Source of the DNA: an uncultured Rivularia sp.
Lineage (GTDB): Bacteria; Cyanobacteriota; Cyanobacteriia; Cyanobacteriales; Nostocaceae
Assembly: GCA_963665115.1 (NCBI GenBank)
Contig: OY762007.1
Span: 4,160,001-4,224,000 of the forward strand
Length of the DNA: 64,000 nt
Direction of reading: 5' to 3'
Shown: one piece after another, positions 1-64,000 of the stretch
Position numbering within the stretch: the first letter of the stretch is position 1
How the letters are laid out: each line of letters opens with the position of its first letter
Made by a program: the position numbers and the translations under genes
Notes under the pieces: generated by a model
What the model was told of the DNA's origin: nothing
The model's database searches: none
Seen by the model: the letters and a program-made list of their open reading frames with translations, nothing else

Positions 1-527
1 AATCCAGAAGCTACTGCGCGGTTGGTTTGTTCTGCTTCTGCTCTAATTTGATTATCTAATGCTACAATTTGTGCTGTTAATTGAGTTAATTGAATTGTAC
101 TTTGTTGAATATTTCCTGCTAGGTGACTTTTCTTAGTTTGTAAACGAGAATCATCAAGTACGGCAATGATATCTCCTTGTTTAACTTGTTGATTTCCCTT
201 AACTAAAATACTATTTACCGTTCCTTCCGTCGCAGCTTGCACCAAACGCAATTCCCCAGCCGGACGAATTGTCGCGGGAACTTTAACTGTAGTCTTATAT
301 TTAAGGATACTTGTAAGAGTAACACCCGCACCAAAAGCAGCTAAAAGTACTAAACCGCCAATCGTAGTCCATTTACCAATAGGAGGTAAAAAATCTTCTG
401 GATTTGCAGTATTTATAGATTCTAAATTAATTCCTTTGGGTGATGGTATTGCTTTTTCGATTGATTTTTCTACCCCAGAGAAGGAATTTATATTATTTGA
501 TATTGAAGGAATATCGGCATTAGTCAT
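1..527 (-). CDS. HlyD-family secretion/membrane fusion protein (5' part, runs off window start)
   Basis: Manual translation from ATG at 527: MTNADIPS...EDFLPPIGKWTTIGGLVLLAAFGAGVTLTSILKYKTTVKVPATIRPAGELRLVQAATEGTVNSILVKGNQQVKQGDIIAVLD; TM helix plus lipoyl-like half motif. Confidence 0.85.
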   Translation of the reverse strand, partial: MTNADIPSISNNINSFSGVEKSIEKAIPSPKGINLESINTANPEDFLPPIGKWTTIGGLVLLAAFGAGVTLTSILKYKTTVKVPATIRPAGELRLVQAATEGTVNSILVKGNQQVKQGDIIAVLDDSRLQTKKSHLAGNIQQSTIQLTQLTAQIVALDNQIRAEAEQTNRAVASG

Positions 528-657
528 GGTTAAAGGAAAACAGGTAAATTTAAGAAAAGAAAAGGTAGAGATATTGTATTTAACATCTCTACCAAAAAAA
601 GTGTATAAGAGAATATTTTTTAAGGCAATTAGATGAAAATTCTCATAATTTTTACTA

Positions 658-803
658 TTAAATACTTATCCTCCAAGTAGACGGTACAAAGCTATAAGCA
701 AGAAAAAATCCACCAGTTAAGTTTTCAGAAGATTCATCTGACAACACTTGAAATATTTTTTTTTAACTTCAGTAGCTATATTTTTCTTCTTTTTGATAGA
801 CAT
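658..803 (-). CDS. Third double-glycine-leader precursor peptide, frameshifted in a poly-T(9) run
   Basis: One extra base in the 756-764 run gives MSIKKKKNIATEVKKKIFQVLSDESSENLTGG|FFLAYSFVPSTWRISI*; leader matches the two neighbours; absent from ORF track. Confidence 0.7.
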
Positions 804-938
804 GACGATTTTCTCCAAGTTTTGAAAAAGGTTTTATTTAATTTTGGTTTATGAGTGAAGCTGAAAGATTTAGTAATCTAGGTAGTGTATAGTTTGCTTT
901 GATTTTCTTACTTCAAAAGCTTATCTAGGTTCTTACCT

Positions 939-1193
939 TTACGATTTGATTAATATTATGTCTACTTGAGCTTCTTGTTCATCTGATGAAGTTATTGTTG
1001 TTTCTCCGATCACTGTTCCTTCTCCGTCATAATTATCGGCAAACTTAAATAATTTTTTAAGTTCATTTAACCACGAACTACTACTAAACAGTTTATTTAA
1101 AATTGAAGCAGTAATAAATCCACCAGTTAACTGTTCGGAAGCATCATCTGACAATTCTTCAAACAAATGTTGTTGATTTTTGTTACTAAACAT
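939..1193 (-). CDS. Double-glycine-leader bacteriocin/RiPP-like precursor
   Basis: LFEELSDDASEQLTGG leader; upstream of HlyD gene. Confidence 0.75.
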   Translation of the reverse strand: MFSNKNQQHLFEELSDDASEQLTGGFITASILNKLFSSSSWLNELKKLFKFADNYDGEGTVIGETTITSSDEQEAQVDIILIKS

Positions 1194-1388
1194 TATTTTA
1201 AATCCAAGTTTTTACCAAAGATTTGAGTTAGTTGTACCTTGAGTGAAGTTGAATTATTTCGTAAATTGGGTACTACTCTACTTTAATTTCATAAAAATAG
1301 AGTTTTTTTAGATTTGTTAGAGATATTATAAATAACATCTCCAACAAGATTGCACCTCAATCACTCAAAGTATTTAACGGCTTTATAA

Positions 1389-1628
1389 TTAACCAAACAT
1401 TGAGTTATATTGCGCGAGCAACATTGGTTTTACAATATTTCTCAAAAATTTTGGAAAAGACTTTAATGTATTGCCAAACATTTCATTAAATGATGGGGGT
1501 TCGTCTGTAATATATGTTGGTTGAATATCTTTGGATTCTGCATACAGTTGTTCTCCACCAGTCAAATTTTCAGAAGCTTCATCTGACAATACTTCAAATA
1601 ATTGCTCTTGATTTTTGTTAATAGACAT
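1389..1628 (-). CDS. Double-glycine-leader bacteriocin/RiPP-like precursor
   Basis: LFEVLSDEASENLTGG leader; core unrelated to neighbours. Confidence 0.75.
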   Translation of the reverse strand: MSINKNQEQLFEVLSDEASENLTGGEQLYAESKDIQPTYITDEPPSFNEMFGNTLKSFPKFLRNIVKPMLLAQYNSMFG

Positions 1629-2249
1629 TGTTTGAACTCCAAGTTTTAAAAAAGGTTTTAAGTTGTTTTAAGCCTTGATTGAGGTTTTGCTTTGCTGTTC
1701 CTCCATCTGTAAACAATACTAAACGTTTTTTCTCTCAGTGTAAATAAACAAAAGTTGATATCTTTTTTGAAGAATAAACCAACATTTTCATCAAAGTTGA
1801 CAAAAGTTGATATATCCGTTTTTTGCCCTTGCAAAAAACTTGATTGTTGGTGTAATAGTTATTCTTTGCTTTTAATTTTTTTTGATTAAATATGATTGCT
1901 TAGCTTAAGATATTTAATATATGTAATTATTCCCACATTCTTGATAAGAAAGAAGTAAATTAATTAGTGATTATTTTAAATAAAATATGAAGCTGTTGAT
2001 TTTTTTCTAGTAATTTTCACTAACATTTGTTTCTATATCCGCAAATACCACGACTCGAAGAGAAATAATGCAACTACAACTGTCACAGCATTCGCAGCGG
2101 AATTTTACGAAATTATATGATTGCGAGCGGTAGCCTTAACGGCAGCTTTGCGGAACGAAAGTGTAGCGTGTCCCGTATGGACTCAGCAATTTACCCTTAT
2201 ACTGGGAATGTTTACTGTTACGCTACTTCCAGCTTAATATTGCTCCGAT

Positions 2250-2990
2250 AAATGACTACGCAACAATCCATAGATGTTCGTGGGTATCCGGCCATATTTG
2301 AATTTGCGGACGAGCTTCTAGCGCCGTACTAATTAATTGACTGGCAATATCGGCGTGAATAGAAACTCCACTGACTCTATCGCGATAATGAGTATAAAAA
2401 TAGTCATCTAAACTTGCCGCTGTAGGGTCCAATTAAAACAATGCGATCGCGAATAAATTCAGGTGACATTTTCCCTGTTAATACCTGATTCATTGAGATT
2501 GTAGGGAAACCAGAGCGGAGGTTGCGAAAGTTAGCTAATACTTGATAACCACCTATATCATTTCGCAGATAGCCGCCATCCGAAGCATCTAATTCAATTA
2601 GAAAACCTTTACCGAGTTTGAGCGATAAAACTTCTTCTCCAACAAATTCTGGATAAATGCCTTTGCTTTCAAGATAGTTTAAAGCTAACTGCGTTCCCAA
2701 ACCCAAGATAATGTCGCCGTTTTTATCTTCAATAGATAATAGATTACGTCTGACTCTACCATCTTGGTCTACAACTATATCAGAAGCACTTACCTGTCCT
2801 AATTCTTTTAATTTTAGTGGTGGATTAACGAAATTAGAAGCACTACCCGTCATCTTCTAAATTCCGAATAAACTTAGTGTGGATGCAAAAACCTGTACTA
2901 GCTGCTTAAATGCTGGCTCTACAGGTAAATCGCGATAAATATCAAGTCCAATAACTGATGGTTGGTGTTGTTTTACGATTGATAATAATC
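2250..2990 (-). pseudogene. CHASE2-domain sensor protein remnant
   Basis: QPSVIGLDIYRDLPVEP...FGI*KMTG...DQDGRVRRNLL...RDRIVLIG; in-frame TAG near 2857, truncated at both ends; boundaries approximate. Confidence 0.75.
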
Positions 2991-3022
2991 TCATCTTCCC
3001 AAAAAATATATCCTTGTATGGT

Positions 3023-3141
3023 CTACACCTCTAGAAATGGATGAGTTAGAAGCACTTCTCGTTGAGTTCGGTATCTTGGATGATGATACCAAGAACGCAG
3101 ACGTAATTGGTAAAAAAGCTGAAGAAGTTCCTGCTACCTAG
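3023..3141 (+). CDS. nifH: Nitrogenase iron protein NifH, C-terminal fragment only
   Basis: [38 protein letters not shown], directly upstream of nifD; absent from ORF track. Confidence 0.9.
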
Positions 3142-3164
3142 TAGTAAGTGATGTCTTAGCGACA

Positions 3165-3211
3165 AAGGGTAAAGCTAAAGGTACAACTAAACGTTATACC
3201 TTTTACCCTTT
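3165..3211 (+). promoter_or_regulatory. Stem-loop in the nifH-nifD spacer
   Basis: aagggtaaa..aaaggta / tacctttt accctt inverted repeat. Confidence 0.45.
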
Positions 3212-3292
3212 ACCTTCTACCAAATGCTTCAATCAACTCTTACTATTCCTCAAATCCCAAGTAGTTACCAGTAGTAAAAAAGGCAGAGAAAT

Positions 3293-3525
3293 ATGTCACC
3301 CGTAGATAAGAAGAACACCGTCGAAGAAAGAAAGCAGCTAGTTAACGAAGTTTTAGACGCTTATCCTGAGAAAGCTAAAAAAAGACGTGCTAAGCACCTC
3401 AACGTCCACGAAGAAGGTAAGAGTGATTGTGGCGTAAAGTCTAATGTCAAGTCTCTTCCTGGTGTAATGACCGCTCGTGGTTGTGCATATGCAGGTTCCA
3501 AGGGTGTGGTTTGGGGTCCGATTAA
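3293..3525 (+). CDS. nifD: NifD fragment 1 (codons 1-78)
   Basis: MSPVDKK...[19 protein letters not shown], then diverges at repeat CGATTAA. Confidence 0.95.
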
Positions 3526-5213
3526 AAATATGTTTTATCTTTAAAATAAAATACCCTAAACTGTTTGTAGAGAACAATTTTAAGCAAATTAAATGTTCTT
3601 TACAAGCAGTTATTTTTTAGGGCATATTTAGGATGAAAAAGGTGCATCAAGAAGATTTAGATGATTTATTTGAATATTTTGAAGTTCCGGCAAGCACCGA
3701 TGGAAGCTACATGGGTACACAAGCTCAGGTGAAAGCAACGCAAGAATATATGGATAAAATAATTGAGGAGAAGCTTACAAATATAAATGCAAGACTCAAG
3801 GCGAGTCAAAGCAAGGTAAGTATTAAAAAAGTTGGAAACACTCTACAGTTAAGAGCTACTCTTCCGTTAAAACCTGGCGATACTAATAAATCGGGGAGAA
3901 CTAGAAAGCAATACTTTATCTCTTTAAGTATTCCAGCGAATTTGAACGGATTAAAAACAGCTGAAGAAGAAGCTAATGAATTAGGCACGCTGATTGCAAG
4001 AAAATGCTTTGAATGGAATGACAAATATCTAGGTATAAATACAAATAAACAGGAGTATAAAACTTTTAAGCAAGTATTAGAAACTTTAGAAAATGAATAT
4101 TTTAGTACTAGAAAAAGAACTATTAAGAGCGAGCATAGTTTTTGGCATTTGTATAAACGATATAAACAATATTTTGAATCAAATTTACCAGTTACCAGTG
4201 AAAATATCATTACAATTATTAGAAATATTGGTTCCCCGACATCTCGCGACCAAGCAATCAGAGTCGCTAGGGTATTTTCTCAAATTCATCAAATAGAAGT
4301 CAATTTCAAAAATTTAAAATTGCCTGTAGTCCCTAATGATAGGTATATACCTTCAGATATTGAAATTACAGAAGCTTTTGGAAAATATAAGGTAAAAGGC
4401 AATAATACAAAAGTAAGGAAAGACTATCGAAACTCTTGGAAGCTACACAGGTTAGTATTTGGACTAATTGCTACCTATGGTTTAAGACCGCGTGAGGTAT
4501 TTAATCAACCCGATTTAGAATGGTTTTTAAGTGATGAAAATACCGATTGTACTTGGAAAGTTCATAAGTCAAATAAGACAGGTTACAGAGAAGTTTTGCC
4601 TTTTATACCAGAATGGGTAGAATTATTTGAATTAAAAAATCCAGAGGCTATTTATTTATTGAATCAAAAAATAGAACAGATAACAAGCTTTCATGAATTA
4701 TCACACTTAGTTCAAACTAATGCTCGATGGTTTAGACGCATTCTAGATCTACCGTTTGAACCTTACGATTTAAGGCACGCTTGTGCGATTAGAGCGCATA
4801 TTCAAGGTTTACCAATCAAAGCATCAGCAGATAATTTGGGGCATTCTGTAGAAATGCATACTAAAGTCTATCAGCGTTGGTTCTCTTTAGAAAATCGCAA
4901 GAAAGTTATGAAATCTGCAATCAACAAAAAATCAGATGAACAGTTAGAAGCTGAAAATATCAGGTTAATGGCAGAAAATCAACAACTGAAATACCAATTG
5001 GATAAATTACGGCAAATTTCATCAAATATTCGCTAAAAGTTCTTCAATTAGGGTAGATTTAGGATTCATCAAACCCAAGCATAATTAGCAATTTGATTTA
5101 CTGTTTTAATTTTTAGGGAGCTTGTTTAGGGTAAATTCAGGTTACTCGACTGCGGAGGTTTGCGAAACTACTGTTATATAGATTTTTCAGCAGTCGAAGA
5201 ATATCACGATTAA
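3519..5213. mobile_element. nifD excision element 1 (1,688 bp; direct repeat CGATTAA at 3519-3525 and 5207-5213)
   Basis: Excision restores GGT CCG ATT AAG GAC ATG = GPIKDM in frame; recombinase is the only gene inside. Confidence 0.92.
3633..5036 (+). CDS. XisA/XisC-like tyrosine recombinase of nifD element 1
   Basis: YGLRPRE, YDLRHACAIR, LGHSVEMHTKVYQRWF motifs. Confidence 0.93.
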   Translation: MKKVHQEDLDDLFEYFEVPASTDGSYMGTQAQVKATQEYMDKIIEEKLTNINARLKASQSKVSIKKVGNTLQLRATLPLKPGDTNKSGRTRKQYFISLSIPANLNGLKTAEEEANELGTLIARKCFEWNDKYLGINTNKQEYKTFKQVLETLENEYFSTRKRTIKSEHSFWHLYKRYKQYFESNLPVTSENIITIIRNIGSPTSRDQAIRVARVFSQIHQIEVNFKNLKLPVVPNDRYIPSDIEITEAFGKYKVKGNNTKVRKDYRNSWKLHRLVFGLIATYGLRPREVFNQPDLEWFLSDENTDCTWKVHKSNKTGYREVLPFIPEWVELFELKNPEAIYLLNQKIEQITSFHELSHLVQTNARWFRRILDLPFEPYDLRHACAIRAHIQGLPIKASADNLGHSVEMHTKVYQRWFSLENRKKVMKSAINKKSDEQLEAENIRLMAENQQLKYQLDKLRQISSNIR

Positions 5214-6343
5214 GGACATGATCCACATCAGCCACGGTCCTATCGGTTGTGGTTTCTACTCTTGGTCTGGTCGTCGTAACTACTACATTGGAACCACAGG
5301 TGTTGACTCCTTTGGTACAATGAACTTTACTTCTGACTTCCAAGAAAGAGACATCGTTTTTGGTGGAGATAAGAAGCTCGCCAAAATGATTAACGAAATT
5401 GAAGAACTCTTCCCCCTCAATAGAGGCGTATCAGTTCAATCTGAGTGTCCCATCGGTTTGATTGGTGATGACATCGAAGCGGTTGCTAAGAAGGCATCCA
5501 AAGACCTTGGTAAGCCAGTTATCCCCGCTCGTTGTGAAGGTTTCCGTGGTGTGTCTCAGTCTTTAGGACACCACATCGCTAACGATGCTATTCGTGACTG
5601 GGTATTCCCTGCTGCTGATAAAGCTCACAAGGAAAACACCCTTGATTACGAACAAGGTCCTTACGATGTATCAATCATCGGTGACTACAACATCGGTGGT
5701 GACGCTTGGTCTAGCCGTATCCTCTTAGAAGAAATCGGCTTGCGCGTAGTCGCTCAGTGGTCTGGTGATGGTACTCTCAACGAGATGATGCTCACACCGA
5801 AGGTGAAGATGAACTTGATTCACTGCTACCGTTCGATGAACTACATTTCTCGTCATATGGAAGAAGCTTATGGTATTCCCTGGATGGAATACAACTTCTT
5901 CGGACCTACCAAGATTGCTGAATCTTTGAGAGCGATCGCCGCTAAGTTCGATGAGAAAATCCAAGAGAATGCTGAGAAGGTTATTGCTAAGTACCAGCCT
6001 ACAGCTGATGCAATCCTTGAAAAATACGGCGCTCGTCTAAAAGGCAAGACTGTTGCTTTGATGGTTGGTGGTTTACGTCCTCGTCACGTAGTACCTGCAT
6101 TCACAGACTTGGGAATGGAACTTGTAAGTACTGGTTATGAATTCGGTCATAACGATGACTACAAGCGTACTACCAACTACATTGAAAACGGAACCATCGT
6201 TTACGATGACGTAACTGGTTACGAATTCGAGCAGTTTGTAAAAGGACTTAAGCCCGACATCGTTGGTGCTGGTATTAAAGAGAAGTATGTCTTCCAGAAA
6301 ATGGGTCTTCCCTTCCGTCAAATGCACTCTTGGGATTACTCCG
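5207..6343 (+). CDS. nifD: NifD fragment 2
   Basis: [13 protein letters not shown]...SECPIG...LIHCYRS...[10 protein letters not shown]. Confidence 0.96.
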
Positions 6344-6947
6344 AGCTTACTAATGGTAGTAGAAGTAATACAGAGTGAGCTTTTTAGGGGTTATAAAATT
6401 AAGTAGATTAACTTTAGACTTTAGATTAAATATTAGATTTTAATTACAATAAGATATTTTTTGACCGACACTATAACAAGTTTATTTTATCAAGTTATTT
6501 GCATCAATTAATATTGCGTGTTCTGGAAACTGTAAATTGTAAACCTTTATTGACTACGATTTTTTAGACTAATTTTTTATTGGCTTCGTGATTTTTAATA
6601 GTTTATGCTCTTCCTAAATCTTCTTTTTCAGCTATCAGAAACTTCGTAACAATTAATTAGTAGATTTCACGTATAAATTAAGCTTGTTAAATTTTAAAGC
6701 TTTGTATTATAAACAATAAATTAAAATTTGGCAATAGTCTGAGGTATTAAAAGTGGGTAGATTTTATTTAAATAGAGTATGCTGACAAGCAAGCAAATAG
6801 CAAATACAACAAACAAGAATAAATCATAAATTAATCAATACTATCTTCCATTGGGTTGATACTGCAATCTTTATCTGAGGCTAAATAAAGTAGAAGTATT
6901 GAGCAATCGGGAAAGATTTTCTTGTCAATGAATGAATATGTTTATTT

Positions 6948-7742
6948 TTGACAAGACAAATTATAATGTTTAATATGATTAATTTACATAACTTAATAAC
7001 ACCCAAATCGATGTCTCTGATTATTGGAACCAGGATTCATAGTGGCGGTGGTACCCATACACCTAACTTTTCTCGATTAAAAAAATGGTGCGATCAAGTA
7101 TTAGAGTACGCCGATTATGTGGTGATAGCGACCGACGAACACCTGTTCAACGACATTGCCAATAATGTTTTGGGTTTCGGGAACCGAGTACATTCCCTTT
7201 TGGTTAACCCTTGGAAAGGATTCGCTCATCCTTTAAATGCAATCGTCTATGAAGCAACTTCTTTGGGTGGCAGCAAGCTTTTACTGCAAAGTCCAGAAGT
7301 TTACGTTAATTCGGCAGACATAAAAATACTAGATTTGCATCTAACCGCAGATACATTAGTAGCCGGAGCAAAGATGATTTTAAGTCATGGAGGAGATGCT
7401 GGAGTTAAACCTATAGATGGAATGACTTCACCTTGGAATACTTTGGCTTTGTGGAATTTATCAAAATTGAATATAACGGGATTTTTAGGAGTTTCCAGCG
7501 GACTTCTTAAAGATATACCTGGAGGAATGGAAGAAGTGACAACTATTTCGCTACTGCAACAGCTTTATCCAAATGAAGCTCATGCCAAATTAGTGACTTT
7601 ATCACAGCTAAAGTGGATTAACGATTGGAAGGATTTAAAACGCAAAAAGTACCACGAACAGAAAATGTCCTCAAAATTATCCCGAGCAGAAATACAATTA
7701 AAATACTCCAATATTCAACGGGGAATCGTTACTGTTTTGTAA
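6948..7742 (+). CDS. Hypothetical protein, possibly GT-A-like fold (start may be 7011)
   Basis: 264-aa ORF ending 3 bp before the next gene; pattern YVVIATD...PLNA...LLLQSPEV, no DxD. Confidence 0.55.
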   Translation: MTRQIIMFNMINLHNLITPKSMSLIIGTRIHSGGGTHTPNFSRLKKWCDQVLEYADYVVIATDEHLFNDIANNVLGFGNRVHSLLVNPWKGFAHPLNAIVYEATSLGGSKLLLQSPEVYVNSADIKILDLHLTADTLVAGAKMILSHGGDAGVKPIDGMTSPWNTLALWNLSKLNITGFLGVSSGLLKDIPGGMEEVTTISLLQQLYPNEAHAKLVTLSQLKWINDWKDLKRKKYHEQKMSSKLSRAEIQLKYSNIQRGIVTVL

Positions 7743-7745
7743 ATC

Positions 7746-9077
7746 ATGAATCAAGAACGTTTTGTGAATTGGTCGGGGGAGTACCAATGCATACCTAATT
7801 ACGTACATCACCCTGCAACAGATGAAGAAGTTAAGGATATTGTTTGTCAAGCTATCAAACGGGGAAGCAAAATTCGAGTATTTGGTAGCGCCCATTCTCC
7901 TAGCGATATGGCGATGAGTGATGAGGAATTAGTTTGTCTTGATGGTTTAAATACGATTAAAAATATTGACTATGAAAATCAAACCGTTGTGGTTGAAGCG
8001 GGAGTTACGATTCATGATTTGAGTCAAAGTTTGGCCAAATATGGATTAGCATTACCCAATTTAGGCTCTATTTCGGCTCAAACAATTTCCGGTGCAATGG
8101 CAACTGCAACTCATGGAACGGGTTTGAATTATGGTACAATGCCGACAATTATTGAAGAAATAACTTTGGTAGATGGGAAAGGAGAAATTGTCAAGATTTC
8201 CCAATATGAAAATTCTCAATTATTCAAAGCGGTTCAATGTCATTTAGGAAGTTTGGGATTAATTACAGAATATAAATTAAAAGTCACGGAAAGTTTTGAT
8301 TTAGAAGTAAAAGAGCAACCGCAAACTTTAGAAGCCGTATTTGAGAAGTTACCGGAGTCTTTGAAATCCGACCACTATCGTTTTTGGTATTTACCTCATG
8401 CAGATATGGCTTGGGAGTGGAATGCAACTCGTAAATCACCGGAAAATATTACAGATACAGAAAACAATATTGTACGCCGTTTGGGGAACTGGTATCAACA
8501 AAAGCTTATTGGCTATTATGCTTTTGAATTTTTATTATATTTAGCTGCTTATAATCAAAATTTGATTCCTGCTATCAATCGTTGGTATGCTAAACAAATG
8601 TTTAGTCAACCGAAGCATTCACGGGGTGATAGTTTAAGTCAATTTAATTTTGATTGTCTATTTAAACAGCGGGTAAATGAATGGGCTATTCCCATAGAAT
8701 ATACCGTTCAAGCTATAGAAGAAATTCGCAATTTGATTCAAAATAAAAACTATAAAGCTCATCTTCCCATTGAAGTACGTTTCGTTAAAGGGGATGATAT
8801 ATGGTTAAGTCCTTGTCAAGGAAGAGATAGCTGCTACATCGGCATCATCGGTTATATGCCATACGGAAAATATATTGATTGTCAAGATTATTTTGATGAT
8901 TATGAAAAAATAATGCTTAGTTTTGATGGTCGTCCCCACTGGGCTAAAAGATTTGGCCCAGATGCAGAAAAATTAGCACAAATATATCCCCATTGGAAGG
9001 ATTTTCAAAAAGTACGCCATCAACTCGATCCAGAAAATCGCTTTGGTAATTCCTATAGCGATCGGGTGTTGGGGTAG
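7746..9077 (+). CDS. FAD-linked aldonolactone oxidase (L-gulonolactone oxidase/ALO family)
   Basis: GSAHSPSD FAD-attachment His motif, ATHGTG, PIEVRFVKGDDIWLSPC, GRPHWAK. Confidence 0.9.
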   Translation: MNQERFVNWSGEYQCIPNYVHHPATDEEVKDIVCQAIKRGSKIRVFGSAHSPSDMAMSDEELVCLDGLNTIKNIDYENQTVVVEAGVTIHDLSQSLAKYGLALPNLGSISAQTISGAMATATHGTGLNYGTMPTIIEEITLVDGKGEIVKISQYENSQLFKAVQCHLGSLGLITEYKLKVTESFDLEVKEQPQTLEAVFEKLPESLKSDHYRFWYLPHADMAWEWNATRKSPENITDTENNIVRRLGNWYQQKLIGYYAFEFLLYLAAYNQNLIPAINRWYAKQMFSQPKHSRGDSLSQFNFDCLFKQRVNEWAIPIEYTVQAIEEIRNLIQNKNYKAHLPIEVRFVKGDDIWLSPCQGRDSCYIGIIGYMPYGKYIDCQDYFDDYEKIMLSFDGRPHWAKRFGPDAEKLAQIYPHWKDFQKVRHQLDPENRFGNSYSDRVLG

Positions 9078-9187
9078 AGGGGGTAGAGGGGGTAGAGGGG
9101 GTAGAGGGGGAGAATAAAAATAACTTTGAGATTTACTTAAAATCCAAAATCCAAAATCCAAAATCTAAAATCTAAAATCTAAAATCA
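9070..9187 (+). repeat. Tandem short repeats (GGGGTAGAG)n and (AAATC[C/T]A)n
   Basis: Seen directly between the two oxidoreductase genes. Confidence 0.85.
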
Positions 9188-9188
9188 A

Positions 9189-10436
9189 ATGACAGATATT
9201 TTAGTTGTCGGAACGGGGGAATATGTTACGGGTTTTGTTCGGGGAGCGGCTGCTGATTCTGATAAAAGCGCTGGTGTAATCGGATTGGTGCTTTTTGATT
9301 TGAGAAGTCGTGGTAAGGTAAATCAAATTGCTTTGTGCGGTCGTGATGGCAAGACTTTTCCGGGTATTCGCGGTCATTTTACTGAGAAAATTGCCAAGCA
9401 ATATGAAGGGATAGATATTAACGTAAATACTTTTCCCGGTGACGATCAATATAATCCTCAAGCTTATCAAACTGCGATCGAGAAAATGAAACCTGGGGAT
9501 GGGGTGATTGTCGTCACACCCGATGATACTCATTTTGAAATGGCGATGACAGCTATTCGTCATGGATTGCACGTTTTGGTTGTAAAGCCTTTGGTGAAAA
9601 CTTTAGAAGAGCATCAGAAATTAATAGAAGTTGGGAAACAGCATAACGTACTGGTGGCAATCGAAATGCATAAAAGATTTGACCCCATGTACTCCGACGC
9701 TCGCGATCGCGTTCGTAGTTTTGGAGATTTTAGCTATATGAATAGCTATATGAGCCAACCTCGGAGTCAGCTGCACACTTTTGGTAAATGGGCTGGAAAA
9801 TCTTCTGATATCAACTACTATCTGAATTCCCATCATATCGATCTATTGGATTGGATGGTCAGCGATTTTGCTAGACCAATTAAAGTAACTGGTTTGGGTG
9901 CTACCGGAGTTGCTAAAAACGAGTTTGACATAAATACCGAAGATACTATTACCACTACAATTCAATGGGAAAATATTCAAAGTGGGAATTTAGGAATTTC
10001 CGTTCATACTGCTTCGTGGATTGCTCCGAAATCTGACGTTCATTCCCAACAACGTTTCTTTTATATGGGACATCAAGGTGAATTACAAATTGACCAAGCT
10101 CATAGGGGTTATTCATCCGCAACAGTTTCCGGAGGATATGCTAGTATCAATCCTTTATTTATGAAATACGAACCTTCCAACGGTAAATTTGCCGGTCAAA
10201 GAGCTTATGGTTATCAAAGCATTGAAAAATTTATTGATGCTGTAGCTGGTATTAAGGAAGGAGCAAAACCAGAAGATTTTGATAACGATATAGCAACCGC
10301 TGGGAAAACATTACAAACAACAGCGATTTTAGAAGCAAGTCGTATTAGCTTGGATAATGATAATTCGTCAGTTGAAATTGAATATAATTCTTCTGAATCG
10401 CTGATTCCAGAAAAATTAAAAAAGGTTAAAGGTTAG
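9189..10436 (+). CDS. Gfo/Idh/MocA oxidoreductase, D-galacturonate reductase (fungal GaaA)-like
   Basis: VGTGEYVTGFV, LFDLRSRGKV, HKRFDPMYSDAR, SYMSQPRSQLHTFGKWAGKSSDINYYLNSHH, TEDTIT, NPLFMKY. Confidence 0.8.
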   Translation: MTDILVVGTGEYVTGFVRGAAADSDKSAGVIGLVLFDLRSRGKVNQIALCGRDGKTFPGIRGHFTEKIAKQYEGIDINVNTFPGDDQYNPQAYQTAIEKMKPGDGVIVVTPDDTHFEMAMTAIRHGLHVLVVKPLVKTLEEHQKLIEVGKQHNVLVAIEMHKRFDPMYSDARDRVRSFGDFSYMNSYMSQPRSQLHTFGKWAGKSSDINYYLNSHHIDLLDWMVSDFARPIKVTGLGATGVAKNEFDINTEDTITTTIQWENIQSGNLGISVHTASWIAPKSDVHSQQRFFYMGHQGELQIDQAHRGYSSATVSGGYASINPLFMKYEPSNGKFAGQRAYGYQSIEKFIDAVAGIKEGAKPEDFDNDIATAGKTLQTTAILEASRISLDNDNSSVEIEYNSSESLIPEKLKKVKG

Positions 10437-10672
10437 AGGTCAAAGGTTAAAGGTTAAAGGTTAAAGGTTAAAGGTTAGAGGTCAAAGTTTTTTAAATCGT
10501 ACTATTTAGTTTTGAATCTCTTTTTCCGTTTGTATCAAAATTATTTTACCTCCTCTTCCTTCTCTTTCCTCTGCGTCCTCTGCGGTTTATAATCTACTTT
10601 ATTTTCATACAAACAAATTAATGTATCTTCCGTCTTGTATAGTAAAAAACCGTATCTTATATAATAAAAACC

Positions 10673-12374
10673 ATGCAAAATAACAATCATATTAGTGAAA
10701 AATATAATAAATATTTAGAATACGAAAATCAAAGATTTAAAGAATTAGCCGAGCAAAATGTAAATAGCTGGGCTGATGTTTGGCAACAGTCAGTAGATAA
10801 ATATCCCGAAAAACCAATTGTTCGTGAAGTGGGTTCGTCAAAACCTTGGACTTATCAAGAACTTGACCGTGCAGCCAATAAAATTGCCACTTGGGCTATT
10901 TCTTTAAATCAAAATAATAAAAATAAAAATAAAAAATATATCGGAGTTCATCAAAGTAACAGTGCTGTTTTATTAGCAACTGTATTGGGATTAGCTAAAG
11001 CGGGAATTACCGCAGTTTTATTTAATGTTAGAGAATCCGAGCAGAAATTATCAACTTTAGCGTCTGATTGTGGAGTTGAAATAAATATAGGTAAACCAAT
11101 TCCATCAGTAAAGAGCTTCGATCCGAATTTAATTCTGTCAGCAGAATGGGAAGGAAGAATTTCCAAAGAGCATCGCGATCGCATTACTATAGAAGATCCA
11201 GTAGTAATTATCTTCACCAGCGGCACCAGCGGACGTAGTAAACCAGCACTTTTTAATCATCGTCGCATGATTGGAGCGGGAATTGCTTGGTCTTTAAGAA
11301 CTGAAATGACACAGGAAAGTAACTGTTATATAACTTTGCCTTTATATCACGGTAACGGTTTAGCAGTAGCTTTTGCTAGTTGTGTAGAAGCGGGAGCTTG
11401 TGCTGTAGTTAGAGAGAAATTTTCGGTACGAGCTTTTCTAGATGATGTGCGTAATTATAATTGCGATTCCGTTGTTTATATAGGAGAACTTTGGCGATAT
11501 TTAGCTAATAGTCCCCAAAAACCGGATGACAAAGATAATCCTTTAAAAGTTATTTTTGGCAATGGTTTGTCATCTGGATTGTGGGAAAATACTATTGAAA
11601 GATTTGGGATTGAAAGAGTTGTAGAACATTTTGGTGCTACAGAAATGCCAGCATCAGCTTTGACAAACTGGACGGGAAAACCTGGTTATTGTGGTTTTAT
11701 TCCTCCAAATCATCCCAATGCTGAAAATGTAGTGTTGGTTGACGAACAAGGAAAACCCGTTGCAATGGGAGAAATTGGACAAGCTTTGTTACGGGTTCCC
11801 GGCGATCGCTATCGAGGTTATCTCGACTCTTCACTTGATGAAAGTAAAATTTGGGAAAATTTATTGGAAACCGGGGGATTTATGGTGGTGTTCTGGAGAC
11901 TTGTTATCTAGAAATGCTGACGGTTTTTTTGCATTTATCGATCGTATGGGAGATACCTTTCGTTGGAAAGGAGAAAATGTTGCTTGTCAGGAAGTAGAAG
12001 AAGCAATTTTGTCAACTGGTTTAGTTAAAGAAGCGGTAGTATATGGAGTTGAGATTCCCAAAGCATCGGGTAAAGTTGGGATGGCATCTCTTTTAACCAT
12101 AGAATCTTTTTTTGAAGGTAATATTGATAATTTTTTAAATCAACTCAAAGAACTTTTACCTCCCTATGCGATTCCCCATATTATTAGATTAGTAGAACAG
12201 CATCATCAAACAACTTCTACAATGAAAATTCTTAAATCCCAATTACAGAAACAGGGATTTCAACAAATTGATAAATATCCGCATTTTATTCTTGTGGAAG
12301 GTAAGTATGTTGTTTTGACAAGAGATTATCTATCAAAGTTGGAGAATGGTAAGTTAAATTTCGGATTTCGCTAG
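10673..12374 (+). CDS. FATP/very-long-chain acyl-CoA synthetase-like adenylating enzyme (one +1 frameshift near 11870)
   Basis: IFTSGTSGRSK, TLPLYHGNG, FGATE, DRMGDTFRWKGENV; two ORFs join as LLEPGDLWWCSGD after removing one base. Confidence 0.85.
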
Positions 12375-12429
12375 AAAATAGAATCCCTTCCCCTCTCCTT
12401 AATAAGGAGAGGTTTTGAGTATAAATTAC

Positions 12430-12633
12430 GTAGGTTGGGTTAGACGCGCAAAATATTTGATTATTAACGAACAAATTCGATTAGCGTCGTAACCCAACAT
12501 TTCTATTGTTAATTAAATAAGAAATACTTTTTAAAATTTGAATTGAATTATCTTAGATATCGAATGTTGGGTTACGACGCAATATAAGTTATGATGAATA
12601 ATTTAATTTTGTCGTGCGTATAACCCAACCTAC
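12430..12633. repeat. GTAG-type REP doublet / MITE-like element, copy 1
   Basis: GTAGGTTGGGTTA...TAACCCAACCTAC inverted ends with internal palindromes; near-identical copy at 21219-21555. Confidence 0.8.
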
Positions 12634-12748
12634 AACTATTGATTTAACAGAATATCCTTTACCTCCAATCGAACTGATATTTAATCAATTAATTTATATG
12701 GTTAGTAATGCGTAGGTTAGGTTAGACGTACAAAGATATTTAATTATT

Positions 12749-12883
12749 GGCGTTGCTGAATAAAAATATGAAATTACGTTTTCATATTGAAAGAGACGTA
12801 GTAATATCCCCTGTTTTTACACAAGTTTCATGCTTACTACAAAATGTAGGTAAATATAATTCATAGCTTAATTCAGCAACGCT
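12749..12883. mobile_element. MITE nested in a REP-like palindrome (12712-12925)
   Basis: TIR GCGTTGCTGAAT/ATTCAGCAACGC; 8-bp target duplication TAATTATT at 12741-12748 and 12884-12891. Confidence 0.75.
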
Positions 12884-13168
12884 TAATTATTCACTAGTAA
12901 ATCGCTGGGAGCATCGTAACCCAACATCAGAATTTTGATTAAATAAGTAATATTGAATGTCATTGCTAAAAGTCTCTCAACTTCTATTAAATGTAATATC
13001 TACTGACAGTGGTAGTAACACTGACCTAACTATCGGCGCTGAAACACTGTGTTTTTACGGTTAGATCCAAGCAACTTGTAAAGCTATACTTAATCGGTGA
13101 ATTTACGAAGATTAGCGTACTTAAAAATTTGAGCTTTTAGTAAAAACTATTAATTGTATAAATAAATT

Positions 13169-15062
13169 ATGACATTCGCCAAGTCGAGCTTAAGTATATA
13201 CGATCTGCTTGAAGGTAGTGCTAAAAAAAATCCCGAGAATATAGCTATTGTAACTACTCAAAAGTCTCCTCTCACTTACAGCAGTTTGCTTAATGCTGTA
13301 AACGATGTACGAAGCAAGTTAAACCTAATGGGTATAGGTCGTAATGACCGAGTAGCTGTGGCTTTACCTAACTCCCCAGAGATGGCTGTGACTTTTTTAG
13401 CTATTGCTTCTTGTGCGACTTGTGCCCCTCTCAATCCTAATTATCGTGAATCGGAATACGATTTTTATCTTTCCGATTTAGATGCTAAAGCCTTAGTCTA
13501 TCAGTCGGGAATTGCTGAAGCTGCTGTGGAAGTAGCGAAACAAAAAGGTATTTCCTTAATAGAACTTTCTACAGAAAAAGAAGCCGTATCGGGTATTTTT
13601 CAATTGACGGTTGGGGAAGCGAAGAATCCAATTCAAAGCGGTATTGCTCAATCAGAAGATGTGGCCCTTGGTATTGCATACTTCCGGAACCACCTCTCGT
13701 CCCAAAATGGTTCCACTCACCCATAGTAATCTTTGCACCTCTGCTGAAAATATTTCCTCCACACTTAATTTAGTAGAGAATGACCGTTGTCTGAATGTAA
13801 TGCCTTTATTCCACATTCACGGACTTATAGGAGCTTTACTCTCATCGCTGAATGTTGGAGCAAGTATAGCTTGTACACCAGGATTTTACGCTCCTAATTT
13901 CTTTAAATGGGTCGAGGAATTACATCCTACTTGGTATTCAGCAGTTCCCACCATGCATCAAGCAATTTTGGCGCGGGTAGAGACGAATAGTGAAATTATT
14001 GCTAGTTCTCAAATCCGCTTAATTCGTTCTTCTTCTGCTCCTTTACCACCTCGAATAATGACAGAATTGGAACAAGTTTTTAATGTTCCGGTAATTGAAT
14101 CTTATGGGATGACAGAAGCCTCTCATCAAATGGCTAGTAATCCTCTTCCTCCCTTTATACGTAAACCTGGTTCGGTAGGGATTGCAGCAGGGCCAGAAGT
14201 TGCAATTATGGATGATACGGGTAAATTATTGTCATCTGGAGAAATTGGAGAAGTAGTAATTCGGGGAGTCAATGTTACTCAAGGTTACGAAAATAATCCC
14301 CAAGCAAACAAAACTGCTTTTACTAATGGTTGGTTTCGGACGGGTGATTTGGGTTATTTAGATAAGGATAATTATCTATTCCTCAAGGGTCGAATTAAAG
14401 AAATTATTAACCGTGGTGGGGAAAAGATTTCTCCTCGTGAAGTTGATGAAGTGCTTTTAGATCATCCAAACATTGACCAAGTTGTTACCTTTGCGGCTCC
14501 TCATACTCTTTTGGGTGAAGATGTTGCTGCTGCTGTGGTTTTAAAACAAGGTGCATCATTAACAGAACTAGAAATCAAGGAATTTGCAGCATTAAAACTA
14601 GCTGATTTTAAAATTCCTCGTGTAGTGTTATTCGTAGATGAAATACCGAAAGGTCCTACAGGTAAAAGACAGCGTATAGGTTTAGCCCAAAAATTAGGAT
14701 TAACAGCTTCCGATCCTACTGCAACTACAGAATATGCACCTCCGACAACAGCTATAGAAGAAAAATTAGTTCAAATTTGGTCTAAGGTATTAGGCGTTGA
14801 AAAGGTAGGAATTAACGATAACTTTTTCGGGTTAGGAGGAGATTCTATCTTAGCGGCTCAAATTATCAATAGAGTTCGCGAAGTTTTGCAAGTTGAGTTA
14901 TCTTTTCTAATCTTCTTTGAACAACCTACTGTTGCGAGTATGGCAATCAAAATCACTCAAAATCAGGCTGAAGAAGTAATGTCTGAAGAATTAGATGATG
15001 TATTAAACAACTTAGAATCTCTTTGCGAGTCAGAAGTTGAAAAACTGTTAGGACAGATGTAG
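13169..15062 (+). CDS. Oxalate-CoA ligase (AAE3/Pcs60)-like adenylation domain fused to a carrier protein (one +1 frameshift at CCC 13665-13667)
   Basis: LHTSGTTSRPK, VMPLFHIHGL, WYSAVPTMHQ, RSSSAPL, YGMTEASHQMASNPLP, PCP motif LGGDSIL. Confidence 0.82.
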
Positions 15063-15099
15063 TTAAATAATACCTATTACAATTAATTGCAACTAGATT

Positions 15100-15933
15100 A
15101 TGGATAATTCCCCAAATTACTTACGAGAAGAATTGAAAGCAAAAGACATCATTCCTTTCATTGGTGTTTATGATGCTTTCTCAGCTTCAATAGCAGCTAA
15201 ATATTACAAAGGTATTTTTATTAGTGGTTTTGGTTTTGCAGCTAGCCACTATGGCTTACCAGATATTGGATTTATTTCTTGGTCTGATATTGTCGCTTTT
15301 GTCCAAAGGGTGAAAAATTTACTTCCCAATCACCACATTATTGTTGATATTGATGATGGCTATGTAGATACAGAAGTTGCTTGTCATGTAGTTTCTTTAT
15401 TGGAATCTATTGGTGCGGCTGGAATAATTATTGAAGACCAAAAACGACCTCGTAGATGCGGTCATGTTGATGGCAAAATATTGATGGAATTAGATGAATT
15501 TATAGATAAATTAAAACAAGTTTTAGCTGCTCGTAAAGATATTTTTGTAGTGGCTCGGACAGATGCAAGCGATACCTCAGAAATTATTAAAAGAGCTAAA
15601 GCTTATGCAGAAGTAGGAGCAGATGCCATATTGGCTGATGGAATTCATGATTTAGATGTAATTAGAACTCTTAAAAATCAAGTTGATAAGCCTTTAGTAT
15701 TTAATCAAATAGCGGGTGGAAAATCTCCTGAATGCAGTTTAACTGATTTGAAAAAAGCAGGTGTATCTCTTGTTAATTACAGTACACCATGCCTATTTGC
15801 AGTTCAAACAGCGATTGAAGACGAGATGAAATTGCTTAGAGAAAATGACGGGTGGTTGCAAAAACAACGTGTGGGTGTACGAGAGTGTAACGCGCATTTA
15901 CATGAGAATCTTGCAAATAAGAAAAATTATTAA
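15100..15933 (+). CDS. Isocitrate lyase/PEP mutase family enzyme (oxaloacetate acetylhydrolase/methylisocitrate lyase-like)
   Basis: VDIDDGY, IEDQKRPRRCGH, ARTDA. Confidence 0.85.
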   Translation: MDNSPNYLREELKAKDIIPFIGVYDAFSASIAAKYYKGIFISGFGFAASHYGLPDIGFISWSDIVAFVQRVKNLLPNHHIIVDIDDGYVDTEVACHVVSLLESIGAAGIIIEDQKRPRRCGHVDGKILMELDEFIDKLKQVLAARKDIFVVARTDASDTSEIIKRAKAYAEVGADAILADGIHDLDVIRTLKNQVDKPLVFNQIAGGKSPECSLTDLKKAGVSLVNYSTPCLFAVQTAIEDEMKLLRENDGWLQKQRVGVRECNAHLHENLANKKNY

Positions 15934-15960
15934 AAACTAATTATATTTTTGTTAATAAAC

Positions 15961-18900
15961 ATGAAAGATATCACCCAACGTATTGCAAATCTCTCACCAG
16001 CAAAACGAGCGCTTCTAGAACAGCAACTTCATAAAAAAGCATTACAAACTAAACAAGAGAACAACATCTCTCCGAGAAAACAATATCAAGACACTCCCTT
16101 ATCGTTTTCTCAGCAAAGAATGTGGTTGCTAGACCAATTAGAACCTGGAAATCCAGCTTATAATCGTCCGGCAAATATTAGTTTGACTGGTACGATCAAT
16201 GTACAAGTATTGGAAAAAATTCTCAACGAAATAATACGTCGTCACGAAGTCTTACGTACTAGCTTTGAGGAAGTAAACGGACAACCTTTTCAGAAAATCA
16301 CTCCGAATATAACTTTAAAGCTACCAATAGTAGACCTCAGTAATTTAAATGATGAAAATAAAGAAATTGAAGTTCAAAAACTAGCGACTGAAGAAGCACA
16401 GCAGACCTTTGATTTAACTCAAGTTCCTTTAATAAAAGCTAAATTGGTACGACTCCACGAGCAGAAACATATACTCTTGCTGACAATGCATCATATTGTC
16501 TTTGATGGTTGGTCTATGGGAGTTCTACTCAAGGAAGTAGGAGAACTTTACCAAGCTTTCTCAACGGGTAAACCATCTCCTCTACCAGAATTACCCATCC
16601 AATATGCTGACTTTGCTGTTTGCCAGAGAGAATGGTTAACAGATAAAGTTCTAGACAAGCAACTAAATTATTGGAAACAGCAACTAGCAGGTGCAAATCC
16701 AGTACTGGAATTACCCACAGACAGTCTACGTCCACCAGTGCAGACTTATAATGGTGCTACTGCTACTCTCATCCTACCTCGAAGCTTGAACTATAGACTC
16801 CAACAGCTTTGTCGTCAGGAAGGGGTGACATTATTCATGACCTTATTGGCTGCATTTGGGACTCTACTCTACCGTTATACCGGGCAAGAAGATATTCTGA
16901 TTGGTTCGCCCGTTGCCGGTCGCAACCGGGGAGAGATTGAACAATTAATCGGATTATTTGTCAACACAGTTGTTTTGCGGACTAGTTTTACCAAACAAGA
17001 TAGTTTTCGTTCTTTGTTAGCTCAAGTTAGAGAAGTTACCTTGGGTGCTTATGACCATCAAGCTATGCCTTTTGAGAAACTGGTAGAAGAATTCCAGCTT
17101 GAGCGAGATACCAGCCGCAACCCTTTATTTCAGGTGTGGTTTAATATGCTCAACTTGAAAGATATCCAACTCGAACTACCGGGGATAAATGTAGAATCTA
17201 TTTCTGCGGGGGAAGCAGCTTCCAAGTTTGATTTAACTTTATATGTGGCAGAGCAAGAAGATGGATTGAAACTAAAATTAGTCTATAATTATGACTTGTT
17301 TGCGACCGAGCGGATGATGGAAATGCTCAATCAATACCACCATTTACTTTTGCAGATAGTTGAAAATCCAGAAGTTAATATTAACGAACTGTCTATAGTA
17401 ACTCAGTCAGCTAAATCATTCTTACCAAATCCTCAAAAGCAACTTTCTAGTAAATGGGAAGGAGATATTCCTAAGTTATTTTCTCAACAAGCTCAAAGGG
17501 TACCACAGCATCTAGCGGTTGTGGATGCCCAAGTTGCTTGGACTTACGACGAACTAGAGAAACGTGTTAACCAACTCGCAAACTATCTACTGGGAAATAA
17601 TATACAACAGCAGGATATTGTTGCTATTTACGCTCAGCGTAGGGTTAGGCTAGTTTGGGCAATTTTGGGAGTTCTCAAAGCTGGTGCTGCATTTGTAATT
17701 CTCGATTCAGCTTATCCCACTTTTCGTTTAATTGATTGTCTGCAACTCGTTAAACCCCGTGGCTGGTTACAAATTGATTCTGAGGAACTTCCCACTGACT
17801 TGCAAGAGTATGTGAATTCTTTATCTTTTGATTGTCAGCTTAATCTTCCCCAAGATTCAACATCGGCAATTTCTGAAAAATTAAAAGATTATCCAACTAA
17901 CACTCCAGAAATAATAATTGAGCCAGATAATTTAGCATATGTTGCGTTTACCTCTGGTTCTACGGGAAAACCAAAAGGGATAAAAGGAACTCACAGACCT
18001 CTATCCCACTTTTTACAATGGCATTATCAAACCTTTGGTTTAAATCAGTCTGACAAATTTAGTATGCTCTGCGGTCTGTCCCATGACCCATTGTTACGGG
18101 ATATCTTCACCCCATTGTCGTTAGGTGCGACTTTATATATCCCCAGACAGGAAGATATTTATTCACCACCAAAATTAACCAATTGGATGGTAGAACAGCA
18201 AATTAGTATTGCTCATTTAACACCAGCAATGGGGCAAATGTTGAGTGCAGATACTAAAACTACTACAAAATACCTTCGTTATCTATTTTTTGGGGGTGAT
18301 GTATTAACAAAAATTGACGTAGAAGGAATTACTAAATTTGCTCCAAACGCTACCCAAGTTAATTTCTACGGTTCTACTGAAACTCCCCAAGCAATGGGCT
18401 ATTTTATTATTCCCCGCGATTGCTTACTATCGAATACCGTACCTTTGGGTAAAGGCATTGACGATGTACAATTATTACTTCTTAATTCTAAGCAGCAGTT
18501 AGCTGGGATTGGAGAGTTAGCAGAAATCTATGTTCGTACCCCTTACTTAACTAAAGGCTATATCAACAGTGAAGAATTGACGGATCAAAGGTTTATTGTT
18601 AATCCCTTCGCAAAAAATCCTGAAGATAAACTTTATAAAACTGGGGATTTAGGACGCTATTTAAGTAATGGTAATATCGAATTTTTTGGTCGTATCGATA
18701 ACCAAGTAAAGATTCGCGGCTTCCGCATCGAATTGGGAGAAATAGAATCTTTACTTAATACCCATCCCCAAATCCAACAAGCTGTAGTTATTGTCCGAGA
18801 AGATATCAGTAACGACAAACGCTTAGTTGCCTATCTAGTTCAAGATGAATCACTTACTACCGAAGAAGTACGTGAATTTGTCAAGCATAAGTTACCAGAA

Positions 18901-20226
18901 TATATGGTGCCTAGTACCTTTGTTAGCTTAGAGAACATACCTTTAACAGCTAACGGCAAAGTAGATAGAAAAGCATTACCCGCACCAGATTCATTAAGTA
19001 TTAATTTAGAGAATAATTTTGTTAAACCCAGTAATTATACAGAAGAAATCTTAGCAACTATTTGGGCAGATGTTCTGGGTGTAGAGCAAGTAGGAATTCA
19101 TGACAACTTCTTTGAATTGGGCGGTCATTCGTTGTTAGCTATGCGCTTAGTAGCACAAATAGAACAAGTAACTCAGAAAAAACTACCATTAGCTGCTCTA
19201 TTTAAATTTACAACAATCTCGGAACTAGCCAATCTGATCCAAAACGAAGTTGCAGATACCAATCCAAATTTATCAGTGGACTTACCGTCAATAGACACAG
19301 ATATTTTTCGTGCATTATTAACTATAATCGCTGGTAGGGAAGGAGCGCGACCAAGACCTGATTCTCTAATGGTTGCATTTCGTGAAACAGGAAAAAAGCC
19401 TCCCTTATTTTTCTGCGCTAATGCTACATGGGAAATACGTCCCCTTACCCAGTATCTAGATGAAGAGCAACCAATTTATTTACTAGAATCTGGTTATGCT
19501 GTTTTTGATCGGAAAGGTCAATTAAACAAGGCTCCTAGAGATGATATTAAGGCGATCGCTACTCGTCACGTCCGCGATATATTATTAATAAATCCAGAAG
19601 GACCGTATTTTTTGATCGGATATTCTTTTGGAAAACTTGTAACCTATGAAATAGCTAAGCAATTGCAAGCAAAGGGAAAGAAAATTGCATTGTTAGCAAT
19701 CTTAGATACTCCCGGTTCGGCAAAAACTTATCAGTATACAAAAAAAATATTGGTAGGGATAGCTGAAATGTCACAGGAGCTATTTAGTGGTTCATTACTA
19801 AGTTTTACTAAACGTTTTGGTTTATCGATATGGAAAGTAAAAGAAGATTTGGCAGAAATTGGTAGCAAAACTATTGTAAAACTTTTGCGTATAAATAATT
19901 TTTCTCATAAATCCGACCTTGACTCCAATCCTATTTCCGAGAAACAGCAAAACAATCCAGAAATTAAAGAATCCATATCTTATATGGAGCAAAATAAAGC
20001 GAAGTACATAATGGAAGGCTATCAAGGCAAAATTACGTTTTTTGTTACTTCCGTTGTTCGTCGTAACCATAACAAAATTCTACGTCGGCTATTTCCTTTA
20101 ATGGGTTGGAACAAACACGTTATAGAAAAAGTCAAAGTCCCCGGCGACCATAATAGCATGGTAAGAGAACCTGACGTGAAAGCCTTAGCAGAAAGTTTAA
20201 TGGATATACTCGCAAATCTGAAATGA
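15961..20226 (+). CDS. Monomodular NRPS C-A-PCP-TE
   Basis: C domain HHIVFDGWS; A domain FTSGSTGKPKG, YKTGD, KIRGFRIELGEIE; PCP LGGHSLL; TE GYSFG and GDH. Confidence 0.93.
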   Translation: MKDITQRIANLSPAKRALLEQQLHKKALQTKQENNISPRKQYQDTPLSFSQQRMWLLDQLEPGNPAYNRPANISLTGTINVQVLEKILNEIIRRHEVLRTSFEEVNGQPFQKITPNITLKLPIVDLSNLNDENKEIEVQKLATEEAQQTFDLTQVPLIKAKLVRLHEQKHILLLTMHHIVFDGWSMGVLLKEVGELYQAFSTGKPSPLPELPIQYADFAVCQREWLTDKVLDKQLNYWKQQLAGANPVLELPTDSLRPPVQTYNGATATLILPRSLNYRLQQLCRQEGVTLFMTLLAAFGTLLYRYTGQEDILIGSPVAGRNRGEIEQLIGLFVNTVVLRTSFTKQDSFRSLLAQVREVTLGAYDHQAMPFEKLVEEFQLERDTSRNPLFQVWFNMLNLKDIQLELPGINVESISAGEAASKFDLTLYVAEQEDGLKLKLVYNYDLFATERMMEMLNQYHHLLLQIVENPEVNINELSIVTQSAKSFLPNPQKQLSSKWEGDIPKLFSQQAQRVPQHLAVVDAQVAWTYDELEKRVNQLANYLLGNNIQQQDIVAIYAQRRVRLVWAILGVLKAGAAFVILDSAYPTFRLIDCLQLVKPRGWLQIDSEELPTDLQEYVNSLSFDCQLNLPQDSTSAISEKLKDYPTNTPEIIIEPDNLAYVAFTSGSTGKPKGIKGTHRPLSHFLQWHYQTFGLNQSDKFSMLCGLSHDPLLRDIFTPLSLGATLYIPRQEDIYSPPKLTNWMVEQQISIAHLTPAMGQMLSADTKTTTKYLRYLFFGGDVLTKIDVEGITKFAPNATQVNFYGSTETPQAMGYFIIPRDCLLSNTVPLGKGIDDVQLLLLNSKQQLAGIGELAEIYVRTPYLTKGYINSEELTDQRFIVNPFAKNPEDKLYKTGDLGRYLSNGNIEFFGRIDNQVKIRGFRIELGEIESLLNTHPQIQQAVVIVREDISNDKRLVAYLVQDESLTTEEVREFVKHKLPEYMVPSTFVSLENIPLTANGKVDRKALPAPDSLSINLENNFVKPSNYTEEILATIWADVLGVEQVGIHDNFFELGGHSLLAMRLVAQIEQVTQKKLPLAALFKFTTISELANLIQNEVADTNPNLSVDLPSIDTDIFRALLTIIAGREGARPRPDSLMVAFRETGKKPPLFFCANATWEIRPLTQYLDEEQPIYLLESGYAVFDRKGQLNKAPRDDIKAIATRHVRDILLINPEGPYFLIGYSFGKLVTYEIAKQLQAKGKKIALLAILDTPGSAKTYQYTKKILVGIAEMSQELFSGSLLSFTKRFGLSIWKVKEDLAEIGSKTIVKLLRINNFSHKSDLDSNPISEKQQNNPEIKESISYMEQNKAKYIMEGYQGKITFFVTSVVRRNHNKILRRLFPLMGWNKHVIEKVKVPGDHNSMVREPDVKALAESLMDILANLK

Positions 20227-20380
20227 TAATTTAATACATATTAAAATAAATGGTGTTGCCTCATAACGATATGAATTTACAAAGGTATCTAAAAGCAGCC
20301 CCCTAAGTCCCCCCAATTTTGGGGGAATTTGAAATAGATTTCTCCTCCAAAATTAGGGGTTGGGGGGCTAAACATAATTT

Positions 20381-20728
20381 TTATATGGCTATCTGATTTA
20401 TCGGTGAAATTTCTGCAATACTAAACTTTGCAATCTCCTTTGCTTTGATAATTGCTCGCTTTCTCCAAAAAGACGGAAGCCAAGGAACTTGTTTGGCAAT
20501 AGTCTTATTTAAGTCGGCAAAAGCAGATATCGTAAAGTTGATATTTTCTACTTTTGCATTAAATTCTTGAAAAATAGCCGGTTGGGAATCAACGGGATAG
20601 TTATAGTGGCTTAATAAAGCGTAGGGAAGCCAGTTATCTATAAAAAAAATTGGTAAAAATGCGATTACTATGCCGATGAGAAAATTCTTCCACAACTGTG
20701 GAATATTTTTGTAAATCAAAATTATCAC
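20381..20728 (-). CDS. Hypothetical protein with N-terminal TM helix
   Basis: ORF overlapping the upstream gene stop by 4 bp. Confidence 0.5.
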   Translation of the reverse strand: MIILIYKNIPQLWKNFLIGIVIAFLPIFFIDNWLPYALLSHYNYPVDSQPAIFQEFNAKVENINFTISAFADLNKTIAKQVPWLPSFWRKRAIIKAKEIAKFSIAEISPINQIAI

Positions 20729-21129
20729 CTATCATTCTTTTCCTGCTTTCCATTCAAACCAGCCGATGCTGTTCCCCATGACGGATAATTACCCATGATT
20801 GCTAAATATCCCGAAGGAATACCCCAGAAAACAAAACCTTTAATAGCTCGTGAAAAATTCTGAGTTTGGAAGCTGTCATAGGCATAAGCAGCATAACTAC
20901 AGAAAATAACCGTACCAATCATTCGTAAAGTAAACGGATGAGTTTTTGGGAAAAAACAAGCAACTGCAATAATCACGAACAATGCAGCCATAGCGTAAAA
21001 TCCAGCAGCACCCGTAGGTAAACCCTCTGGATCTAATGCAGTCATGAAGAAACCCACTGCACCAAGTAATGCAAATATTCCAATTGCTATACGCGAACCT
21101 TTACTCATGCGATACCATCCTAAAAACAC
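20725..21129 (-). CDS. Hypothetical membrane protein (about 4 TM helices)
   Basis: Hydrophobic 134-aa ORF; probable start 21108. Confidence 0.65.
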   Translation of the reverse strand: MFLGWYRMSKGSRIAIGIFALLGAVGFFMTALDPEGLPTGAAGFYAMAALFVIIAVACFFPKTHPFTLRMIGTVIFCSYAAYAYDSFQTQNFSRAIKGFVFWGIPSGYLAIMGNYPSWGTASAGLNGKQEKNDR

Positions 21130-21218
21130 CCGTATAACGAGTGATGATATCTAGAAATTTTTATAAACGTTAACCGAAATATTACGGTAAAATTCTTTTT
21201 TCGATTTTGTTTAGATGC

Positions 21219-21555
21219 GTAGGTTGGGTTAGACGCGCAAAGACATTTAATGATTAACGAATCAATTTGATTAGCGTCGTAACCCAACATTTCTATTGTT
21301 TTAGGACTTACGTAAAAGGGACGAATTTACGTTATTATTCGCTGCGCGAAATAATCTCCCCAGACGCTGAAATTTCTTCCCTACAATGCGTTCCGGTCGC
21401 AATGACAATTCAAGATGCGTAAGTCCTGTGTTTATTAAATAAGAAATAATTTTAAAAATTTGAATTGAATTATCTTAGATATCAAATGTTGGGTTACGAC
21501 GCAATATAAGTTATGATGAATAATTTAATTTTGTCGTGCGTCTAACCCAACCTAC
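21219..21555. repeat. GTAG-type REP doublet / MITE-like element, copy 2, with nested MITE at 21302-21428
   Basis: Matches 12430-12633; nested unit has TIR AGGACTTACG/CGTAAGTCCT and 5-bp target duplication TGTTT. Confidence 0.8.
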
Positions 21556-21579
21556 AACTACGATTACAAATTCAATTAT

Positions 21580-22035
21580 TTATCTAATCTCAATCTGCTG
21601 ACTATCTACTTCTAAAATTACTTCATCATCATATTTCAAATCATCAATTTTAAAAGTAATAATCTCTAAAATATCCGCAGCTTGAAAATGCTCTGGTTTT
21701 GTATCTGGATGGGGATAATAAATCAATCCTTCTTTGACTTCACCGTTTGTGAGCAAAATTCTGCAATCAAAAAATGAAAAGTCTTCCGCTGGTTCGTTTT
21801 CCGCCCATTTGAGATTTTTAAAGGTGTATTTGGCTTGTTTAACAGAATATTGATGGGGAGAAATTGAAATATTCAAAGTTCCTGAAAAATACGGTTGTAA
21901 ATCAAGTCCTAACTCACGAAAGAAAGGCTTTTGCATTTCAATTGTTCCGTTGGGGAAACGTATATCTCCACCTTTACCCGATGCGACACCGTAACCTTTT
22001 TTGATAATTCCTTTGACTTGTAAATAATTGATCAT
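21580..22035 (-). CDS. Hypothetical protein, weak likeness to CTP-dependent riboflavin kinase fold
   Basis: GIIKKGYGVAS...GTLNISI pattern. Confidence 0.55.
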   Translation of the reverse strand: MINYLQVKGIIKKGYGVASGKGGDIRFPNGTIEMQKPFFRELGLDLQPYFSGTLNISISPHQYSVKQAKYTFKNLKWAENEPAEDFSFFDCRILLTNGEVKEGLIYYPHPDTKPEHFQAADILEIITFKIDDLKYDDEVILEVDSQQIEIR

Positions 22036-22059
22036 GATTAAGTATTAAAAATTTATTTG

Positions 22060-22536
22060 TTAGTAATTAAGATGTTCGCGGTTTCTACGTACCTTTACCC
22101 AATGTTCCGCGTCTTTAACTAAATCCTCAATCCATTCCCAAATAGATTTGTAGAATTCTTTAATTGTTTCATTATTCTCATCCTCATAATCATATACATA
22201 AACAAGAGAGTCTTCTTCCCCATTGGCTAGTATGAAATTTGGTTGATTATTGTATCTGGACAAAATGAAAAAAGCATTTTTGGGTAGATTGATAGGATTT
22301 TCTCCATCAATTATTCCTTCTTCTCTATCTTGAAGCACTCGTTCATTTAATTACAGAACTTCGTCAATGTAAAACTCAAACTCACTTTTGCTAATCAAAG
22401 TTCCAGATCGATGTCCAGCTAAAAGGAGAATTTGTTTGTATACATATGGAAGGGTTCCATATTTTGCCTCTATATTTTCAATTTCGGAAACTTTACATCC
22501 ACGGAATCCATATTCATTGGTTAAGCTGCTACGCAT
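22060..22536 (-). pseudogene. SMI1/KNR4-like protein split by an in-frame stop
   Basis: GCKVSEIENIEAKYGTLPYVYKQIL followed in the same frame by ...LVYVYDYE...SIWEWIED. Confidence 0.6.
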
Positions 22537-23246
22537 ATAGTTTGTATAGCATTAGCGAGCAAGATGCTCGCACTACAACCTTTTCAAATTCTTGCATTAT
22601 TCAATTTAGCTGCACATCAGCTTACTACTCCGCTCGTCAACAACCTTGTTTTTAACTCATTAATACTAGAAATCATTGGTCAATCTTAGAATTTATCAAG
22701 TTATTTGCGATAACATGAAAATTGTATTTAACTCGTTTCATTGTTTCTCGTGCAACACCTAAAGCTTCATTTTTTAAAGATTGCTCGCTAATTTCACCCA
22801 GATTTTCAATTCTTGCCAAACTTGTTTGCATTCACCAGCTTTGTAACGTTTAAGTAATTCTTGTTTTGACACAATTTATTTTATCTCAACCACGGAGGTA
22901 ATGAGTACGTTTATTTGTGTAGTCTAAGCTAAAAAACGAGTAGAAATACTCATGAACATTACGTTCAGCTAGAACATAAATTACGAGCAACAGTAAAAAT
23001 AATGAACCGATTCGTGTTTCCTCGGTGGAAAAGTCGGCTACCACTACTTAGAACTGTTTCATCATGTCATCTAAATAATTTATAATTACTTAACAAATGG
23101 TATAGTCGCCATCAGCAGGAAGACATAAAATGTCTGTGATGGTATAGTCCCAGCCCGTGCTGACTTTTAGACCAACGCCGATTCCCCGAATCGTAATACT
23201 TAAGTGTAGTCACCGACCGTTCTAGCACCTAGTTATATAGTCAAAT

Positions 23247-25337
23247 ATGAAAGACCTCACTCGTTATCGAAATATCGGCATCTTCGCTCACGTTGATGCA
23301 GGAAAAACAACCACAACTGAAAGAATTCTCAAGCTTACTGGTAAGATCCACAAAATCGGTGAGGTTCATGAAGGTGCGGCGACAACGGACTTTATGGATC
23401 AGGAGCAGGAGCGCGGTATTACGATTCAATCCGCTGCTACAAGCTGCTTCTGGAACGAACATCAATTGAATATCATCGATACCCCTGGGCACGTTGATTT
23501 CACGATTGAGGTATATCGTTCTCTCAAGGTTCTGGACGGCGGAATCGGCGTATTTTGTGGCTCTGGTGGTGTGGAACCCCAGTCGGAAACCAACTGGCGC
23601 TATGCTAACGACTCGGAAGTTGCGCGTGTTATTTACGTTAACAAGCTCGACCGCATAGGAGCAGATTACTACCGCGTTATCAAACAGGTGGAAGATGTGC
23701 TTGCTGCTAAGCCGTTGGTTATGGTACTACCTATCGGTACCGAAAGTGAATTTTCTGGCGTTGTTGACTTGCTGACTCGTAAAGCATGGGTGTGGGATGA
23801 TTCCGGCGACCCTATGAACTACGAGATTAAGGAAGTTCCGGAAAACATGAAGGATGATGTCGAAACTTGGCGCGAAAAGCTAGTTGAAATCGCTGTGGAA
23901 CAAGACGATGCGTTGATGGAAAAATACCTTGAAGGTGAAGAGGTATCCGTAGATGAGTTGAAGCGCTGTATCCGCAAGGGCACCATTGACTTAGCATTCT
24001 TCCCTACTTACTGTGGTTCTTCCTTTAAAAACAAGGGCGTACAATTAGTACTCAATGCAGTTGTTGACTATTTGCCTAACCCCAAAGAAGTCAAGCCTCA
24101 GCCCGAAGTTGACCTTGAAGGTAACGAAACTGGCGAATTTGCCGAAGTTGACTCAGAAGCACCATTGCGGGCGCTAGCATTCAAAATCATGGACGATCGC
24201 TTCGGTGCTTTGACCTTTACTCGCATATATTCAGGTACCCTTTCAAAAGGTGATACCATCCTCAATACCTATACTGGTAAAACCGAGCGTGTCAGTCGTC
24301 TTGTAGAAATGCACGCCGATTCTCGCGAAGAAATCGATACAGCCCAAGCTGGAGATATTGTCGCGATTGTGGGTATGAAGAACGTCCAAACCGGACATAC
24401 CTTGTGCGACCCCAAGGACCCCGCAACCCTAGAACCAATGGTGTTTCCAGACCCCGTAATCTCTATTGCGATAGCACCTGCGAAGAAAGGAAGCTCCGAG
24501 AAACTCGGTATGGCTTTGAGCAAGATGGTTCAAGAAGATCCTTCCTTCCAGGTTGAAACCGACAAAGACAGCGGTGAAATGATTATCAAAGGGATGGGAG
24601 AACTGCACCTGGATATTAAAGTTGATATCCTCAAGCGGACTCACGGCGTTGAAGTGGAAGTTGGTAAGCCCCAAGTAGCATACCGCGAATCTATTACTAA
24701 GCGCATCGAAGACACCTACATCCATAAAAAGCAATCCGGTGGTTCCGGTCAATTCGGTAAGATTGAATATATTATCGAACCTGGCGAACCCGGTACTGGC
24801 TTCGAGTTCCAGTCCAAAGTAACTGGTGGTAACGTACCCAGAGAATTTTGGCCCGCAGTTCAAAAGGGTTTTGAAAGCAGTATTGACAAAGGTGTTTTAG
24901 CTGGATTCCCCTTGGTAGACGTGAAAATTACCTTAACTGACGGTGCTTATCACCCAGTTGACTCCAGCGCGATCGCGTTTGAGATTGCAGCGAAATCCGG
25001 TTATCGTCAAACTTTACCAAAAGCCGGTCCTCAGTTGCTTGAGCCAGTTATGAACGTAGACGTATTTACACCTGACGACCACGTTGGTGATGTAATTGGC
25101 GACTTAAACCGTCGTCGTGGCATGATTAAATCCCAAGATCCAGGTGCTACAGGGGTTCGCATCAAGTCAGAAGTTCCTCTAAGCGAAATGTTTGGTTACA
25201 TCGGCGATTTACGTACCATGACTTCCGGTCGCGGTCAGTTCTCAATGGAATTTGACCACTACGCACCATGTCCTAGAAATGTCGCTGATGAAGTTATTAA
25301 GGAAGTGAAAGAACGCGATGCTGCTGCTAAGAAGTAA
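23247..25337 (+). CDS. fusA: Elongation factor G paralog (stand-alone, outside the str operon)
   Basis: [41 protein letters not shown]; 696 aa. Confidence 0.95.
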
Positions 25338-25384
25338 ATTGTCAAAGTGATTTGATTTTTTACTTTCAGTTTTTAATTAAAAAT

Positions 25385-25419
25385 TCCCGACTGACTCTTC
25401 GTCAGTCGGGAGTTTTTTT
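25385..25419 (+). terminator. Rho-independent terminator of fusA
   Basis: TCCCGACTGAC-tcttc-GTCAGTCGGGA followed by a T-run. Confidence 0.85.
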
Positions 25420-25520
25420 GTTTGGTAATTGGTAATAGTTAGAAATAAGATTTACTTAAAACTAAAGAACCTTTGATTATATTTGTATTTATTAAAGCTT
25501 ATGATATTATTGCTTCTTGT

Positions 25521-25946
25521 TTATCCAGCTTGCATAGCATCAACTTTCTTATTCAAACGTTCAACTTCTTCCTGTAACTCCATAACTATAGTATGAAGGT
25601 CTTTCTCGGTCTTCAACTGTGCTTGATATTCTTCTTCACGCTTTTCGATTGTAACGAGCAATTTTTTTGCGGCTTCTCTTATTAATACCGCATCTAATTC
25701 TCCCGGCTTGCAAATATATTGAGTGACTTTTTTCTGTCTATGATTTCTTTCTAGGTAGATGTATTTGTTACCTCTGGTGTTATACACTCTACAACGAAAA
25801 ACTTTTTCTTTATAGCTGACTCGGAAAGATAATACATCAGGTAGTGGAGTATATACCGTAACATCCTCCAATACTATTCCAGGGTCTTTTGCTTTATACA
25901 TACCAAAATCCGTTCTTCTCCTACACGATATTTTAGCACTACACAA
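25521..25946 (-). CDS. Hypothetical protein with C-terminal coiled coil
   Basis: ORF track; start uncertain. Confidence 0.55.
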   Translation of the reverse strand: MCSAKISCRRRTDFGMYKAKDPGIVLEDVTVYTPLPDVLSFRVSYKEKVFRCRVYNTRGNKYIYLERNHRQKKVTQYICKPGELDAVLIREAAKKLLVTIEKREEEYQAQLKTEKDLHTIVMELQEEVERLNKKVDAMQAG

Positions 25947-26098
25947 CCGGCTCGCAGTTAAAAAAATATTGAAAAACTACTTGACACTGTACCTTTTTAC
26001 CTACTAGTGTGAATTTTGTAGCCAAAAAAGGATAAAATAAAAAACAGACGCAATTCCGGCAAGAATTACCACGTCTGTTTCTGTTAAATCATCTCAAC

Positions 26099-26220
26099 CA
26101 ATCGAGATTCAAAACGCCGAACTTTTTTCTTTCAATCAAAAATTCAAAATGTTGAACTTTTTTCAATCCAGATTCAAAACGTTGAACTTTTTTCAATCGA
26201 GATTCAAAATGTTGTATTTA
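26099..26220 (+). repeat. Four tandem ~30-bp repeats with internal palindrome TTCAA-N4-TTGAA
   Basis: tttcaatcNagattcaaaaYgttgaacttt units at about 26099, 26131, 26161, 26191. Confidence 0.85.
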
Positions 26221-26506
26221 AGTATAGTACAACCGAACGTCCCTTGTCTACTCCAGCGAAGCTGTAAAGCTGATAGTGAGCTGCTTTTCGTGCAAAACCG
26301 AGAAAGGCAAAGCGATATTTCAACTAAAGAAAGAATAATAGATTCCCCTGAAACTGTTATAAACCAAGGACTTTGGCGAGATTTCCGCTTGGAGGGAAGC
26401 TTTCCACCGAGGTACATCTAACGAATTTTAGATATCAACTTCCGTTAATCAGCAAGAAAAATTTTCAATTACTTGTCCGCTTCATTATGTTCAGGGGAAT
26501 CTACAA

Positions 26507-27610
26507 ATGGTCATTGCTGCATCACTACAAACTTCAAACTGTGCCCAAAATTTAGGTAAAGCAACTCAAAATATTCTGCACAATGCTTTCTACATCGCAA
26601 AGCAGAAACTAGAATTATCTCGCAAAGCATATAAACAACTAATTAAAGAATGGGGATGGCAGAAGGAAGATAAAAAGTATCTCAAGTTAGCTCGAACCTT
26701 TGAGAAATTCTCTCCTTCGGATTTAGCCGAAATTGAACCCAATACTTTATTTATGCTATCCAATCAGAGCAAGAAATATGCTCCTGTAATTGAGCAAATT
26801 CTCGATATCGGCTACATTACTCAAGAAAAAGTACGGGAATTAATCAATCAGCAGCGCAAACCCAAGCCAATCAAGCCAGAAAAATCATCAATTTGGCGAC
26901 GCACTAAAAACGGTGGAAGATATTGTCAGGTTCCCCCAATTCATGACGAGACGACGGGGGTTGCTCTGCAACAAATGATGGATGAAGAAGGATTAACTGC
27001 TCAAGAAATAGTTGCAGAAGCACTGGCGTTGCGACAAGGGATCAAAGAAGGGCGCTTAAATGTTGAATCTCAGAATCAAGCAACAGAGGATATTGAAGTA
27101 ACAATTTCGGAAGTTGTAGAAAGCGATGAATTCTTAGATAATCAAAGTCAAGAGGTTGTATATGAAGATATTTTCGATTCGGAGCTATGTTTTGAAATAG
27201 ATAATTCGGAAACACAGGAAAATTATGCTGTTTTTTCAGACGACATCATTTTTAATCCAACGACAAATCAAGAGACAGTAGAATTTTTGAGCAAGCAATT
27301 ATTTGTCGCTGTAGAAAATCTTAACAATTTTGGTAGAGCACAAGTTAAGGAAGCCGAATTAGTAACATCGATTATTAATTTCTGTACCTCTCAACCTGTT
27401 TCCGAGCAATGGAATACTTTGGCTGAAATTACTTGTAGGAATAGTAAAGCTTTAATGGTATTGAAGGGATATTCGGGGGAAGAGCATTCAGAATGGTTTT
27501 TTGATTTGCCTCAATTACTTGCAGATGCAGCCTTGGATAATCCCGAAGAATTAGAGTGGGTAGATAAAAAATTGCGTTCTGAAGCGCTGTTATTAATTGC
27601 GGCTCGATAG
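26507..27610 (+). CDS. Hypothetical protein (basic N-terminus, acidic middle)
   Basis: 367-aa ORF. Confidence 0.7.
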   Translation: MVIAASLQTSNCAQNLGKATQNILHNAFYIAKQKLELSRKAYKQLIKEWGWQKEDKKYLKLARTFEKFSPSDLAEIEPNTLFMLSNQSKKYAPVIEQILDIGYITQEKVRELINQQRKPKPIKPEKSSIWRRTKNGGRYCQVPPIHDETTGVALQQMMDEEGLTAQEIVAEALALRQGIKEGRLNVESQNQATEDIEVTISEVVESDEFLDNQSQEVVYEDIFDSELCFEIDNSETQENYAVFSDDIIFNPTTNQETVEFLSKQLFVAVENLNNFGRAQVKEAELVTSIINFCTSQPVSEQWNTLAEITCRNSKALMVLKGYSGEEHSEWFFDLPQLLADAALDNPEELEWVDKKLRSEALLLIAAR

Positions 27611-27673
27611 TTTATTGTTTTCAATTATGAGGATGAGTTGCTAAGGTTATTATGCGGGATTCTTGAATAATAT

Positions 27674-28309
27674 TTGAGAATATTCTTCGTTAAATCGCAG
27701 TTTATGAATAAATCCATCAATGAAACAAAAGTAATTCTAATCGGTGGCTCGTCTCATGCTGGGAAATCAACTCTTGCTCAATATTTAGCTGCAAAACTTA
27801 ATTGGAATTATTGTTCTACAGATAAACTAGCTCGTCATCCCGGAAAACCTTGGATACAAGCAAACAAAAAGACTATCCCAGAACACGTAGCAGAACATTA
27901 TCGGACTCTTTCTACCGAAGCTCTTTTTTTAGGTGTATTATCGCATTATGAGAAAAATGTTTTCCCGCAAGTAGAAGATATTGTTTGTTCTCAGGAACAT
28001 CTTATTATAGAAGGCTCGGCGTTATATCCGGGATTGGTAAAAAATTTAGTTAATGAAAATAGTGTCAAAGCGATTTGGCTGACAGCTAGCGACGAACTTT
28101 TTCAAAGCCGAATTTATAGCGAAAGTAATTTTGATCGTGTAAGTGAAGATGAAAAGTACCTAATTCAAAAGTTTATCAATCGTACTCTTTTGTACAATAA
28201 ACGCATGATGGAATCAGTTGAGCATCTGGGATTTATATCTATTGATGTGGAATCTATTACAAATGCAGAAGAACTTTTATATTTCTCGTTACAAGGTTCT
28301 ACCTTGTAA
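27674..28309 (+). CDS. P-loop kinase, 2-phosphoglycerate kinase-like
   Basis: LIGGSSHAGKST, STD, IIEG; probable start 27704. Confidence 0.75.
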   Translation: MRIFFVKSQFMNKSINETKVILIGGSSHAGKSTLAQYLAAKLNWNYCSTDKLARHPGKPWIQANKKTIPEHVAEHYRTLSTEALFLGVLSHYEKNVFPQVEDIVCSQEHLIIEGSALYPGLVKNLVNENSVKAIWLTASDELFQSRIYSESNFDRVSEDEKYLIQKFINRTLLYNKRMMESVEHLGFISIDVESITNAEELLYFSLQGSTL

Positions 28310-28400
28310 TGCATTTTATGAAGGCTCTGCCTCCCATGATATAAAAAGGCAGAGCCTTTAGATATGCGTTTCCAGGCTGAGCCTAGAAACGAGTTGAATT

Positions 28401-28925
28401 TCAATTTTTCACTCGGTAATTAACCAATACAACACCATTTTCATAAATCTTACTATCGGTAAGTTCTAAAAAAGTCGGTTTAATAACTTCGCCAAAAAGC
28501 GGAATTCCCGAACCCATAACAAATGGATTCACTTTCAAAACGATTTCGTCAATCAAATTTTCAGTAAACAATTTTGTAGCTAAATTCGCACCACCACAAA
28601 GATAAATATCTTTTCCCGCTTCATTTTTTAAACTTTTTACCAATTCAATTCCATTCTCCGAAACAAATTCTACTTTCTCATCCGGACTTTGTTTCATCGA
28701 ACGTGAAAAAACATAACTTTTCATCATCGGATAAGGATTAGTTTTACCTTCTTTTAATCCCACTTCATAAGTTTTACGTCCCATCAAAACGATATCAAAC
28801 AATTTAAAAGACTCGATATAATCATTTACGACTTCACCTTTAAAAACAAAATCGTTAAATGAACCATCTTTTCTAGCAATAAACCCATCAATACTGGAAG
28901 CAACGTAATATTTAAGTTTTCGCAT
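28401..28925 (-). CDS. Dihydrofolate reductase/RibD C-terminal domain protein
   Basis: ASSIDGFIA, MGRKTYE, IYLCGG, GSGIPLF. Confidence 0.88.
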   Translation of the reverse strand: MRKLKYYVASSIDGFIARKDGSFNDFVFKGEVVNDYIESFKLFDIVLMGRKTYEVGLKEGKTNPYPMMKSYVFSRSMKQSPDEKVEFVSENGIELVKSLKNEAGKDIYLCGGANLATKLFTENLIDEIVLKVNPFVMGSGIPLFGEVIKPTFLELTDSKIYENGVVLVNYRVKN

Positions 28926-28937
28926 ATTGATATTTAA

Positions 28938-29516
28938 TTAATCTGGAAAAGCTAAACCACTTCTGGGGTCGCGGATATACAATCCTAAAGTAAGACTTCT
29001 TATAACTTCATCCCATACGGGTGTTAATTGTTCTGCTTGATCTGCCCAAAACTCATATGTAATTAAACACTGAATATTTGAACCTATAGCAATACAAGTG
29101 CGTGAAAAAGCTTCTCGTGGTTCTTCCTGAGTGTCGATAAATTTCATCTCAATCCAGACTATTCTGGCAGTTTGACGTTTTACTGTTACAATTTCACCGA
29201 CTTCAAAAGGATTGCGACTGTCATCTTCAATTATCTGTCTTAAAGTACGCTTTATCGGAAATAAACTCCAGTCTCTATCAGGTAAATGATTGTAAGATAC
29301 CTCCAAACCGCAATCATCATCTGGTGGTTTTTTATCGCAGAATCTAAACGAATTCTCTTTCGGTTCAAAATGCCAATCGTGAGGGACATTGAAACGAACA
29401 GCCCCCCTACCCGCCACAAATATCTTATGCTCCGGTGGAGATTCCCAATGATGATCGGGTTTTAGTTCAAGCGTTTCCTTAATCCACTTCAGATTGCTTT
29501 TCTTACGCTTTGCCAT
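28938..29516 (-). CDS. Hypothetical protein
   Basis: 192-aa ORF, co-oriented with the DHFR-like gene. Confidence 0.7.
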   Translation of the reverse strand: MAKRKKSNLKWIKETLELKPDHHWESPPEHKIFVAGRGAVRFNVPHDWHFEPKENSFRFCDKKPPDDDCGLEVSYNHLPDRDWSLFPIKRTLRQIIEDDSRNPFEVGEIVTVKRQTARIVWIEMKFIDTQEEPREAFSRTCIAIGSNIQCLITYEFWADQAEQLTPVWDEVIRSLTLGLYIRDPRSGLAFPD

Positions 29517-29803
29517 AATTTAATCTGCTGGCTGATTTTGCACTCGTCCACTTTGACAATAGTACCAAATTCCCAAAATTTAGGTAAACTAATCGCTCTG
29601 CTGCTTTAGCATAAATATAGACTTGCACGGGAAGACAGCGATTATGCCTTATAGTCAGTTTACAAATATTAGTAAAGCTAAAGAAGCTTTCGGGTTAAAA
29701 ACAAGAGAAGGCGGGAGATTTATTCTTCCTACAGAACCTATTGAACCATCAGCGACACTAACAGCTTACCTTGAAGAAAGTCTTCCCCTCGCTGCTTCCG
29801 CAA

Positions 29804-29858
29804 GTGAGACCACTCGGCGGTGTCAGTTTCTGTCCCGTCGAAGTGGTGAACCCGGAGG
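29804..29858 (+). mobile_element. Short dispersed hairpin element GTGAGACC...AACCCGGAGG, copy 1
   Basis: Near-identical copy at 30218-30273; inserted at GT. Confidence 0.8.
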
Positions 29859-30217
29859 GTGAGAAAGCACGCTCGGAAGGGATTATTTTCCCGGTATTAT
29901 TAGAAGTTCGACGGATATTAAATCGAGAAATTAGTTTGTTTTCGGGAGAAGATTTCACTATTGATGAATCGATTGGATTAAATGGAAAATGCGATTTCCT
30001 TTTAAGTCGTTCCCCGGAGGTGCTTGAAATTGAAGCTCCAGCAATTGTAATTGTAGAAGCCAAAAAAGCCGACTTAAGAATCGGATTTGGACAATGTATG
30101 GCAGAAATGGTTGCAGCACAAAGATTTAACGCTGCAAAAAATCGTCCTGTTTCCGTAATCTATGGTTCGATTACCAGCGGTACTCAATGGCGATTTTTAA
30201 AGTTAGAAGAAAATATT

Positions 30218-30273
30218 GTGAGACCACTCGGCGGTGTCAGTTTCTGTCCCGTCGAAGTGGCGAACCCGGAGGG
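30218..30273 (+). mobile_element. Short dispersed hairpin element, copy 2
   Basis: Matches copy 1 apart from one substitution and one extra G. Confidence 0.8.
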
Positions 30274-30753
30274 GTCACCATTGATTTGATGGATTATCCT
30301 CTACCACCAGTAAATGAAATTTTGGGAATTCTGGTTTGGATGGTTGAAAATGGTTAGTTTGTTAATTGGATTTACAGCCCTTTGCAGCTAAATGAGGTAC
30401 AAAGCTATATTCAGAAAGTCTTGTGGGATGGGCATCCCTGCCCGTCAGAATGTACTTCACCAAAACTAAATATGCTGTAATTCACCAGATAGCGCCATCC
30501 CCTATATCGCCTTGGAATCAATTCCCAGGCTAACAAGCAAAGTCGTCTTAAGACGACTAGGTATGGTTTTTAGTGCATTTTAACTACTTTGTATATGTGC
30601 CTTGGAATTCCCAACCGAGGTGGTTTTAAAAGCTAACTGAGAATGGTGCAAGTTATCAGGATTTCGAGGATGGTGCAAAATGTTTATTTCTACACAGCTC
30701 TATTTTTAACCAAAATCTAAGAAAATAAGAATCAAATACTTACGGTCAATATT

Positions 30754-31485
30754 ATGACTTTAAAACGTCGGCATTTCTTATACTTACTTGGAATTGGTGC
30801 GAGTACATTTGCGTTAGAGAGTTGTGCGTTAGCAGATAACTCCAAAATTGCTCAAAGTGGTTCTGGTGATATCAAATTACCTCCTTTGCCTTACGATTAC
30901 AATGCTTTGGAACCCCACATAGATGCCAAAACGATGAAGTTTCATCATGACAAGCACCATGCTGGTTACGTGAAAAACTTAAATGCAGCTTTAGGAAAGT
31001 ATCCACAACTCAAACAACAAAGTGTGGAAGAATTATTGGGGAATCTTGATAGCGTACCCGAAGACATTCGTACTACTGTAAAAAATAATGGCGGTGGGCA
31101 CGTAAACCACTCGATGTTTTGGGAAATTATGAAATCCAATGGTGGAGGGGAACCCAACGGTGCGATCGCAAATGCTATCAAGGATAATTTTGGCAGTTTC
31201 AATGACTTAAAAAATCAATTTAACGAAGCTGGAGGAAAGCGTTTTGGTAGTGGTTGGGCTTGGTTGGTATTTAATAAAGATGGCAAATTAGAAGTTATGA
31301 GTACCGCTAACCAAGATAGTCCTTTTAGCGAAGGCAAATATCCTATCATGGGTAACGACGTTTGGGAGCATGCATACTATCTTAATTACCAAAACCGTCG
31401 TAAGGATTATTTAGACGCTTGGTGGAATACGATTAATTGGGATGAGGTTAATACAAGGTTTGAAGCAGCGAAGAAATTCGTTTGA
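30754..31485 (+). CDS. sodA: Mn superoxide dismutase with Tat-like signal peptide
   Basis: KRRHFL signal, [27 protein letters not shown]. Confidence 0.9.
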
Positions 31486-31502
31486 GCTTAAATAAAAATT
31501 TA

Positions 31503-31531
31503 TAAACCCGGTTTTTTGAAAAACCGGGTTT
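31503..31531. terminator. Hairpin between convergent genes
   Basis: TAAACCCGGTTTTT/AAAAACCGGGTTTA. Confidence 0.6.
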
Positions 31532-31593
31532 ACTGATGTATTGTCAATTAAAAAGGAACTTGCTCGTTGATTGAATAATTATTGTCCAAGGAA

Positions 31594-32085
31594 TTATCCT
31601 TTTAGTATTTTTTTCATTGTTAAAGAATTATCGGATTTACTAACAACTTCAAAGCCTAAATGGTGATAAAGCTGCAATGCTGGATTATCTGAAGATACAC
31701 TTAAAGAAATTGCTGGATATAAATCTCTTACTCTTTTCAATAAATCTAAAATTAACTTTGTCCCAATACCTTGGTTACGATATTCTGGTAAAACAGCAAT
31801 TGAGAGTTCGGGTGTTTTATCATTAATATATCCATAACCAGGATTATTAATATTAAGCAAGCGAATCCATGTAGCTCCGATAGCAGTTTGATTAGACTCT
31901 AACACTGCAATCAAACCAATATCTGAAGTTTGCCAATTTTGAACATATTTTGCAAATTCTGGTTGATAAATTATCTTTTTTGGTAAAGGTGTAGTTCCTG
32001 GTGGAATATAAATAGCTTGATATAACATTTCCCATAAAAAAGGCTCATCGCTAGGTTCAAGCGGACGAATAAGATAGGACATCAT
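31594..32085 (-). CDS. GNAT acetyltransferase
   Basis: ELSIAVLPEYRNQGIG, NPALQLYHHLGF. Confidence 0.9.
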   Translation of the reverse strand: MMSYLIRPLEPSDEPFLWEMLYQAIYIPPGTTPLPKKIIYQPEFAKYVQNWQTSDIGLIAVLESNQTAIGATWIRLLNINNPGYGYINDKTPELSIAVLPEYRNQGIGTKLILDLLKRVRDLYPAISLSVSSDNPALQLYHHLGFEVVSKSDNSLTMKKILKG

Positions 32086-32132
32086 AATCTAAATACAGAT
32101 TTTATTAATAATTGCAACGCATTTTTAGATTT

Positions 32133-33040
32133 CTATAACAACCGTAAAATTTCCAGACAGCGACGAGTAATTTTAATGCGAGCAGGAGCAAATTTAATAT
32201 CTGGCATATCAATATTAGTAGCGAAATAATATATTTTATTATTCTGCTCTAAATATCCAACAAACCAACCTGTTTTATCTACCCAACCAGTCTTTGCTCG
32301 CAAGGTATAATCGGGTGTCTTCTCGACAATCATAATGTCTTTGAGCAAATTCAAATTGCGCTTTGAGAAAGGTAATTTACCGCTCTGAAACCTTTTTAAA
32401 AACTCAATTTGTTGTTTGGGTGTAATTCGTAAATCCCCTTCTAACCAAAAATTATCAATATTTTCAGGTTTACCAATTTGTTGATTGCCATAACTTGTTT
32501 GACTAATAAAATGTTGCATCCGCTCGCTGCCAATTTTACGAGCTAAAACTTGATAAAACCAAACCGTTGAATTTTTAAAAGCTTGCCGAAGGTTCGTATC
32601 TTGATTCCATATGTCAAAATCCCGTTGGATACCATCCCAAGTTAGAACAGATACGTCATCTTGAATAACTCCAGTTTCCAAAGCTATTAATGTATTTAAA
32701 ATCTTAAATGTGGAAGCAGGTAAAAAAGCTTGAGAATTACGAGGAGAATTATGTTCGTAAACTTTATTTTTACTTGCATCGTAAATTAGAATCGAACCAT
32801 TAACACCAAAATCTTGAAAAACACGCCCAAAGTCAACTCTATTTGCTGAAATATTAAAATTTAACTCTTCTAATTTAAAATTCTCTTTAACTTCTTCCTC
32901 AGCGTCCCCTTCGCGTCTCTGCGGTTTAATATTAATTGATACGCTTCCGATTTTACCGAAACAGTAACCACAGGAAAAATAGTTAATACAGCAAAACTAA
33001 TCCCACAAAATTTCTGGGATAATTGAGAAAATAAAATCAT
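32133..33040 (-). CDS. Class D beta-lactamase (OXA-like); frameshift between signal peptide and catalytic domain at about 32900-32950
   Basis: PASTFK upstream of the ORF-track start, STVWFY, YGN, KTG; signal peptide from ATG 33040 is in another frame. Confidence 0.82.
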
Positions 33041-33097
33041 AATAGCCCATTCCGTGATTGTTAGTAAATATCAAATCAAAGCACAAAATTAAAGCTT

Positions 33098-33880
33098 TTA
33101 CAAGTTATTTTCAAACAATTCTATAACATGATTCCAAGCATCAATAGCAGCTTCTCTATTTACACTTGGATTTTGTGCTAAAAATGGATACTTATCTACA
33201 AAAAAACCGGCAAAAAATCCATGTCCTGCATCGTATCTAAATACCCGATGATTAATATTATATTTCTTTAACTCTTCTTCTATTTTTTTATTATCTTCCT
33301 GGGAAACTAAGGAATCTTTAGTACCGAAAAACGTATAAATAGTACCTTGAATTTCAGAAGTACGATTTAATGTTGGAACTTCTTCACCATAACTAGGATT
33401 AGTAATTCCACCACCATAAAACGAAGCTGTTGCTTTGATATCTGGTAATGTTGCAGCCATATAAGCAATATGCCCGCCAAAACAGAAACCAATACAGCTA
33501 ATGGAATCAGCTTTTACATTAGGTAAAGTTTTCAGATAAGCAATTGTAGCTTGAATATCGCTGAATATTTCTTGATACTTTACTTGTTGATAATATTCCA
33601 AACCCAAACGATATGCTTCTGGACTATACCCAATATCTTCCGCGCTAAATCCAAATTCAAAACCAGGAGCAATGCGTTGATACATTGCCGGTGCAATTGC
33701 TATATATCCTTGTTGAGCTATTAATTCAGTAATATCTCGAATATTTCTATTAACGCCAAAAATTTCTTGAAAAACGATAACAGCACCTTTCTTCTTATTA
33801 CCTTCTGGTTGAGCTAAATAAGCATCGATTAATAAATCATTATTAGGAATTTGAACGTTGGTAGAATTAATATTAATCAT
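33098..33880 (-). CDS. Dienelactone hydrolase family protein
   Basis: QEIFGVN, GFCFGG, AGHGF. Confidence 0.9.
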   Translation of the reverse strand: MININSTNVQIPNNDLLIDAYLAQPEGNKKKGAVIVFQEIFGVNRNIRDITELIAQQGYIAIAPAMYQRIAPGFEFGFSAEDIGYSPEAYRLGLEYYQQVKYQEIFSDIQATIAYLKTLPNVKADSISCIGFCFGGHIAYMAATLPDIKATASFYGGGITNPSYGEEVPTLNRTSEIQGTIYTFFGTKDSLVSQEDNKKIEEELKKYNINHRVFRYDAGHGFFAGFFVDKYPFLAQNPSVNREAAIDAWNHVIELFENNL

Positions 33881-33989
33881 AGGGCTTTTTCCCTTTAAAA
33901 AACTTGATAAAACTGATTTTCACTTAAATAATTAGGTTGCCTAACAATATAAAATTAGACAACCCAATCATGAAAATACTATAACAAAT

Positions 33990-34391
33990 TTACTGCAAAG
34001 CTTTTGATAAAATACCCGCTACATCCGCTCCACCTTTCTGCTGCACAAAACTGAGAATTATAGGGAAGAATTTAGTTACCATATTGCCATCCATTCCCAA
34101 CTTAGAGAAACCACCAGCCAAACTCATTAAATTTCCTAAAGCAGCACCTTGACCACCACCCATCATACCAGCAGCCATGCCACCTAAAGCACCCATCATT
34201 CCACCGCCGCCGGATTCTTCGGTAGGTGCAGAACCTAAAAGCACATCAGAACCGGGAATAGCTGATGCAACTTTTGCAAATTCCCCACCACCAAGTTTAT
34301 CCTGAGCAAGCTTCAAGATTAAACCAGCCCCACCTTTTGCTTGATCTTCCCCTACGCCAAGATTGCTTACTAATTGTTGAACGAGTTCCAT
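33990..34391 (-). CDS. DUF2780-like Gly-rich protein
   Basis: LGVGEDQAKGGAG...FSKLGMD pattern. Confidence 0.7.
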   Translation of the reverse strand: MELVQQLVSNLGVGEDQAKGGAGLILKLAQDKLGGGEFAKVASAIPGSDVLLGSAPTEESGGGGMMGALGGMAAGMMGGGQGAALGNLMSLAGGFSKLGMDGNMVTKFFPIILSFVQQKGGADVAGILSKALQ

Positions 34392-34686
34392 AATTTAACT
34401 CCTGTTTAAAATTAACGATTTACTATTTTTAGTATTCCGCATTACACGAGTTCATTTACCCATCGATTGTACCTGCCGTCAAGGTATGAGAAATAGTTAT
34501 ATGTGATGTGTTGTGATGTGGTGCATTCAGCCGAAATTCTGGGGCGATCGCGCTGTATTGATCTTAATAAATTATCATAAATAAAAGTCAACTGTAGGTT
34601 GGGTTAGGCGCATTTTTAACTTTGATATTGAATGAAAAATCTTGAATTACGCCGTAACCCAACAGTTAATTGTGTTGCGAATATTT

Positions 34687-35965
34687 CTAATCTCTATAAA
34701 CCTTCTCCATCCTCAATTTCTCAACCTCCAACTTCAATCTTTGATTTTCTTCTTTAATCACCTCTACTTCATTCCTTTTACTCAAAGCCGTATCAATAGC
34801 TAACTTCCGCATATCCAAGGAAAACCAACGCTGATAAGTTTGAGTATGCACCTGTACGCTGTGACCCCAAATTATCTGCTGCTGCTTTGATGGGAATTCC
34901 TAATATATGCGCTCGAATTGCCCAAGCATGACGTAAGTCATAGGGTTTAAAGTCTAATCCAATTTTACGAAACCACCAGCTAACTCGTTGCGTTAATGCG
35001 GTTATCTGTGCATGATTTTTTTGATCTTTTTTATCGATTGCATCTACCAGCATTTCTAAATATTTGGGATTTCTTAAATTAAAGTCTGCAATCCATTGTT
35101 TATATAAAGGTAGTGCTTCTCTTTCCCCCGTTTTGCAATCTCTATCTACCTTCCAGGTCATATCTGCATTATCTTCGCTTAACCACCACTCAACGTTGGG
35201 GTTGATAAACAATTCTCGCGGACGCAAACCGTACACCGCAAGCATCCCATATATCCAGCGCCATAGTTGCCAGCTATCTTTAACATTTTGATTAACTTGT
35301 TTGCCTCTAATGTTAAGGTAATCTGCAAATTTGATAAATCCTGTAGATATTTCTGCATCGGTGGGTATCTTACGAGAATTATGTTCCGGCATTTTGGAAT
35401 ATTTTGATAAATCAATCTCGATTTTGAACGTTGTGCAAAATGCTGATATTGCTCTGGCTGCATTGTATCTCGCCCATTCTTTATCGATTTTTTCAATTGC
35501 ACCGATCAGATTTTCGGCGATCGCCAAATCTTGAGAATTAGTATATCGTTTGGTTCGAGTAAAATAATAGTAAAAAGTATGTTCGCTTTTAGTAGTGCGT
35601 TGATGGGTTTGAAAATATTCTAATTCAAATTTATCCAATAATTCACCTATAGTTTTAAAGTCTTTATTTCTTGCTTCTCTTCCTAGATATTTATCATTCC
35701 ATACAAAAGTTTTACGAGCAATTAATTTACCTAACTCGTATGCTTCCTCCTCAGCAGTTTTTAAACCATCTAAATTAGCCGGAAGATTTAAACTAATATT
35801 GTATTGCTTTTTACTCGTTCCTTTTTTATCTATATCTCCTGGTTTACTTGGTAAAGTAGCACGCAATTGTAAACTGCCGTTAGATTCTCTAATAGTAACT
35901 TTTGTCTTGGCTAATTTGAAACGCTGGTTTACTTTTTCTAATTCTAATAAGAGTTTTTCTTTCAT
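34687..35965 (-). CDS. xisA: nifD element recombinase XisA (+1 frameshift at CCCC 34865-34868)
   Basis: RESNGSLQLRATLP, YDLRHAWAIRAH; removing one base restores LGHSVQVHTQTYQRWF and a stop at 34687. Confidence 0.92.
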
Positions 35966-36105
35966 ATGTAATTTTTACGGTTATAGAACTAGTTTGTAGT
36001 AAAGACTTTAGTATTCATAGGGTTAAAGCCCTTACTACGAACAAAAAATCTCAATCCTAGAAATGCATCGTTTTATTTAGGCTAAAGCAAATCGTAAAAT
36101 AAATA

Positions 36106-36152
36106 TGTAACAAAAGAACAATGTTTAATGCTTACATTGTTCTTAAAAAACA
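36106..36152. promoter_or_regulatory. Three tandem TGT-N9-ACA boxes (16-bp period) upstream of xisA; NtcA-type sites
   Basis: TGTaacaaaagaACA a TGTttaatgcttACA t TGTtcttaaaaaACA; NtcA is known to bind such repeats upstream of Anabaena xisA. Confidence 0.75.
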
Positions 36153-36184
36153 TGAAAATACTTATTTTTAAAAAATAATAAAAA

Positions 36185-36341
36185 GGATTACTCCGGTCCT
36201 TATCACGGTTATGATGGCTTCGCTATCTTCGCTCGTGACATGGATCTAGCAATCAACAATCCTTCCTGGAAATTGATTGGAACTCCTTGGAAGAAAGAAG
36301 AAGCTGCTGCTACTAATCAAGCTGCTAAAGCTTCTGTTTAG
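36185..36341 (+). CDS. nifD: NifD fragment 3 (C-terminus)
   Basis: [51 protein letters not shown]. Confidence 0.95.
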
Positions 36342-36452
36342 GGATTAAAGAAATAGGACGGGGGAACATCCCCCTATTTCTTATCTCCCAATCAAACCAC
36401 TAACTTTTATTTATAAACGACGATTATACTCGTCAAACTTGGAGAACACATA

Positions 36453-36724
36453 ATGCCACAGAATCCAGATAAAATTCAAGATCACGTAGAGCTATTTCAC
36501 CAGCCTGAATACCAAGAGCTTTTCGAGGGCAAGAAGAAGTTTGAAGGTGGACACGACCCCCGAAGAAGTTAAGAAAATTGCAGAATGGACTAAATCTTGG
36601 GAATATCGCGAAAAGAACTTCAGCCGTGAAGCTTTGACCGTAAACCCTGCTAAAGCTTGTCAGCCTTTAGGAGCAATCTATGCTGCTGCTGGCTTTGAAG
36701 GTACATTACCTTTCGTCCAAGGCA
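36453..36724 (+). CDS. nifK: NifK fragment 1 (+1 frameshift in C5 run 36557-36561)
   Basis: MPQNPDKIQDHVELFHQPEY...NPAKACQPLGA...GFEGTLPFVQG. Confidence 0.93.
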
Positions 36725-38561
36725 ATAAATTTCTAATCTTGAAACACTTATAATCAGAAAAGTTTCAATCTTTTCAAGATAGCAGTTGCTTTAATCTTGC
36801 TTCTTAACTAACTATTCTTTTAATCCAAAAATCGATAAAAGTACTAATTGTAATATATAAATCAAGCTTTATTAAGTTGCTTATAATTTGCTTAATTAAA
36901 ATTGTAAATATTACAAACAAACATAATCTTTATCATGTTCGTTGAGAACAACTATGGATGTATATATAAATATTGAAGCTAAATTTAGGCTAATAATAAA
37001 AAAACAGGTCGAATAACCTGTTAATAACTACAAATATTACGCTTAGGTTAATTCATCTGTATAGTTAAACGTAATTTAGTTAATTCCAATTCTAATTCCA
37101 GGTTTCTTTTACGTAAAGCTGCTATTTCATCTTTCAATTTATCAATCCGATCAATTTCTTCAAAGGTTTGATTAAATGCTGTACGTCTATTTTCTAAGCT
37201 AAACCATCGCTGATAAGTCTTAGTATGCTCTTCCACTGTATGACCTAAATTATCAGCAGCAGCTTTAATCGGGACTCCTTGTAATTGTGCCCTAATAGCG
37301 CAAGCATGGCGTAAATCGTAAGGTACAAAGGGTATTTTTGTTGATGAGAAATATTTAGATATAACGCTAACTTTATCAGTGAGTTGTCTCTCCGAATTCC
37401 AAATAGAAAATGATTTTAATGCATCTATACCTTCAAAATCATTTTTTAAATTTAAAAGTTGAATCCACTCGGGTACGAAAGGAAAAACTTCTCTGTATCC
37501 AGTTTTATTTGATTCATGTACTTTAAAAGTATTGTAATTATTCTCGGATGACATTAACCAGTTTAAATCTGGATGATTAATTATTTCTCTAGGGCGTAAA
37601 CCGTAAATAGCTAATAGTTTATAGATAAACTTCATAGCTCTGTTTTTAGGAATAGTCTTACTACCATATCTAGATATTGTTTTTATTCTTTCATCAAACA
37701 ATGAGATTGATTTAGCTATCAGACTGTCGCTAGGTATATCTCTGTGTTTTGGCTTTTGCTTTAATTTTAAATTATTAAAACTAGCTTCAATTTGTAATTC
37801 CTGGCAAATATAATCAACAGCCCTAATTGTTTTATTCCGGGTATATGGTTCTTGTATAGATAATATTCTTTGCTTTAAAGTATCAGCGTTTATCATTTCA
37901 TCACCCATCAAAGCTTTATGAAATGAGTATCTTAAACTATGGAAAGTATGTTCGCTTTTTAAAGTTTTCTTTCTCTTGCTAAAGTATCTATCTTCTAATT
38001 GATTGTAAAATTCGTCATAAGTAATATTTTTATTTTTTAAAGCTTGTTGCCCTAAATATTTATCAGTCCACTGAAAAATGTGACGAGCGATTAACTTACC
38101 TAACTCACAAGCTTCTTCTTCAGCCGTCTTTAGCCCGTCAAAACTAGCTGGTATCCCCAGACTTATTTTATATTGCTTCTTGTCTTTAGCTTGCTTGTGA
38201 GTATCACCAGGTTTGAGTGGAAGTGTGGCGAGTAATTGTATTGCTCCTCCTGTAGCAGTCAAAGTAACCTTACACTTGCTAGCTTTTAGTCTTTGATTAA
38301 CTTCGATCAATTCCTCTTCAAATTTCATATCAAAATGTTTTTTTGTCATGTCTGAGATATTCTTCATACCTCTATAGGTTCCATCAGAAGTGCTAGGAAC
38401 TTCAAAGTCGCTAAAAACCTTGTCCTGTATGTCTTTCATAAATTTGCTTAAATATTGCTTAAAAATTGGAATGTTCTACTTGAACTAACATTATTTGAAA
38501 TAAGTTTATAGCAAACATTATAGACTTTTTAATGCTTTAAACAAACCATAGTTCCAAGGCA
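36716..38561. mobile_element. nifK excision element 1 (1,837 bp; direct repeat TCCAAGGCA at 36716-36724 and 38553-38561)
   Basis: Excision restores PFVQGSQGC. Confidence 0.93.
37048..38439 (-). CDS. XisA-like tyrosine recombinase of nifK element 1
   Basis: YGLRPRE, YDLRHACAIR, LGHTVEEHTKTYQRWF. Confidence 0.93.
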   Translation of the reverse strand: MKDIQDKVFSDFEVPSTSDGTYRGMKNISDMTKKHFDMKFEEELIEVNQRLKASKCKVTLTATGGAIQLLATLPLKPGDTHKQAKDKKQYKISLGIPASFDGLKTAEEEACELGKLIARHIFQWTDKYLGQQALKNKNITYDEFYNQLEDRYFSKRKKTLKSEHTFHSLRYSFHKALMGDEMINADTLKQRILSIQEPYTRNKTIRAVDYICQELQIEASFNNLKLKQKPKHRDIPSDSLIAKSISLFDERIKTISRYGSKTIPKNRAMKFIYKLLAIYGLRPREIINHPDLNWLMSSENNYNTFKVHESNKTGYREVFPFVPEWIQLLNLKNDFEGIDALKSFSIWNSERQLTDKVSVISKYFSSTKIPFVPYDLRHACAIRAQLQGVPIKAAADNLGHTVEEHTKTYQRWFSLENRRTAFNQTFEEIDRIDKLKDEIAALRKRNLELELELTKLRLTIQMN

Positions 38562-38586
38562 GTCAAGGTTGTGTGGCTTACTTCCG
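38553..38586 (+). CDS. nifK: NifK fragment 2 (34-bp micro-fragment, QGSQGCVAYFR)
   Basis: tc CAA GGC AGT CAA GGT TGT GTG GCT TAC TTC CG supplies exactly the residues missing between fragments 1 and 3. Confidence 0.93.
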
Positions 38587-40436
38587 ATTCAATTTAATAA
38601 TCTTTGAAATATTTAAAAATAAAACGTTGAGAAATCATATTTTGTTTCTCACTACTATTTCACTATAATTACTAGCTAGATAGACCTAATCTTCAATAGA
38701 AACAACAAACTTACTTGCAATTATTACACTATTTTTCACCTAACTATTAAATTTAACAAAATCATTGAAAATAGGAAGTATAATTAAAATTGTCTTTAAG
38801 TGAATTCAAAGAATAAATTAGTAGATTATAAATTATAGCAAGCAGTTTTTATGACCATCGAAAAAACAAAAAGTAGGCATTCTCAGCCTACTTTAAAAAA
38901 GGGTGTTAAGTTTGATAGCAAATAATCACATCATCTGAGAAAATTTAAATCTAGCTAATTCAGTTTCTAATTCAGCTATACGCTTTTTAAGACCTGTATT
39001 TTCCACTTCAAGTTCATTAAGTCTAGACATCTGATTAAAAGTTTGATTAAAAGCTTTTCTTCTATTCTCCAAACCGAACCATCTTTGATAAACTTTAGTA
39101 TGCATCTCTACAGAATGACCTAAGTTATCGGCTGCGGCTTTAATAGGTACTCCTTGCAGGTGTGCCCGAATAGCACAAGCGTGACGTAAATCATATGGAG
39201 AAAAAGAGATTCCGCAACTTTTAAAGCTACCTGCTATCTTATTTACTTTGCTAGATAATTCAATTGCAGTTCCCTTGCTAAAAGAATACTCTTTTAACAT
39301 ATGTAATCCTTTTTGATTTTTTACATCAAAAAGTTCAATCCATTCAGGTACAAACGGAAAAACTTCCCTGTATCCAGTTTTATTTGATTCATGTACTTTA
39401 AAAGTATTGTGTTCGTTTTCGGGAGATACAAGCCAATCCAGATCGGGATTATTCATCACTTCTCTAGGACGTAAACCATAAACAGCTAACAATGCATAAA
39501 CTGTTTTATACTTCAACCAATTATTTTCATATTTTTTTTGACCTTTGACTTTTTCATTAAAATGTTTTTCAAAAAAAAGTATTCCTGTTTCAATCTCTTT
39601 ATCGGTAGGTATCAATCTTTGTTGAGGTTTTGTTTTAGGTATCAAGTCTGATAAATTAGCTTTAATCCCTAATGAGTTAAGAATTATCTTACCCATAGTA
39701 ACCATTGTCCTTTTGGATGCATCATATGGTACTTTCTTAATTTTATCCCTAACTGAAAACTCTGTAATTACTTCACTCCCAGAAAAAACTGCTCTGTATC
39801 TTCTTTTGTAGCTAAGTAAAGTTCCTTCACTTTTGATAGTTCTTTTTCTCTCCGAAAAATATCTTTCCTCAAACTGTTCGTAAAACTCATCAAATGTTAT
39901 GGTCTTTTTCTTCTTCGCTTGAACTCCTAAATATTTATCATTCCAAATAAAAGTTTTACGAGCGATTAACTTTCCTAATTCCTGTGCTTCTTCTTCAGCA
40001 GTTTTTAAGCCATCGAAATTAGCTGGAATACCTAACGATATAGTGTACTGCTTTTTATCTTGACCTTTTGAATCAGTGTCACCGAGTTTCAATGGGAGAG
40101 TAGCCCGTAACTGAATAGTTCCACTCCTAGATTCTATGCTTACTTTTGTTTTACCAGCTTTCAATCGTTTATTAATTTCTGTTATTTCTTGCCCGAACTT
40201 GGCTTGTACGTGTTTACGAGTTTCACTCACGTGTCTTTTGAGTCCTAAATAACTACCGTCGGTAGTTGCTGGAGGTTCAAAGTCTTCAAAAACCTTTCCC
40301 TGTATATCTGCCATGTTTACACTAGATGTACACTAAAATATTTTCAGTTCGCTACAAACAAGTAAACAAACTTTCATTTGATCTCTGTAAACATTTTAGG
40401 TTTAATTAGACTTCTTACTCAAGTGGAATACTTCCG
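38579..40436. mobile_element. nifK excision element 2 (1,850 bp; direct repeat TACTTCCG at 38579-38586 and 40429-40436)
   Basis: Excision restores CVAYFRSHLTRHFKEP. Confidence 0.93.
38926..40314 (-). CDS. XisA-like tyrosine recombinase of nifK element 2
   Basis: YGLRPRE, YDLRHACAIR, LGHSVEMHTKVYQRWF. Confidence 0.93.
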   Translation of the reverse strand: MADIQGKVFEDFEPPATTDGSYLGLKRHVSETRKHVQAKFGQEITEINKRLKAGKTKVSIESRSGTIQLRATLPLKLGDTDSKGQDKKQYTISLGIPANFDGLKTAEEEAQELGKLIARKTFIWNDKYLGVQAKKKKTITFDEFYEQFEERYFSERKRTIKSEGTLLSYKRRYRAVFSGSEVITEFSVRDKIKKVPYDASKRTMVTMGKIILNSLGIKANLSDLIPKTKPQQRLIPTDKEIETGILFFEKHFNEKVKGQKKYENNWLKYKTVYALLAVYGLRPREVMNNPDLDWLVSPENEHNTFKVHESNKTGYREVFPFVPEWIELFDVKNQKGLHMLKEYSFSKGTAIELSSKVNKIAGSFKSCGISFSPYDLRHACAIRAHLQGVPIKAAADNLGHSVEMHTKVYQRWFGLENRRKAFNQTFNQMSRLNELEVENTGLKKRIAELETELARFKFSQMM

Positions 40437-41676
40437 TTCCCACTTAACCCGTCACTTCAAAGAGCCTTTCTCTGCTGTTTCTTCTTCAATGACTGAAGAT
40501 GCTGCGGTATTCGGTGGTTTGAAGAATATGATTGATGGTTTGACTAATGCTTACGAGCTTTACAAGCCTAAAATGATTGCCGTTTCCACTACCTGTATGG
40601 CTGAGGTAATTGGAGATGACTTGGGTTCATTTATCGGTAATACTAAAAATGAAGGTGGTATTCCTGAAGATTTACCCGTACCTTTCGCTCACACTCCTAG
40701 CTTCGTAGGTTCTCATATTACCGGCTACGATAATATGATGAAGGGTATTCTTCAAAACCTGACTCAAGGTAAGAAGAAAGATAAAACCAATGGCAAAATC
40801 AATATCATTCCTGGTTTTGATACCTACGTTGGCAACTTGCGCGAAGTTAAGCGTATTGCTAAGTTAATGGATATTGACTACACCTTGTTGGCTGACAACT
40901 CCGATTACGTTGATGCACCCAACGATGGTAAGTTCAATATGTACCCCAAAGGTACAAAATTGGAAGATGCTGCTGATTCTTGCAATGCTGAAGCTACACT
41001 TTGCTTGCAAGCACATTCTACTCCTAAGACTCGCGAGTTAATAGAGAAAGAGTGGAAGCAACCCACTTCAGTTATTCGCCCTTGGGGTATTCGCGGAACT
41101 GATGAGTTCTTAATGAAACTCAGCGAATTGACTGGTAAGCCCATTCCTCAAGAGTTAGAAGAAGAGCGCGGCCGTGCAGTTGACGCTATGACTGACTCTC
41201 ACGCTTGGTTACACGGAAAGAAATTTGCTATCTTCGGCGACCCCGATTTAGTATATGGTATGACCAGCTTCTTAATGGAATTAGGTGCAGAACCCGTTCA
41301 CGTTTTGGTTCACAACTCCAACGAGAAGTTCAAAACCGAAATCGAAGAGTTATGCTCTAGCAACGAATACGGTAAAGGTGCAACCTTCTGGCCTGGTAAA
41401 GACTTGTGGCATATGCGTTCTTTACTATTCACCGAGCCTGTAGACTTCATGATCGGTAACTCCTACGGTAAGTACTTGGAGCGCGATACCAAGACTCCTT
41501 TAATCAGAGTTGGTTATCCTATCATGGATCGTCACAATCTACACCGTTACTCTACCATTGGTTATGAAGGTACAATCAACCTAATTACCTGGGTTGTAAA
41601 CGCTATCTTTGAAGAAATCGATCGTAGCACCAACATTCCTTCTAAGACAGATATTTCCTTCGACTTAATTCGTTAG
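40429..41676 (+). CDS. nifK: NifK fragment 3
   Basis: YFRSHLTRHFKEP...TTCMAEVIGDD...TDISFDLIR. Confidence 0.96.
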   Translation, partial: YFRSHLTRHFKEPFSAVSSSMTEDAAVFGGLKNMIDGLTNAYELYKPKMIAVSTTCMAEVIGDDLGSFIGNTKNEGGIPEDLPVPFAHTPSFVGSHITGYDNMMKGILQNLTQGKKKDKTNGKINIIPGFDTYVGNLREVKRIAKLMDIDYTLLADNSDYVDAPNDGKFNMYPKGTKLEDAADSCNAEATLCLQAHSTPKTRELIEKEWKQPTSVIRPWGIRGTDEFLMKLSELTGKPIPQELEEERGRAVDAMTDSHAWLHGKKFAIFGDPDLVYGMTSFLMELGAEPVHVLVHNSNEKFKTEIEELCSSNEYGKGATFWPGKDLWHMRSLLFTEPVDFMIGNSYGKYLERDTKTPLIRVGYPIMDRHNLHRYSTIGYEGTINLITWVVNAIFEEIDRSTNIPSKTDISFDLIR

Positions 41677-41832
41677 AAATTAAGTTAACCCACGAATGTC
41701 GCTTGCCTTTTGAGAAAAAGGTAATGGTAATTAAGGATGAGGTATAAAGGCTCAAGTATGAAATAGTTGTATTTTTCATCCTTCATCCTTTATACTTCTG
41801 ACTTCCTTTTTTACCTTTTCCTTTTTTCAAAG

Positions 41833-41877
41833 GGCATTGGGCATTGGGCATTGGGCATTGGGAATTGGGCATTGGGA
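41833..41877 (+). repeat. STRR heptamer array (GGGCATT)n
   Basis: Seen directly. Confidence 0.85.
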
Positions 41878-42046
41878 AAATACAAATATTAGTATAATCA
41901 GCTATTTAAGTATATTTTAGTTATTTTGAATTTATATAAAATTGATCGTACCAAAATATAGGATTATGTTTTATAAAATCATCTGAATTCAAATTAAAGC
42001 AGACTTTTTCAAATAAATAATTCATACTTTACTATTAGGCTTAAAA

Positions 42047-43441
42047 ATGAAAATCACTCAAAGCAAAATCAACGAACTGCTAACCGAACCAGGGTGCGAA
42101 CACAATCACGAAAAAAATGGAGAGAAGAAAAATAAAGCCTGCAAGCAACAAGCACAACCTGGAGCAGCCCAAGGAGGTTGTTCTTTTGATGGAGCAATGA
42201 TTGCTCTGGTTCCAATTACCGATGCTGCTCATTTGGTACACGGACCTATTGCTTGTGCTGGTAATTCTTGGGGTAGTCGCGGTAGCCTTTCTTCTGGCCC
42301 AATGCTTTACAAAACAGGCTTTACTACCGACTTGAACGAAAATGATGTTATCTTCGGTAGCGAGAAAAAGCTTTACAAGGCTATCCAACACGTACAACAG
42401 AATCATAATCCCGAAGCTATATTTGTTTATTCCACTTGTGTCACAGCTTTAACGGGTGAAGATATAGATGCAGTTTGCAAAGCTGCTGCAAAAAAAGTTG
42501 GTATTCCTGTTATTCCTGTCAACGCACCAGGTTTTATTGGTAGTAAAAATCTTGGAAATCGTCTGGCTGGAGAGACTTTATTAGACTATGTTGTCGGTAC
42601 TTCTGAACCGGAATACACCACTCCATACGATATTAATTTGATCGGCGAATACAACATCGCTGGCGAGATGTGGAATGTTACACCAGTATTAGAAAAATTA
42701 GGCGTTCGCGTCTTAAGTAAAATTACAGGTGATGCCCGTTATAAAGAAGTCTCTTATGCTCACCGTGCCAAGCTGAACGTAATGATTTGCTCCAAAGCCA
42801 TGATCAATATGGCGCGGAAAATGGAGGAGCGTTATGGAATTCCTTATATAGAAGAGTCTTTTTACGGTGTAGCTGATATGAACCGCTTTTTGAGAACTGT
42901 AGCAAGTAAGTTGGGAGATAAAGATTTACAGGAGCGGACTGAAAAATTAATTGCCGAAGAAACTGCAAAGTTAGATGAAAAATTAGCTCCCTATCGTGCC
43001 CGGTTGAAAGGCAAGCGCGTTGTACTTTATACCGGAGGCGTAAAGAGCTGGTCAATTATTTCTGCTGCAAAAGACTTGGGCATGGAAGTTGTTGCCACCA
43101 GTACAAAAAAAAGTACGGAAGAAGATAAAGCCAAAATTCAGAAGTTGCTGGGTAAAGACGGAATTACCATGTCCAAGGGCAACCCCCAGGAATTGATCCG
43201 AGTAATCGGTGAAACCAAAGCAGATATGCTGATTGCTGGCGGTAGAAATCAATACACTGCTCTCAAAGCAAGAATTCCTTTCCTCGACATCAACCAAGAA
43301 CGTCATCACGCTTATGCAGGCTATGACGGAATGGTAAATATGGCCCGAGAATTAGACGAAGCGCTCTACAGCCCAGTTTGGCAACAAATACGTCAGCCTG
43401 CTCCTTGGGAAATCAGTGAACAGTTAACAGTCAACAGTTAA
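42047..43441 (+). CDS. nifE: FeMo-cofactor scaffold NifE (uninterrupted)
   Basis: [37 protein letters not shown]. Confidence 0.96.
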
Positions 43442-43537
43442 CAGTAATCAGTTACCAGTTACCAAGAATTTTTTTTAAAATTGATCGCAACCGATTTAGG
43501 AAATTGTGTTGAACTTTCGTAGTGGGAGCGTCTCGCT

Positions 43538-43700
43538 CCCTATTCCCCATATTTCCTATTTATTGTTTCCAATTGCCCATTCGTTATTCTTAATTCCTAA
43601 TTCCCAATCCCAATTTAAAATCTTTGACCTCTAACCCTATTCCCCATATTTCCTATTTATTGTTTCTAATTGCCCATTCGTTATTCTTAATTCCCAATTT
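43538..43700 (+). repeat. Duplication of ~60 bp upstream of nifN
   Basis: ccctattccccatatttcctatttattgtttc.aattgcccattcgttattcttaattcc at about 43538 and 43635. Confidence 0.75.
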
Positions 43701-43728
43701 AAAACCTTTAACCTCTAACCTTTAAATT

Positions 43729-43848
43729 ATGGCTATTGTCGCAACTCAAAATAAACCAGTTATAGTCAATCCTCTCAAGCAAAGCCAAACCTTGGGTGCA
43801 ACTTTAGCCTTTCTAGGATTGAAAGGTATGATACCACTCGTCCACGGT
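43729..43848 (+). CDS. nifN: NifN fragment 1 (40 codons)
   Basis: MAIVATQNKPVIVNPLKQSQTLGATLAFLGLKGMIPLVHG; absent from ORF track. Confidence 0.93.
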
Positions 43849-43962
43849 ATTCGAGGTTGACTTAAAACCCTAATATCTCGTAAACTGTTTGCCTCTAACT
43901 ATTTAGTTTAACTAATAGTTTAAGCTGAACATTTACAAGATTAGTCAATATTTAGTCAACAG

Positions 43963-45351
43963 ATGGATGATATACAGGGTAAAGTTTTTAACGATTTTGA
44001 ACCTACTTCTTATACAGACGGTAGCTACTTGGGGATGGTAAAACATAGCAAGGAATCTAAAAAACATTATGAAATGAAGTTTAAAGAAGAGTTAGTCAAA
44101 GTTAATCAGCGACTACGTTCTAGCAAAACTAAGGTAAGCATAGAATCGACTAAAGGGGCATTACAGCTTAGAGCTACATTGCCACTCAAGCCAGATGATA
44201 CTCATCCTCAAGGCAAATTGACTAAGCAATATAAAATAAGCTTGGGAATCCCCGCTAACTTTGAAGGCTTGAAAACTGCCGAGGAGGAAGCTTATGAATT
44301 AGGTAGATTGATTGCTCGTAAAATGTTTGTTTGGAATGACAAGTATTTAGGTACAAAAGCTGTTCAAAAAAACAATATTACTTTTGATAAATTTTGCGAA
44401 CAGTTAGAAGAAAGATTCTTTGAGAAAAGAAAACGTACTCTTAAAAGTGAAAATACATTTGATGGCTTCAAGTACCCTTTTAAAAAATATTTTTCTGGTA
44501 GTGAAATTATCACTATAGATGCAATAAAGAAAAGAGTACTTACCACGACACAGCCATATGTAAGGAAAAGGGCCATAGTTGCTGCTTGTTTTATATGCAA
44601 GCAATTAGACATCGAACATTCATTCAATGATCTAAAGTTGCCGCTCATTCCATCAAAAAGGAATATTCCTAGTGATGAGGAAATAAAGATATCTTTCAAA
44701 CTTTTTGATGAATACTTTACGGCATTACCTCTAAAAAGAGAACAAAGTGTTCAGAAAAATAAATTGCATAAAATAATTTATATATTAATGAGTGCATATG
44801 GATTAAGACCTAGAGAAATTTTAAATCAACCCGATATTGATTGGTTTGTATCAAAAAATAATGCTCAAAAAACTTTTAAAGTTCATGAGTCGAACAAAAC
44901 TGGCTATAGAGAGGTATTCCCTTTTATGCCTGAGTTATTGGATCTGGTTGATGTTAATTCTGACAGTGATTTGATTAATAGTTTAAGGAATGCTATTAAA
45001 TGGCAAGATATAAAGCTTTTAACCGCCAGAGTTACTGAAATAAGTAAATATTTTTCAAAAGTTGGGATACCATTTAAGCCTTACGATTTACGTCACGCTT
45101 GCGCTATTCGCGCACACCTGCAAGGAGTTCCGATTAAAGCCGCTGCTGACAATCTAGGACATTCGGTTGAAATGCACACAAAAGTTTATCAGCGGTGGTT
45201 TGGACTTGAAAACAGAAGAAAAGCTTTTGAACAAACGTTTGAAGACATAAACGAGATAGATAGATTGAGAGACGAACTAACGCGAGCTAAGCAAGAAATA
45301 GCCGATTTAAAGTTAAAATTAGCTAGGACTAAGTTAGAAAAGATGGTGTAA
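43963..45351 (+). CDS. XisA-like tyrosine recombinase of the nifN element
   Basis: YGLRPRE, YDLRHACAIR, LGHSVEMHTKVYQRWF. Confidence 0.93.
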   Translation: MDDIQGKVFNDFEPTSYTDGSYLGMVKHSKESKKHYEMKFKEELVKVNQRLRSSKTKVSIESTKGALQLRATLPLKPDDTHPQGKLTKQYKISLGIPANFEGLKTAEEEAYELGRLIARKMFVWNDKYLGTKAVQKNNITFDKFCEQLEERFFEKRKRTLKSENTFDGFKYPFKKYFSGSEIITIDAIKKRVLTTTQPYVRKRAIVAACFICKQLDIEHSFNDLKLPLIPSKRNIPSDEEIKISFKLFDEYFTALPLKREQSVQKNKLHKIIYILMSAYGLRPREILNQPDIDWFVSKNNAQKTFKVHESNKTGYREVFPFMPELLDLVDVNSDSDLINSLRNAIKWQDIKLLTARVTEISKYFSKVGIPFKPYDLRHACAIRAHLQGVPIKAAADNLGHSVEMHTKVYQRWFGLENRRKAFEQTFEDINEIDRLRDELTRAKQEIADLKLKLARTKLEKMV

Positions 45352-45381
45352 CTGCAACTCTAATCGCTATATAGCTATTTC

Positions 45382-45410
45382 AAAAGTAGGTGAAAAACAC
45401 CTATTTTTTT
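45382..45410 (+). terminator. Terminator-like hairpin after the nifN-element recombinase
   Basis: TAGGTG-aaaaa-CACCTA plus T-run; similar hairpins follow the nifK recombinases (37002-37022, 38869-38894). Confidence 0.6.
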
Positions 45411-45727
45411 GTGCTTACAACGATTTTAATAGCTAAAACTGTATTTATTATAAGTAGTAAAAATAATAAGCACGTGGATATGTATCTATTATAAAAACTG
45501 CTCAGAATGAACTATTTTGATTGTTTTTATTTTCTAAAAAATAATTAATATAATATCTATTGTCAAATTAGTAAATAATCAGTAAACAAGTAATTAAATT
45601 AATTTACTGTTTTAACTGACGTTTATCTTTTTCAGGTGATGAAAATTAGTCAATTCTTAGTCAACAGTTAATAGCTGTATGCCAGAATGCTTGAAGCAGT
45701 AATATTTTAGCTATCCTTAGTTTCGCA

Positions 45728-46925
45728 CCACGGTTCACAAGGATGTACGGCTTTCGCTAAAGTTGTATTAGTACGCCATTTTCGAGAGGCGATTCCTCTT
45801 TCTACTACGGCAATGACGGAAGTATCTACTATTTTGGGTGGAGAGGATAATGTCGAGCAAGCAATTCTAACTTTGGTGGAAAAGGTAAATCCTGAAATTA
45901 TTGGTCTTTGTACTACGGGGCTGACGGAAACTAGGGGGGATGATATGGAACAAATCCTCAGAGATTTTCGTAAAAGTCATCCTCATTTGAACGAGTTACC
46001 GATTTTGTTAGTCTCTTCACCAGATTTTAAAGGAGCCTTGCAAGACGGATATGCTGCTGCTGTAGAAAGCATGGTTCGCGAACTTCCTCAAAAAGGTGAA
46101 ATTAAAGGTTCACAAGTTAATATCTTGATAAGTTCCGCTTTTACCCCAGGGGATTTACAGGAAGTCAAAGAAATTGTTAGTGCTTTTGGATTGACTCCTA
46201 TTCTTATACCCGATCTTTCCGCCTCATTAGATGGTCATCTAGACGATTCTTGGAGTCCGATAACGGGCGGTGGTACGACTTTGAAGCAACTGCGTGAAAT
46301 GGGCAGTTCGGCTTTTACTATTGCGATCGGCGAGAGTATGCGGGGTGCAGCGGAAATTTTAGATAAACGCTTTGCAATTCCTTACGAATTATTTACAGAG
46401 CTAACTGGATTAGATGCTGTAGATAACTTTTTACAAGCGCTATCAGATCTTAGTGGTGTTAGCGTTCCAGAAAAATATCGTCGGCAACGCCGTCAATTAC
46501 AAGACGCGATGCTCGATACTCACTTTTTCTTTGGTCGCAAGCGGGTATCCTTAGCTTTAGAACCCGATCAGCTTTACACAACGGCTAATTTTATGCAATC
46601 AATGGGAGCAGAAATTCAAGCCGCAGTCACCACTACACGTTCTCCTTTACTGGAAAAACTTCCTCTCGAAAAAGTTATCATTGGTGACTTAGAAGATTTT
46701 GAGCAAGTTGCCACGGGTTCTGACTTATTAATTGGTAACTCTAACGTTAAAACAGTTGCTCGCAAGTTAAATATTCCTCTTTATCGCCAAGGTATCCCCA
46801 TTTTTGACCGTTTAGGTATAGGTCAATTTAATAAAGTTGGCTATCGAGGAACTATGCAAATTTTGTTTGACATTGGCAACGTGTTTTTAGAGCAAGAGGA
46901 AATGAGTGTTAAACACGCTCATTAA
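45728..46925 (+). CDS. nifN: NifN fragment 2
   Basis: HGSQGCTAFAKVVLVRHFREAIPLSTTAMTE...DAMLDTHF...GDLED. Confidence 0.95.
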
Positions 46926-47046
46926 ATTAGGAGTTAGGAATTATTAATTGGGAGTAAGAAATAAGAGTAAAAAGTTAAGAGTCATAAGTATTAAAGCTTT
47001 GACCTTTGACCTTGAACCTTTAACCTAATTTAAAGGAGTAATACAC

Positions 47047-47460
47047 ATGAAAATTGCCTTTACCACGAGCGATAACGTTCATATTAATGCTCATTTTGGT
47101 TCAGCAAAAGCGATTGATGTTTATGAAATCTCAGACGATGGCTATCATTTTGTAGAAACTCTTTCTTTTGGTGGTGAACTGAAAGAAGATGGAAATGAAG
47201 ATAAATTAGTACCGAAACTAAAAGCCTTAGAAGATTGCACCATCGTTTATGTTACAGCAATCGGAGGTAGCGCTGCTGCTCGCTTAATTAAAAAGGGTGT
47301 CACCCCAGTTAAAGCGCGTTCCGAACAAGATGAAATCAAAGAACTTTTAGAAAGATTGGTGCAAACTCTCAAAGGAAGTCCTCCACCTTGGTTGCGTAAA
47401 GCTCTACAAAAAAAAGACCGTAACTTTGAAGATGAATTAGAAGAGGATGCAACTGTATGA
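47047..47460 (+). CDS. nifX: NifX
   Basis: MKIAFTTSD...INAHFG, PPWLRKAL; synteny. Confidence 0.95.
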   Translation: MKIAFTTSDNVHINAHFGSAKAIDVYEISDDGYHFVETLSFGGELKEDGNEDKLVPKLKALEDCTIVYVTAIGGSAAARLIKKGVTPVKARSEQDEIKELLERLVQTLKGSPPPWLRKALQKKDRNFEDELEEDATV

Positions 47461-47933
47461 ACCCAAGTAATAGTGTGAACGGTACGGCAACTAGCGATGT
47501 CTTAAGTTCTTCTTTTATTAAGGCATTAGTGCAGCAAATTCGAGGTTTAGATACTTACGGAACTTATAAGAAGTGGTCGGATGATTTACTTCTTAAACCC
47601 TACGTTGTTAGCAAACAGCAGAAACGCGAAGTTTCTGTCGAGGGTGATGTTGACACCAGGACAATATCTCGGATTAACGCTTTTTACCGGGCTATAGCAA
47701 TTCGCATCGAACAGGAAACTGGTTTGCTATCGCAGGTTGTTGCCGATTTGAATCATGAAGGTTTCGGATGGGTATTAGTATTTTCCGGTCGTCTTTTGTT
47801 GGTTAAAAAGACTATGCGGGATGTGCATAGATTTGGTTTTAATTCTTTGGAAAAACTAGCAGAAGAAGGAGATATTTTAGTGCAGAAAGGCATTGAATTA
47901 GCTCAGCGTTTTCGCGAAGTAGGAGAACTTTAA
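47457..47933 (+). CDS. NifX-associated protein (DUF269)
   Basis: DLNHEGFG...RDVHRFGF; synteny. Confidence 0.88.
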   Translation: MNPSNSVNGTATSDVLSSSFIKALVQQIRGLDTYGTYKKWSDDLLLKPYVVSKQQKREVSVEGDVDTRTISRINAFYRAIAIRIEQETGLLSQVVADLNHEGFGWVLVFSGRLLLVKKTMRDVHRFGFNSLEKLAEEGDILVQKGIELAQRFREVGEL

Positions 47934-48025
47934 ATTGTAGTTAGTTGTTAGTTGTTAGTTGTTAGTGGTTAGTATAACAACTATCAACTATCAATTATCA
48001 ATTATCAACTAACACCTATTAGGAG

Positions 48026-48244
48026 ATGTCTATGGCTCAGACCAAAGAAACAACAAATATTGAAGAGTTAAAAAAAAAGATAAAGCGTCTTAATAGTAAA
48101 GCAGGTCAAATGAAAATGGACTTGCACGATCTGGCGGAAGGTTTACCTACTGATTACGAAAACCTGATGGGAGTAGCTGAGGCTACTTACAAAATATATT
48201 GTCAATTAAATGAACTTAAACAGCAATTGAAAGCAATGGAGTAA
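48026..48244 (+). CDS. CCE_0567/DUF683 nif-associated protein
   Basis: KMDLHDLAEGLP. Confidence 0.88.
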   Translation: MSMAQTKETTNIEELKKKIKRLNSKAGQMKMDLHDLAEGLPTDYENLMGVAEATYKIYCQLNELKQQLKAME

Positions 48245-48249
48245 CCATT

Positions 48250-48567
48250 ATGGCTCAAACCTTAGAAGAATTCAATCAACTAGTTAATACAGAAGATTAT
48301 TTCAAGTTTTTTGAATTGGAATACGACCAAAAAGTCGTACACGTAAATCGGCTACATATTTTGCAAAAGTTTTCTGCAAATATTAAGGAGATTGATAAGA
48401 ATAATTCCGGACTTAAAGACTCAGAATTATTAGGTAAATATCGTGAAGCATTAGAGAATGCTTATCAGCTATTTATAGAGTCAACGCCTCAAGAACAAAA
48501 ACTTTTCAAAGTGTTTCACCAGAAGCCAAAAAATGTAGTCAAGCTGACAGAAATTGATTCGGATTAG
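48250..48567 (+). CDS. nifW: NifW
   Basis: EDYFKFFELEYD...VNRLHIL...KLFKVF. Confidence 0.93.
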   Translation: MAQTLEEFNQLVNTEDYFKFFELEYDQKVVHVNRLHILQKFSANIKEIDKNNSGLKDSELLGKYREALENAYQLFIESTPQEQKLFKVFHQKPKNVVKLTEIDSD

Positions 48568-48578
48568 GAGGTAATAAA

Positions 48579-49379
48579 GTGGTAAACCTAACACCTACCG
48601 AGTTGGAACGCTATAGTCGCCAAATGTCACTCCCTAATTTTGGTGAATTAGCACAAAAGCGTTTGAAGTCAGCTACGGTTCTGGTTACGGGTGTGGGAGG
48701 ATTAGGCGGTACGGCTGCACTTTACCTTGCGGTTGCAGGCGTAGGACGATTAATCCTCGTTAGAGGAGGTGACTTGCGGCTTGATGATATGAATCGTCAA
48801 ATTCTCATGACTCACGATTGGGTAGGAAAGCCAAGGGTTAACAAAGCCAAGGAAACACTACAAGCTATCAATCCTGACATTGAGATAGAAACAATTCATG
48901 ATTACATCAATCCGGATAACGTAGACTCATTAGTACAGCAAGCCGATATGGCTTTGGACTGCGCTCATAACTTTACAGAGCGTAATTTGTTAAATGAAGC
49001 TTGCGTGCGTTGGCGAAAGCCAATGGTAGAAGCCGCGATGGATTCAATGGAGGCTTATTTAACTACAATTATTCCTGGTGTAACCCCCTGTCTATCATGC
49101 CTATTTCCAGAGAAACCTGATTGGGATAGACGTGCATTTTCAGTGTTGGGTGTAGTTTCCGGTACTTTAGCTTGTCTAACAGCTTTGGAAGCTATCAAGT
49201 TAATCACCGGGTTTAGTCAGCCTCTACTATCGCAATTACTGACGATAGATTTTATTAGAATGGACTTCGCTAAACGTCGTTCTTATCGCGATCGCGAATG
49301 TCCGGTATGCGGTAATAGCGCTCCCTGGAGGTATTCGCACTCTCAACCTCTTGAAGCCACTGGTAATATCAAATCCTAG
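48579..49379 (+). CDS. hesA: HesA (MoeB/ThiF family)
   Basis: ERYSRQ, GVGGLGG, CLSC, CPVC; synteny. Confidence 0.93.
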   Translation: MVNLTPTELERYSRQMSLPNFGELAQKRLKSATVLVTGVGGLGGTAALYLAVAGVGRLILVRGGDLRLDDMNRQILMTHDWVGKPRVNKAKETLQAINPDIEIETIHDYINPDNVDSLVQQADMALDCAHNFTERNLLNEACVRWRKPMVEAAMDSMEAYLTTIIPGVTPCLSCLFPEKPDWDRRAFSVLGVVSGTLACLTALEAIKLITGFSQPLLSQLLTIDFIRMDFAKRRSYRDRECPVCGNSAPWRYSHSQPLEATGNIKS

Positions 49380-49527
49380 CTTCTACATCTCATCAATATC
49401 GATGCAAGCCGATTTTACATAGTTTGAAGCTTTAGTTAAAACGGAACGCAATTCCAGCATTGCCAATAGAGAAAATTTTTCATTCCCTAAACAAAACAAT
49501 CATCATCTACAAGTACGGAGAAACACC

Positions 49528-49902
49528 ATGACCATTAGTTTGACAGAAACAGCAGCACAACGTTTAAGTTCGTTTTTACAAGATACTTCAACTTCGGAAA
49601 ACGAAAAGCCTAAAGGTATCCGAGTCTCCGCTAAAGATGGTGGTTGTAACGGCTACGAATATGCAATGAACACCACCAGTAAACCTGCTGCGGATGATTT
49701 GGTGGTTAAACAAGACGACATCACTATTTATGTTGATGCAAAAAGTGCGCCGTTGTTGGATGGGATGGTAATCGATTTTATCGAAGGCATGATGGAAAGC
49801 GGCTTTAAGTTTACTAATCCCAATGCAACCAGCACCTGCGGTTGTGGCAAGTCATTTGAAACTGGTGACGGTACCCCTAACGGTACACCTTGCAATCAAT
49901 AA
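49528..49902 (+). CDS. hesB: HesB/IscA Fe-S carrier
   Basis: GGCNG, NPNATSTCGCGKSF. Confidence 0.93.
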   Translation: MTISLTETAAQRLSSFLQDTSTSENEKPKGIRVSAKDGGCNGYEYAMNTTSKPAADDLVVKQDDITIYVDAKSAPLLDGMVIDFIEGMMESGFKFTNPNATSTCGCGKSFETGDGTPNGTPCNQ

Positions 49903-50103
49903 ATTGTTAGTAGTTAGTGGTTAGTAGTTAGTAGTTAGTGGTTAGTAGCTTGCTTATAATTCCTTCACTGTAAGCTGTGCCTGATAGTTTGCCCTTCATA
50001 AACTTTCAATTAACAAATAGCTAACAACTAATAACTAATAACTAACAACTAATAACTCACAACTAACAACCAAAACTTATATTTGTTTGAGGAGAACAGA
50101 AAC

Positions 50104-50403
50104 ATGGCAAGTTACGAAGTTAGATTGATTAACAAAAAGGAAAATTTAGATACCACAGTAGAAATTGACGAAGAAACCACCATCTTAGAAGGAGCAGAAG
50201 AAGCGGGTATTGAATTACCTTTCAGTTGCTCTAGCGGTTCTTGCTCAAGCTGTGTTGGTAAAGTAGTTGAAGGCGAAATCGACCAATCAGACCAAATCTT
50301 TTTGGATGACGAGCAAATGTCCAAAGGATTCGCTCTACTTTGCGTCACCTATCCCCGCTCCAACTGCACAATTAAAACTCATCAAGAACCTTACTTGGTA
50401 TAG
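50104..50403 (+). CDS. fdxH: Heterocyst ferredoxin FdxH
   Basis: [24 protein letters not shown] at 50104 after GAGGAG. Confidence 0.93.
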
Positions 50404-50545
50404 AGTTTCGATTTAATAATTACAAGATAGTTTAATTTTTTGTCATAGCTTTAAGTAGCTATGGCTTTTTTATTTGGGAATTGGGCATTGGGCATTGGTA
50501 ATTGTTCCTAACTCCCTACTCCCTACTCCCTACTCCCTAATTTTA

Positions 50546-50755
50546 TTAATCTACACCAACCATAACGTCTGTTGCTTTAACTACAATGTAAGCCTCTTTT
50601 CCTAAAGAAAGATGCATCTGATCTGCGGATGATTTAGTAATAACTGAAACAACTTCTACTCCTGGTGCGATTTCTAAAGTTACTTCAGTACTAACAACTC
50701 CAGGTATAATCTTTTTTACAGTTCCTTTTAAGTTATTGCGAGCGCTAACTTTCAT
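50546..50755 (-). CDS. mop: Molybdenum-pterin binding (TOBE/Mop) protein
   Basis: MKVSARNNLKG...SVITKSS...KATDVMV. Confidence 0.9.
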   Translation of the reverse strand: MKVSARNNLKGTVKKIIPGVVSTEVTLEIAPGVEVVSVITKSSADQMHLSLGKEAYIVVKATDVMVGVD

Positions 50756-50891
50756 GGTTTTATTTTTGTTTAGTAATTTAATACTTTATTATCTTATCAA
50801 AACTATATTATTCATATGATTTATTTCAACTTTTATTCATGATTAATCAATCATTCTTCACTGTAATTCACGGATATTAACTTTAAAAACA

Positions 50892-51530
50892 ATGTCAAAA
50901 CCAAACGATTCTAAATCTATAAGTGATATTGCTCCTCGCAATTGGTCGAATTATTACAAAGCTGTTGCTAATCGTCCACCTAGAGAAACTTTGCTCACTG
51001 CGTTAACAAATTTTGAGCGCGATATTCCCAAAGCTGAATCGAAAAGAGCTATTGATTTGGGCTGTGGAGACGGACGAGATACTGTGGAATTACTGCGCCG
51101 TGGTTGGAATGTTACGGCTATTGACGGCGAACAAGAGGCTATTATCCGGTTGTTACAGCGTTCCGATATTGATACCAAACTTTTACAAACTCGCATCGAT
51201 CAATTTGAAAATATTGAATTGCCATTGGAGGTTGATTTAATCAATGCTAGTTTTAGCCTTCCTTTTTGCAATCCAAAGAATTTTTCCGATTTATGGCATA
51301 AAATTGTCTCTAATTTAATTCCTGGAAGTCGTTTCAGCGGTCATTTATTTGGGAATAGGGATTCTTGGGCAACTGATTCAACTATGAATCATCATACTTT
51401 ATCGGATGTCAGATTACTTCTACAACCTTTTCAAATAGAATTACTTAAGGAAGAGGAGCACCCCGGTAAAACTGCTTTAGGAAACGAAAAGTATTGGCAT
51501 CTTTTTCACATTGTCGCACGTAAAAAATAA
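50892..51530 (+). CDS. Class I SAM-dependent methyltransferase
   Basis: IDLGCGDGRD. Confidence 0.88.
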   Translation: MSKPNDSKSISDIAPRNWSNYYKAVANRPPRETLLTALTNFERDIPKAESKRAIDLGCGDGRDTVELLRRGWNVTAIDGEQEAIIRLLQRSDIDTKLLQTRIDQFENIELPLEVDLINASFSLPFCNPKNFSDLWHKIVSNLIPGSRFSGHLFGNRDSWATDSTMNHHTLSDVRLLLQPFQIELLKEEEHPGKTALGNEKYWHLFHIVARKK

Positions 51531-52483
51531 GTTACAAGTTTCCACCTTGTAAGAAGAAAACGGTAACACACCACAATAGTTATAAGTATTGCGAATTATT
51601 ATCGTATATTAGCTTACAAAATCATTTATGAAGTCGATCGCATTTATATGTTACAAAAAAATAGTATCAGTGGATTCTTTTTTTTTATTCGTTGTGTTTA
51701 TTATAGGTCTAGCTCAAAACATAGATTCCCTAAGCGTGAGATATTGCTTTTTTATGGCTGACATTATCTAAGTACAATTACTACTTCAATTTATGTTCGG
51801 AACAGGTATTTTCATTTGATTTTCGATTATCTAGGCAATTCCAATCAAGATTGTTTAACTGCTCGGATAAAGGTGAAAAAATAATATCCTCTCGAAATTC
51901 CGACATACGCAAGCGATTAGTAGTAATTAATATTACCGCTAACAAAGCTCGCATCTGTTCTTAACAGATATTGGAAAACCCTTACAGATAAATGTTTCTA
52001 TCCACCAAGCAATAGGATTATTCAAGATTGCTTGATAACCGGAAGGGTTGTTCTTCCTATAATTTATTACCCCTCATTGCTGCAATCGTTTATCTATGAC
52101 ATCAATTTGTTTATATATTTTACACAATGAACAAAAAATAATTAACAATACTTCTATCATCAACTATGTGGAAAATCTAACCCTACTTTATATAAAAGTA
52201 AGGGTTTAGTTAAGGAAGTTAATTGAACGTTAAAGGATGGGTTATTCACCCGTAACGGTTCTTTTTTTAATGTCATATACTAACTTTATTGATTGTATAT
52301 GATTATAATAGTTGAGGAAGTATTAGATTGTAGAAATTACGATTAATGAGTAAATATTCTGTGGCTAAATATATATTTAGCTAACTTTTTGGTTTTTGAT
52401 TATTGCTTATATAGCAGTTTTTTGCAGACTGAAAATATAGAATATTTGGCTACAATTCAATATTCGATCTATGGTATTGTGAT

Positions 52484-52894
52484 TTGAGTTTGAAAGAATC
52501 AATAAACAGGCCTTATCAAATGAACAGTAAGTATTTCTTTCAGAATGATGATTTGGGACCATTTCAACCTTCATCGGCAGATATTATATTGCGTCAGCAG
52601 TTGGAAAAATCTTTAAGTAAGTTTTTCTATGAAAACTGCGATCGCAAAATTAGAGATTTGTTATCTGTCTGTCGCTGGTATGTTAGTACCCATACCTCTG
52701 CAATGACTCTGGTAATTGAATGTCCGGATCAAGTTACTAACTGGCGGATTTTGCAAAAAATGGTATCAATGGCATCATTGCTGGACAACATTACTAGCAA
52801 TGCGAAAATTCGCGTTTGTCCCCCCAGTAGCGAAGGAATGCCTTTTGAAATGAGGGTGGACGAATTGTCTGTTTATCAGGAAGACTCAGCTTGA
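52484..52894 (+). CDS. Hypothetical protein
   Basis: ORF track; probable start 52520. Confidence 0.65.
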   Translation: MSLKESINRPYQMNSKYFFQNDDLGPFQPSSADIILRQQLEKSLSKFFYENCDRKIRDLLSVCRWYVSTHTSAMTLVIECPDQVTNWRILQKMVSMASLLDNITSNAKIRVCPPSSEGMPFEMRVDELSVYQEDSA

Positions 52895-53395
52895 AAAAGT
52901 TTCATCGGACTCTATGCTTTGTTCAACCATCGCCTTAATTTGTTCAAATACAACATCGGCAGAATGCTTTACAGCATGACTCAACTCCCAACCAAAATCA
53001 AGATTTGCTGCTTCAATTAAATAGACTGTGACAACAAGGGGAAAATCGTCTTTAAAGATTTTTTTTCCAGCAGCGATTGCATTATCCCAACGAAAATCAT
53101 GTAAATTGTAACTGGCTTCTGGTAGAGCTTCTAATTCTTTCCCTGGAACTTTAAATACAGCACCTGGTTCGGAATTAGTCGAACTCGCATCAATAATTAT
53201 TAGGTGTTTGCTACCTCTTGCTTTAAACATAACTTCCATCCCTGCGGTTCCGCAGTCATAAACTTTCACATGGGGATGAGGATATGTGGCGAGATACTGC
53301 TGTAGGCGTTGGGCTATAATTACGCCTACGGCATCATCATTGCGGTTAAGGCTTCCACAACCAATAATTGTGAGGTTTTTTCGATCGCTGGTCAT
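52886..53395 (-). CDS. hupW: Uptake hydrogenase maturation protease HupW
   Basis: IIGCGSLNRNDDAVG, DCGTAG, IIDAS, NLHDFRWD; near hupL. Confidence 0.88.
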   Translation of the reverse strand: MTSDRKNLTIIGCGSLNRNDDAVGVIIAQRLQQYLATYPHPHVKVYDCGTAGMEVMFKARGSKHLIIIDASSTNSEPGAVFKVPGKELEALPEASYNLHDFRWDNAIAAGKKIFKDDFPLVVTVYLIEAANLDFGWELSHAVKHSADVVFEQIKAMVEQSIESDETFSS

Positions 53396-53873
53396 CTACA
53401 ATTATTATTTCCAAATCTCATCGTTCCGATCGGTAAATTCTTCGCCGTTAGAATAATAAGCGAACATATAGACTAATAGCGTGACAAAACAGGTTTACGC
53501 GCAAGATAGCCAGATTTACACAGAATCAAACAAAGAACACTTAAGAAGCAAAATTTCGTCTTCTCAGATATTTTCTTTGTTTTCCTATTCTACATACTTT
53601 TTGGAAAATATTTTTTTATTTTGAAATAAAAATAGAATAATAATATTTTGTTAATATTTCGATTATCATCTATGGAGATATTCTTTTGTATGCAGATTTA
53701 CAAAATGGAATTGGAATTGGGGATTGGGAAGCGGTTTGCCCCGGAAACATTGTAGAGACCCGATATATCACCTCTCTACATTATGGATATGACATCAAAT
53801 CCGGTCGATTGCTTACTGTATAGCCTTTCTTCCAAAAAATTTGTTGTTCCCATTACCAATTACCAATTACCGA

Positions 53874-55344
53874 TTAAGCTACCCTAATGGTGTGTTGTTC
53901 TAACAAAGCATTAGCGCGGGGCTTGTAAAGCAGGTGGAATGAAGATAGGACGCTTGCTAATGTCCGATAATTTCTTGTTCGGTGCTGCTAACAACCAAAT
54001 TAGCAGAATTCATTTCAATTAGATCGGCTGTGAATTGAAATGAGAAATGGTATTGCTTTTTAAGGTCTTCCCGGTTGAGGTCGCTGAAAACACTAAGTTT
54101 CCGTCAGTATAGTTACCAATAACTAAATCTGGCTTTCCCTGAAATTCTGTTAATAATTCCCGTTCGGAATCAATAGCAAAGCGAGAAATCCAGTTTTGGG
54201 TGATTTCTGGTTGAGATTCGCGGAAGGGAACTCGTAAAATCCAGCAATTTTTACTGCCGTATATTTTCTCTAACCGTCGTTCGCGAAGCGTTTCCGAAGG
54301 AAAATCGCAACTGATATCTTCACTATTAGGAATCAAACGTGTAAGTACAATTATTTTTGGTTCGATTGCACCAAGTACATCAAGTCCACCAAGTTTGGCA
54401 TTTTCCTCAATCTGTTTTTCTAATTGCTTTACCCGATCGAGGATGCAAACAACTTGCCCGCCAGTATCAGGTCTTCCCAAAACACCTTCTTGTCCGAACC
54501 ATCCGTGAGGGGAAGTTACCAAAACTTTCAAAATCAACGGAATTCGAGCCATGAATTTTTCTAATATTTCATGGTCGGCTGAATCAATTAATTGGTCTAA
54601 CAATAAAAAGGTTTCTCTAGCTCGAAGAGCGGTATTTCCCCAACCAGGTTCAAAACCAAAACTCCGCAATTCAAAGCGAAAGTTTTCATGAGAAGTGCGA
54701 TCGGGATATTTGTCTAAAAGGTCAATTACTCGTTTTACCTTTTCAGATAGCTGAGATTTACTCTTGATACGTTCGTTAATTAATAACTGTTGACGGTTAT
54801 ATTTATGCAGCTTCAAAAAGTTGAACAAAGCTTCTTGCCAAGCACCGCAGTTGTCATCAAACAATTTACTGGATAAATAGCGATTAAGATAATCAACTCC
54901 ATTACCAATTTTTTTCGAGTCACGGACACTGGGAGAGACATCATAAAAAGACTGAAAGTCAATTGTCAATACCTCCTTGTCTTGAGAATGGTTAGAATCA
55001 ACCAGTTTATCTCGTAAATTTAGTAACTCTTGAATATTTATAGGTTCTAATGTCATATCATCCAGCAGACGATAAGCTTCTTGAGTCGCGATTTTAGGAC
55101 GAATAACTAAATAAAGACTTTCTTTGTCTAAAATAATTTCTTGAGTTGAATAAATTAACTTACCCAATTCTGAACTACGGTATAAATCCTTATTATCTTC
55201 GTTAATATCGCAATATTTGTAAAAAGCAATTAAAACGTCGTTACGGAGTAGATAACGCTTCTCGGATTGACGCAACAACTTAGCAAATTCACGCAAATTA
55301 TTTTTTTCGTGGCTGTCTAGTACGTTTTGAATTAAATTAAACAT
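53874..55344 (-). pseudogene. Sucrose synthase with large internal deletion
   Basis: N-half IGNGVDYLNRYLS, GFEPGWG, PHGWF, LGRPDTGGQV, IGNYTDGNLV; then remnants NSANLVVSSTEQEIIG and C-terminal LYKPRANALLEQH; glycosyltransferase domain missing. Confidence 0.82.
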
Positions 55345-55989
55345 TTTTATTTACTCCCTGTAAATCAATAGATGAAATTTTCGTTTGAGATAGAACAAGT
55401 AGATACAGCGAAGCTAAAGCCGATAGCTCATAAGCATTAACACCTAAGCCAACGCTATTAACAATAAGCATTGACGAAATTTATATTTATCTTCTTGGAA
55501 AGAATTATTCTTGTTTCAAGAAGCGCAAATTCTGTTAATTTTCTACTCAGCCAGAGAATAAACTATGTGACTTGAATAGATTCAAAGAGAACAAACTAAA
55601 TGTGATGATTTCTTCATTTGTTGTAACTGACTTCAGCGTAAATAGTCAATGGTTTAATAAAACTTTAGACATTTACTTATAGTAGTTCTACCAACAGCAT
55701 TATAGATGAGAATCACCGTTTTGAGACGATAGTGGACTCACAAAAAAATATACTGTAAATGCTTTGGGAGCAAGGCTTTCGCTATGCTAAGTCTATAAAT
55801 ATACTAGTTTAACTAATATATATTATCGATTGATTAACACAAATGAATCAATACATACAGCTGTAGAAATTAACTAATTATATTTTATGAATTTTTATTA
55901 ATTAGTTGAAGATACTGATTTTATTAGAAAAACCCGATTTTGTATGCCAAAACCGGGTTGATAATTCTTTTAATAGAGAATTACTGTAT

Positions 55990-56418
55990 TTATACCGACA
56001 ATTTAACGTTATGTTCTTGAGCAATTTGAGAAAGCTTTTCAAACTGCTGCTCGGAAGCCTTAGCGATCAACTCTTCCGCTTGTGTTTCGTCGGTTCCTTC
56101 AGAAGGAAACAAATGCTTTACGTAAAGCGAAACAAAATCAACCATTGCTGGTAGATCGGGTAAAGAATGGTTATCAGCTTGCTTTCCAGCAAATGTCGCT
56201 ACCAATCCAGTTCTGATATCCTTTCTTGTCGTATCCATAAATTGACCAACAAGTTCCGGAATATAGTCTGCTGTTGGTAATTCTCCTAACTTTGTTTCAT
56301 TAGGAGTAAATTCGTATCCTGCTTCCCTAGCTTGTTGAGTAACGCACCACTGAGTAAACTCTTGGAGTGCTTCTTCAGGAAGATTGGCCAGATGTTCGTG
56401 TAATGCTTTGTTCGACAT
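55990..56418 (-). CDS. Hypothetical protein downstream of hupL
   Basis: 142-aa ORF with clean start, co-oriented with hupL. Confidence 0.7.
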   Translation of the reverse strand: MSNKALHEHLANLPEEALQEFTQWCVTQQAREAGYEFTPNETKLGELPTADYIPELVGQFMDTTRKDIRTGLVATFAGKQADNHSLPDLPAMVDFVSLYVKHLFPSEGTDETQAEELIAKASEQQFEKLSQIAQEHNVKLSV

Positions 56419-56439
56419 AGTTAGTTTTTGTATGAATTG

Positions 56440-56612
56440 AATTTGGGGATTGGGGATTGGGGATTGGGGATTGGGGATTGGGGATTGGGAATTTGGGGAT
56501 TGGGGATTGGGGATTGAAGATTGGGGATTGGGGATTGGGAATTGGGGATTGGTAATCGGGGATTGGGGATTGGGGATTGGTAATTGAAGATTAAGGATTG
56601 AGAATTAAGGAT
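56440..56612 (+). repeat. Long STRR1-type heptamer array (GGGGATT)n
   Basis: More than 20 units between hupL and the next gene. Confidence 0.92.
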
Positions 56613-56674
56613 AGGGAGCAAGATGCTCCCACTACTCTCTATATCTCCCATGCCCAATGCCCTATGCCCAATCT

Positions 56675-57775
<1,101 letters not shown>

Positions 57776-58030
57776 GGAACGGGCGATTTGCTCAGAATGT
57801 TCGTAAATAACTTATTGATAAGGCTTTGATGATATTCGCTAACAGTTTTTTTCGAGCGTTTGAGCTTATAAATAAGGGAATATTTAGGGAAAAACATTAT
57901 GCCCTTCCGCCAGGAGAGGAGTGCCCGAAGGCGGGGTGAGGTTTCTATTTCATCTACCTATACAAAGAATCGTTTACCAATACATTTGCGAATTTGTACC
58001 ACTAAACACCACAGACGGTAGCTATAGGGA

Positions 58031-59347
58031 ATGGCGAAAACCAAAGCGACGGAATTAGATTATCAAGAAATTTTTAAGCAAAAGTTAGCTGAAGCAAATT
58101 CTAATTTAAAAAGAGATAGAGTTAGAGTTACCATCAAACAAACGGGGAATTCTCTACAGTTACGGGCAACACTACCGTTGAAAGAAGGCGATCGCCAATC
58201 TACTAAAAGTAAAAAGCAGTACGATTTATCTTTGGGTATTCCAGCAAATTTAGAAGGATTAAAAACCGCCATTGAAGAAAGTTACGAGTTGGGTAAATTA
58301 ATCGCTCGTCATACTTTTGTATGGAATGAAAAGTATTTAGGAATCAAGTTTAGAGAAAAGAATCAAGAGAAGCAGAAGATAAAAACTATTGGAGAATTAT
58401 TAGATAAATTCGAGGATAATTATTATAAAAATCGTGAAAAGACTATAACTAGTCAAAATACCTTTGCTAATTATGTATCGGTGATTAAAAGGAATTTTTC
58501 ATTAACAACTTTAGCAACAAAGAATAATTTTGAATCGGTAATTAATCAAACAAAAGGAAATAAGAAAAACGAACTGATTGCGGTATCTTCCGTTTTTCTC
58601 AAAACATTTAAGCTGGAATTCACCCTCGATGTCAAGCGCGATCGCGTTACTCCTAAATTTCGAGAAATTCCCGAAGACGAGAAAATCATTCATTCTTATA
58701 AACTATTTGAGAAATTTGCCCTTAATCGTAAAAATACCAATATCTGCGATGTAACCGAAACCTGGGAAATGTGGCGCTGGGTATATGGAATGCTAGCAAC
58801 CTTTGGATTACGCCCCAGAGAGTTATTTGTAAAACCAGATATTAACTGGTGGATATCCGAGCAAAATACAGATAATACCTGGAAAGTTGATAAAAATACC
58901 AAAACCGGATACCGCGAAGTTATCCCTTTCGTTCCCGAATGGATAGAATTATTCGATTTAAAAAATCTCCAAGCTTTAAAAATATTAGACAAGAAAGTTG
59001 CAAAAATAGCATCTGTGCAAAATATTAATTGGATGCGGAGAGATATATCGAGATGGTTTAGAAAAATAGGAATTGAATTTCAACCCTACGACTTACGTCA
59101 TGCTTGCGCGATTCGTTCTCATTTACAGGGAATACCCATCAAAGCCGCAGCAGATAACTTAGGTCATACAGTTGACGAACATACGAAAACTTATCAGCGC
59201 TGGTTCGGGATGGAGAATCGTAAAAAAGCTTTTGGTGAAGTAGTTAGTCAGAAGTCGCTGATTGAATTGCAGAAAAATGAAATATTGGCGTTGCGGATGG
59301 AGAATGAAAAGTTGAGGTTGGAGGTTGAGAGGTTGAGGTTTGGATGA
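58031..59347 (+). CDS. xisC: hupL element recombinase XisC
   Basis: FGLRPRE, YDLRHACAIR, LGHTVDEHTKTYQRWF; adjacent to the hupL break. Confidence 0.92.
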   Translation: MAKTKATELDYQEIFKQKLAEANSNLKRDRVRVTIKQTGNSLQLRATLPLKEGDRQSTKSKKQYDLSLGIPANLEGLKTAIEESYELGKLIARHTFVWNEKYLGIKFREKNQEKQKIKTIGELLDKFEDNYYKNREKTITSQNTFANYVSVIKRNFSLTTLATKNNFESVINQTKGNKKNELIAVSSVFLKTFKLEFTLDVKRDRVTPKFREIPEDEKIIHSYKLFEKFALNRKNTNICDVTETWEMWRWVYGMLATFGLRPRELFVKPDINWWISEQNTDNTWKVDKNTKTGYREVIPFVPEWIELFDLKNLQALKILDKKVAKIASVQNINWMRRDISRWFRKIGIEFQPYDLRHACAIRSHLQGIPIKAAADNLGHTVDEHTKTYQRWFGMENRKKAFGEVVSQKSLIELQKNEILALRMENEKLRLEVERLRFG

Positions 59348-59512
59348 ATTAGTGGGTAAAGAAATTACCCACCAGATTTTCAGGGTTCTAATAGGTAATA
59401 ATGCGTTGGGTGTAGAGACGTAGCAGTGCTACGTCTCCTGACGTTTGAAAGAAGACAAACCACTTAAAATTAATGCAATCGACTAATAGTCTCAGTTAGT
59501 TTTTGGATTAAG

Positions 59513-60178
59513 CTAAACCGTTTCTGAAACTTGAGCGCTCAAAGTTTCGAGATTGATTCCGTAACGCTCAAACAAGTTACTCACAATAGTCTTATCAGTA
59601 TCAGCCAATCGGACTAAACCCCATAAAATATGTTCCGTCCCTATCGACTTTTTACTCTGAAGCCGAACAACCTGCAAAGCAAGCTCTAGAATAAACTTGC
59701 TCTGTGGATCGAGTTTCAAATTCTCGCCGGATTCAAAAGAATGTTCGTCAGTTGCAATATCTGATGTCGCGCCATTGGCTCGCAGTAATTGAGCCGAAGC
59801 TGTAGTTGGATCGGCTAATAATCCAGCTAGCAAATGTTCTGGCTTAACTTGCGAGTCCTCCAACTGTACTGCTTGATTTTGAGCAAACTTGATTGCATTA
59901 ATTGCCTTTTCTGTGAACCGCTCGAAACCAAAATCCAAACCAAAAAAATTTTTAACTCGTTCAATTAGTGTCTGCATAGAATTCTTTGCCTCATAAATAA
60001 AAACGTCTTCGATCGCGACATTAAACAAGCTGGCAATTTTAAAAGCCATTTCTAAACTGGGGTCAAACTTACCAGATTCAAATCCATTTACTGCTTGACG
60101 ACTTACTCCTAATTCTCTTGCCAGATCGGATTGCGATCGTTGGTGCAGTTGCCGAAGTTCCTTCAGTCGGTTTTTCAT
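59513..60178 (-). CDS. XRE-family HTH regulator fused to Clp N-terminal domain
   Basis: MKNRLKELR...SQSDLARELGVSRQAV...PSL; FERFTEKA...PEHLL...IGTEHILWGL. Confidence 0.88.
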   Translation of the reverse strand: MKNRLKELRQLHQRSQSDLARELGVSRQAVNGFESGKFDPSLEMAFKIASLFNVAIEDVFIYEAKNSMQTLIERVKNFFGLDFGFERFTEKAINAIKFAQNQAVQLEDSQVKPEHLLAGLLADPTTASAQLLRANGATSDIATDEHSFESGENLKLDPQSKFILELALQVVRLQSKKSIGTEHILWGLVRLADTDKTIVSNLFERYGINLETLSAQVSETV

Positions 60179-60194
60179 GGTTTTGCCCGTCCGC

Positions 60195-60248
60195 TGTCAA
60201 GTCATACTTTACAACTTTGTAAAACTAAATGTCAAGTATCACTTGACG
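60195..60248. promoter_or_regulatory. Two palindromic operators upstream of the XRE gene
   Basis: TGTCAAGT-cat-ACTTTACA (60195-60213) and TGTCAAGT-atc-ACTTGACG (60230-60248). Confidence 0.6.
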
Positions 60249-60637
60249 TATGATTTGGATGCCGTTGCTGAAGGTGCTTTTTCAAAGGCAGTAAAATAAA
60301 AACCAGTATAATTTTTGCCCCCTTATAAAATTAAGACTTGACAATGAAAGTTGGTCATGGTTTTATTTACTCATGCAAACGAATATCAACTCTAGATGTT
60401 CGTCTCAAGCGCACTATCTCTACTTTTTAGATTGATGCGTATTTAATATCTTGGTTTAGCGTTTATCCTAAATGAAAGATTTCATTTAAGGTAAATACTA
60501 GTTCAAAATATTGGCTATTCAATAGTTTAAAGCTTAGAAATAGTGCGCTTGAGACGGTTATCTATAGTTGGCAAGTATTTCCCTTGATAGCGGAGATACT
60601 TGCCAACTATGCCTGATATTCCAATGCTATTAACGTA

Positions 60638-61123
60638 TTGGAAAAAAGGTTAAATTTGGAAATGGAATCTGAAGATATTTTATATGTTGAGCAGCGTTTA
60701 GATTATACCTTCAAAAATAAGGATTTACTCGTTCGGGCGCTAACTCGTAAAGCATTTGCACTAGAACAAATGCAACAGGGTAAAAATTGTAAAGATCAAG
60801 AAATTTACCGAATTCTTGGAGATGCTGTTTTAAAGGCAATCTTAGTTGAGATGCTGATTGAGAACGGTTTTGATAGCCGCAAGTCCATTACAAATGAGAA
60901 GATTGCTCTAGAAAAACGAGAAAATTTGGCAAAGATGTTTCAAGAGATTGGAATTGCATCATTTATTCGCTTGGGAAAAGGAGAGAAAAACCAAGAAATT
61001 TTTAAGCAATCTTCGGTTTTAGGAGAAACATTTGAAGCATTAGTTGCAGCAGTTCATGTTGATACCCAAAGCTATGAAACAACCAAAGGATTATTTATTA
61101 ATCTATTTCACAAAGCAGCATAA
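60638..61123 (+). CDS. Stand-alone RNase III domain protein (no dsRBD)
   Basis: LDYTFKNKDLLVRALT, ILGDAVL, GETFEALVAAV; probable start 60662. Confidence 0.8.
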   Translation: MEKRLNLEMESEDILYVEQRLDYTFKNKDLLVRALTRKAFALEQMQQGKNCKDQEIYRILGDAVLKAILVEMLIENGFDSRKSITNEKIALEKRENLAKMFQEIGIASFIRLGKGEKNQEIFKQSSVLGETFEALVAAVHVDTQSYETTKGLFINLFHKAA

Positions 61124-61369
61124 CAAGCTTGGTGCAATGGACTGACTCAGAACGTTAAGTCTTTTTTACAAGTGCGATCGCCTTCAAGGCAACGAAGGCG
61201 ATCGCATACAAGTAATTATCAGTAAAAAAATATTAATTGCGTCCTGAATCATCTGGTAATAATACGTACAATTTGGTAGAGAACATCTAATCAAATTTGT
61301 TCTTCCGTAAATTGTATTAGATCGACGTGTAGAAAATTTCTGTAAGCTGCCTGCGTAAAATAGATAATT

Positions 61370-62939
61370 ATGAAACTGTTAAAATTTTTATTTACTGTCC
61401 TCTGGGGTTTAGGCTACCTGGGGAATGCAATTTTATTTATCTCGATTGAATGGAGTTTTTTACAGCAAAGCTTTATTCAAATATTTAATCCACTTTTACA
61501 TTTACAAGTTTTTGGGATATTACTTACTGCTCACCTTTTTTGGGTATTTCTGACTATGGCAGTAGTGGGTTTCTTATGCTGTAAGTGTTATTGAAAGGCA
61601 TCAAGAGAGAACTGCCCAAAAAGCCGAATTTCATGCTAAAAAAACTGTATATCAATCACCTCAACGATTTCAAGAAACAAAACCCAGCACTTCATTACCT
61701 TCTCTAGGAAACGAGCAGACTGACTCATCTGTACCTCCAGAAACATTCTCGAAACCAGCAAGTAAAGTAGAAACTGAGTTAGTTTCTGAGCAAGTTAAAT
61801 TACTGGAATGGGCAATTCAAAGCAGTCAAAAAGTACAATTTATTTACGAAACACAACATGGTGAGAAGAGCGATCGCACCGTCACCCCGATTTCGTTTAA
61901 AACAGTTAAGCAAACTCAAAATCTATGCTTGGAAGGCTATTGTTATCTGAGAAATGCGAAAAGAAACTTCGCGATTAAGCGTATGCGGGATATCAAGATT
62001 ATTTCTGCAAGTCAAGCAAACTATGAAAAGGTGACTTCCCAAGAGGTAATAACACCACCCGAATTTGAGGTGAAAATAAGTCGTGCATCACAATCTCCGT
62101 CTCCTGAAGTTGCTCAAAAAAATAATTATCAACAGGTAACTTCTGATGAGGTGATAATACCACCTAATGTTGATGTCGAGGTGAAAGCAAGTCCTACATT
62201 ACAATCTCCGTTACCTCAAGTTTCCCAAACAAAGAATTATAATCGGGTGACTTCTGATGAGGTGATAACAACACCTAATGTTGATATCGAAGTGAAAGCA
62301 AGTCCTACATTACAGTATCCGTTACCTCAAGTTTCCCAAACAAAGAATACAAACAATCAAGTTAAGCAACGTTCTTATCTAAAATACCGTACTAATGAGC
62401 TTGAAACAATCGTTGATTCAAAATGGGATAATACAGAAGTTTTGAAGCAGATTCATTACGAGTTAGAGTTTCGTTCTCGAAAGAAAGCCCTCGCACTGCG
62501 TAAACGTATCGCAACCAGATTAATTCAATTGCAGGAAACAGAAACACAATTTAAATGGTCAAAAACAACAGCAAATCCTGGTTCGCAAAACTTATCAAAT
62601 GATGTTTTTAAATATGAGCAAGGGCTACTCAAATATTATGGATACAAAGTTGGTAGGAGTGGTTTATCACACAGAGAACGTTGGGAAATTCTCGATCGAG
62701 TCTTTTCGCAACCTTTATTAGAAATAGATAACGCTGCTTATTTAAATGAATGGGGTGAACCTAAAAGCGCTAAAAGATTGCAAAAAATTGTTGACTCTAT
62801 TGCTGCATTTACCCGCAATGCCAAAAGACGCAACAGACGTAGTTTTAGTAAAGCAATTCAAGATTGGGAAACTGATTTAGCGTATTTGAAGAGGAATTAT
62901 TACGATAATCGCTTTTCATTCGGATATCCGCGTACTTAG
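61370..62939 (+). CDS. Membrane-anchored WYL-domain protein with internal repeats (frameshift near 61570)
   Basis: TM ORF 61370-61594, then another frame reads KVQFIYETQHGEKSDRTVTPISF...LEGYCYLRNAKRNFAIKRM; 38-aa repeats. Confidence 0.68.
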
Positions 62940-63183
62940 TAAACAGCGTTCAATAATCAATTTGCACTACAATATCCAATTTCATTTGTAATTATAAAAA
63001 CTAAAATAATCAATTTTCCGTATTTATATAGAGAAAAGCTTAGCTTTTTCTTTTTTGCTAAAGAAAATTAATATACATCGCTTAAAAATTACCAACCCCA
63101 GACAAATTGGGTTATGATTTTGATTTATAAAAAAGCTTTTAATTAAAGCAATCTGCTGTATATGTTGATTATCAAGGTTTATC

Positions 63184-64000
63184 ATGAAATCTTCAGAGCT
63201 ATTAAAACGTTACGAGCAAGGTGAAAGGAACTTCTCAAAGCTTAATCTGGGCAGATTTATGCTTTATGAAGCCGATTTGAAAGGAATTAATTTTTCAGGT
63301 GCGAATCTTAGTTATGCAAACCTGGCTGGCTCAGACTTAAGCAATGCTGATTTATCAGGAGCTAATTTATGCGAGGCTAATTTGTGTGGTACCAACTTAG
63401 AAAATGCAAATTGCCAAGGTGCTAACTTCAGAAATGCGGAATTAACCTCTGAATATCATGGCATTAATACAAACTATTCCTACGCCGATTTTAGGGGAGA
63501 TGGATTAGATCAAGGCATAATCGAAAAATCAAATTTTACAGGTGCTAGTTTTATTGGTTCTTTTATATCACAGTATTCCTTTATAGATTGTGATTTCACT
63601 GCTGCTAATTTTAGTAATTCTCATTTAAGCGAAGTCAGTTTTGATAATTGTAATTTAACTAATGTAGATTTTTCGAGTGCTTCTTTAGGTTTCGGTTTTA
63701 GAAACTCGATACTAAATAACGTTTCTTTTAAAAAAGCTACTTTTGATATTTGCAACCCAAGATATTGTGATGAAATTGAAAAATGGAGCAATGTTGATTT
63801 TACCAGAACGGTTTTTTATTTTGGTCGTTATTCTAGTATTACAATTCCCAGAAGCGTTGACGCATCTCAAGTAATTGTAATCCGTGAGGGTTCAGATTTG
63901 AGTGGTTTAGATTTAAGCGAATGCAATCTGGAATATTTAGATTTGTCAGGAGTTAACTTAACGAATACAAATTTAACTAGAGCCAAATTACCGGAAGACT
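63184..64000 (+). CDS. Pentapeptide repeat protein (runs off window end)
   Basis: MKSSELLKRYEQGERNFSKLNL...ANLSYANLAGSDLSNADLSGANL. Confidence 0.88.
   Translation, partial: MKSSELLKRYEQGERNFSKLNLGRFMLYEADLKGINFSGANLSYANLAGSDLSNADLSGANLCEANLCGTNLENANCQGANFRNAELTSEYHGINTNYSYADFRGDGLDQGIIEKSNFTGASFIGSFISQYSFIDCDFTAANFSNSHLSEVSFDNCNLTNVDFSSASLGFGFRNSILNNVSFKKATFDICNPRYCDEIEKWSNVDFTRTVFYFGRYSSITIPRSVDASQVIVIREGSDLSGLDLSECNLEYLDLSGVNLTNTNLTRAKLPED

Follow-up and report, generated by a model that had tools for sequence, protein, structure and literature searches.

Paired 11-bp-period repeats in nif excision elements of a Rivularia genome as probable arm-type sites of XisA/XisC-family recombinases

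The excision elements in the window (the whole stretch of 64,000 nucleotides that was analysed) carry pairs of an 8-bp unit repeated with an 11-bp period. These pairs are probably arm-type sites to which the XisA/XisC-family recombinase of the same element binds with its N-terminal domain, as judged from sequence comparisons and a structure model. The initial annotation had proposed arm-type binding sites, which are supported by a fixed geometry, a predicted arm-binding fold and the covariation of protein and DNA. It had also read them as a code of orthogonal recombinases, a reading that fared less well.

Excision elements of the window

Four small elements, E1 in nifD, E3 and E4 in nifK, and E5 in nifN, are XisA/XisC-family excision elements of 1.7–1.9 kb each. 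Like the XisA/XisC elements of nifD and hupL, they split the host gene between short direct repeats (the cores), carry an XisA/XisC-type tyrosine recombinase near one end, and restore the frame when removed. The nifD reading frame spans 502 codons once E1 and E2 are removed in silico, E2 being an XisA-type nifD element of 29.85 kb. The nifK frame is open across 474 codons after joining at the E3/E4 cores, and that of nifN comprises 436 codons after removal of E5. The table of Hilton 2016 (PMC4874684) does not include nifN, and Uesaka 2024 (PMC11249958) gives no interrupted nifN among the strains compared. The features of the elements are as follows.

3519-3525, +: E1 near core CGATTAA
3557-3562, +: E1 −10-like TAAACT, just before box A
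3562-3576, +: E1 box A, TGT-N9-ACA type
3594-3608, +: E1 box B
3617-3635, +: E1 near arm pair TTAGGGCA/TTAGGATG, overlapping the ATG
3633-5036, +: E1 tyrosine recombinase, 467 aa
5048-5066, +: E1 far outer pair TTAGGGTA/TTAGGATT, 159 bp before the far core
5126-5144, +: E1 far inner pair TTAGGGTA/TCAGGTTA, 81 bp before the far core
5207-5213, +: E1 far core CGATTAA
6333-6343, +: E2 far core GGATTACTCCG
34793-35965, −: E2 xisA-type recombinase ORF
36106-36152, −: E2 three adjacent TGT-N9-ACA boxes
36185-36195, +: E2 near core GGATTACTCCG
36716-36724, +: E3 (nifK-1) far core TCCAAGGCA
36785-36803, −: E3 far inner pair GAAGCAAG/AAAGCAAC
36876-36894, −: E3 far outer pair TAAGCAAA/TAAGCAAC
37048-38439, −: E3 tyrosine recombinase, 463 aa, Leu at position 70
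38443-38461, −: E3 near pair TAAGCAAT/TAAGCAAA
38472-38517, −: E3 boxes B (38472-38486) and A (38503-38517)
38553-38561, +: E3 near core TCCAAGGCA
38579-38586, +: E4 (nifK-2) far core TACTTCCG
38648-38666, −: E4 far inner pair ATAGTGAA/GTAGTGAG
38725-38743, −: E4 far outer pair TTAGGTGA/ATAGTGTA
38926-40314, −: E4 tyrosine recombinase, 462 aa
40318-40336, −: E4 near pair TTAGTGTA/CTAGTGTA
40346-40360, −: E4 box B
40393-40422, −: E4 sigma70-like TTGAGT-18-TAAAAT
40429-40436, +: E4 near core TACTTCCG
43842-43848, +: E5 near core CCACGGT
43857-43886, +: E5 sigma70-like TTGACT-18-TAAACT, predicted recombinase promoter
43886-43931, +: E5 boxes A (43886-43900) and B (43917-43931)
43941-43959, +: E5 near pair TTAGTCAA/TTAGTCAA
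43963-45351, +: E5 tyrosine recombinase, 462 aa, Arg70
45568-45586, +: E5 far outer pair TTAGTAAA/TCAGTAAA
45646-45664, +: E5 far inner pair TTAGTCAA/TTAGTCAA
45728-45734, +: E5 far core CCACGGT
57758-57777, +: hupL element near core; its far core lies beyond the window, at G000:C1:4226435
57873-57891, +: xisC near pair TAAGGGAA/TTAGGGAA
58031-59347, +: xisC-type recombinase, 438 aa

The far pair of xisC, TTAAGGAA/CCAGGGAA, is situated outside the window. The core of E2 is the published 11-bp nifD repeat of XisA elements. Its xisA-type ORF has a frame shift near 34865, where the extra base is missing in two other runs.

The recombinases of E1, E3, E4 and E5 are 39–47% identical to the window's own XisA and XisC, and XisAC_N is an Atlas neighbour of the element recombinase (0.95). 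The catalytic set (R282, the YDLRH motif, H400 and Y409) is invariant in the family recombinases. Comparison of the E5 recombinase with viral contigs gave no match. No excision joint was found at any core among the contig matches listed for four runs, in which contigs drop rare variants; in run X2, contigs end at each of the two nifN cores, which hints at excision, with no joined contig among the matches listed.

Layout of the arm pairs

Each element has three pairs of the unit T-W-A-G-N-N-N-N in a single orientation. One is set in from the near core by about 92 bp, the other two from the far core by about 80 and 158 bp. All nine motif positions of the initial annotation agree with the sequence. 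A repeat pair is present at each element end, as it had described; the far end has two pairs, not one, and the second (inner in E1 and E3, outer in E4 and E5) was absent from that description. Each pattern is close to unique in the 8.69 Mb genome: the nifD-1 pattern occurs twice, at its two ends, the nifK-1 pattern three times (two ends and one more), the nifK-2 pattern four times (two ends and two more) and the xisC pattern once. The nifN pattern occurs three times, at its two ends and at the start of another element's recombinase. To speak of an own repeat for each element was too strong, as the nifN unit TTAGTCAA also precedes this other recombinase.

Since these single patterns were picked after seeing the data, the fair test is family-wide. 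A pair with a lag of 11, matching at 7 or more of 8 positions within the last 48 nt before the recombinase start, precedes 93 of 120 anchored family recombinases (28 of 34 clades). Other lags (7–10 and 12–18) gave 0–5 of the 120 starts, shuffles about 1–3, and the background at other ORF starts was 22/1316. The pair was found at none of three starts of serine recombinases and one unrelated tyrosine recombinase of the same genome.

For the far ends, cores were set by hand for 28 clades, since automatic calling gave many chance matches; 14 loci without a far core in reach, 3 without a near core and 3 chance matches were left out. In 92 elements, 91 forward matches were obtained versus 2 reverse ones, the forward pairs clustering 53–83 and 142–171 bp before the core. 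Each arm thus has repeated accessory sites whose distance from the core is fixed, as in an arm system. Such pairs are also present in XisA and XisC elements from other genera, with the outer far pair not recognisable in the XisA elements. The window's own XisA element, E2, has a clear arm pair at neither end: none was found beside the far core, and the near pair is degenerate, with a lone TTAGCCTA at 36078-36085.

The degenerate arms of E2 would suit repeats that arose by chance in AT-rich DNA or that survive as neutral remnants of the site of an ancestral island integrase, as would a related integrase beside tRNA-Cys in the same genome that has a similar TTAGTCAC array with a 12-bp period. 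Such an origin is extremely improbable, given that spacing and units are kept while the flanking DNA diverges and that all unit copies change along with the protein.

The near pair adjoins or overlaps the ATG, and the repeats might instead be mainly autorepression operators, or a ribosome-binding signal, with little part in synapsis. Units with AGGGA look like a Shine-Dalgarno sequence, and IntS of KplE1 represses itself from attL (PMC2951348). Four of the six units, however, lie past the stop codon, each at a set distance from the far core, TTAGTCAA and TAAGCAA are unlike ribosome-binding sites, and the near pair covers the ribosome-binding region, about 50 nt past the predicted −10 box. It is therefore very unlikely that this is their main role; the autorepression suggested by the initial annotation may still accompany arm binding.

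The N-terminal domain and its covariation with the unit

The structure model (pLDDT 87.8) has the N-domain topology expected for an arm-binding recombinase; a single-sequence fold was dropped (pLDDT 41.8). In the E5 recombinase, the predicted arm-binding sheet consists of strands 59-63, 66-74 and 87-97, followed by a helix at 100-118. The best structural match of the model is full-length lambda Int (Z 13.4, 309 aligned residues, with a high r.m.s.d. of 15.7), model residues 48-428 superimposing on chain residues 8-356. Arm-DNA-bind_2 and Arm-DNA-bind_5 are Atlas neighbours (0.91). The 25 Pfam families listed for 92 aligned proteins include no arm-binding one, which is not read as absence. The recombinase is thus predicted to carry an N-terminal three-strand-plus-helix arm-binding domain like that of lambda Int. 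The window's xisC-type recombinase is without the N-terminal extension found in many relatives.

The covariation of repeats with N-domain residues across genomes, suggested as a check by the initial annotation, was found. After the units were re-registered, unit position 2 was compared with the alignment columns, and residue 70 came first of 426 (z 16; next 4.9). The two agree in 36 of 37 types, Arg70 occurring with T in 25/26 and other residues with A in 11/11; with only the far units considered, agreement is seen in 23 of 26 types. In a tree built from residues 130-425, the residue-70/unit state changes 10 times, and 7–8 of 8 independent pairs go in the same direction, none in the opposite one (p 0.008–0.016). 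Of 17 hold-out loci, taken from other genera and amounting to only about four lineages, 16 follow the rule, with Gln70 accompanying TAA (11/11) and Arg70 accompanying T (5/5); the exception is one locus with Tyr70 and TTAT. XisC is a further exception, having Arg70, yet usually TAAG as its first near unit.

A tree of the N-domain groups the non-Arg70 types better (4 changes versus 10), with weak support and with column 70 included, hinting at domain shuffling.

The T-W-A-G common to all units, and the known binding of NtcA upstream of xisA and xisC, could mean that the repeats are sites of a host transcription factor or nucleoid protein, not of the recombinase. There is little chance of this: the variable unit bases change with recombinase residues 70, 63 and 91 in independent lineages, the far-end pairs are distant from any start codon, and a separate invariant palindrome, described below, suits a host factor better.

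Unit classes

In a strict orthogonal code, arms alone would stop cross-action between elements. The window's four small elements do have four different units. Units also differ between the sister recombinases of clades 6 and 11, which occupy one nifK site in opposite orientations. Overall, far units resemble their own near units more closely than foreign units (25 clades, p=1e-5), with ranks blurred at some TAAG loci by a one-base register shift, and a help in pairing the correct ends, as first suggested, is plausible on this ground. In most clades, however, the units of some other clade tie with or beat the own units at the far end, and in clade 4 the near TTAGGGAA faces a far TTAG(C/T)AAA. 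Only about nine hand-defined classes cover the 34 clades, TTAGTCAA being present in 8 of them. Co-resident pairs share a class in 39 of 358 cases, and the test for avoidance showed none (40 observed, 47 ± 10 expected; p=0.27); elements share one class in 12 of 15 genomes with at least 4 sampled elements, and the nifN and nifB-upstream elements of this genome have TTAGTCAA in common although their cores differ. Co-resident elements are thus not distinguished one-to-one by their units, and a strict code against cross-recombination is improbable.

Boxes and promoter between core and near arm

Of the 34 clades, 19 have a sigma70-like promoter between core and near arms, against 14 hits among 200 control windows. 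The same interval holds conserved palindromic, TGT-N9-ACA-like boxes shared by family elements, those of WGT-N9-RCW form occurring in 106 of 120 near arms. They are placed where lambda has its IHF sites, between core and arms. The NtcA/VF1 consensus is TGT-N9/10-ACA. The box consensus here is WGTTY-N5-RAACW, whereas the canonical NtcA site, GTA-N8-TAC, was found in only 1 of 120 near arms.

In 17 of 20 XisA loci, three adjacent TGT-N9-RCA boxes stand at −56, −40 and −24 relative to the arm, resembling the sites of NtcA (VF1/BifA) in front of xisA. The title of a cited reference speaks of three adjacent VF1 sites. In Anabaena 7120, NtcA ChIP regions are situated upstream of xisA and xisC (PMC3898017); the xisA region printed there includes the three boxes and the arm pair and, by hand count, is centred on the boxes. 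The box consensus is not confined to xisA and recurs in nearly all family elements.

Discussion

Among known systems, the elements resemble lambda Int and the arm-binding recombinases of the Tn916, CTnDOT, P2 and SXT groups (PMC8138268) in their predicted three-domain protein, and lambda-type systems in having direct repeats as accessory sites that flank the core on either side, some 80–160 bp away. They differ from lambda-type systems in that their 11-bp-period pairs are arranged 2+2+2 and all point the same way, and in that no separate excisionase gene is seen in the small elements, for which the ORF list holds no second same-strand ORF of at least 90 aa. Unlike lambda Int, the model has a long coiled coil at its C-terminus and an additional segment at its N-terminus. 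As with IntS of KplE1, the predicted integrase promoter lies within the attachment arm and arm sites lie beside the start; in KplE1 an arm site overlaps the −10 box (PMC2951348), whereas here it is the palindromic boxes that abut the −10 box.

Three same-direction pairs at fixed core distances would allow the enzyme to bridge arms and cores in a lambda-like excision complex. Core sequences by themselves occur 29–2094 times in the genome, and the arms may mark the true ends among these hundreds to thousands of 7–8-bp copies. The arms would sort elements into about nine classes, and the core, together with the variable core-binding domain, would account for most of the specificity of single elements. 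The palindromic boxes over the predicted recombinase promoter may be occupied by a host factor, with NtcA the likeliest candidate, which would couple transcription or DNA bending to heterocyst development. A wider reading is tentative: the family could be a natural library of lambda-like recombinases in which a readable arm code (residues 61, 63, 70 and 91) and core specificity are shuffled relative to each other, and a single host factor on the shared boxes, likely NtcA, would be both the bending protein and the switch that starts excision of all elements in heterocysts.

Hilton 2016 (PMC4874684) and Uesaka 2024 (PMC11249958) take the direct repeats as the recognition sequence, and the words "arm" and "tandem" are absent from their main texts. 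No description of arm pairs was found in the literature searched. How Xis recombinases choose the correct short repeats was called open for the 8-bp nifH repeat, which has 111 genomic copies (PMC3610870). The arm pairs offer a concrete, testable answer with exact positions, including those of the model XisA and XisC elements, and the covariation points to residues worth changing. For tool building, there are dozens of distinct cores and only about nine arm classes. The common boxes are a possible route by which one developmental regulator may act over many excisions.

Elements of the nif cluster

The window, G000:C1:4160001-4224000, covers a portion of the nif cluster of a heterocyst-type cyanobacterium. 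Five elements lie each between short direct repeats (cores), and a hupL element begins further on:

3519/5207, direct repeat CGATTAA, first element in nifD
6333/36185, direct repeat GGATTACTCCG, second (XisA-type) element in nifD
36716/38553, direct repeat TCCAAGGCA, first element in nifK
38579/40429, direct repeat TACTTCCG, second element in nifK
43842/45728, direct repeat CCACGGT, element in nifN (43842-45734)
57758, start of the hupL element

After joining of the cores, nifD is restored at 502 codons and nifN at 436, and nifK is an open frame. The recombinases are XisA/XisC-type tyrosine recombinases with mutual identities of 39-58%. The nifN element is also present in two other genomes (G001 and G003), and the contigs of another sequencing run (X2) are broken at both nifN cores. 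In the portions of the sources covered, nifN is not in Hilton's list of interrupted genes (PMC4874684) and no nifN element occurs among the strains compared by Uesaka (PMC11249958). Just 17 bp of nifK separate the cores of the two nifK elements (38553-38586), so that two excisions must retain a tiny middle piece. At one nifK site, the sister recombinases of clade 6 (first nifK element of the window) and clade 11 (loci L107/L052) have opposite orientations and different arm classes.

One-base frameshifts are found in xisA (34865) and nifK (36557). Neither extra base occurs in runs X2 and X3, and X4 lacks that of nifK and a base at 34867; the frameshifts therefore probably stem from misassembly or are confined to a single sample. 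Within the 30-kb XisA element lie an NRPS/acyl-CoA ligase cluster and an EF-G paralog (6948-20226, 23247-25337); EF-G paralogs in elements have been noted by Hilton (PMC4874684, in part).

Paired units at the element ends

The repeats quoted in the initial annotation are all in the sequence where it had placed them, are nearly unique genome-wide, and are a real feature. Read in the direction of the recombinase, they belong to a single family of 8-bp units, in which T-W-A-G is followed by four variable bases, and are paired with an 11-bp period. The survey comprised 23 genomes of the same genus, a few from further afield and the source genome. Among the matches listed, there were at least 189 ORF hits, of which 165 (151 unique, 39 clades of related recombinases) were long enough with upstream DNA present. 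A pair was counted where at least 7/8 positions agree at lag 11, no more than 48 nt from the start. Of the 120 anchored recombinases, 93 (28/34 clades) have one, versus 22 of 1316 background ORF starts; other lags gave 0-5 pairs among the same 120. The near arms of L086, L090, L074 and L045 consist of three or four units at the 11-bp period, not two.

Far cores were located for 95 loci, three of which were discarded as chance hits. In the remaining 92 elements (25 clades), the near-unit matrix detected 91 forward far pairs versus 2 reverse. The forward pairs fall into two zones, 53-83 and 142-171 bp short of the far core. An element thus has three pairs, positioned inside the core at about 92 bp (near), 80 bp (far inner) and 158 bp (far outer). 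The single far pair previously listed for each element is thus real but incomplete, as second far pairs lie at 5126, 36785, 38725 and 45568.

The unit pairs are quite probably arm sites of the XisA/XisC-family recombinases. No description of arm sites of Xis elements was found in the literature searched, where subscription journals are sparsely covered (PMC4874684, PMC11249958, PMC2951348, PMC4284476, PMC3898017, PMC3610870, PMC8138268 and bioRxiv 10.64898/2025.12.09.693284, each in part), nor does "arm-type" occur in the XisA papers listed. An earlier mention of arms, for instance in the classic J. Bacteriol. papers or in survey supplements, is possible.

Covariation of recombinases and units

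Covariation was examined over 426 alignment columns and 37 types, obtained from 34 clades by manual splitting of three. Residue 70 (QL-R-ATLP) ranks first for unit position 2, at z 16 against 4.9 for the runner-up, and again for position 5; residues 91 and 63 rank first for position 6. Arg70 accompanies T at position 2 in 25/26 types and other residues accompany A in 11/11, and far units taken alone agree with residue 70 in 23/26. A tree built on residues 130-425 shows 10 changes of the residue-70 state, a number not below that in shuffles; 7-8 of 8 independent pairs agree in direction. One clade-5 element has kept its core while Arg70 became Val and the units at both ends became TAAG. Among 17 hold-out loci, which represent about four lineages of other genera, all 11 with Gln70 have TAA and all 5 with Arg70 have T; one Tyr70 locus has TTAT. 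The first XisC unit is a standing exception to the rule.

The AlphaFold model (92 sequences, pLDDT 87.8) contains strands 59-63, 66-74 and 87-97 and helix 100-118, which places the covarying residues on strands; their alternating pattern suggests that they would face the DNA. The modelled topology is that of arm-binding domains (PMC8138268, the part covered making no mention of XisA). In the Atlas, XisAC_N (0.95) and Arm-DNA-bind families (0.91) are the neighbours. Among structures, full-length lambda Int matches the model best (Z 13.4, rmsd 15.7, 309 aligned, from chain residue 8), tied with several recombinases aligned without the N-domain.

A probable class code

Far units are better predicted by their own near units than by foreign ones (p = 1e-5), but in most clades the units of another clade tie with or beat them. 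About nine hand-defined unit classes serve 34 clades. Co-resident pairs belong to one class in 39/358 cases, a same-class pair is present in 12 of 15 genomes with at least four fetched elements, and class sharing is not below chance (40 vs 47 ± 10, p = 0.27). In the source genome, TTAGTCAA is common to the nifN element and an element upstream of nifB. The orthogonal code proposed initially is not supported as a one-to-one code; the units look rather like a class code. Cores differ from clade to clade and the recombinase is least conserved at residues of about 130-260, which points to core recognition and overlap homology as the probable main discriminator between elements. Arms would still matter because cores alone have 29-2094 genomic copies.

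XisA and XisC beyond the genus

Family recombinases occur in 124 of 150 family genomes beyond the genus. A near pair is present in 20/20 anchored XisA loci (TTAGGCTA-type) and in 29/30 anchored XisC loci (TWAGGGAA). In the 13 XisA elements where the far core was reached (a fourteenth row being a chance hit), a TTAGGCTA-like unit lies at about -80, with no clear outer far pair. The XisA element of the window has no clear arm pair at either end. In the window, at 35965-36100 and 57892-58030, xisA and xisC lack the N-terminal extension of relatives, and in both clades short repeat-like insertions often lie between arm pair and ORF. Selection of the 8-bp nifH core is an open question according to the portion covered of PMC3610870; nifH elements with this core have near TTAGGGTA/CTAGGGTA and related far units (genome G184, loci L215 and L217).

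Predicted promoter and palindromic boxes

Between near core and near pair lies a layer missed by the initial annotation. Sigma70-like -35/-10 elements are found in 19/34 clades versus 14/200 control windows. Palindromic boxes of the form WGTTY-N5-RAACW stand at about -55 and -24 relative to the near pair. WGT-N9-RCW is present in 106/120 loci (spacers of 8, 7 and 10: 10, 21 and 25), canonical GTA-N8-TAC in 1 of 120, and three adjacent boxes in 17/20 XisA loci. In the NtcA ChIP tables, as covered in part, xisA (strong) and xisC both have upstream regions; the region printed for xisA includes the three boxes as well as the arm pair, and its stated location falls by hand count within the middle box, although this is perhaps only the region midpoint (PMC3898017). 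NtcA would be the factor on the boxes.

Layout and covariation are the observed part of the mechanism. The N-domains would grip the three pairs while the core-binding and catalytic domains work on both cores. A host factor bound to the boxes would bend the near arm or gate the promoter, and excision would restore the host gene. Autorepression may also take place.

Elements elsewhere in the genome

In the source genome, nifH is split by three elements (G000:C1:4136798-4163040), with a frameshifted family recombinase, a tyrosine recombinase of another type and a serine recombinase, the last element extending into the window start. Elements are likewise borne by coxA and hupL. A distantly related integrase adjoins tRNA-Cys (G000:C1:1766247-1767700), with units TTAGTCAC, TTAGTCAC and TTAGCTAC at a 12-bp period; this array suggests that the arms descend from island integrases.

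A further family element lies about 30 kb before the window:

G000:C1:4129637-4132049, element upstream of nifB, core ATGAGATA

It interrupts non-coding DNA 247 bp 5' of nifB, and its empty site is found in another genome (G007) with 97% identity to the rejoined flanks. It may block nif transcription before excision, and such an intergenic element would escape gene-based surveys.

Follow-up and report, generated by a model that had tools for sequence, protein, structure and literature searches.

To our knowledge, vitamin C synthesis is usually credited to eukaryotes only. The closest described system to the bacterial locus analysed here is the D-galacturonate pathway of euglenids and stramenopiles (PMC4396506, in its accessible sections). 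Predicted intermediates (UDP-GalA, D-galacturonate, L-galactonate and L-galactono-1,4-lactone), a GaaA-type reductase and a terminal aldonolactone oxidoreductase are common to both, and one variant of our locus (L049) adds an epimerase and GLDH. The four-gene cassette differs from that pathway in being bacterial and clustered, in usually having an O2-using oxidase instead of GLDH, and in having an ANL-family ligase, no lactonase and a candidate for uronate release. Among prokaryotes, lone GULO-like genes have been published for Rivularia sp. PCC 7116 (PMC4396506) and for Moorena, Calothrix parasitica and others (PMC9602106). They belong to the same family as the cassette oxidase; in the accessible sections of these two papers the oxidase is treated alone and no upstream genes are proposed, and the words operon and synteny are absent from PMC9602106. 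Prokaryotic vitamin C synthesis is called unclear in papers of 2015, 2022 and 2024 (PMC4396506, PMC9602106, PMC11099136, in the sections accessible). Literature searches, with subscription journals mostly outside their coverage, returned no description of the four-gene cassette. The lone oxidase is already published; for the cassette we found no paper.

Setting, proposed route and distribution of the cassette

In the window (the whole 64,000-nucleotide stretch of DNA analysed), ORF calls placed four co-oriented genes on the + strand, for ORF1, an oxidase, a reductase and a FATP-like ligase, at the positions given by an earlier note on this DNA. The features are as follows.

6333..6343, + strand: left recombination repeat of the nifD element, exact GGATTACTCCG
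6948..7742, + strand: ORF1, protein of an unnamed GT-A (GT2-like) family, predicted UDP-galacturonate hydrolase
7746..9077, + strand: aldonolactone oxidase (GULO/ALO-like), predicted covalent-FAD L-galactono-1,4-lactone oxidase
9189..10436, + strand: Gfo/Idh/MocA-fold reductase of GaaA type, predicted D-galacturonate reductase
10673..12374, + strand: FATP/PRK08279-like adenylating enzyme, predicted aldonate lactonising ligase
12392..12412, + strand: terminator-like hairpin directly 3′ of the ligase gene
34793..35965, − strand: integrase-like recombinase gene, recognised from its translation, at the end of the nifD element away from the cassette
36185..36195, + strand: right recombination repeat of the nifD element, exact copy of GGATTACTCCG

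Homologues of ORF1 favour the ATG at 7011 as its start, and the oxidase gene begins 3 nt after ORF1. A single additional base near 11868 splits the ligase gene into two overlapping ORFs (10673-11911 and 11739-12374). This base is present in run X1, absent from the contigs of three of the four sequencing runs and absent from the intact relatives L006 and L010; the frameshift is probably an assembly error. Terminator-like hairpins in the region are not above chance (3 found, 4.1 expected), and a promoter scan of the region, with 30 sites against 26.5 expected, likewise did no better than chance.

All four genes are enclosed by a 29.85-kb nifD excision element, as the earlier note had it. The 11-bp direct repeats lie within nifD, a recombinase gene stands at one end, and joining nifD across the repeats restores a 435-aa open frame with the nifD C-terminus at its end. 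The recombinase, which we take to be XisA-type, resembles the remaining integrase-like ORFs of the window and gave no Pfam match at E≤0.001. The cassette lies 3′ of nifD in 8 genus-level loci and in no other carrier. The element is a mere vehicle in this genus, the cassette of most carriers being located elsewhere, and a primary heterocyst or nitrogenase role was rejected on account of this limited linkage.

The reading we prefer, with a probability of about 0.6, is that the cassette makes L-ascorbate de novo by a Euglena-type uronate route with every step as proposed here. All activities in this scheme, and its product, are predicted from the linkage, co-distribution, folds, families and active-site residues observed. 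A housekeeping epimerase would provide UDP-D-galacturonate, from which ORF1, with its GT2-like fold and with water as acceptor, would free D-galacturonate. The GaaA-type enzyme would reduce this to L-galactonate. Adenylation of the L-galactonate carboxylate by the FATP-like enzyme, possibly by way of a CoA thioester, would let the 4-OH close L-galactono-1,4-lactone and so take the place of a lactonase. The flavo-oxidase would then oxidise C2 of the lactone, giving ascorbate and H2O2. Uronate release by ORF1 and lactonisation by the ligase are the weakest of these steps. Whatever the route, the end product is probably ascorbate or a close enediol-lactone analogue.

The cassette is conserved and patchily distributed in bacteria, and co-occurrence of its four genes is far beyond chance. 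A neighbourhood search, which the earlier note had named as a check, found all four together in 23 of 52 genome loci with ORF1; the ligase accompanies ORF1 in 41, the reductase in 43 and the oxidase in 32, many of the loci counted stopping at contig edges. The full set was also present in 14 of 80 metagenome loci. Carriers include cyanobacteria, gammaproteobacteria, Campylobacterota and Myxococcota, so that the cassette spans four bacterial phyla or more. A survey of 251 Campylobacterales genomes located each of the four genes in one and the same set of 10, whose members are kin and not independent. When the oxidase was missing from the flank it was found elsewhere in the genome (5/5 cases), and the same was true of the ligase (5/5). 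In one MAG (G817) with three cassette genes, the oxidase was looked for and not found. Three small genomes of 0.8-1.0 Mb (L053-L055) carry ORF1, with neither reductase nor oxidase found, and the ORF1 family therefore has other uses. Cultured carriers are Calothrix parasitica NIES-267 and Dapis sp. BLCC M229; the cassette locus L006 includes the oxidase gene of C. parasitica.

The oxidase and the reductase

The oxidase has the domains PF04030 and PF01565. Its best model is TIGR01678 (373.3 bits), yet this score is below the curated cut-off of 396.8; it barely exceeds the cut-off of the generic bacterial TIGR01679. The motifs quoted by the earlier note, including GSAHSPSD, IGYYAFEFLL, RDSCY and GRPHWAK, are all in the translation. 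The note's view that the oxidase follows animal GULO closely needs correction. Animal GULO is not its closest relative, the nearest named eukaryotic matches, at 40-44% identity, coming from Galdieria, Naegleria and early-diverging fungi. The family residues E343, R345, K401, C304 and Q308 (equivalent to Glu386, Arg388, Lys456, Cys340 and Gln344) are present, as are the marks of the oxidase branch (GULO/ALO), H50 for covalent FAD and G107 as oxygen gate. The VAO fold, covalent-FAD His, oxidase Gly, Glu-Arg pair, HWxK lysine, and gating-loop Cys and Gln are shared with GULO, ALO and GalDH (PMC11099136, accessible sections). At the GalDH-413 site the window oxidase has Gly (G366), where a sponge GULO control has the Asn of animal L-gulonolactone oxidases. 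All 18 aligned cassette oxidases keep Glu386, Arg388, Lys456 and Gln344 and have Gly at this site. According to the accessible part of PMC11099136, the His, the Gly gate and Gly413 together denote a covalent-FAD oxidase favouring L-galactono- over L-gulonolactone. L-galactonolactone is therefore the predicted substrate. In the tree, the window oxidase is placed apart from animal GULO, in a clade of largely bacterial members (support 0.89), the deep nodes having SH support of 0.07-0.64 and the root being one GLDH.

The earlier note had proposed conversion of uronate through aldonate and lactone to ascorbate. This outline passed all the genomic tests that the note had suggested. Gly413 and the non-animal nearest relatives point to a D-galacturonate/L-galactonolactone route of Euglena type. 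Running the same enzymes from UDP-glucuronate through L-gulonate and L-gulonolactone is very improbable. Many cassette-type oxidases are named L-gulonolactone oxidase in databases and an epimerase lies within the flank in just 1 of 52 genome loci, but no cassette oxidase aligned has Asn at site 413 and UDP-glucuronate-epimerase-like genes occur outside the cassette in 5/5 carriers examined.

Three aldonolactone oxidoreductase lineages accompany the same core in the tree. That of L049 is a true GLDH (TIGR01676, 396 bits; E 2e-137 to GalDH structures); here a UDP-glucuronate-epimerase-like gene precedes ligase, ORF1 and reductase, and the GLDH gene also adjoins. This variant is known from just one MAG contig (1 of 61 relatives), and no further GLDH-type cassette was found among 60 relatives of G657.

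The reductase belongs to the Gfo/Idh/MocA family, and its fold and length suit GaaA. Its predicted role rests on JGI's automatic naming of many close relatives as D-galacturonate reductase; similar reductases also occur in Planctomycetes and Verrucomicrobia. A GaaA homologue of Euglena has galacturonate reductase activity (PMC9192788, accessible sections). Many members of the family are sugar dehydrogenases, and ORF1 might instead free L-galactose or D-arabinose from an NDP-sugar, the family member oxidise it to an aldonolactone and the ligase re-close the aldonate formed by hydrolysis, yielding ascorbate or D-erythroascorbate. Gly413 is common to fungal ALO-type enzymes, so that D-erythroascorbate is a possible product, and D-arabinonolactone is also compatible with this residue; Galdieria, source of the nearest named eukaryotic oxidase, uses the L-galactose route (PMC4396506, accessible sections). 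However, the reductase matches solved dehydrogenases only weakly (best E 4e-10), the relatives carry the galacturonate label, and the recurrent partner of ORF1 is a UDP-uronate-epimerase-like domain (see below); we regard this route as improbable.

Fungal GaaA is catabolic (PMC9192788, accessible sections) and some genomes have ORF1 without the other cassette genes, as would suit a salvage, catabolic or detoxifying unit for sugar acids with no link to ascorbate. This has the slimmest chance of the readings considered: no dehydratase or aldolase is conserved next to the cassette, and the same core has taken up ascorbate-forming oxidoreductases of three lineages, one of them GLDH.

ORF1, the ligase and lactone closure

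ORF1 gave no Pfam match at E≤0.1 and no NCBIfam match. Its AF2 model (pLDDT 94) matches GT2 folds, PcManGT with Z 17.8 (rmsd 3.0, 211 aligned, VIA structure comparison) and BcsA with Z 17.6, and thus has the fold of the GT-A nucleotide-diphospho-sugar transferase superfamily, in agreement with the earlier description of the protein as GT-A-like. Sharing this fold, it differs from both transferases in its 7-16% identity, its many invariant basic residues, an invariant SxE in place of DxD and the lack of a Pfam family, and is not assigned to GT2 (PF00535), for which an Atlas search gave a lead at just 13%. The GT2 xED and QxxRW elements may have their counterparts in the acidic pair E189-E190 and in a C-terminal helix of basic character.

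The suggested link of the first gene to uronate and NDP-sugars gained a genomic tie. In 5 of 16 long (≥450 aa) ORF1 proteins, drawn from 136 newly listed representatives, the domain is joined to a UDP-glucuronate 4-epimerase-like domain. Such fusions occur in both domain orders and also as single ORFs in L130 and L133, and one is named UDP-glucuronate 4-epimerase by JGI. One protein (P0273) fuses ligase and ORF1; the partners in further ORF1 fusions are unrelated domains. The window genome has two UDP-glucuronate-epimerase-like genes (57-58% identical). The best PDB match of the epimerases, 5U4Q, is titled dTDP-glucose 4,6-dehydratase; 6ZL6 and MoeE5 we take to be UDP-glucuronate epimerases. 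A galacturonate reductase, an L-galactonolactone-oxidising enzyme and a UDP-glucuronate 4-epimerase, the euglenid-type set, are thus predicted genes of one genome.

The ligase shares adenylation motifs and the FATP signature with FATP/Slc27 and FadD6/PRK08279, and within the PDB it matches human FATP2 best (E 3e-66); its split halves score 242 and 171 against PRK08279 (cut-off 625). Cassette ligases (~565 aa) differ from generic members in being 29-37% identical to them and in altered invariants; 35 of them form one clade of their own, and among the loci examined they never stand beside beta-oxidation genes. The bulky or polar invariants W210, W278, H323, M329 and W337 are absent from five generic long-chain ligases, all from a plasmid database; with these outgroups and ANL-family numbering, we presume the residues to lie in the pocket. 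No generic FATP control was found in 60 within the order of G656, and an Atlas search returned generic AMP-binding clusters only.

No conserved SMP30-like aldonolactonase, a step of the euglenid-type pathway, was found within the cassette. SGL lactonases are present in 4 of 10 cassette genomes and were undetected in the other 6, several of them incomplete; PF10282 was below cut-off in 4 of 5 SGL-negative cassette genomes examined. Many cassette genomes thus lack a detectable lactonase, in line with the earlier note, which saw none in the cassette. With two strong SGL lactonase genes of its own, the window genome may not need lactonisation by the ligase.

The GT2 transferases, not hydrolases, that head the structural matches of ORF1, the retained FATP/acyl-CoA signature of the ligase and the lactonases of the SGL-positive genomes would also fit a modified ascorbate. 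In that case ORF1 would glycosylate ascorbate, the ligase would acylate it, or both, giving a stable or lipophilic antioxidant, and the lactone would close spontaneously or by host lactonases. This is unlikely, as the cassette holds no alternative source of free uronate, no acyltransferase co-occurs, bulky residues of the ligase replace small ones of long-chain ligases, and SGL was undetectable in most of the carriers searched.

Meaning for the question of prokaryotic vitamin C synthesis

The cassette turns the question of prokaryotic vitamin C into a four-gene experiment. ORF1 and the ligase are uncharacterised enzymes predicted to fill steps without an assigned gene here, and ORF1 is also a candidate for the gene that releases uronate in protists. 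Outside acid pH, lactonisation is known to limit the route, and an ATP-driven version, if true, would lift this bottleneck in engineered ascorbate fermentation (PMC4299797, accessible sections). On the boldest reading, held tentatively and at slightly less than even odds, this would be the first complete prokaryotic operon for de novo vitamin C synthesis, old and mobile between phyla. It would contain two new enzyme activities, a UDP-galacturonate hydrolase of GT2 fold, which would also serve the so far unassigned uronate-releasing step of stramenopiles and further protists, fused there to the epimerase, and a FATP-derived, ATP-dependent aldonate lactone synthetase; its deep bacterial oxidase clade could be sister to, or the source of, eukaryotic GULO. 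Among the carriers, which comprise mat cyanobacteria and bacteria of the sulfur cycle, a role of the product as antioxidant or iron reductant would be plausible.

The cassette and other cargo of the nifD element

The four co-oriented genes reported in the earlier note were found in the window, and all are single-copy in the window's genome:

6948-7742, + strand, ORF1, a gene without Pfam or NCBIfam match
7746-9077, + strand, oxidase, an ALO-domain flavoprotein
9189-10436, + strand, reductase, a Gfo/Idh/MocA enzyme
10673-12374, + strand, ligase, PRK08279/FATP-like

The cassette was also said to lie inside the nifD element, and this holds: GGATTACTCCG repeats at 6333 and 36185 bound a 29.85-kb element, nifD is restored when the sequence is joined across them, and the cassette starts 0.6 kb inside. 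Short tandem repeats fill 9078-9188 and 10437-10500, between cassette genes. A second interruption of nifD lies near codon 80, where a small element (3293-5209) with its own integrase (3633-5036) is inserted. Six related integrase-like genes (starts 3633, 34793, 37048, 38926, 43963 and 58031; span 3633-59347), interspersed with nif and hydrogenase gene fragments, suggest several excision elements in the region.

Other cargo of the 29.85-kb element:

13169-20226, small NRPS cluster (ligase-carrier protein, PEP-mutase/isocitrate-lyase-family enzyme, C-A-PCP-TE module)
21580-22035, 151-aa gene without Pfam match
23247-25337, full EF-G gene
30754-31485, Fe/Mn superoxide dismutase, a second antioxidant-type cargo gene
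32133-32681, partial transpeptidase-domain gene, its product presumably class D beta-lactamase-like
33098-33880, dienelactone hydrolase

Relatives of the EF-G and 151-aa genes reappear close to the cassette at other loci (L005, L007, L012 and others). The NRPS cluster adjoins it only in L046 among the loci fetched, and no linkage of the dienelactone hydrolase to the cassette was seen at other loci.

One extra base near 11868 splits the ligase gene. Run X1 agrees with the window here, and the base is absent from contigs of runs X2, X3 and X4, all four runs coming from one study. The same pattern was observed at 13665 in the next gene, that of the NRPS ligase-carrier protein, which is split there, probably by error. 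Since the X2 and X3 contigs covering these sites show zero substitutions, the extra base near 11868 most likely arose through sequencing slippage in a short homopolymer, a sample-specific mutation being less likely.

Distribution and linkage of the four genes

The ORF1 search returned 97 proteins and 52 genome loci, from cyanobacteria (Rivularia, Calothrix, Moorena, Symploca, Dapis, Trichodesmium, Nostoc) and from Beggiatoaceae, Psychromonadaceae, Dyella, Sulfurovum, Arcobacteraceae, Sulfurospirillum, Hydrogenimonas and a Myxococcota MAG. At these loci ORF1 is accompanied by a match to the reductase (43), the ligase (41) or an oxidase (32); 44 of the 52 carry at least three genes and three carry ORF1 alone. 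Co-occurrence of the four-gene set, which the earlier note proposed to check by a neighbourhood search, was borne out, with all four genes at 23 of the 52 loci and in the same 10 of 251 Campylobacterales genomes. These 10 carriers are kin, and each gene is absent from the 241 others. Among metagenome loci, 14/80 have all four genes and 43/80 ORF1 alone, the latter mostly divergent (29-42%) or on short contigs.

Gene order is variable, with the ligase usually 5' of ORF1 outside the window's genus. The spread is patchy: the cassette is present in 10 of the 24 further genomes from the genus, and in none of the 16 additional ones from the order. In a phylum sample 5/401 genomes had an oxidase match: that of the window, one with a broken copy at 57%, and three whose types are distant (32-36%). 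Some loci are damaged: L012 (8001-11168) still has ORF1 and what remains of the ligase, on either side of an inserted gene, inserted ORFs break up L021, and L065 has a broken oxidase. At four of the 52 loci (L016, L017, L018, L023) a TauE/SafE-family transporter gene, possibly an exporter, lies within or beside the cassette.

Predicted activities of the encoded proteins

The description of ORF1 as GT-A-like agrees with its confident predicted model (pLDDT 94), a GT-A fold closest to GT2 enzymes in a structure search. Near-invariant residues (R23, S109, E111, H141, W157, N158, E189, E190, R226, K233, K237, R240) would make up a basic site that could accommodate a diphosphate together with a carboxylate. 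The family comprises 1024 clusters at 50% identity; its Atlas clusters include Campylobacterota, cyanobacterial and oomycete-rich ones. A tree of 71 domains groups all cassette forms in one clade (0.98) and places forms from small genomes without other cassette genes in a separate one (1.0). These genomes (L053, L054, L055) measure 0.8-1.0 Mb and carry the family gene on its own, in CPR-like surroundings.

ORF1 is fused to an epimerase, in either domain order, in 5 of 16 long representatives, the epimerase being 42-44% identical to that of the bacterial MAG contig L049. L130 and L133 encode such fusions as single ORFs; one fusion is named UDP-glucuronate 4-epimerase, one is from EukProt, and the rest are probably eukaryotic in origin. 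Ligase and ORF1 are fused in one protein. Named eukaryotes with ORF1 are Phytophthora, Pinguiococcus and Chrysoparadoxa, and in one EukProt source, 'Clim', ORF1 occurs together with a Gly-type oxidase. Oomycetes and secondary-plastid algae are described in PMC4396506 as possessing GLDH (L-galactonolactone dehydrogenase-type enzyme).

The oxidase had been thought to follow animal GULO closely. This was not upheld: after roughly 60 best matches, bacterial or unnamed, come enzymes of Galdieria, Naegleria and fungi (40-44%). Cassette oxidases occupy three places in a FastTree built from 61 chosen sequences: a diverse bacterial clade (0.89) that includes the window enzyme, a clade of Campylobacterota and Thiomargarita (1.0), and the position of the L049 enzyme, a GLDH (L049 positions 3293-4909), a type essentially absent from prokaryotes according to a statement in PMC4396506. 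With residue roles assigned after the account in PMC11099136, the window enzyme aligns His50, Gly107, Cys304, Gln308, Glu343, Arg345 and Lys401, with Gly366 at the 413 stereoselectivity site. Gly occupies this site in 18/18 aligned cassette oxidases (Asn in sponge GULO); the FAD His and the Cys are each kept in 12/18. This residue set predicts an enzyme that uses O2 and prefers L-galactono- (or D-arabinono-) lactone.

Outside the cassette, the reductase is closest to proteins of stramenopiles (Nitzschia 59%, Tribonema 55%) and of Planctomycetes, and many relatives carry the JGI label D-galacturonate reductase. D-galacturonate reductase activity is demonstrated in PMC9192788 for a 420-aa Euglena GaaA homologue.

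The 35 cassette ligases are monophyletic against five generic ones (0.96), from all of which they differ at 20 near-invariant positions, including W210, W278, H323, M329 and W337; human FATP2 likewise differs from them at 278, 323 and 329. Several of these positions, which by ANL numbering we take to line the acyl pocket, suggest a short polar acid as substrate. The earlier note had seen no lactonase among the four genes, and none is conserved across the cassette loci; an SGL lactonase was detected in 4 of 10 carriers, the window's genome among them. Because lactonisation is disfavoured outside acid pH, as described in PMC4299797, ATP-driven ring closure is the simplest putative role for the ligase. 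A rival to free ascorbate as end product is a glycosylated or acylated form.

A candidate bacterial route to ascorbate

UDP-glucuronate would be converted to UDP-galacturonate by a housekeeping or linked epimerase, ORF1 would release D-galacturonate, the reductase would yield L-galactonate, the ligase L-galactono-1,4-lactone and the oxidase L-ascorbate. We place the probability of this route at 0.6. That the product is of ascorbate type is the safer claim and seems quite probable. Other competing proposals are a glucuronate route, a non-inversion route and a sugar-acid metabolism unrelated to ascorbate.

In PMC4396506 a single GULO is reported from Rivularia sp. PCC 7116, and the evidence for synthesis by prokaryotes is said to be slight. 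Further bacterial oxidases are listed in PMC9602106, where the Moorena and Calothrix enzymes are suggested to use L-galactono- or D-arabinonolactone, and the route of protists is described in PMC11066809. Searches of the open-access literature found no publication that describes the cassette, ORF1 or the ligase. On the proposed route the cassette would work like the euglenid pathway, but it would not be a plain member of it: its carriers are bacteria, it lacks a lactonase, and its last enzyme is in most cases an oxidase.

Follow-up and report, generated by a model that had tools for sequence, protein, structure and literature searches.

A three-gene operon carried on the nifD element of an uncultured Rivularia sp. 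encodes a predicted oxalate-primed peptide synthetase module

Enterobactin EntB/EntE/EntF and the FAAL-ACP lipopeptide starters each bring together three elements: an enzyme that makes the precursor, a carrier-associated enzyme that adenylates the acid, and a single C-A-T-TE module. McyE has a DPR-type code in a Lys2-like adenylation (A) domain, and Burkholderia obcAB, an enzyme type unrelated to OAH, makes oxalate. It is the bacterial oxalate route named in PMC11045627. We analysed a 64,000-nt stretch, hereafter the window, of the genome of an uncultured Rivularia sp., a nitrogen-fixing cyanobacterium, containing an operon that compares with these systems but whose starter is predicted to be oxalate and whose condensation (C) domain scores as elongation type rather than EntF-like. 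The best structural relatives of its first enzyme, the ligase-carrier, are the oxalate-CoA ligases AAE3/OCS/Pcs60 (5IE0, 6QJZ, 8AFF), with which it has the oxalate-contact residues in common. Its lyase shares the fold, the CGH loop and the serine at a marker column with fungal OAH (3LYE) and petal death protein (1ZLP), and its peptide synthetase (NRPS) has a DPR-type code and a Lys2-like A domain as in Lys2, ACV synthetase module 1 and zeamine Zmn16 A1, although, unlike Lys2, it has no reductase domain.

If the prediction made here holds, the operon resembles the grass-pea beta-ODAP route in ending in an N-oxalyl amino acid. The plant route proceeds through CoA and a BAHD acyltransferase, according to PMC9485241, whereas the ligase here is fused to a carrier and would pass oxalyl to an NRPS C domain. 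Oxalyl starter chemistry is known from plants; we found no description of it for bacterial peptide synthetases among the literature matches listed, which come mostly from outside the subscription journals.

An open reading frame check of the window confirmed frames at 13169-13726, 13611-15062, 15100-15933 and 15949-20226, the first two of which belong to one AMP-binding and PP-binding gene, interrupted near 13665 by a single surplus base (Table 1). All three genes of the operon are real, and they are separated by gaps of only 37 and 15 bp. The sequence-only reading had described an oxalate-type A domain fused to a PCP, an ICL/PEP-mutase-family enzyme with a CGH loop, and a single C-A-PCP-TE module; domain profiles bear out the first and the last, Pfam PEP_mutase/ICL and the loop EDQKRPRRCGH at 15433 the second. 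The operon itself has no transporter gene and no tailoring gene, and a PPTase gene is present in the same genome.

Table 1. Features of the operon and of the surrounding nifD element (positions in the window)
Feature	Position	Strand	Details
Left 11-bp repeat of nifD interruption element	6333..6343	+	exact GGATTACTCCG
REP/MITE-like repeat at left edge of inserted cargo	12426..12647	.	core 14-mer 119x in genome
Ligase-carrier: oxalate-CoA-ligase-like A domain, PCP, acidic C-terminal docking helix	13169..15062	+	630 aa in intact relative L008
One-base insertion error, apparent frameshift	13664..13667	+	absent in 3/4 runs and in L008
ICL/PEP-mutase-superfamily C-C lyase, unstudied subfamily, predicted oxalate-forming	15100..15933	+	loop EDQKRPRRCGH; Ser228 in OAH/petal-death-protein column
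Single-module NRPS C-A-T-TE, N-terminal docking helix	15949..20226	+	1425 aa; ATG at 15961
Condensation domain	16087..17418	+	HHIVFDG at 16489; N-lobe of oxalyl-cassette type, C-lobe from DPRH-type module
Lys2-like adenylation domain	17479..18960	+	code DPRHFGFQAK; motif HDPLLRDIFTPL at 18082
NRPS PCP domain	19048..19239	+	Ser1061 at 19129
Thioesterase domain	19426..20223	+	GYSFG Ser1226 at 19624; His1401 at 20149
Second REP/MITE-like copy at right cargo edge	21215..21569	.	132 nt, 96% identity to 12507-12638
Right 11-bp repeat of nifD element, then last 51 codons of nifD	36185..36195	+	exact GGATTACTCCG

The best solved relatives of the ligase-carrier are three oxalate-CoA ligases, AtAAE3, LsOCS and 8aff, the last of which we take to be yeast Pcs60. 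They match the intact relative at locus L008 with E values of 1e-117 to 1e-127, and in a separate search they reached 1e-100 to 1e-106 versus 1e-53 for the next acyl-CoA ligase. The residues that contact oxalate in AAE3, Ser289, His319 and Lys500, are all kept, as they are in 120, 119 and 120, respectively, of the 120 homologues among the matches listed, all of which also have the PCP fusion with an intact Ser. The equivalents of His214, Ser289, His319 and Lys500 lie at 13812, 14034, 14124 and 14664, and the carrier Ser at 14844; elsewhere in the pocket His216 and Met314 are kept, and Ile, Ser and Gly replace Val215, Cys288 and Ala313.

At loci L003, L006, L114, L115, L116 and L119 a C domain follows the oxalate-pocket ligase-carrier in one continuous protein, and in the split forms the ligase-carrier and the NRPS bear matching acidic and basic end helices. 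P0154 resembled a fusion of both genes but was rejected as evidence for one, since its first domain (33%) is without the oxalate pocket. Stand-alone cyanobacterial relatives (approximately 50% identity) have the same Ser and His, and a PanE-family reductase adjoins them in five of the seven fetched regions; one query found no PanE-like reductase in the Rivularia genome. According to PMC9485241, Methylobacterium reduces oxalyl-CoA with PanE, and AAE3 enzymes are strictly oxalate-specific. The predicted role of the first adenylation domain is to charge its own carrier with oxalate. It appears to work like AAE3 in activation, yet it is not a classical AAE3/Pcs60 member because it is fused to a PCP and is not a stand-alone CoA-using enzyme.

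Identity between the lyase and each of its solved relatives is only approximately 27-29%, and OAH comes first by neither sequence nor fold; by profile it ranks fifth, at approximately 28% identity. Ser228 of the lyase aligns with the Ser of OAH (3lye) and petal death protein, in a column that we take to be that of the published Ser281, where dimethylmalate lyase and 4iqd have Pro. The motif YSTP occupies this column in 80 of the 80 closest homologues, and Ser occurs there in none of 23 ordinary lyases of the family (18 Pro, 5 Ala). A serine has been described as a marker of active OAH (PMC3256194). In contrast, at two positions that are conserved Glu in OAH, petal death protein and dimethylmalate lyase, the lyase has invariant Asp180 and Ala205, and with less than 30% identity to fungal OAH it belongs to a separate bacterial subfamily. 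An alignment-based model (pLDDT 80) bears out the fold, with TM scores of 0.85-0.86 to petal death protein and OAH 3m0j, but it does not distinguish between OAH and the other lyases; a single-sequence model was poor (pLDDT 50).

PEP mutase and phosphonopyruvate hydrolase have a loop of the form EDK...NS. The loop of the lyase and its scores (86 bits vs a cut-off of 320, and 65 vs 374) led us to reject both, as we did 2-methylisocitrate lyase PrpB and CPEP mutase (165 bits vs 354, and 122 vs 420; Ser, not Pro). The possibility of a PEP mutase or a methylisocitrate lyase, which the sequence-only reading had raised against itself, was rejected on the loop, the scores and the Ser at the marker column. 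The evidence supports an enzyme of the lyase branch, not a mutase, with an OAH-type serine; its probable reaction is the cleavage of oxaloacetate to oxalate and acetate.

The catalytic parts of the NRPS are intact (HHxxxDG, the PCP Ser, and the TE Ser and His), but the catalytic Asp of the TE was not located. The unusual A-domain motif starts at 18082, the form HDPxxRDxF occurring once in the whole genome, and mapping the domain onto the LgrA alignment reproduced the code that had been derived by hand. The proposed likeness to Lys2 stands as well: the domain has the HDPxxRD motif and Asp235, Pro236 and Arg239, and its best NCBIfam match is the Lys2 profile TIGR03443 with 478 bits, compared to 240 for a control A domain from L113. 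Identity with Lys2 aminoadipate reductase itself was rejected, the architecture being C-A-T-TE rather than A-T-R and the full-length score 627.5 vs a TIGR03443 cut-off of 1030. No characterised A domain with exactly this code was found in the literature searched, mostly outside subscription journals. The related code DPRHLALLAK, which differs at four of ten positions, has been assigned to aminoadipate by prediction in PMC3547906 and PMC12283262.

Within the C domain, elongation-type domains (Txo, TycC) matched with E values of 1e-87 to 1e-96, far above the EntF profiles. A search of the ESM Atlas matched only generic NRPS clusters. In a quick tree from which L008 was left out, nine of 19 first C domains fell in one 96% branch, while the whole C domain of the window grouped with those of DPRH modules because the NRPS is a mosaic. 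In the same-genus genome G706 the oxalyl-cassette NRPS, predicted to make N-oxalyl-Ile, has a TE close to that of the window, with 69% identity over residues 1121-1220, versus 29-38% for the TEs of DPRH modules, so the TE was not brought in with the A domain. The NRPS thus combines an oxalyl-cassette C-domain N-lobe and TE with a swapped-in Lys2-like adenylation core, and the genomes G000 and G706 have one scaffold in common in which C-lobe and A-core have been naturally exchanged.

The lyase subfamily occurs in seven of 389 genomes of the family. It is present in six of the 15 family genomes with an oxalate-pocket ligase-carrier, adjacent to it in all six, and absent from the other nine; it is found in none of the 16 whose ligase-carrier pocket is altered by loss of Ser289 or His319. 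The Fisher p-value of 0.007 for this association is overstated because the genomes share kinship and kin are not independent. Genome G516 has the lyase subfamily without a ligase-carrier, and 69 of the 80 closest lyase loci, almost all from actinomycetes by record title, have no ligase-carrier within the fetched flanks, 36 of them adjoining an SBF-like transporter. Plasmid searches returned no close relative of the operon.

These features suggest an assembly line that likely begins with the release of oxalate and acetate from oxaloacetate by the lyase. The first adenylation domain would charge its own carrier with the oxalate, and the NRPS would then acylate the amino group of a dicarboxylic amino acid, of which glutamate and aminoadipate are the likely candidates, with the oxalyl group before the N-oxalyl amino acid is released, presumably by hydrolysis. 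As a small tricarboxylate, such a product would act as a chelator of metals or as a mimic of a metabolite. By analogy to Lys2 and ACV synthetase, we infer that the amino acid is activated at its side-chain carboxyl; in ACV synthetase it is the delta-carboxyl of aminoadipate that is adenylated (PMC7884236). That the line from lyase through oxalyl-carrier to NRPS makes N-oxalyl-glutamate or N-oxalyl-aminoadipate we regard as an even call.

The start with oxalyl may be right and the later steps different, in that the acceptor is Asn, Gln or a beta- or omega-amino acid, or the TE cyclises the side-chain thioester or transfers it to an amine; this is unlikely, but with an appreciable chance. DPRHFGFQAK is an orphan code with 39 exact copies among the 120 NRPS relatives listed, none of them named, DPRHVSLLAK is reported for Asn, and hydrolysis of a side-chain thioester would leave side-chain activation pointless, which hints at another fate. 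However, Asp235, Arg239 and the strong Lys2 profile score fit an amino-dicarboxylate, and the TE, closer to its G706 counterpart than to those of DPRH modules, did not arrive together with the A domain. We give a smaller chance to another small acid as the starter (glyoxylate, pyruvate, glycolate or malonate), with an alkylmalate-type lyase yielding a 2-oxo acid for the ligase. Consistent with this are the departures of the lyase from OAH at Asp180 and Ala205, the majority of lyase homologues being without a ligase, Ser288 and Gly313 in the ligase pocket in place of Cys and Ala, and a thiamine-diphosphate enzyme after the ligase-carrier at locus L005. Oxalate is favoured by the three direct contacts, by the strictness of AAE3 enzymes, by the absence of the lyase wherever Ser289 or His319 is lost, and by the PanE-family reductase next to stand-alone relatives with Ser288.

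Two further readings concern the setting of the operon. Were the frameshift at 13665 real, as the sequence-only reading had allowed, the operon could be a decaying insertion from which nothing is made, and run X1 does have the extra base at high depth, the L008 NRPS has a different one-base frameshift, and the lyase gene of G706 is split. In contrast, X2 and X3 are without the base and otherwise letter-identical across the site, X4 (a related strain) is also without it, and L008, 98% identical, encodes the ligase-carrier in one intact frame. The pattern recurs at 11868, 34865 (xisA) and 36557 (nifK), where X1 again agrees with the window in having a similar surplus base. Because three of four runs are without the base, as at nifK and xisA, the frameshift is an assembly error, although the runs come from one study and so are not mutually independent; with all catalytic motifs intact, and three intact genes with the same code at locus L133, decay is very unlikely. 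The Anabaena-type nifD element is an interruption element with xisA. The sequence-only reading had rightly placed the cluster on such an element, approximately 29.9 kb long with lineage-specific cargo: the two repeats, the only exact GGATTACTCCG copies among 12 matches at up to two mismatches, together split nifD, and an xisA-like recombinase gene lies at 34793-35965; no joint of the excised element was seen in the run comparison. N-oxalyl amino acids are similar to N-oxalylglycine, which is an analogue of 2-oxoglutarate, and the same reading had the product tune NtcA-dependent heterocyst differentiation, possibly fed with oxalate by the neighbouring ascorbate-type operon. This we consider very unlikely, since there is no canonical NtcA box (GTA-N8-TAC) between 7795 and 18318, the operon is absent from this site in the nifD elements of five of five relatives and stands in an unrelated neighbourhood in G706, and the cassette also occurs in records of Coleofasciculus, Chamaesiphon and Pirellula, which are not known to form heterocysts. 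Scanning for promoters gave 21 matches against an expectation of 28.3, no better than chance. Nor does the operon appear to be co-inherited with the lactone-oxidase operon next to it, which is present in 11 of 27 genus genomes compared to four for the oxalate-type ligase-carrier, the two coinciding only in G000 and G711. By these comparisons the operon is a recently acquired cargo of the nifD element, and its position there is probably incidental.

At its furthest, the oxalyl-primed assembly line would pair an OAH-type oxalate maker with a carrier-bound oxalyl starter, a way of initiating an NRPS not described before, retuned by a natural domain swap to N-oxalyl-glutamate or N-oxalyl-aminoadipate as a natural counterpart of N-oxalylglycine that, within the producing organism or in those around it, antagonises 2-oxoglutarate at dioxygenases, PII or NtcA, which we offer as a long shot. 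If the predicted pathway is true, oxalate would take its place beside fatty and aryl acids among the starter units of NRPSs, and bacteria would possess an OAH-type oxalate route besides Burkholderia obcAB. With three genes in 7 kb, the operon is the smallest test case of an oxalyl-primed NRPS, and through it a substrate may be assigned to the common orphan code DPRHFGFQAK. The exchange of C-lobe and A-core between G000 and G706 is directly useful for NRPS engineering.

The stretch comes from a heterocyst-forming cyanobacterium. Its three head-to-tail genes, separated by 37 and 15 bp, follow the logic of an acyl-primed NRPS with a new starter, which differs from known acyl-primed systems in being predicted to be oxalate. 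The closest relative in hand, a congeneric Rivularia sp. (genome G711, locus L008), is about 98% identical over the operon, locus L133 carries the window's version intact, and genome G706 has the same three genes but an Ile-type NRPS code.

Features of the stretch (window coordinates)
Feature	Position	Remark
ORF, 467 aa	3633-5036	upstream of nifD 3′ part; no family match
Four-gene run	6948-12374	unassigned 255-268 aa protein; sugar-1,4-lactone oxidase; Gfo/Idh/MocA oxidoreductase; long-chain acyl-CoA synthetase; conserved in relatives' nifD elements
REP/MITE-like repeats	12426-12647, 21215-21569	flank variable cargo site
AMP-binding plus carrier gene	13169-15062	first of three
ICL/PEP-mutase-family gene	15100-15933	second of three
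C-A-T-TE NRPS	15949-20226	third of three
Alpha/beta-hydrolase remnants	20381-20728	whole gene 3′ of NRPS in L008 (15292-16221)
Second elongation factor G gene	23247-25337	in nifD element; conserved there in relatives
Small element apparently interrupting nifK	36720-40420	absent from G711
Tyrosine recombinases of nifK element	37048-38439, 38926-40314	
Further recombinase	43963-45351	between nifE and 3′ part of nifN; absent from G711

The sequence-only reading had named a frameshift at 13665 as a possible refutation, and this frameshift is an assembly error. Four public sequencing runs, all from one study, were compared at the site: X2 and X3 are letter-identical to the window there save for one missing base, which is also absent from X4 (a related strain) and present only in X1, and L008 encodes an unbroken ligase-carrier of 630 aa; homologues among the 120 matches listed mostly measure 610-660 aa. 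The same split of X1 against the rest recurs at 11868 (acyl-CoA synthetase), 34865 (xisA) and 36557 (nifK), where the extra bases are likewise absent from X2-X4, which indicates a systematic one-base error common to X1 and the assembly. Genes elsewhere in this genome that look like pseudogenes are not to be trusted as such.

The nearest solved structures to the ligase-carrier are three oxalate-CoA ligases, in agreement with its original description as an oxalate-CoA-ligase-like A domain fused to a PCP. PMC8905533 gives Ser289, His319 and Lys500 of AtAAE3 as direct oxalate contacts, the first two being specific to oxalyl-CoA synthetases. The window's protein keeps equivalents of all three; among the 120 homologues listed, Ser289, Lys500 and the carrier serine are kept in 120 and His319 in 119. 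The pocket-shaping Val215, Cys288 and Ala313 of AAE3 are replaced by Ile, Ser and Gly. Stand-alone ligases of the same family likewise carry Ser at position 288; they retain Ser289 and His319 and adjoin a PanE-family reductase in five of seven regions fetched, which supports oxalate as the substrate of this bacterial clade, since the Methylobacterium oxalyl-CoA reductase is PanE (PMC9485241). These AAE3-like ligases of about 500 aa (L199-L206) are frequent in the family and, with the reductase, likely form an unannotated cyanobacterial oxalate-assimilation pair.

In six oxalate-pocket loci the ligase-carrier runs without a break into a C domain, and in split forms an acidic and a basic helix match at the ligase-carrier end and the NRPS start; this identifies it as the starter module. 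The assembly line quite probably starts with oxalyl. Modules downstream of oxalate-type starters vary widely, some with a formyltransferase insert, so the starter cassette is portable; we take the first-module codes in their usual meanings of Ile, Ser, Thr, Gly or Orn/Lys/Arg-type. C-formyltransferase-partial C-A modules occur in the oxalate-type cassettes of L003, L004, L006, L007, L011 and L115, directly after the starter in the first four; in L005 their place is taken by a thiamine-diphosphate enzyme that bears a docking helix. A-T-TE proteins without a C domain, sometimes in tandem, were also found (L121, L122, L124-L128); two have the oxalate pocket and the lyase, the others altered pockets (HIHASGMPK, HVQGGGMSK, HVQGGGMCK).

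The loop EDQKRPRRCGH places the second gene in the lyase branch of the ICL/PEP-mutase superfamily; its scores fall far under the cut-offs for PrpB, CPEP mutase, PEP mutase and phosphonopyruvate hydrolase. Residue columns were compared via a profile of 24 homologues. In the Ser228 column, which we take to be that of the published marker serine of oxaloacetate acetylhydrolase (OAH), OAH (3lye) and petal death protein also have Ser, and dimethylmalate lyase and 4iqd have Pro. The motif here is YSTP in all 80 closest lyase loci; of 23 ordinary lyases in the same family, none has Ser at this place. PMC3256194 reports a serine marker of active OAH. A simple OAH label is opposed by identities below 30% to every solved relative, by hit ranking (OAH is the top match neither by sequence nor by fold) and by the loss of two conserved glutamates, replaced by invariant Asp180 and Ala205.

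At nine of these 80 loci an oxalate-type ligase adjoins the lyase; eight of these ligases score above 400 bits, and the ninth is the one whose gene is split in L005. The L011 sequence breaks off just upstream, and in L009 a different ligase is accompanied by a small carrier-like ORF. No oxalate-type ligase lies in the fetched flanks of the remaining 69, almost all from actinomycetes, so the subfamily also works outside NRPS clusters. An SBF-like transporter adjoins the lyase in 36 of them (within L013-L081), possibly as an oxalate production-and-export or catabolic pair.

A survey of 389 genomes of the window's family gave seven occurrences of the lyase subfamily, one of them without a ligase-carrier. 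The ligase-carrier fusions that we compared, which leave out G648 and several second copies, come from 15 oxalate-pocket genomes and from 16 in which another residue stands at Ser289 or His319. The lyase was present in six of the former, always adjacent to the ligase-carrier, and in none of the latter (Fisher p 0.007, which overstates the association because kin are not independent). Because the other nine oxalate-pocket genomes lack the subfamily, the acid there must come from elsewhere.

The NRPS has its catalytic motifs (HHIVFDG, carrier Ser1061, TE Ser1226, His1401), and the genome carries one PPTase. We reproduced the manually read A-domain code, DPRHFGFQAK. The proposed Lys2 resemblance held, Lys2 being the best NCBIfam profile (478 bits vs 240 for a control A domain); a McyE resemblance is presumed. 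The exact code occurs 39 times among the 120 NRPS relatives listed, none with a named product. In published assignments, DPRHLALLAK is given to aminoadipate by prediction and DPRHVSLLAK to Asn; in ACV synthetase it is the side-chain carboxyl of aminoadipate that is adenylated (PMC7884236). Judged by segmental identity, the protein is a mosaic: residues 1-200 are 52-77% identical to C domains after oxalate-type starters (L113, L004, L007) and 17-50% to modules with DPRH-type codes, whereas residues 401-920 are 50-78% identical to the DPRH modules and 24-44% to the starter-linked set, and the TE start is 69% identical to the G706 NRPS versus 29-38% to DPRH modules. Together with the Ile-type twin in G706, this pattern indicates that a swap of C-lobe plus A-core changed the amino acid and kept the donor side. 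Scytonema-type genomes repeatedly contain an A-T-C-A-T-TE NRPS of two modules, whose codes are DPWATGCIDK and DPRHFA(F/Y)QAK (L135, L136, L138 and P0123-P0143); at L135, L136 and L138 it adjoins a DUF6875 gene.

In the route that we consider most likely, oxaloacetate would yield oxalate, which would be converted via oxalyl-AMP to oxalyl-S-carrier; the C domain would then attach the oxalyl group to the alpha-amine of a dicarboxylic amino acid bound to its carrier, and release by the TE would give N-oxalyl-glutamate or N-oxalyl-aminoadipate. With all substrates predicted, we give the route as a whole an even chance. A literature search outside most subscription journals found no description of an oxalyl-primed bacterial NRPS.

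The operon does lie on nifD interruption DNA, as proposed: the 29.9-kb element is bounded by two exact GGATTACTCCG repeats and has an xisA-like gene at its far end, beyond which follow the last 51 codons of nifD. At the cargo site, all five relatives' elements fetched (G712, G707, G690, G688, G694) lack the operon and keep the flanking genes, REP-like repeats (core 14-mer in 119 genomic copies) edge the insertion, and the insertion is recent. Such repeats flank other genes in G690, and the G711 element carries an IS200-like Y1 transposase gene. The suggested link to heterocyst signalling found no support, because no GTA-N8-TAC was found upstream of the operon, the five elements lack it and its G706 neighbourhood is unrelated. 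Nor was the ascorbate link borne out: among 27 genus genomes, the lactone-oxidase operon occurs in 11 and the oxalate-type ligase-carrier in four, together only in the window's genome and G711. The four-gene run itself is possibly an ascorbate-type pathway. What the locus adds is the covariation of pocket and lyase, a frameshift recognized as spurious, the swap-in of an orphan Lys2-like A domain and a recent insertion into the nifD element.

Follow-up and report, generated by a model that had tools for sequence, protein, structure and literature searches.

How can a nitrogenase gene be made whole when two DNA elements lie back to back inside it and leave only 34 bp of the gene between them? 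The question was raised by nifK in the window, the 64-kb stretch of cyanobacterial DNA analysed here, in which nifD, nifK, nifE and nifN are all present. On the + strand, nifK occupies 36453-36724, 38553-38586 and 40429-41676, as follows.

36453..36724, + strand: nifK piece 1, residues 1-90; its 3′ end is core A
36557, + strand: additional C within a run of Cs, probably an assembly error, that throws the assembled piece 1 out of frame
38553..38586, + strand: nifK piece 2, 34 bp, consisting of core A (38553-38561), 17 unique bp (38562-38578) and core B (38579-38586)
38570..38572, + strand: TGT codon of Cys94, the predicted equivalent of the bridging P-cluster ligand β-Cys95
40429..41676, + strand: nifK piece 3, residue 97 to the stop (PF00148, E 3e-120)

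The two insertion sites are at positions 263 and 289 of nifK, back to back and 26 bases apart, and both fall within its conserved P-cluster motif. The middle piece reads TCCAAGGCA, 17 bp and TACTTCCG, and its translation is QGSQGCVAYFR. The original prediction had located this peptide at 38553-38586 and described it as missing between the large nifK pieces. Its location and translation were reproduced, but the QG codons also end piece 1 and the YFR codons also open piece 3, and just the 17 unique bases (the end of Ser, then QGCVA) are absent from the large pieces. That only 38562-38578 is unique and the rest belongs to the core repeats, as had been claimed, was borne out by the cores at 36716-36724 and 40429-40436. 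When the six frames of the 8.69-Mb genome were searched, the peptide was matched at 10/11 residues at 38553-38586 and at no more than 6/11 elsewhere. The genome has one nifK, which ruled out a second copy as the source of the Cys, and the middle piece holds the sole genome copy of the β-Cys95-equivalent codon. In an alignment to a solved 523-residue β-chain, position 95 was matched by Cys94 of the intact NifK of a sister genome, and in the available text of PMC10745740 β-Cys95 forms the bridge between two P-cluster irons. The alignment supports the earlier proposal that this Cys would be the β-Cys95 equivalent. With the extra C discounted, double excision was predicted to give a gene of 1,536 bp that encodes 511 aa without an internal stop, and this predicted NifK was identical to that of the intact sister G001 at 505/511 residues.

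Piece 1 as assembled meets a stop after 39 residues, owing to the extra C at 36557, which is absent from the original prediction. Among the runs of the organism, this base was retained in the contigs of X1 and missing from those of X2, X3 and X4. Genus assemblies were also compared, and the extra C was absent in 20/23 and present in 3/23. The extra C is likely an assembly error, not a proven one.

Two elements and their recombinases

The boundaries of the two elements and their genes were assigned as listed.

36716..36724, + strand: core A, left copy (TCCAAGGCA), repeated at 38553-38561
37048..38439, − strand: recombinase A, XisA/XisC-type tyrosine recombinase of 463 aa (PF00589, E 1.5e-6, above the cut-off)
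38926..40314, − strand: recombinase B, XisA/XisC-type tyrosine recombinase of 462 aa (PF00589, E 1.5e-4, below the cut-off)
40429..40436, + strand: core B, right copy (TACTTCCG), repeated at 38579-38586

Element A is 1,837 bp and element B 1,850 bp, each with a recombinase as its sole gene and with an element GC of 0.31-0.32. The core is a 9-bp direct repeat in A and an 8-bp direct repeat in B. An 8-bp word, TCCAAGGC, flanked the A elements on both sides in 8/8 cases, and TACTTCCG flanked the B elements on both sides in 7/7. Both recombinase ORFs are full length and start about 114 bp from their respective right cores. R282, K306, R377, H400 and Y409, which we take to be the catalytic R-K-R-H-Y of tyrosine recombinases, were intact in both proteins; R282, R377, H400 and Y409 were invariant across 40 aligned relatives. 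The recombinase profile matched archaeal XerA (4a8e, E 1e-4). For residues 40-135 of recombinase B, the nearest clusters were PF27551 XisAC_N with scores of 0.95, 0.94 and 0.93, a lead that carries no E-value, and the next nearest were Arm-DNA-binding clusters of weak likeness (0.91-0.92).

The two recombinases were 54% identical to each other. Their identity to the recombinase of the nifD element in the window was 40% for A and 43% for B, and the window carries the classic nifD element core GGATTACTCCG. In the recombinase tree, sequences grouped by target site and not by genome (site 1, 13 rows, 100/99; site 2, 7 rows, 100/100). This grouping and the 54% identity indicate that A and B are independent elements, and the identity and the separate clades ruled out tandem duplication of one element.

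Tandem hexamers separated by 5 bp were found inside both elements.

36786..36802, + strand: TTGCTT-N5-TTGCTT, putative arm-like repeat 62 bp inside element A
36877..36893, + strand: TTGCTT-N5-TTGCTT, second such repeat of element A, putative in function
38444..38460, + strand: TTGCTT-N5-TTGCTT of element A, 92 bp from its right core, putative in function
38649..38665, + strand: TCACTA-N5-TCACTA, putative arm-like repeat 63 bp inside element B
40318..40334, + strand: TACACT-N5-TACACT of element B, putative arm-like repeat at 94 bp from its right core

These hexamers were element-specific, TTGCTT in A and CACT-type in B; in each element, a repeat lay about 62 bp away from one core and another 90-94 bp away from the second core. 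The repeat at about 62 bp (61-63 bp) was exact in 7/8 A, 6/7 B and 5/5 A′ elements, A′ being a related element at site 1, like A, in the opposite orientation. The A′ repeat was mirrored, like the A′ recombinase gene. The 92-bp repeat was exact in 3/8 A and 6/7 B elements, and under a strict test, an identical hexamer at both ends without mismatch, just 2/20 elements qualified.

Phage lambda Int works with arm-type and core-type sites. The elements resemble that system in having internal tandem repeats whose distances to the core are fixed, a short gene-side site and a recombinase N-terminal domain with likeness to Arm-DNA-binding clusters, whereas they carry neither phage genes nor an excisionase gene. 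From their position and spacing, the repeats about 62 and 92 bp inside the elements may be lambda-like arm sites. Because all of the arm-like repeats are element-internal, only the core-side half-sites would have to come from the small piece. The empty site B is an imperfect inverted repeat with a dyad of 8/12, a value reached by 6 of 1,247 nifK positions; the dyad of the empty site A (6/12) was not unusual. The 12-bp core flanks of the two sites (38562-38573 versus 38567-38578) overlap by 7 bp within the spacer.

Relatives and possible traces of excision

The genus survey covered 27 genomes, 24 of them with nifK mapped. Nine had no element, three had A only, five had A′ only, two had B only and five had both A and B with the 34-bp piece (G000, G003, G011, G014 and G015). 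In the other four A+B genomes, the piece differed by 1, 1, 2 and 4 bases, all of them synonymous. The 30 bases to the right of the piece differed in these genomes by 0, 13, 14 and 19, and those to the left by 0, 3, 4 and 4. The element-free genomes G007 and G016 carried the predicted junction at 99/100 bases. In the nifK tree, G007 was sister to the A+B genome G003 (100/98), and the states were scattered over the tree. The empty state of G007 fits precise loss of the elements and acquisition of an empty allele in their place alike, because it showed no informative nifK differences from G016 (105-470).

Outside the genus, none of the 275 genomes in a family sample showed these nifK sites by best match, a scoring that would overlook a second, split copy in a genome with an intact nifK, with one genome (G140) undecided. 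Partial best matches over residues 41-200 were obtained in 11/275; ten were split at the known site near 156-160, and in the eleventh, G140, the nifK match starts at a contig end. Three genomes of the sample had no nifK match and two had no match at all. A metagenome scan returned three loci, namely a repeat of the G014 locus, a B-only locus like that of G006 and a nifB element, and the three matches of a plasmid search were all distant. Within the genus, a nifD pair with 4 bp between the cores was present in 3/21 pattern-matching genomes (G031, G033 and G037), and these pairs retain only 12-15 bp of rejoined context. The 34-bp nifK piece is not the extreme within the genus.

Excision was sought in sequencing runs. 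Neither joined nifK nor a circle was seen in the contigs of the four runs of the organism, and such contigs drop rare variants. On the other hand, a mat DNA contig (X13; 2,403 bp, depth 16.8) covered 36448-36717 with 33 differences and then 38886-40512, and its gap was 332 letters versus the 331 expected for a B-only strain. A mat RNA contig (X22; depth 29.5) had the same start, the same 33 differences and the same gap; it continued through 18 motif letters directly to 40429, joined across B. The joined form had a depth of 0 in the mat DNA run. This pair of contigs, from one sample, fits precise excision of B in a B-only relative, and an element-free twin strain could also be the source of the joined RNA. 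In X9, X13, X21 and X22, joined forms carrying a His codon came from other organisms and were left out of the count, as were those joined RNA contigs of X21 and X22 that had the greatest depth, for which no element-bearing DNA contig matched. No RNA contig matched the A-bearing strain of the mat DNA run, and the RNA and DNA data examined gave no excision signal for element A and none for the double state.

Mechanism and alternatives

What the data establish is how the locus is built, that both recombinase frames are intact, that all four states occur in nature, and that element-free sisters carry the exact rejoined sequence. We consider it likely that A and B are two independent elements, each excised as a circle by its own enzyme, probably one after the other and in either order, with the 511-residue NifK restored. 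During heterocyst development, each element would be cut out by its own XisA/XisC-type recombinase. Pairing by each enzyme would be confined to the two cores of its own element, since cores must match for strand exchange and the arm-like repeats presumably act in an element-specific way. The gene side would give only short half-sites for core binding. Within the 17-bp spacer these would adjoin or share as many as 7 bp, and the two reactions are thus probably not simultaneous. The excisions would follow each other in free order and yield the rejoined 511-residue NifK. The small piece appears to be a by-product of two elements targeting one slowly changing motif and not a designed switch. Recombination that skips the piece by joining the outer sites is unlikely from the sequences involved. 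The best word shared there, CTTTCGT/CTTCCGT, matches at 6/7 and is shifted by 6 bp relative to core A; unlike cores and unlike arm-like repeats disfavour such an event, and its product would lose 34 bp, shifting the frame.

That the arrangement is a misassembly, or the peptide a chance match, has almost no probability left. A short piece between two similar recombinase genes is a setting that invites such an error, and the four runs come from one study that may include the source sample. However, a single 1,892-bp contig covers 37506-39397 in 4/4 runs, the arrangement recurs in four other genomes with diverged sequence, and the best peptide match elsewhere in the genome is 6/11. The spanning contigs, the other genomes and the genome-wide peptide search refuted this reading, and the misassembly against which the original prediction had guarded was not seen in any of the runs. 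That the locus is dead, with elements no longer excised and nifK a pseudogene, we regard as very unlikely. Such decay would agree with the absence of a joint in the four runs and with frameshifts as assembled in nifK piece 1, the nifD-element recombinase, nifS and a nifH-element recombinase. However, the breaks in nifK, the nifD-element recombinase and nifS are all located in homopolymer stretches of C or G, and 3/4 sequencing runs lacked the two for which a check was possible. Moreover, the rejoined protein without the extra C is nearly identical to the intact sister NifK (505/511), the recombinase frames are full length, nifK is single, and the changes in the piece are synonymous.

The remaining alternative concerns the order of the two excisions. 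According to the original prediction, two different recombinases would act on sites 17 bp apart, and this might force an order. The two recombinases were upheld by their 54% identity and their separate site-specific clades; the forced order was not. An obligatory order would mean a two-step relay, in which one recombinase is blocked until the neighbouring element has gone, and we judge it improbable. The 7 bp shared by the 12-bp core flanks in the spacer speak for it, as do the arm-like repeats of A and B within about 130 bp of the piece, where the complexes could clash. A clash, however, would bar simultaneous action and not either order. Both intermediates exist as whole-genome states (A only in 3 and B only in 2 of 24). 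The rejoined context retained with the neighbour present is 25 bp for A and 26 bp for B, and the nifD pairs of G031, G033 and G037 persist with 12-15 bp. With this context retained, and with each intermediate found in nature as a genome state, the sequence implies no order. Furthermore, both core pairs are complete and already in direct orientation, unlike in an ordered cascade, where one event has to generate or invert the substrate for the following one. It is similarly doubtful that dense packing (17 bp here, 4 bp in nifD) makes the recombinases compete for bases and so sets up an ordered DNA-splicing relay in nitrogenase assembly. Sequential excision in either order remains the preferred reading.

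Relation to known systems

In common with the heterocyst interruption elements in nifD and hupL of Anabaena PCC 7120, as described in the available parts of Hilton et al. 2016 (PMC4874684), A and B are inserted in a nif gene and have short direct repeats and a low GC. As in the elements of that survey, the recombinase lies near one end and is reversed when at the far end. Its available tables place recombinase-only elements of 1.7-1.9 kb at nifD 227, nifD 896, nifB 170 and hupS 610, list up to four elements per gene, and include, for Rivularia and Calothrix, sites that elements of the window also occupy. In nifK they give elements only at 469 and ~1277, whereas the adjoining pair described here is at 263 and 289. 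Of the marks of interruption elements, short direct repeats and a recombinase near one end were found here, and in-frame rejoining is predicted once the extra C is discounted.

The closest precedent is nifD-III of Calothrix sp. NIES-4101, for which the available text of Uesaka et al. 2024 (PMC11249958) reports a 46-bp piece and recovery of the full nifD by sequencing and PCR. In both cases a tiny stretch of the gene is flanked by two elements that carry separate recombinases. They differ in gene (nifD; here nifK), in length (46 bp; here 34 bp) and in enzymes (serine plus tyrosine recombinase; here two tyrosine recombinases), and only the piece described here carries a metal-cluster ligand. The same source has a 45-bp nifD piece in another strain; the ordered recombination cascade at nifH/nifB of NIES-4101 served as a comparison. 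For two strains, the accessible part of its Table S4 gives a nifK split at 91/92 (residues), which is the first insertion site found here with only one element near the motif; this part of the table contains neither a 34-bp piece nor a split at 97/98. In the portion of PMC8461463 that was available, nifK is unmentioned. A 2026 preprint (10.64898/2026.01.15.699626) describes, in its available text, a search for nif fragments of <20 residues, and its supplements may list the present case. The literature searched, mostly outside subscription journals, contained no report of the 289 site, the A+B pair or arm-type sites of XisA. The first nifK site and the rejoined 46-bp nifD piece are already published, and the second site (289) and the A+B pair were not found in print as far as searched.

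This nifK is probably a tightly packed variant of known heterocyst gene rejoining, and it leaves unchanged the known rule that heterocysts rejoin nif genes split more than once. It adds the nifK insertion site 289, which is absent from the available parts of the Hilton 2016 and Uesaka 2024 surveys. Genes of this kind receive pseudogene calls unless pieces of 20-35 bp are sought. The four states in sister genomes (none, A, B and A+B) form a natural test set for the DNA requirement of XisA-type enzymes, and the tighter nifD pairs limit the gene-side site to about 12 bp.

Variation of the nifK elements among related genomes

In the window, nifK is split by two recombinase-only elements, A (1,837 bp, site 263) and B (1,850 bp, site 289), leaving a 34-bp piece between them. 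The site of A was occupied in five same-genus genomes by a relative, A', in reverse orientation (loci L024, L034, L039, L040 and L042, from G012, G008, G033, G034 and G037, respectively). The recombinases of A' and A shared 67-69% identity, and the arm-like repeats (element-internal tandem hexamers) of A' were mirrored compared with those of A. In G015 (locus L035), three elements were located within the first 470 bases of nifK, at sites 263, 289 and 463.

The nifK of G007 (L021) was almost identical to that of G003 (L036), yet both A and B were absent in G007. Its nifN was also intact at the site interrupted in the window, and the nifD element was retained. The state of G007 could reflect either clean element loss in a vegetative line or substitution of an empty allele.

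A smaller piece of nifD in sister genomes

A nifD piece below the 34 bp of nifK was found, consisting of a TACTCCG core (the short direct repeat bounding an element), 4 bp (GTCC) and a TTATCACG core. On one side of it lies the classic nifD element; the element on the other side is 1.75-2.0 kb long and encodes a recombinase of its own. Among the 21 genus genomes that matched the pattern, three carried this piece, with the upstream nifD end checked in G031 only:

L037:9627-9648 (G031); on the reverse strand, L039 (G033) and L042 (G037): smaller nifD piece

Other interrupted nif genes at the source locus

Two elements interrupt nifD in the window, and a 1,886-bp element with core CCACGGT interrupts nifN.

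Elements in nifD and nifN (window coordinates)
3519-5213: nifD element 1, 1.7 kb, near position 227
6333-36195: nifD element 2, 29.9 kb, at GGATTACTCCG
43842-45734: nifN element, recombinase 43963-45351, arm-like TAGTCA repeats

Judged by their translations, the cargo genes of the 29.9-kb element include a paralogue of EF-G (23247-25337) as well as genes that are NRPS-like and acyl-CoA ligase-like. The nifH gene of the source genome (G000), which lies upstream of the window, is in at least four pieces (G000:C1:4136813-4141148). One of these, about 77 bp long, has an Xis-type element on one side and, on the other, a 1.7-kb element whose 497-aa ORF is a different one. For nifN, Uesaka 2024 (PMC11249958) gives insertions in 0 of 29 strains, and a 2026 preprint (10.64898/2026.01.15.699626) gives one in 163.

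Assembly frameshifts and remaining window features

Single-base frameshifts
Window 34865: nifD-element recombinase, C or G tract
Window 36557: nifK, C or G tract
G000:C1:~4134745: nifS, C or G tract
G000:C1:~4138018: nifH-element recombinase

Because the frameshifts in the nifD-element recombinase and nifK were missing from three of four runs, homopolymer errors are likely in this assembly.

Pieces resembling hupL (window 55990-59347) adjoin another Xis-type recombinase (58031-59347), and the element beside them is likely a hupL element. Heptamer tandem repeats are frequent among heterocyst formers, and one, (GGGCATT)n, was observed in the nifK-nifE gap (window 41834-41876).

Follow-up and report, generated by a model that had tools for sequence, protein, structure and literature searches.

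How did a small DNA element come to interrupt nifN at the position where a neighbouring paralogue, nifK, is also broken, and can the gene still be restored? We studied this in a stretch of 64,000 nucleotides from an uncultured Rivularia sp., referred to here as the window (Table 1). The 5′ part of nifN opens with MAIV, ends with PLVHG and meets a stop codon two codons on, and the reading frame picks up again with SQGC behind the second copy of a 7-bp direct repeat, CCACGGT, the two copies being spaced 1,886 bp apart. Removing one repeat copy and the insert in silico gives a nifN frame of 1,311 bp encoding 437 amino acids with no internal stops. The C-terminal part alone scores 491 bits against TIGR01285 (cut-off 326.8), and the split gene is the only nifN copy in the genome. 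Between the repeats lies a single long open reading frame with AT-rich non-coding ends, and the GC content is 32.1% for the element versus 41.3% for the nifN C-part. This frame reads in the direction of nifN (plus orientation) and its ATG lies 114 nt from the left core. A 1,886-bp element with its own XisA/XisC-type tyrosine recombinase is confirmed to split nifN. Upstream of the recombinase, a motif scan found a putative promoter, TTGACT-18-TAAACT (43857–43886), in a region with 8 hits versus 8.0 expected, which is chance level; similar spacing is seen upstream of 50 of 73 relative recombinases, as a raw, uncontrolled count, and a promoter role is something that we infer only.

Table 1. Features of the nifN locus and of the related small elements in the window
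Feature	Coordinates	Strand	Details
nifN 5′ part, codons 1–40 ending PLVHG, including the left 7-bp core	43729..43848	+	TIGR01285 positions 2–42
Left direct repeat, likely crossover core CCACGGT	43842..43848	+	joint 43841->45728, 7 shared letters, runs X3/X6/X9
nifN element end upstream of the recombinase, with promoter-like motif	43849..43962	+	
XisA/XisC-type tyrosine recombinase, 462 aa	43963..45351	+	invariant residues, fold match of the model, dN/dS
Right part of the nifN element, non-coding, AT-rich	45352..45727	.	no listed ORF of >=50 aa
Right direct repeat CCACGGT	45728..45734	+	repeat match and joined contigs
nifN 3′ part, SQGC to stop, with the conserved Cys of the GSQGC motif	45735..46925	+	
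Small nifD element at WGPIK/DM	3519..5213	+	cores CGATTAA 3519–3525 and 5207–5213; recombinase 3633–5036
nifK-90 element, minus type (first nifK break)	36717..38560	-	cores CCAAGGC 36717–36723 and 38554–38560; recombinase 37048–38439 (-)
nifK fragment of 26 nt flanked by the two nifK elements; codes for SQGCVAYFR, which includes the conserved Cys	38561..38586	+	
Second nifK element (residue ~99)	38579..40436	-	cores TACTTCCG starting at 38579 and 40429; recombinase 38926–40314 (-)

The match of the recombinase to PF00589 is weak and falls under the cut-off. Residues R282, K312, Y374-x-L-R377-H378, H400 and Y409 are invariant in this protein and 42 relatives, and a predicted model (pLDDT 84.5) consists of a small N-terminal beta-sheet domain, a helical middle domain, a catalytic domain and a long C-terminal helix (residues 415–461), with fold matches to XerA, lambda Int, an integron integrase and XerH (E-values 3e-5 to 7e-4). 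The protein thus resembles the lambda integrase, Xer and integron recombinases in fold, three-part layout and 7-bp core, though it is only 12–17% identical to them, carries the long C-terminal helix, and has Tyr374 where the family usually has His. XisA and XisC also have Tyr at the equivalent position. By BLASTP it is 43% identical to the XisA of the window and 58% and 53% identical to the recombinases of the first and second nifK elements, and its named relatives are mostly Rivularia, Calothrix and Richelia records. Purifying selection is seen in nifN and in its recombinase. Across the three genomes known to carry the element, dN/dS of the recombinase is 0.11–0.31, and its dS of 0.04–0.05 is near that of nifN (0.05–0.07), which fits a working gene inherited together with its host.

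A NifN profile search covered 389 genomes of the family, 385 of which matched. E-values ranged from 1e-167 to 1e-169 for split nifN genes and from 1e-173 to 1e-192 for most whole ones; 15 low scorers were inspected and the remaining genomes counted as whole on the strength of scores or listed rows, so that a split nifN in a high-scoring genus, or one masked by a second nif cluster, could escape this search. Within that scope the element is present in three of the 389 genomes (that of the window, G723 and G728), all from one small clade and all with the same CCACGGT end repeats. Of the other low scorers, some had a divergent yet whole gene, and in others the gene was truncated at a contig end, frameshifted (G440) or N-gapped (G668); in two of those inspected (G516 and G535) no nifN was found. 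Among 27 genomes of the genus, the nifN site is occupied in three, empty with an intact gene in 22 and unreadable in two. The carriers form one clade with G727, at nifN identities of 97–98.5%, in which G727 is nested and empty; precise empty alleles of nifN exist in nature. The site of the first nifK break, here termed nifK-90, is occupied in 13 of the same 27 genomes, empty in 11 and not found in three, and the occupied sites comprise five plus-type elements (recombinase in gene direction) and eight of the minus type (against it). Outside the genus, no nifK-90 split was seen in five low scorers checked, of which G685 is uninformative because its contig starts only at residue 93. A metagenome scan returned 25 loci, none with a nifN piece next to a recombinase.

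Contigs of four sequencing runs (X1–X4) cover the nifN locus, with those of X3 ending exactly at both nifN cores, and joints were sought in X3, X5, X6 and X9. A single joint, skipping 1,886 bp, was found in X3, X6 and X9, and joined nifN was not found in X5 by the same contig comparison. The depth of the joined contig is 41.6 in X3 (61.6 for the element), 8.3 in X6 and 42.2 in X9. That of X9 differs by 104 letters in the nifN C-part and so derives from another strain. The X3 contig has no differing letters and is nevertheless ambiguous, because a strain resembling G727 would look just like it. In G727 the 30-mers on either side of the empty nifN site are identical, though not the one to the left of the nifK site. 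An element-free sister strain thus explains the joined DNA equally well as excision does. No excision-circle junction occurs among the contig joints of X3, X5, X6 and X9, a comparison in which contigs drop rare variants and libraries may lose small circles. By analogy with the XisA/XisC systems, the recombinase would bind 8-bp arms flanking the core, and strand exchange across the core would free the element as a circle in heterocysts. We consider excision by the element's own recombinase very probable; its timing to heterocysts we infer from the same systems.

The earlier note on this DNA placed the nifN break (PLVHG/SQGC) and the first nifK break (PFVQG/SQGC) at equivalent codons, and BLASTP alignment of intact proteins of close relatives agrees with this. 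PFVQGSQGC of NifK and PLVHGSQGC of NifN align without gaps; the core CCACGGT of nifN thus spans the same codons as the core CCAAGGC of nifK, and the breaks fall at the same nucleotide position. The nifK-90 element measures 1,837 bp, with a repeat that extends to 9 bp (TCCAAGGCA) in the genome of the window, and the second nifK element, which breaks the gene at YFR, measures 1,850 bp. As a rough estimate, a break in a 1.3-kb gene would hit, to the base, the homologue of one of the roughly four nifK sites with a chance of ~0.3%, a figure reckoned by hand that assumes uniform breaks, with conserved motifs being favoured targets. The window also contains the classic GGATTACTCCG nifD element, and the recombinase of the small nifD element is the outgroup to the nifN/nifK radiation in our larger tree. 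All four small elements of the window do lie in the N-terminal Fe-S-ligand region of their host genes, as had been pointed out. The clustering does not extend to the radiation as a whole, in which 93 recombinases (23 without a site label) fall at about 19 labelled sites in eight genes, including nifD ~157/297/454, nifB ~418, nifE ~396, hupS ~160/204 and nifH ~11/63/92/160, these labels being automatic.

To place the nifN recombinase, a quick tree of 124 rows and a careful tree of 42 rows were drawn from 153 non-redundant sequences. In both, the nifN lineage is sister to the plus and minus types of nifK-90 together (SH-aLRT 94 and 100/95, respectively). The two nifK-90 types form a clade of their own (100/99), with the nifN lineage and a protein termed P0002 outside as sister, and the nifN recombinase is not nested inside that clade in either the 42-row or a 28-row tree. 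P0002 is the closest protein in a protein search (63%) and has no target gene assigned, which counts against the kinship with nifK-90; its context was found neither in the 389 family genomes, where the best match is 63% to the nifN elements, nor in viral contigs. With P0002 included, the 28-row tree, from which 20 of 48 rows were left out, unites it with nifN at 100/99 and the pair with nifK-90 at 93/95, and FastTree on all 48 rows gives 0.93 and 0.97 for nifN with P0002 and then for the grouping with nifK-90. On these trees, the nifK-90 recombinases are the nearest to that of nifN among elements with a known target (bootstrap 93–100). The grouping appears in residues 131–265 (99/99) and 266–425 (89/96). 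In residues 1–130 nifN is not grouped with nifK-90 and the minus type instead joins hupS-160 (97/98), so the genes seem to be mosaic. It is likely that the target-recognising and catalytic parts of the nifN and nifK-90 recombinases share ancestry, and that N-terminal parts have been exchanged among elements.

AU tests (IQ-TREE, short constrained searches, 31 rows) favour the grouping with nifK-90 and reject some of its rivals. On the full protein they reject nifN with minus-type nifK-90 alone (p=0.015) and nifN with nifH-92 (p=0.035), and keep nifN with plus-type nifK-90 alone (p=0.089) or with nifK-99, the second nifK element (p=0.15); on residues 131–425 the sole rejection is nifN with nifH-92 (p=0.016), with the minus type alone (0.17) and nifK-99 (0.16) both kept. 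Groupings of nifN with nifH-166 (0.21) and nifB-61 (0.16) are kept as well. The idea that the nifN recombinase and that of the first nifK element in the window are sisters holds for both nifK-90 orientations together, and not for the window's own minus-type lineage alone, to the extent that the full-length test excludes it and residues 131–425 do not. The second nifK element is not the sister of the nifN element in the 42-row tree. Near-exclusive residues shared by nifN and nifK-90 recombinases number 12, versus 0–8 for other lineages, and the margin in identity is thin, at 56.5–58.2% for nifN against nifK-90 and 56.5% against an unrelated lineage. Two further signs of kinship were set aside. 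The peptide segments that the earlier note regarded as distinctive of the pair are not so: in 42 related recombinases both KQYKISLGIPA and FKVHESNKTGYREVFPF appear as majority consensus, and the latter is identical in the second nifK recombinase. Likeness of element-end DNA, though striking against plus-type nifK-90, was dropped since a control over relatives ranks the nifH-92 element first, the DNA 5′ of the recombinase in the nifN element matching nifH-92 at 39 of 50 positions, plus-type nifK-90 at 33 and minus-type at 25–27.

The recombinases of the nifN and first nifK elements point in opposite directions relative to their host genes, as had been noted. This is to be expected because nifK-90 elements occur both ways. 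Both nifK-90 types have the end A(A/C)CTATGGTT directly after the 7-bp core when read in recombinase direction, and since this end is in register with the core they are one element family inserted both ways. A similar picture emerges at nifH ~63 (99/93) and nifH ~160 (92/74), where opposite-orientation elements are sister pairs. The empty nifN site, CCACTCGT-CCACGGT-TCACAAGG, compares with a plus-type nifK site of CCTTTTGT-GCAAGGT-TCACAAGG; it agrees with plus-type sites at 17–18 of 23 nucleotides and with minus-type sites at 15–17, and its right arm is identical in four of the five plus-type sites. On both strands of the 8.7-Mb genome, only 11 positions score 17/23 or more with the single plus-type site used in the scan. 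At the third residue of PL-V-HG the carriers have Val, and 16 of 21 empty alleles listed have Leu; the Val codon increases the likeness to the nifK site. Tyrosine recombinases recognise the arms of their sites, and rare exchange across a non-matching core can give rise to a new site. The core of the element is then that of the host.

A shift between paralogous sites probably brought the element into nifN. Since the DNA encoding Pro-x-Val-(Gln/His)-Gly-Ser-Gln-Gly has stayed near-identical in nifK and nifN, an ancestor with such an arm specificity could have entered either paralogue, the core then taking the sequence of the host. The nifK arms are near-palindromic and would permit entry in either direction, and nifK-90 indeed has elements of both. 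The split between the nifN and nifK-90 lineages would be old (57–58% identity) and would precede the spread of the minus type across the genus; since then the nifN element would have been inherited with its host gene and precisely lost in at least one sister genome. We hold a shared origin of the nifN and nifK-90 elements to be likely, and such an origin combined with excision by the element's own recombinase to be reasonably probable.

The earlier note had left a move between paralogues and convergence on the conserved Cys segment side by side. The move is the best reading, given the grouping of nifN with nifK-90 (100/95; 93/95), and convergence its rival. Under the latter, excision would be the same but the radiation would have struck GSQGC twice, the grouping in the tree reflecting convergence in DNA-binding residues or the swapping of domains by neighbouring elements. 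The number of sites hit by the radiation speaks for this, as does the frequency with which sister recombinases sit in unrelated genes, for instance nifK-99 with nifB-61 (98/98) and hupS-160 with nifD-454 (99/98, 42 rows); the AU tests keep other placements, and the N-terminal domain and the upstream DNA point away from nifK-90. However, two domains recover the grouping separately, on internal branches of some size, and of about 25 possible sister lineages the place is taken by nifK-90, which sits at precisely the homologous base, so that we regard an independent arrival as rather unlikely.

One may also ask whether the element is instead a selfish insert, excised without tight developmental control or still mobile and polymorphic in populations, with heterocyst timing incidental. 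The depth of the joined form in X3, with no other letters and with nifK junctions crossed unbroken, is in keeping with this, and so is the precise absence of the element from G727, nested among carriers. Precise loss of a nifD element in a near-identical strain is described in the accessible text of PMC8461463, and amplification of intact nifH1 from vegetative-cell DNA in that of bioRxiv 10.1101/629832. Yet contig depth does not equal the share of cells, one contig spans the whole element in X1, X2 and X4, and the similar divergence rates of recombinase and host gene suggest vertical inheritance over recent spread; a selfish insert seems to us improbable. A dead, non-excising remnant or an assembly artefact, leaving nifN a pseudogene, is already largely refuted and highly improbable. 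Single-base assembly frameshifts do occur in nifK (36557) and in the recombinase of the large nifD element (about 34865), but both extra bases are missing from X2, X3 and X4 contigs, the nifN element recurs in two further genomes as well as in sequencing runs from other studies, purifying selection acts on nifN and on the recombinase alike, and G723 has the nifN element together with an intact nifK.

The nifN element can be set beside known systems. Like nifD/XisA and hupL/XisC of Nostoc sp. PCC 7120 it splits a reading frame, is bounded by short direct repeats and encodes, close to one end, a tyrosine recombinase of its own, which is 40–43% identical to the XisA of the window and to hupL-type recombinases. 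Unlike them it measures 1.9 kb rather than 9–11 kb, contains a recombinase only, and targets nifN with a repeat of 7 bp, and its recombinase comes from a distinct radiation that hardly extends beyond one genus. Hilton, Meeks and Zehr (2016; PMC4874684), in the accessible part of the paper, catalogue 101 elements in 22 orthologue groups, with nifN absent and nifK variants only at nucleotides 469 and ~1277. They also report that the nifB and hupS recombinases of Rivularia sp. PCC 7116 cluster, that xis orientation is opposite within the nifD 227, nifD 895 and flv3B variants, and that same-direction xis genes lie at the element start, as in nifN; the origin of the elements and how they reach new genes are given as an open question. 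Related recombinases at different genes and orientation flips at one site are thus shared with their cases, whereas the nifN and nifK targets are paralogous and struck at the same base, which implies a sequence-level reason for the target shift.

Uesaka et al. (2024; PMC11249958) state, in the accessible text, that their strains include no insertion-bearing nifN. In their Table S4, two genomes of the genus Rivularia have nifK broken at residues 91/92, which is the first nifK site of the window (fragments 1–91 and 92 onwards) and homologous to the nifN site; it appears as fragment coordinates, and in the accessible parts the two orientations and a link to nifN are not discussed. The main texts of PMC8461463 and bioRxiv 10.1101/629832, as far as accessible, do not mention nifN, and the supplements of the latter could list further sites. 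No nifN element was found in the full-text literature searched, with subscription journals mostly outside it. The earlier note did not recall nifN among reported interrupted genes, and it is indeed absent from Table 1 and Table B of Hilton 2016 and from the accessible text of Uesaka 2024. We conclude that nifN is a new, apparently uncatalogued target gene of a known mechanism, the nifK-90 break being already in the 2024 supplement.

In the accessible parts of both surveys found, nifN alone of the six-gene core nif set (nifHDKENB) lacks a reported interruption element, so the nifN element completes the set. A broader picture, which we offer tentatively and would not yet back, is that one marine genus harbours a radiation of ~1.8-kb recombinase-only "DNA introns" reaching ever new sites in nifB/H/D/K/E/N and hupS/L. 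Retargeting would proceed by change in the core-binding and catalytic domains, N-terminal swaps and orientation flips, with nifN/nifK-90 a hop between paralogues through conserved codons and with elements still gained and lost in populations. If true, the radiation would offer, as a natural series, related recombinases together with the divergent target sites that match them. The same-base paralogue pair, with both orientations at one member, makes target shifting directly testable. Genome annotation will call such nifN and nifK genes truncated, and strains could be mis-scored as non-fixing. In the carriers, assembly of the FeMo-cofactor scaffold would depend on DNA excision.

The small tyrosine-recombinase elements to which the nifN element belongs form a radiation that is nearly restricted to the Rivularia genus (loci L031–L085 and L152–L226). 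When the protein closest to the nifN-element recombinase (P0002, 63%) was used as a query at E<=1e-150, radiation recombinases were found in 23 of the 27 genus genomes compared to one of the 362 other genomes. Their target sites, labelled automatically, number about 19 and lie in nifB/H/D/K/E/N and hupS/L. Many of these sites, for instance nifH ~11, nifE ~396 and hupL ~33, are apparently missing from the 2016 catalogue, with the same caveat that the labels are automatic. In some genomes the classic nifD-454 site, or the DNA adjoining it, holds a recombinase of this radiation rather than a canonical XisA; these recombinases are sister to those of the hupS-160 elements (support 99/98).

The two nifK elements of the window leave a short piece of the gene between them, and both must be removed to restore nifK. 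The same layout, including the piece, is seen in four other genomes (G707, G713, G721 and G728). The residue-99 site has no match among the nifK rows in the accessible parts of two surveys (Hilton 2016, PMC4874684; Uesaka 2024, PMC11249958).

In the window's genome nifH is divided into four fragments, and nifS consists of two that overlap. The hosts of its two further family recombinases gave no match to the nif/hup references used. In G728 (L031:2238–3078 region), another carrier of the nifN element, nifE too is split, near residue 185, and nifK and nifN lie about 110 kb apart; its nifN element has 322 additional bp, owing to two repeat-rich insertions within the non-coding part. Judged by eye from translations, the cargo of the large nifD element appears to include genes resembling those for an NRPS, a superoxide dismutase and a class D beta-lactamase, together with an elongation factor G paralogue.

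Lone surplus bases in homopolymers shift the frame at 36557 (nifK) and ~34865 (the large nifD element's recombinase); these are probably sequencing errors, since contigs from three public runs (X2–X4) lack them. The nifK base is also present in G727 and G728, and a fourth run, X1, matches the window there. The split ORFs at 10673–12374 and 13169–15062 may be comparable cases.

Features of the nif locus and related recombinases
Feature	Location	Detail
Classic nifD element	window 6333–36195	~29.9 kb; GGATTACTCCG repeats
nifK piece	window 38561–38586	26 nt; encodes SQGCVAYFR including conserved Cys; flanked by back-to-back elements
TTGAC-N17/18-TAAA(C/A)T motif	window 43857–43886	starts 8 nt from core
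Further family recombinases, window's genome	G000:C1:4129759–4131138; G000:C1:4667107–4668477	
Radiation recombinases at or adjoining nifD-454	L035:1361–2752; L052:1361–2752; L050:4575–5972	

The promoter-like motif of the nifN element is found again upstream of many related recombinases. If it is the xis promoter, one might speculate that binding of the recombinase to the junction could shut down the gene that encodes it.
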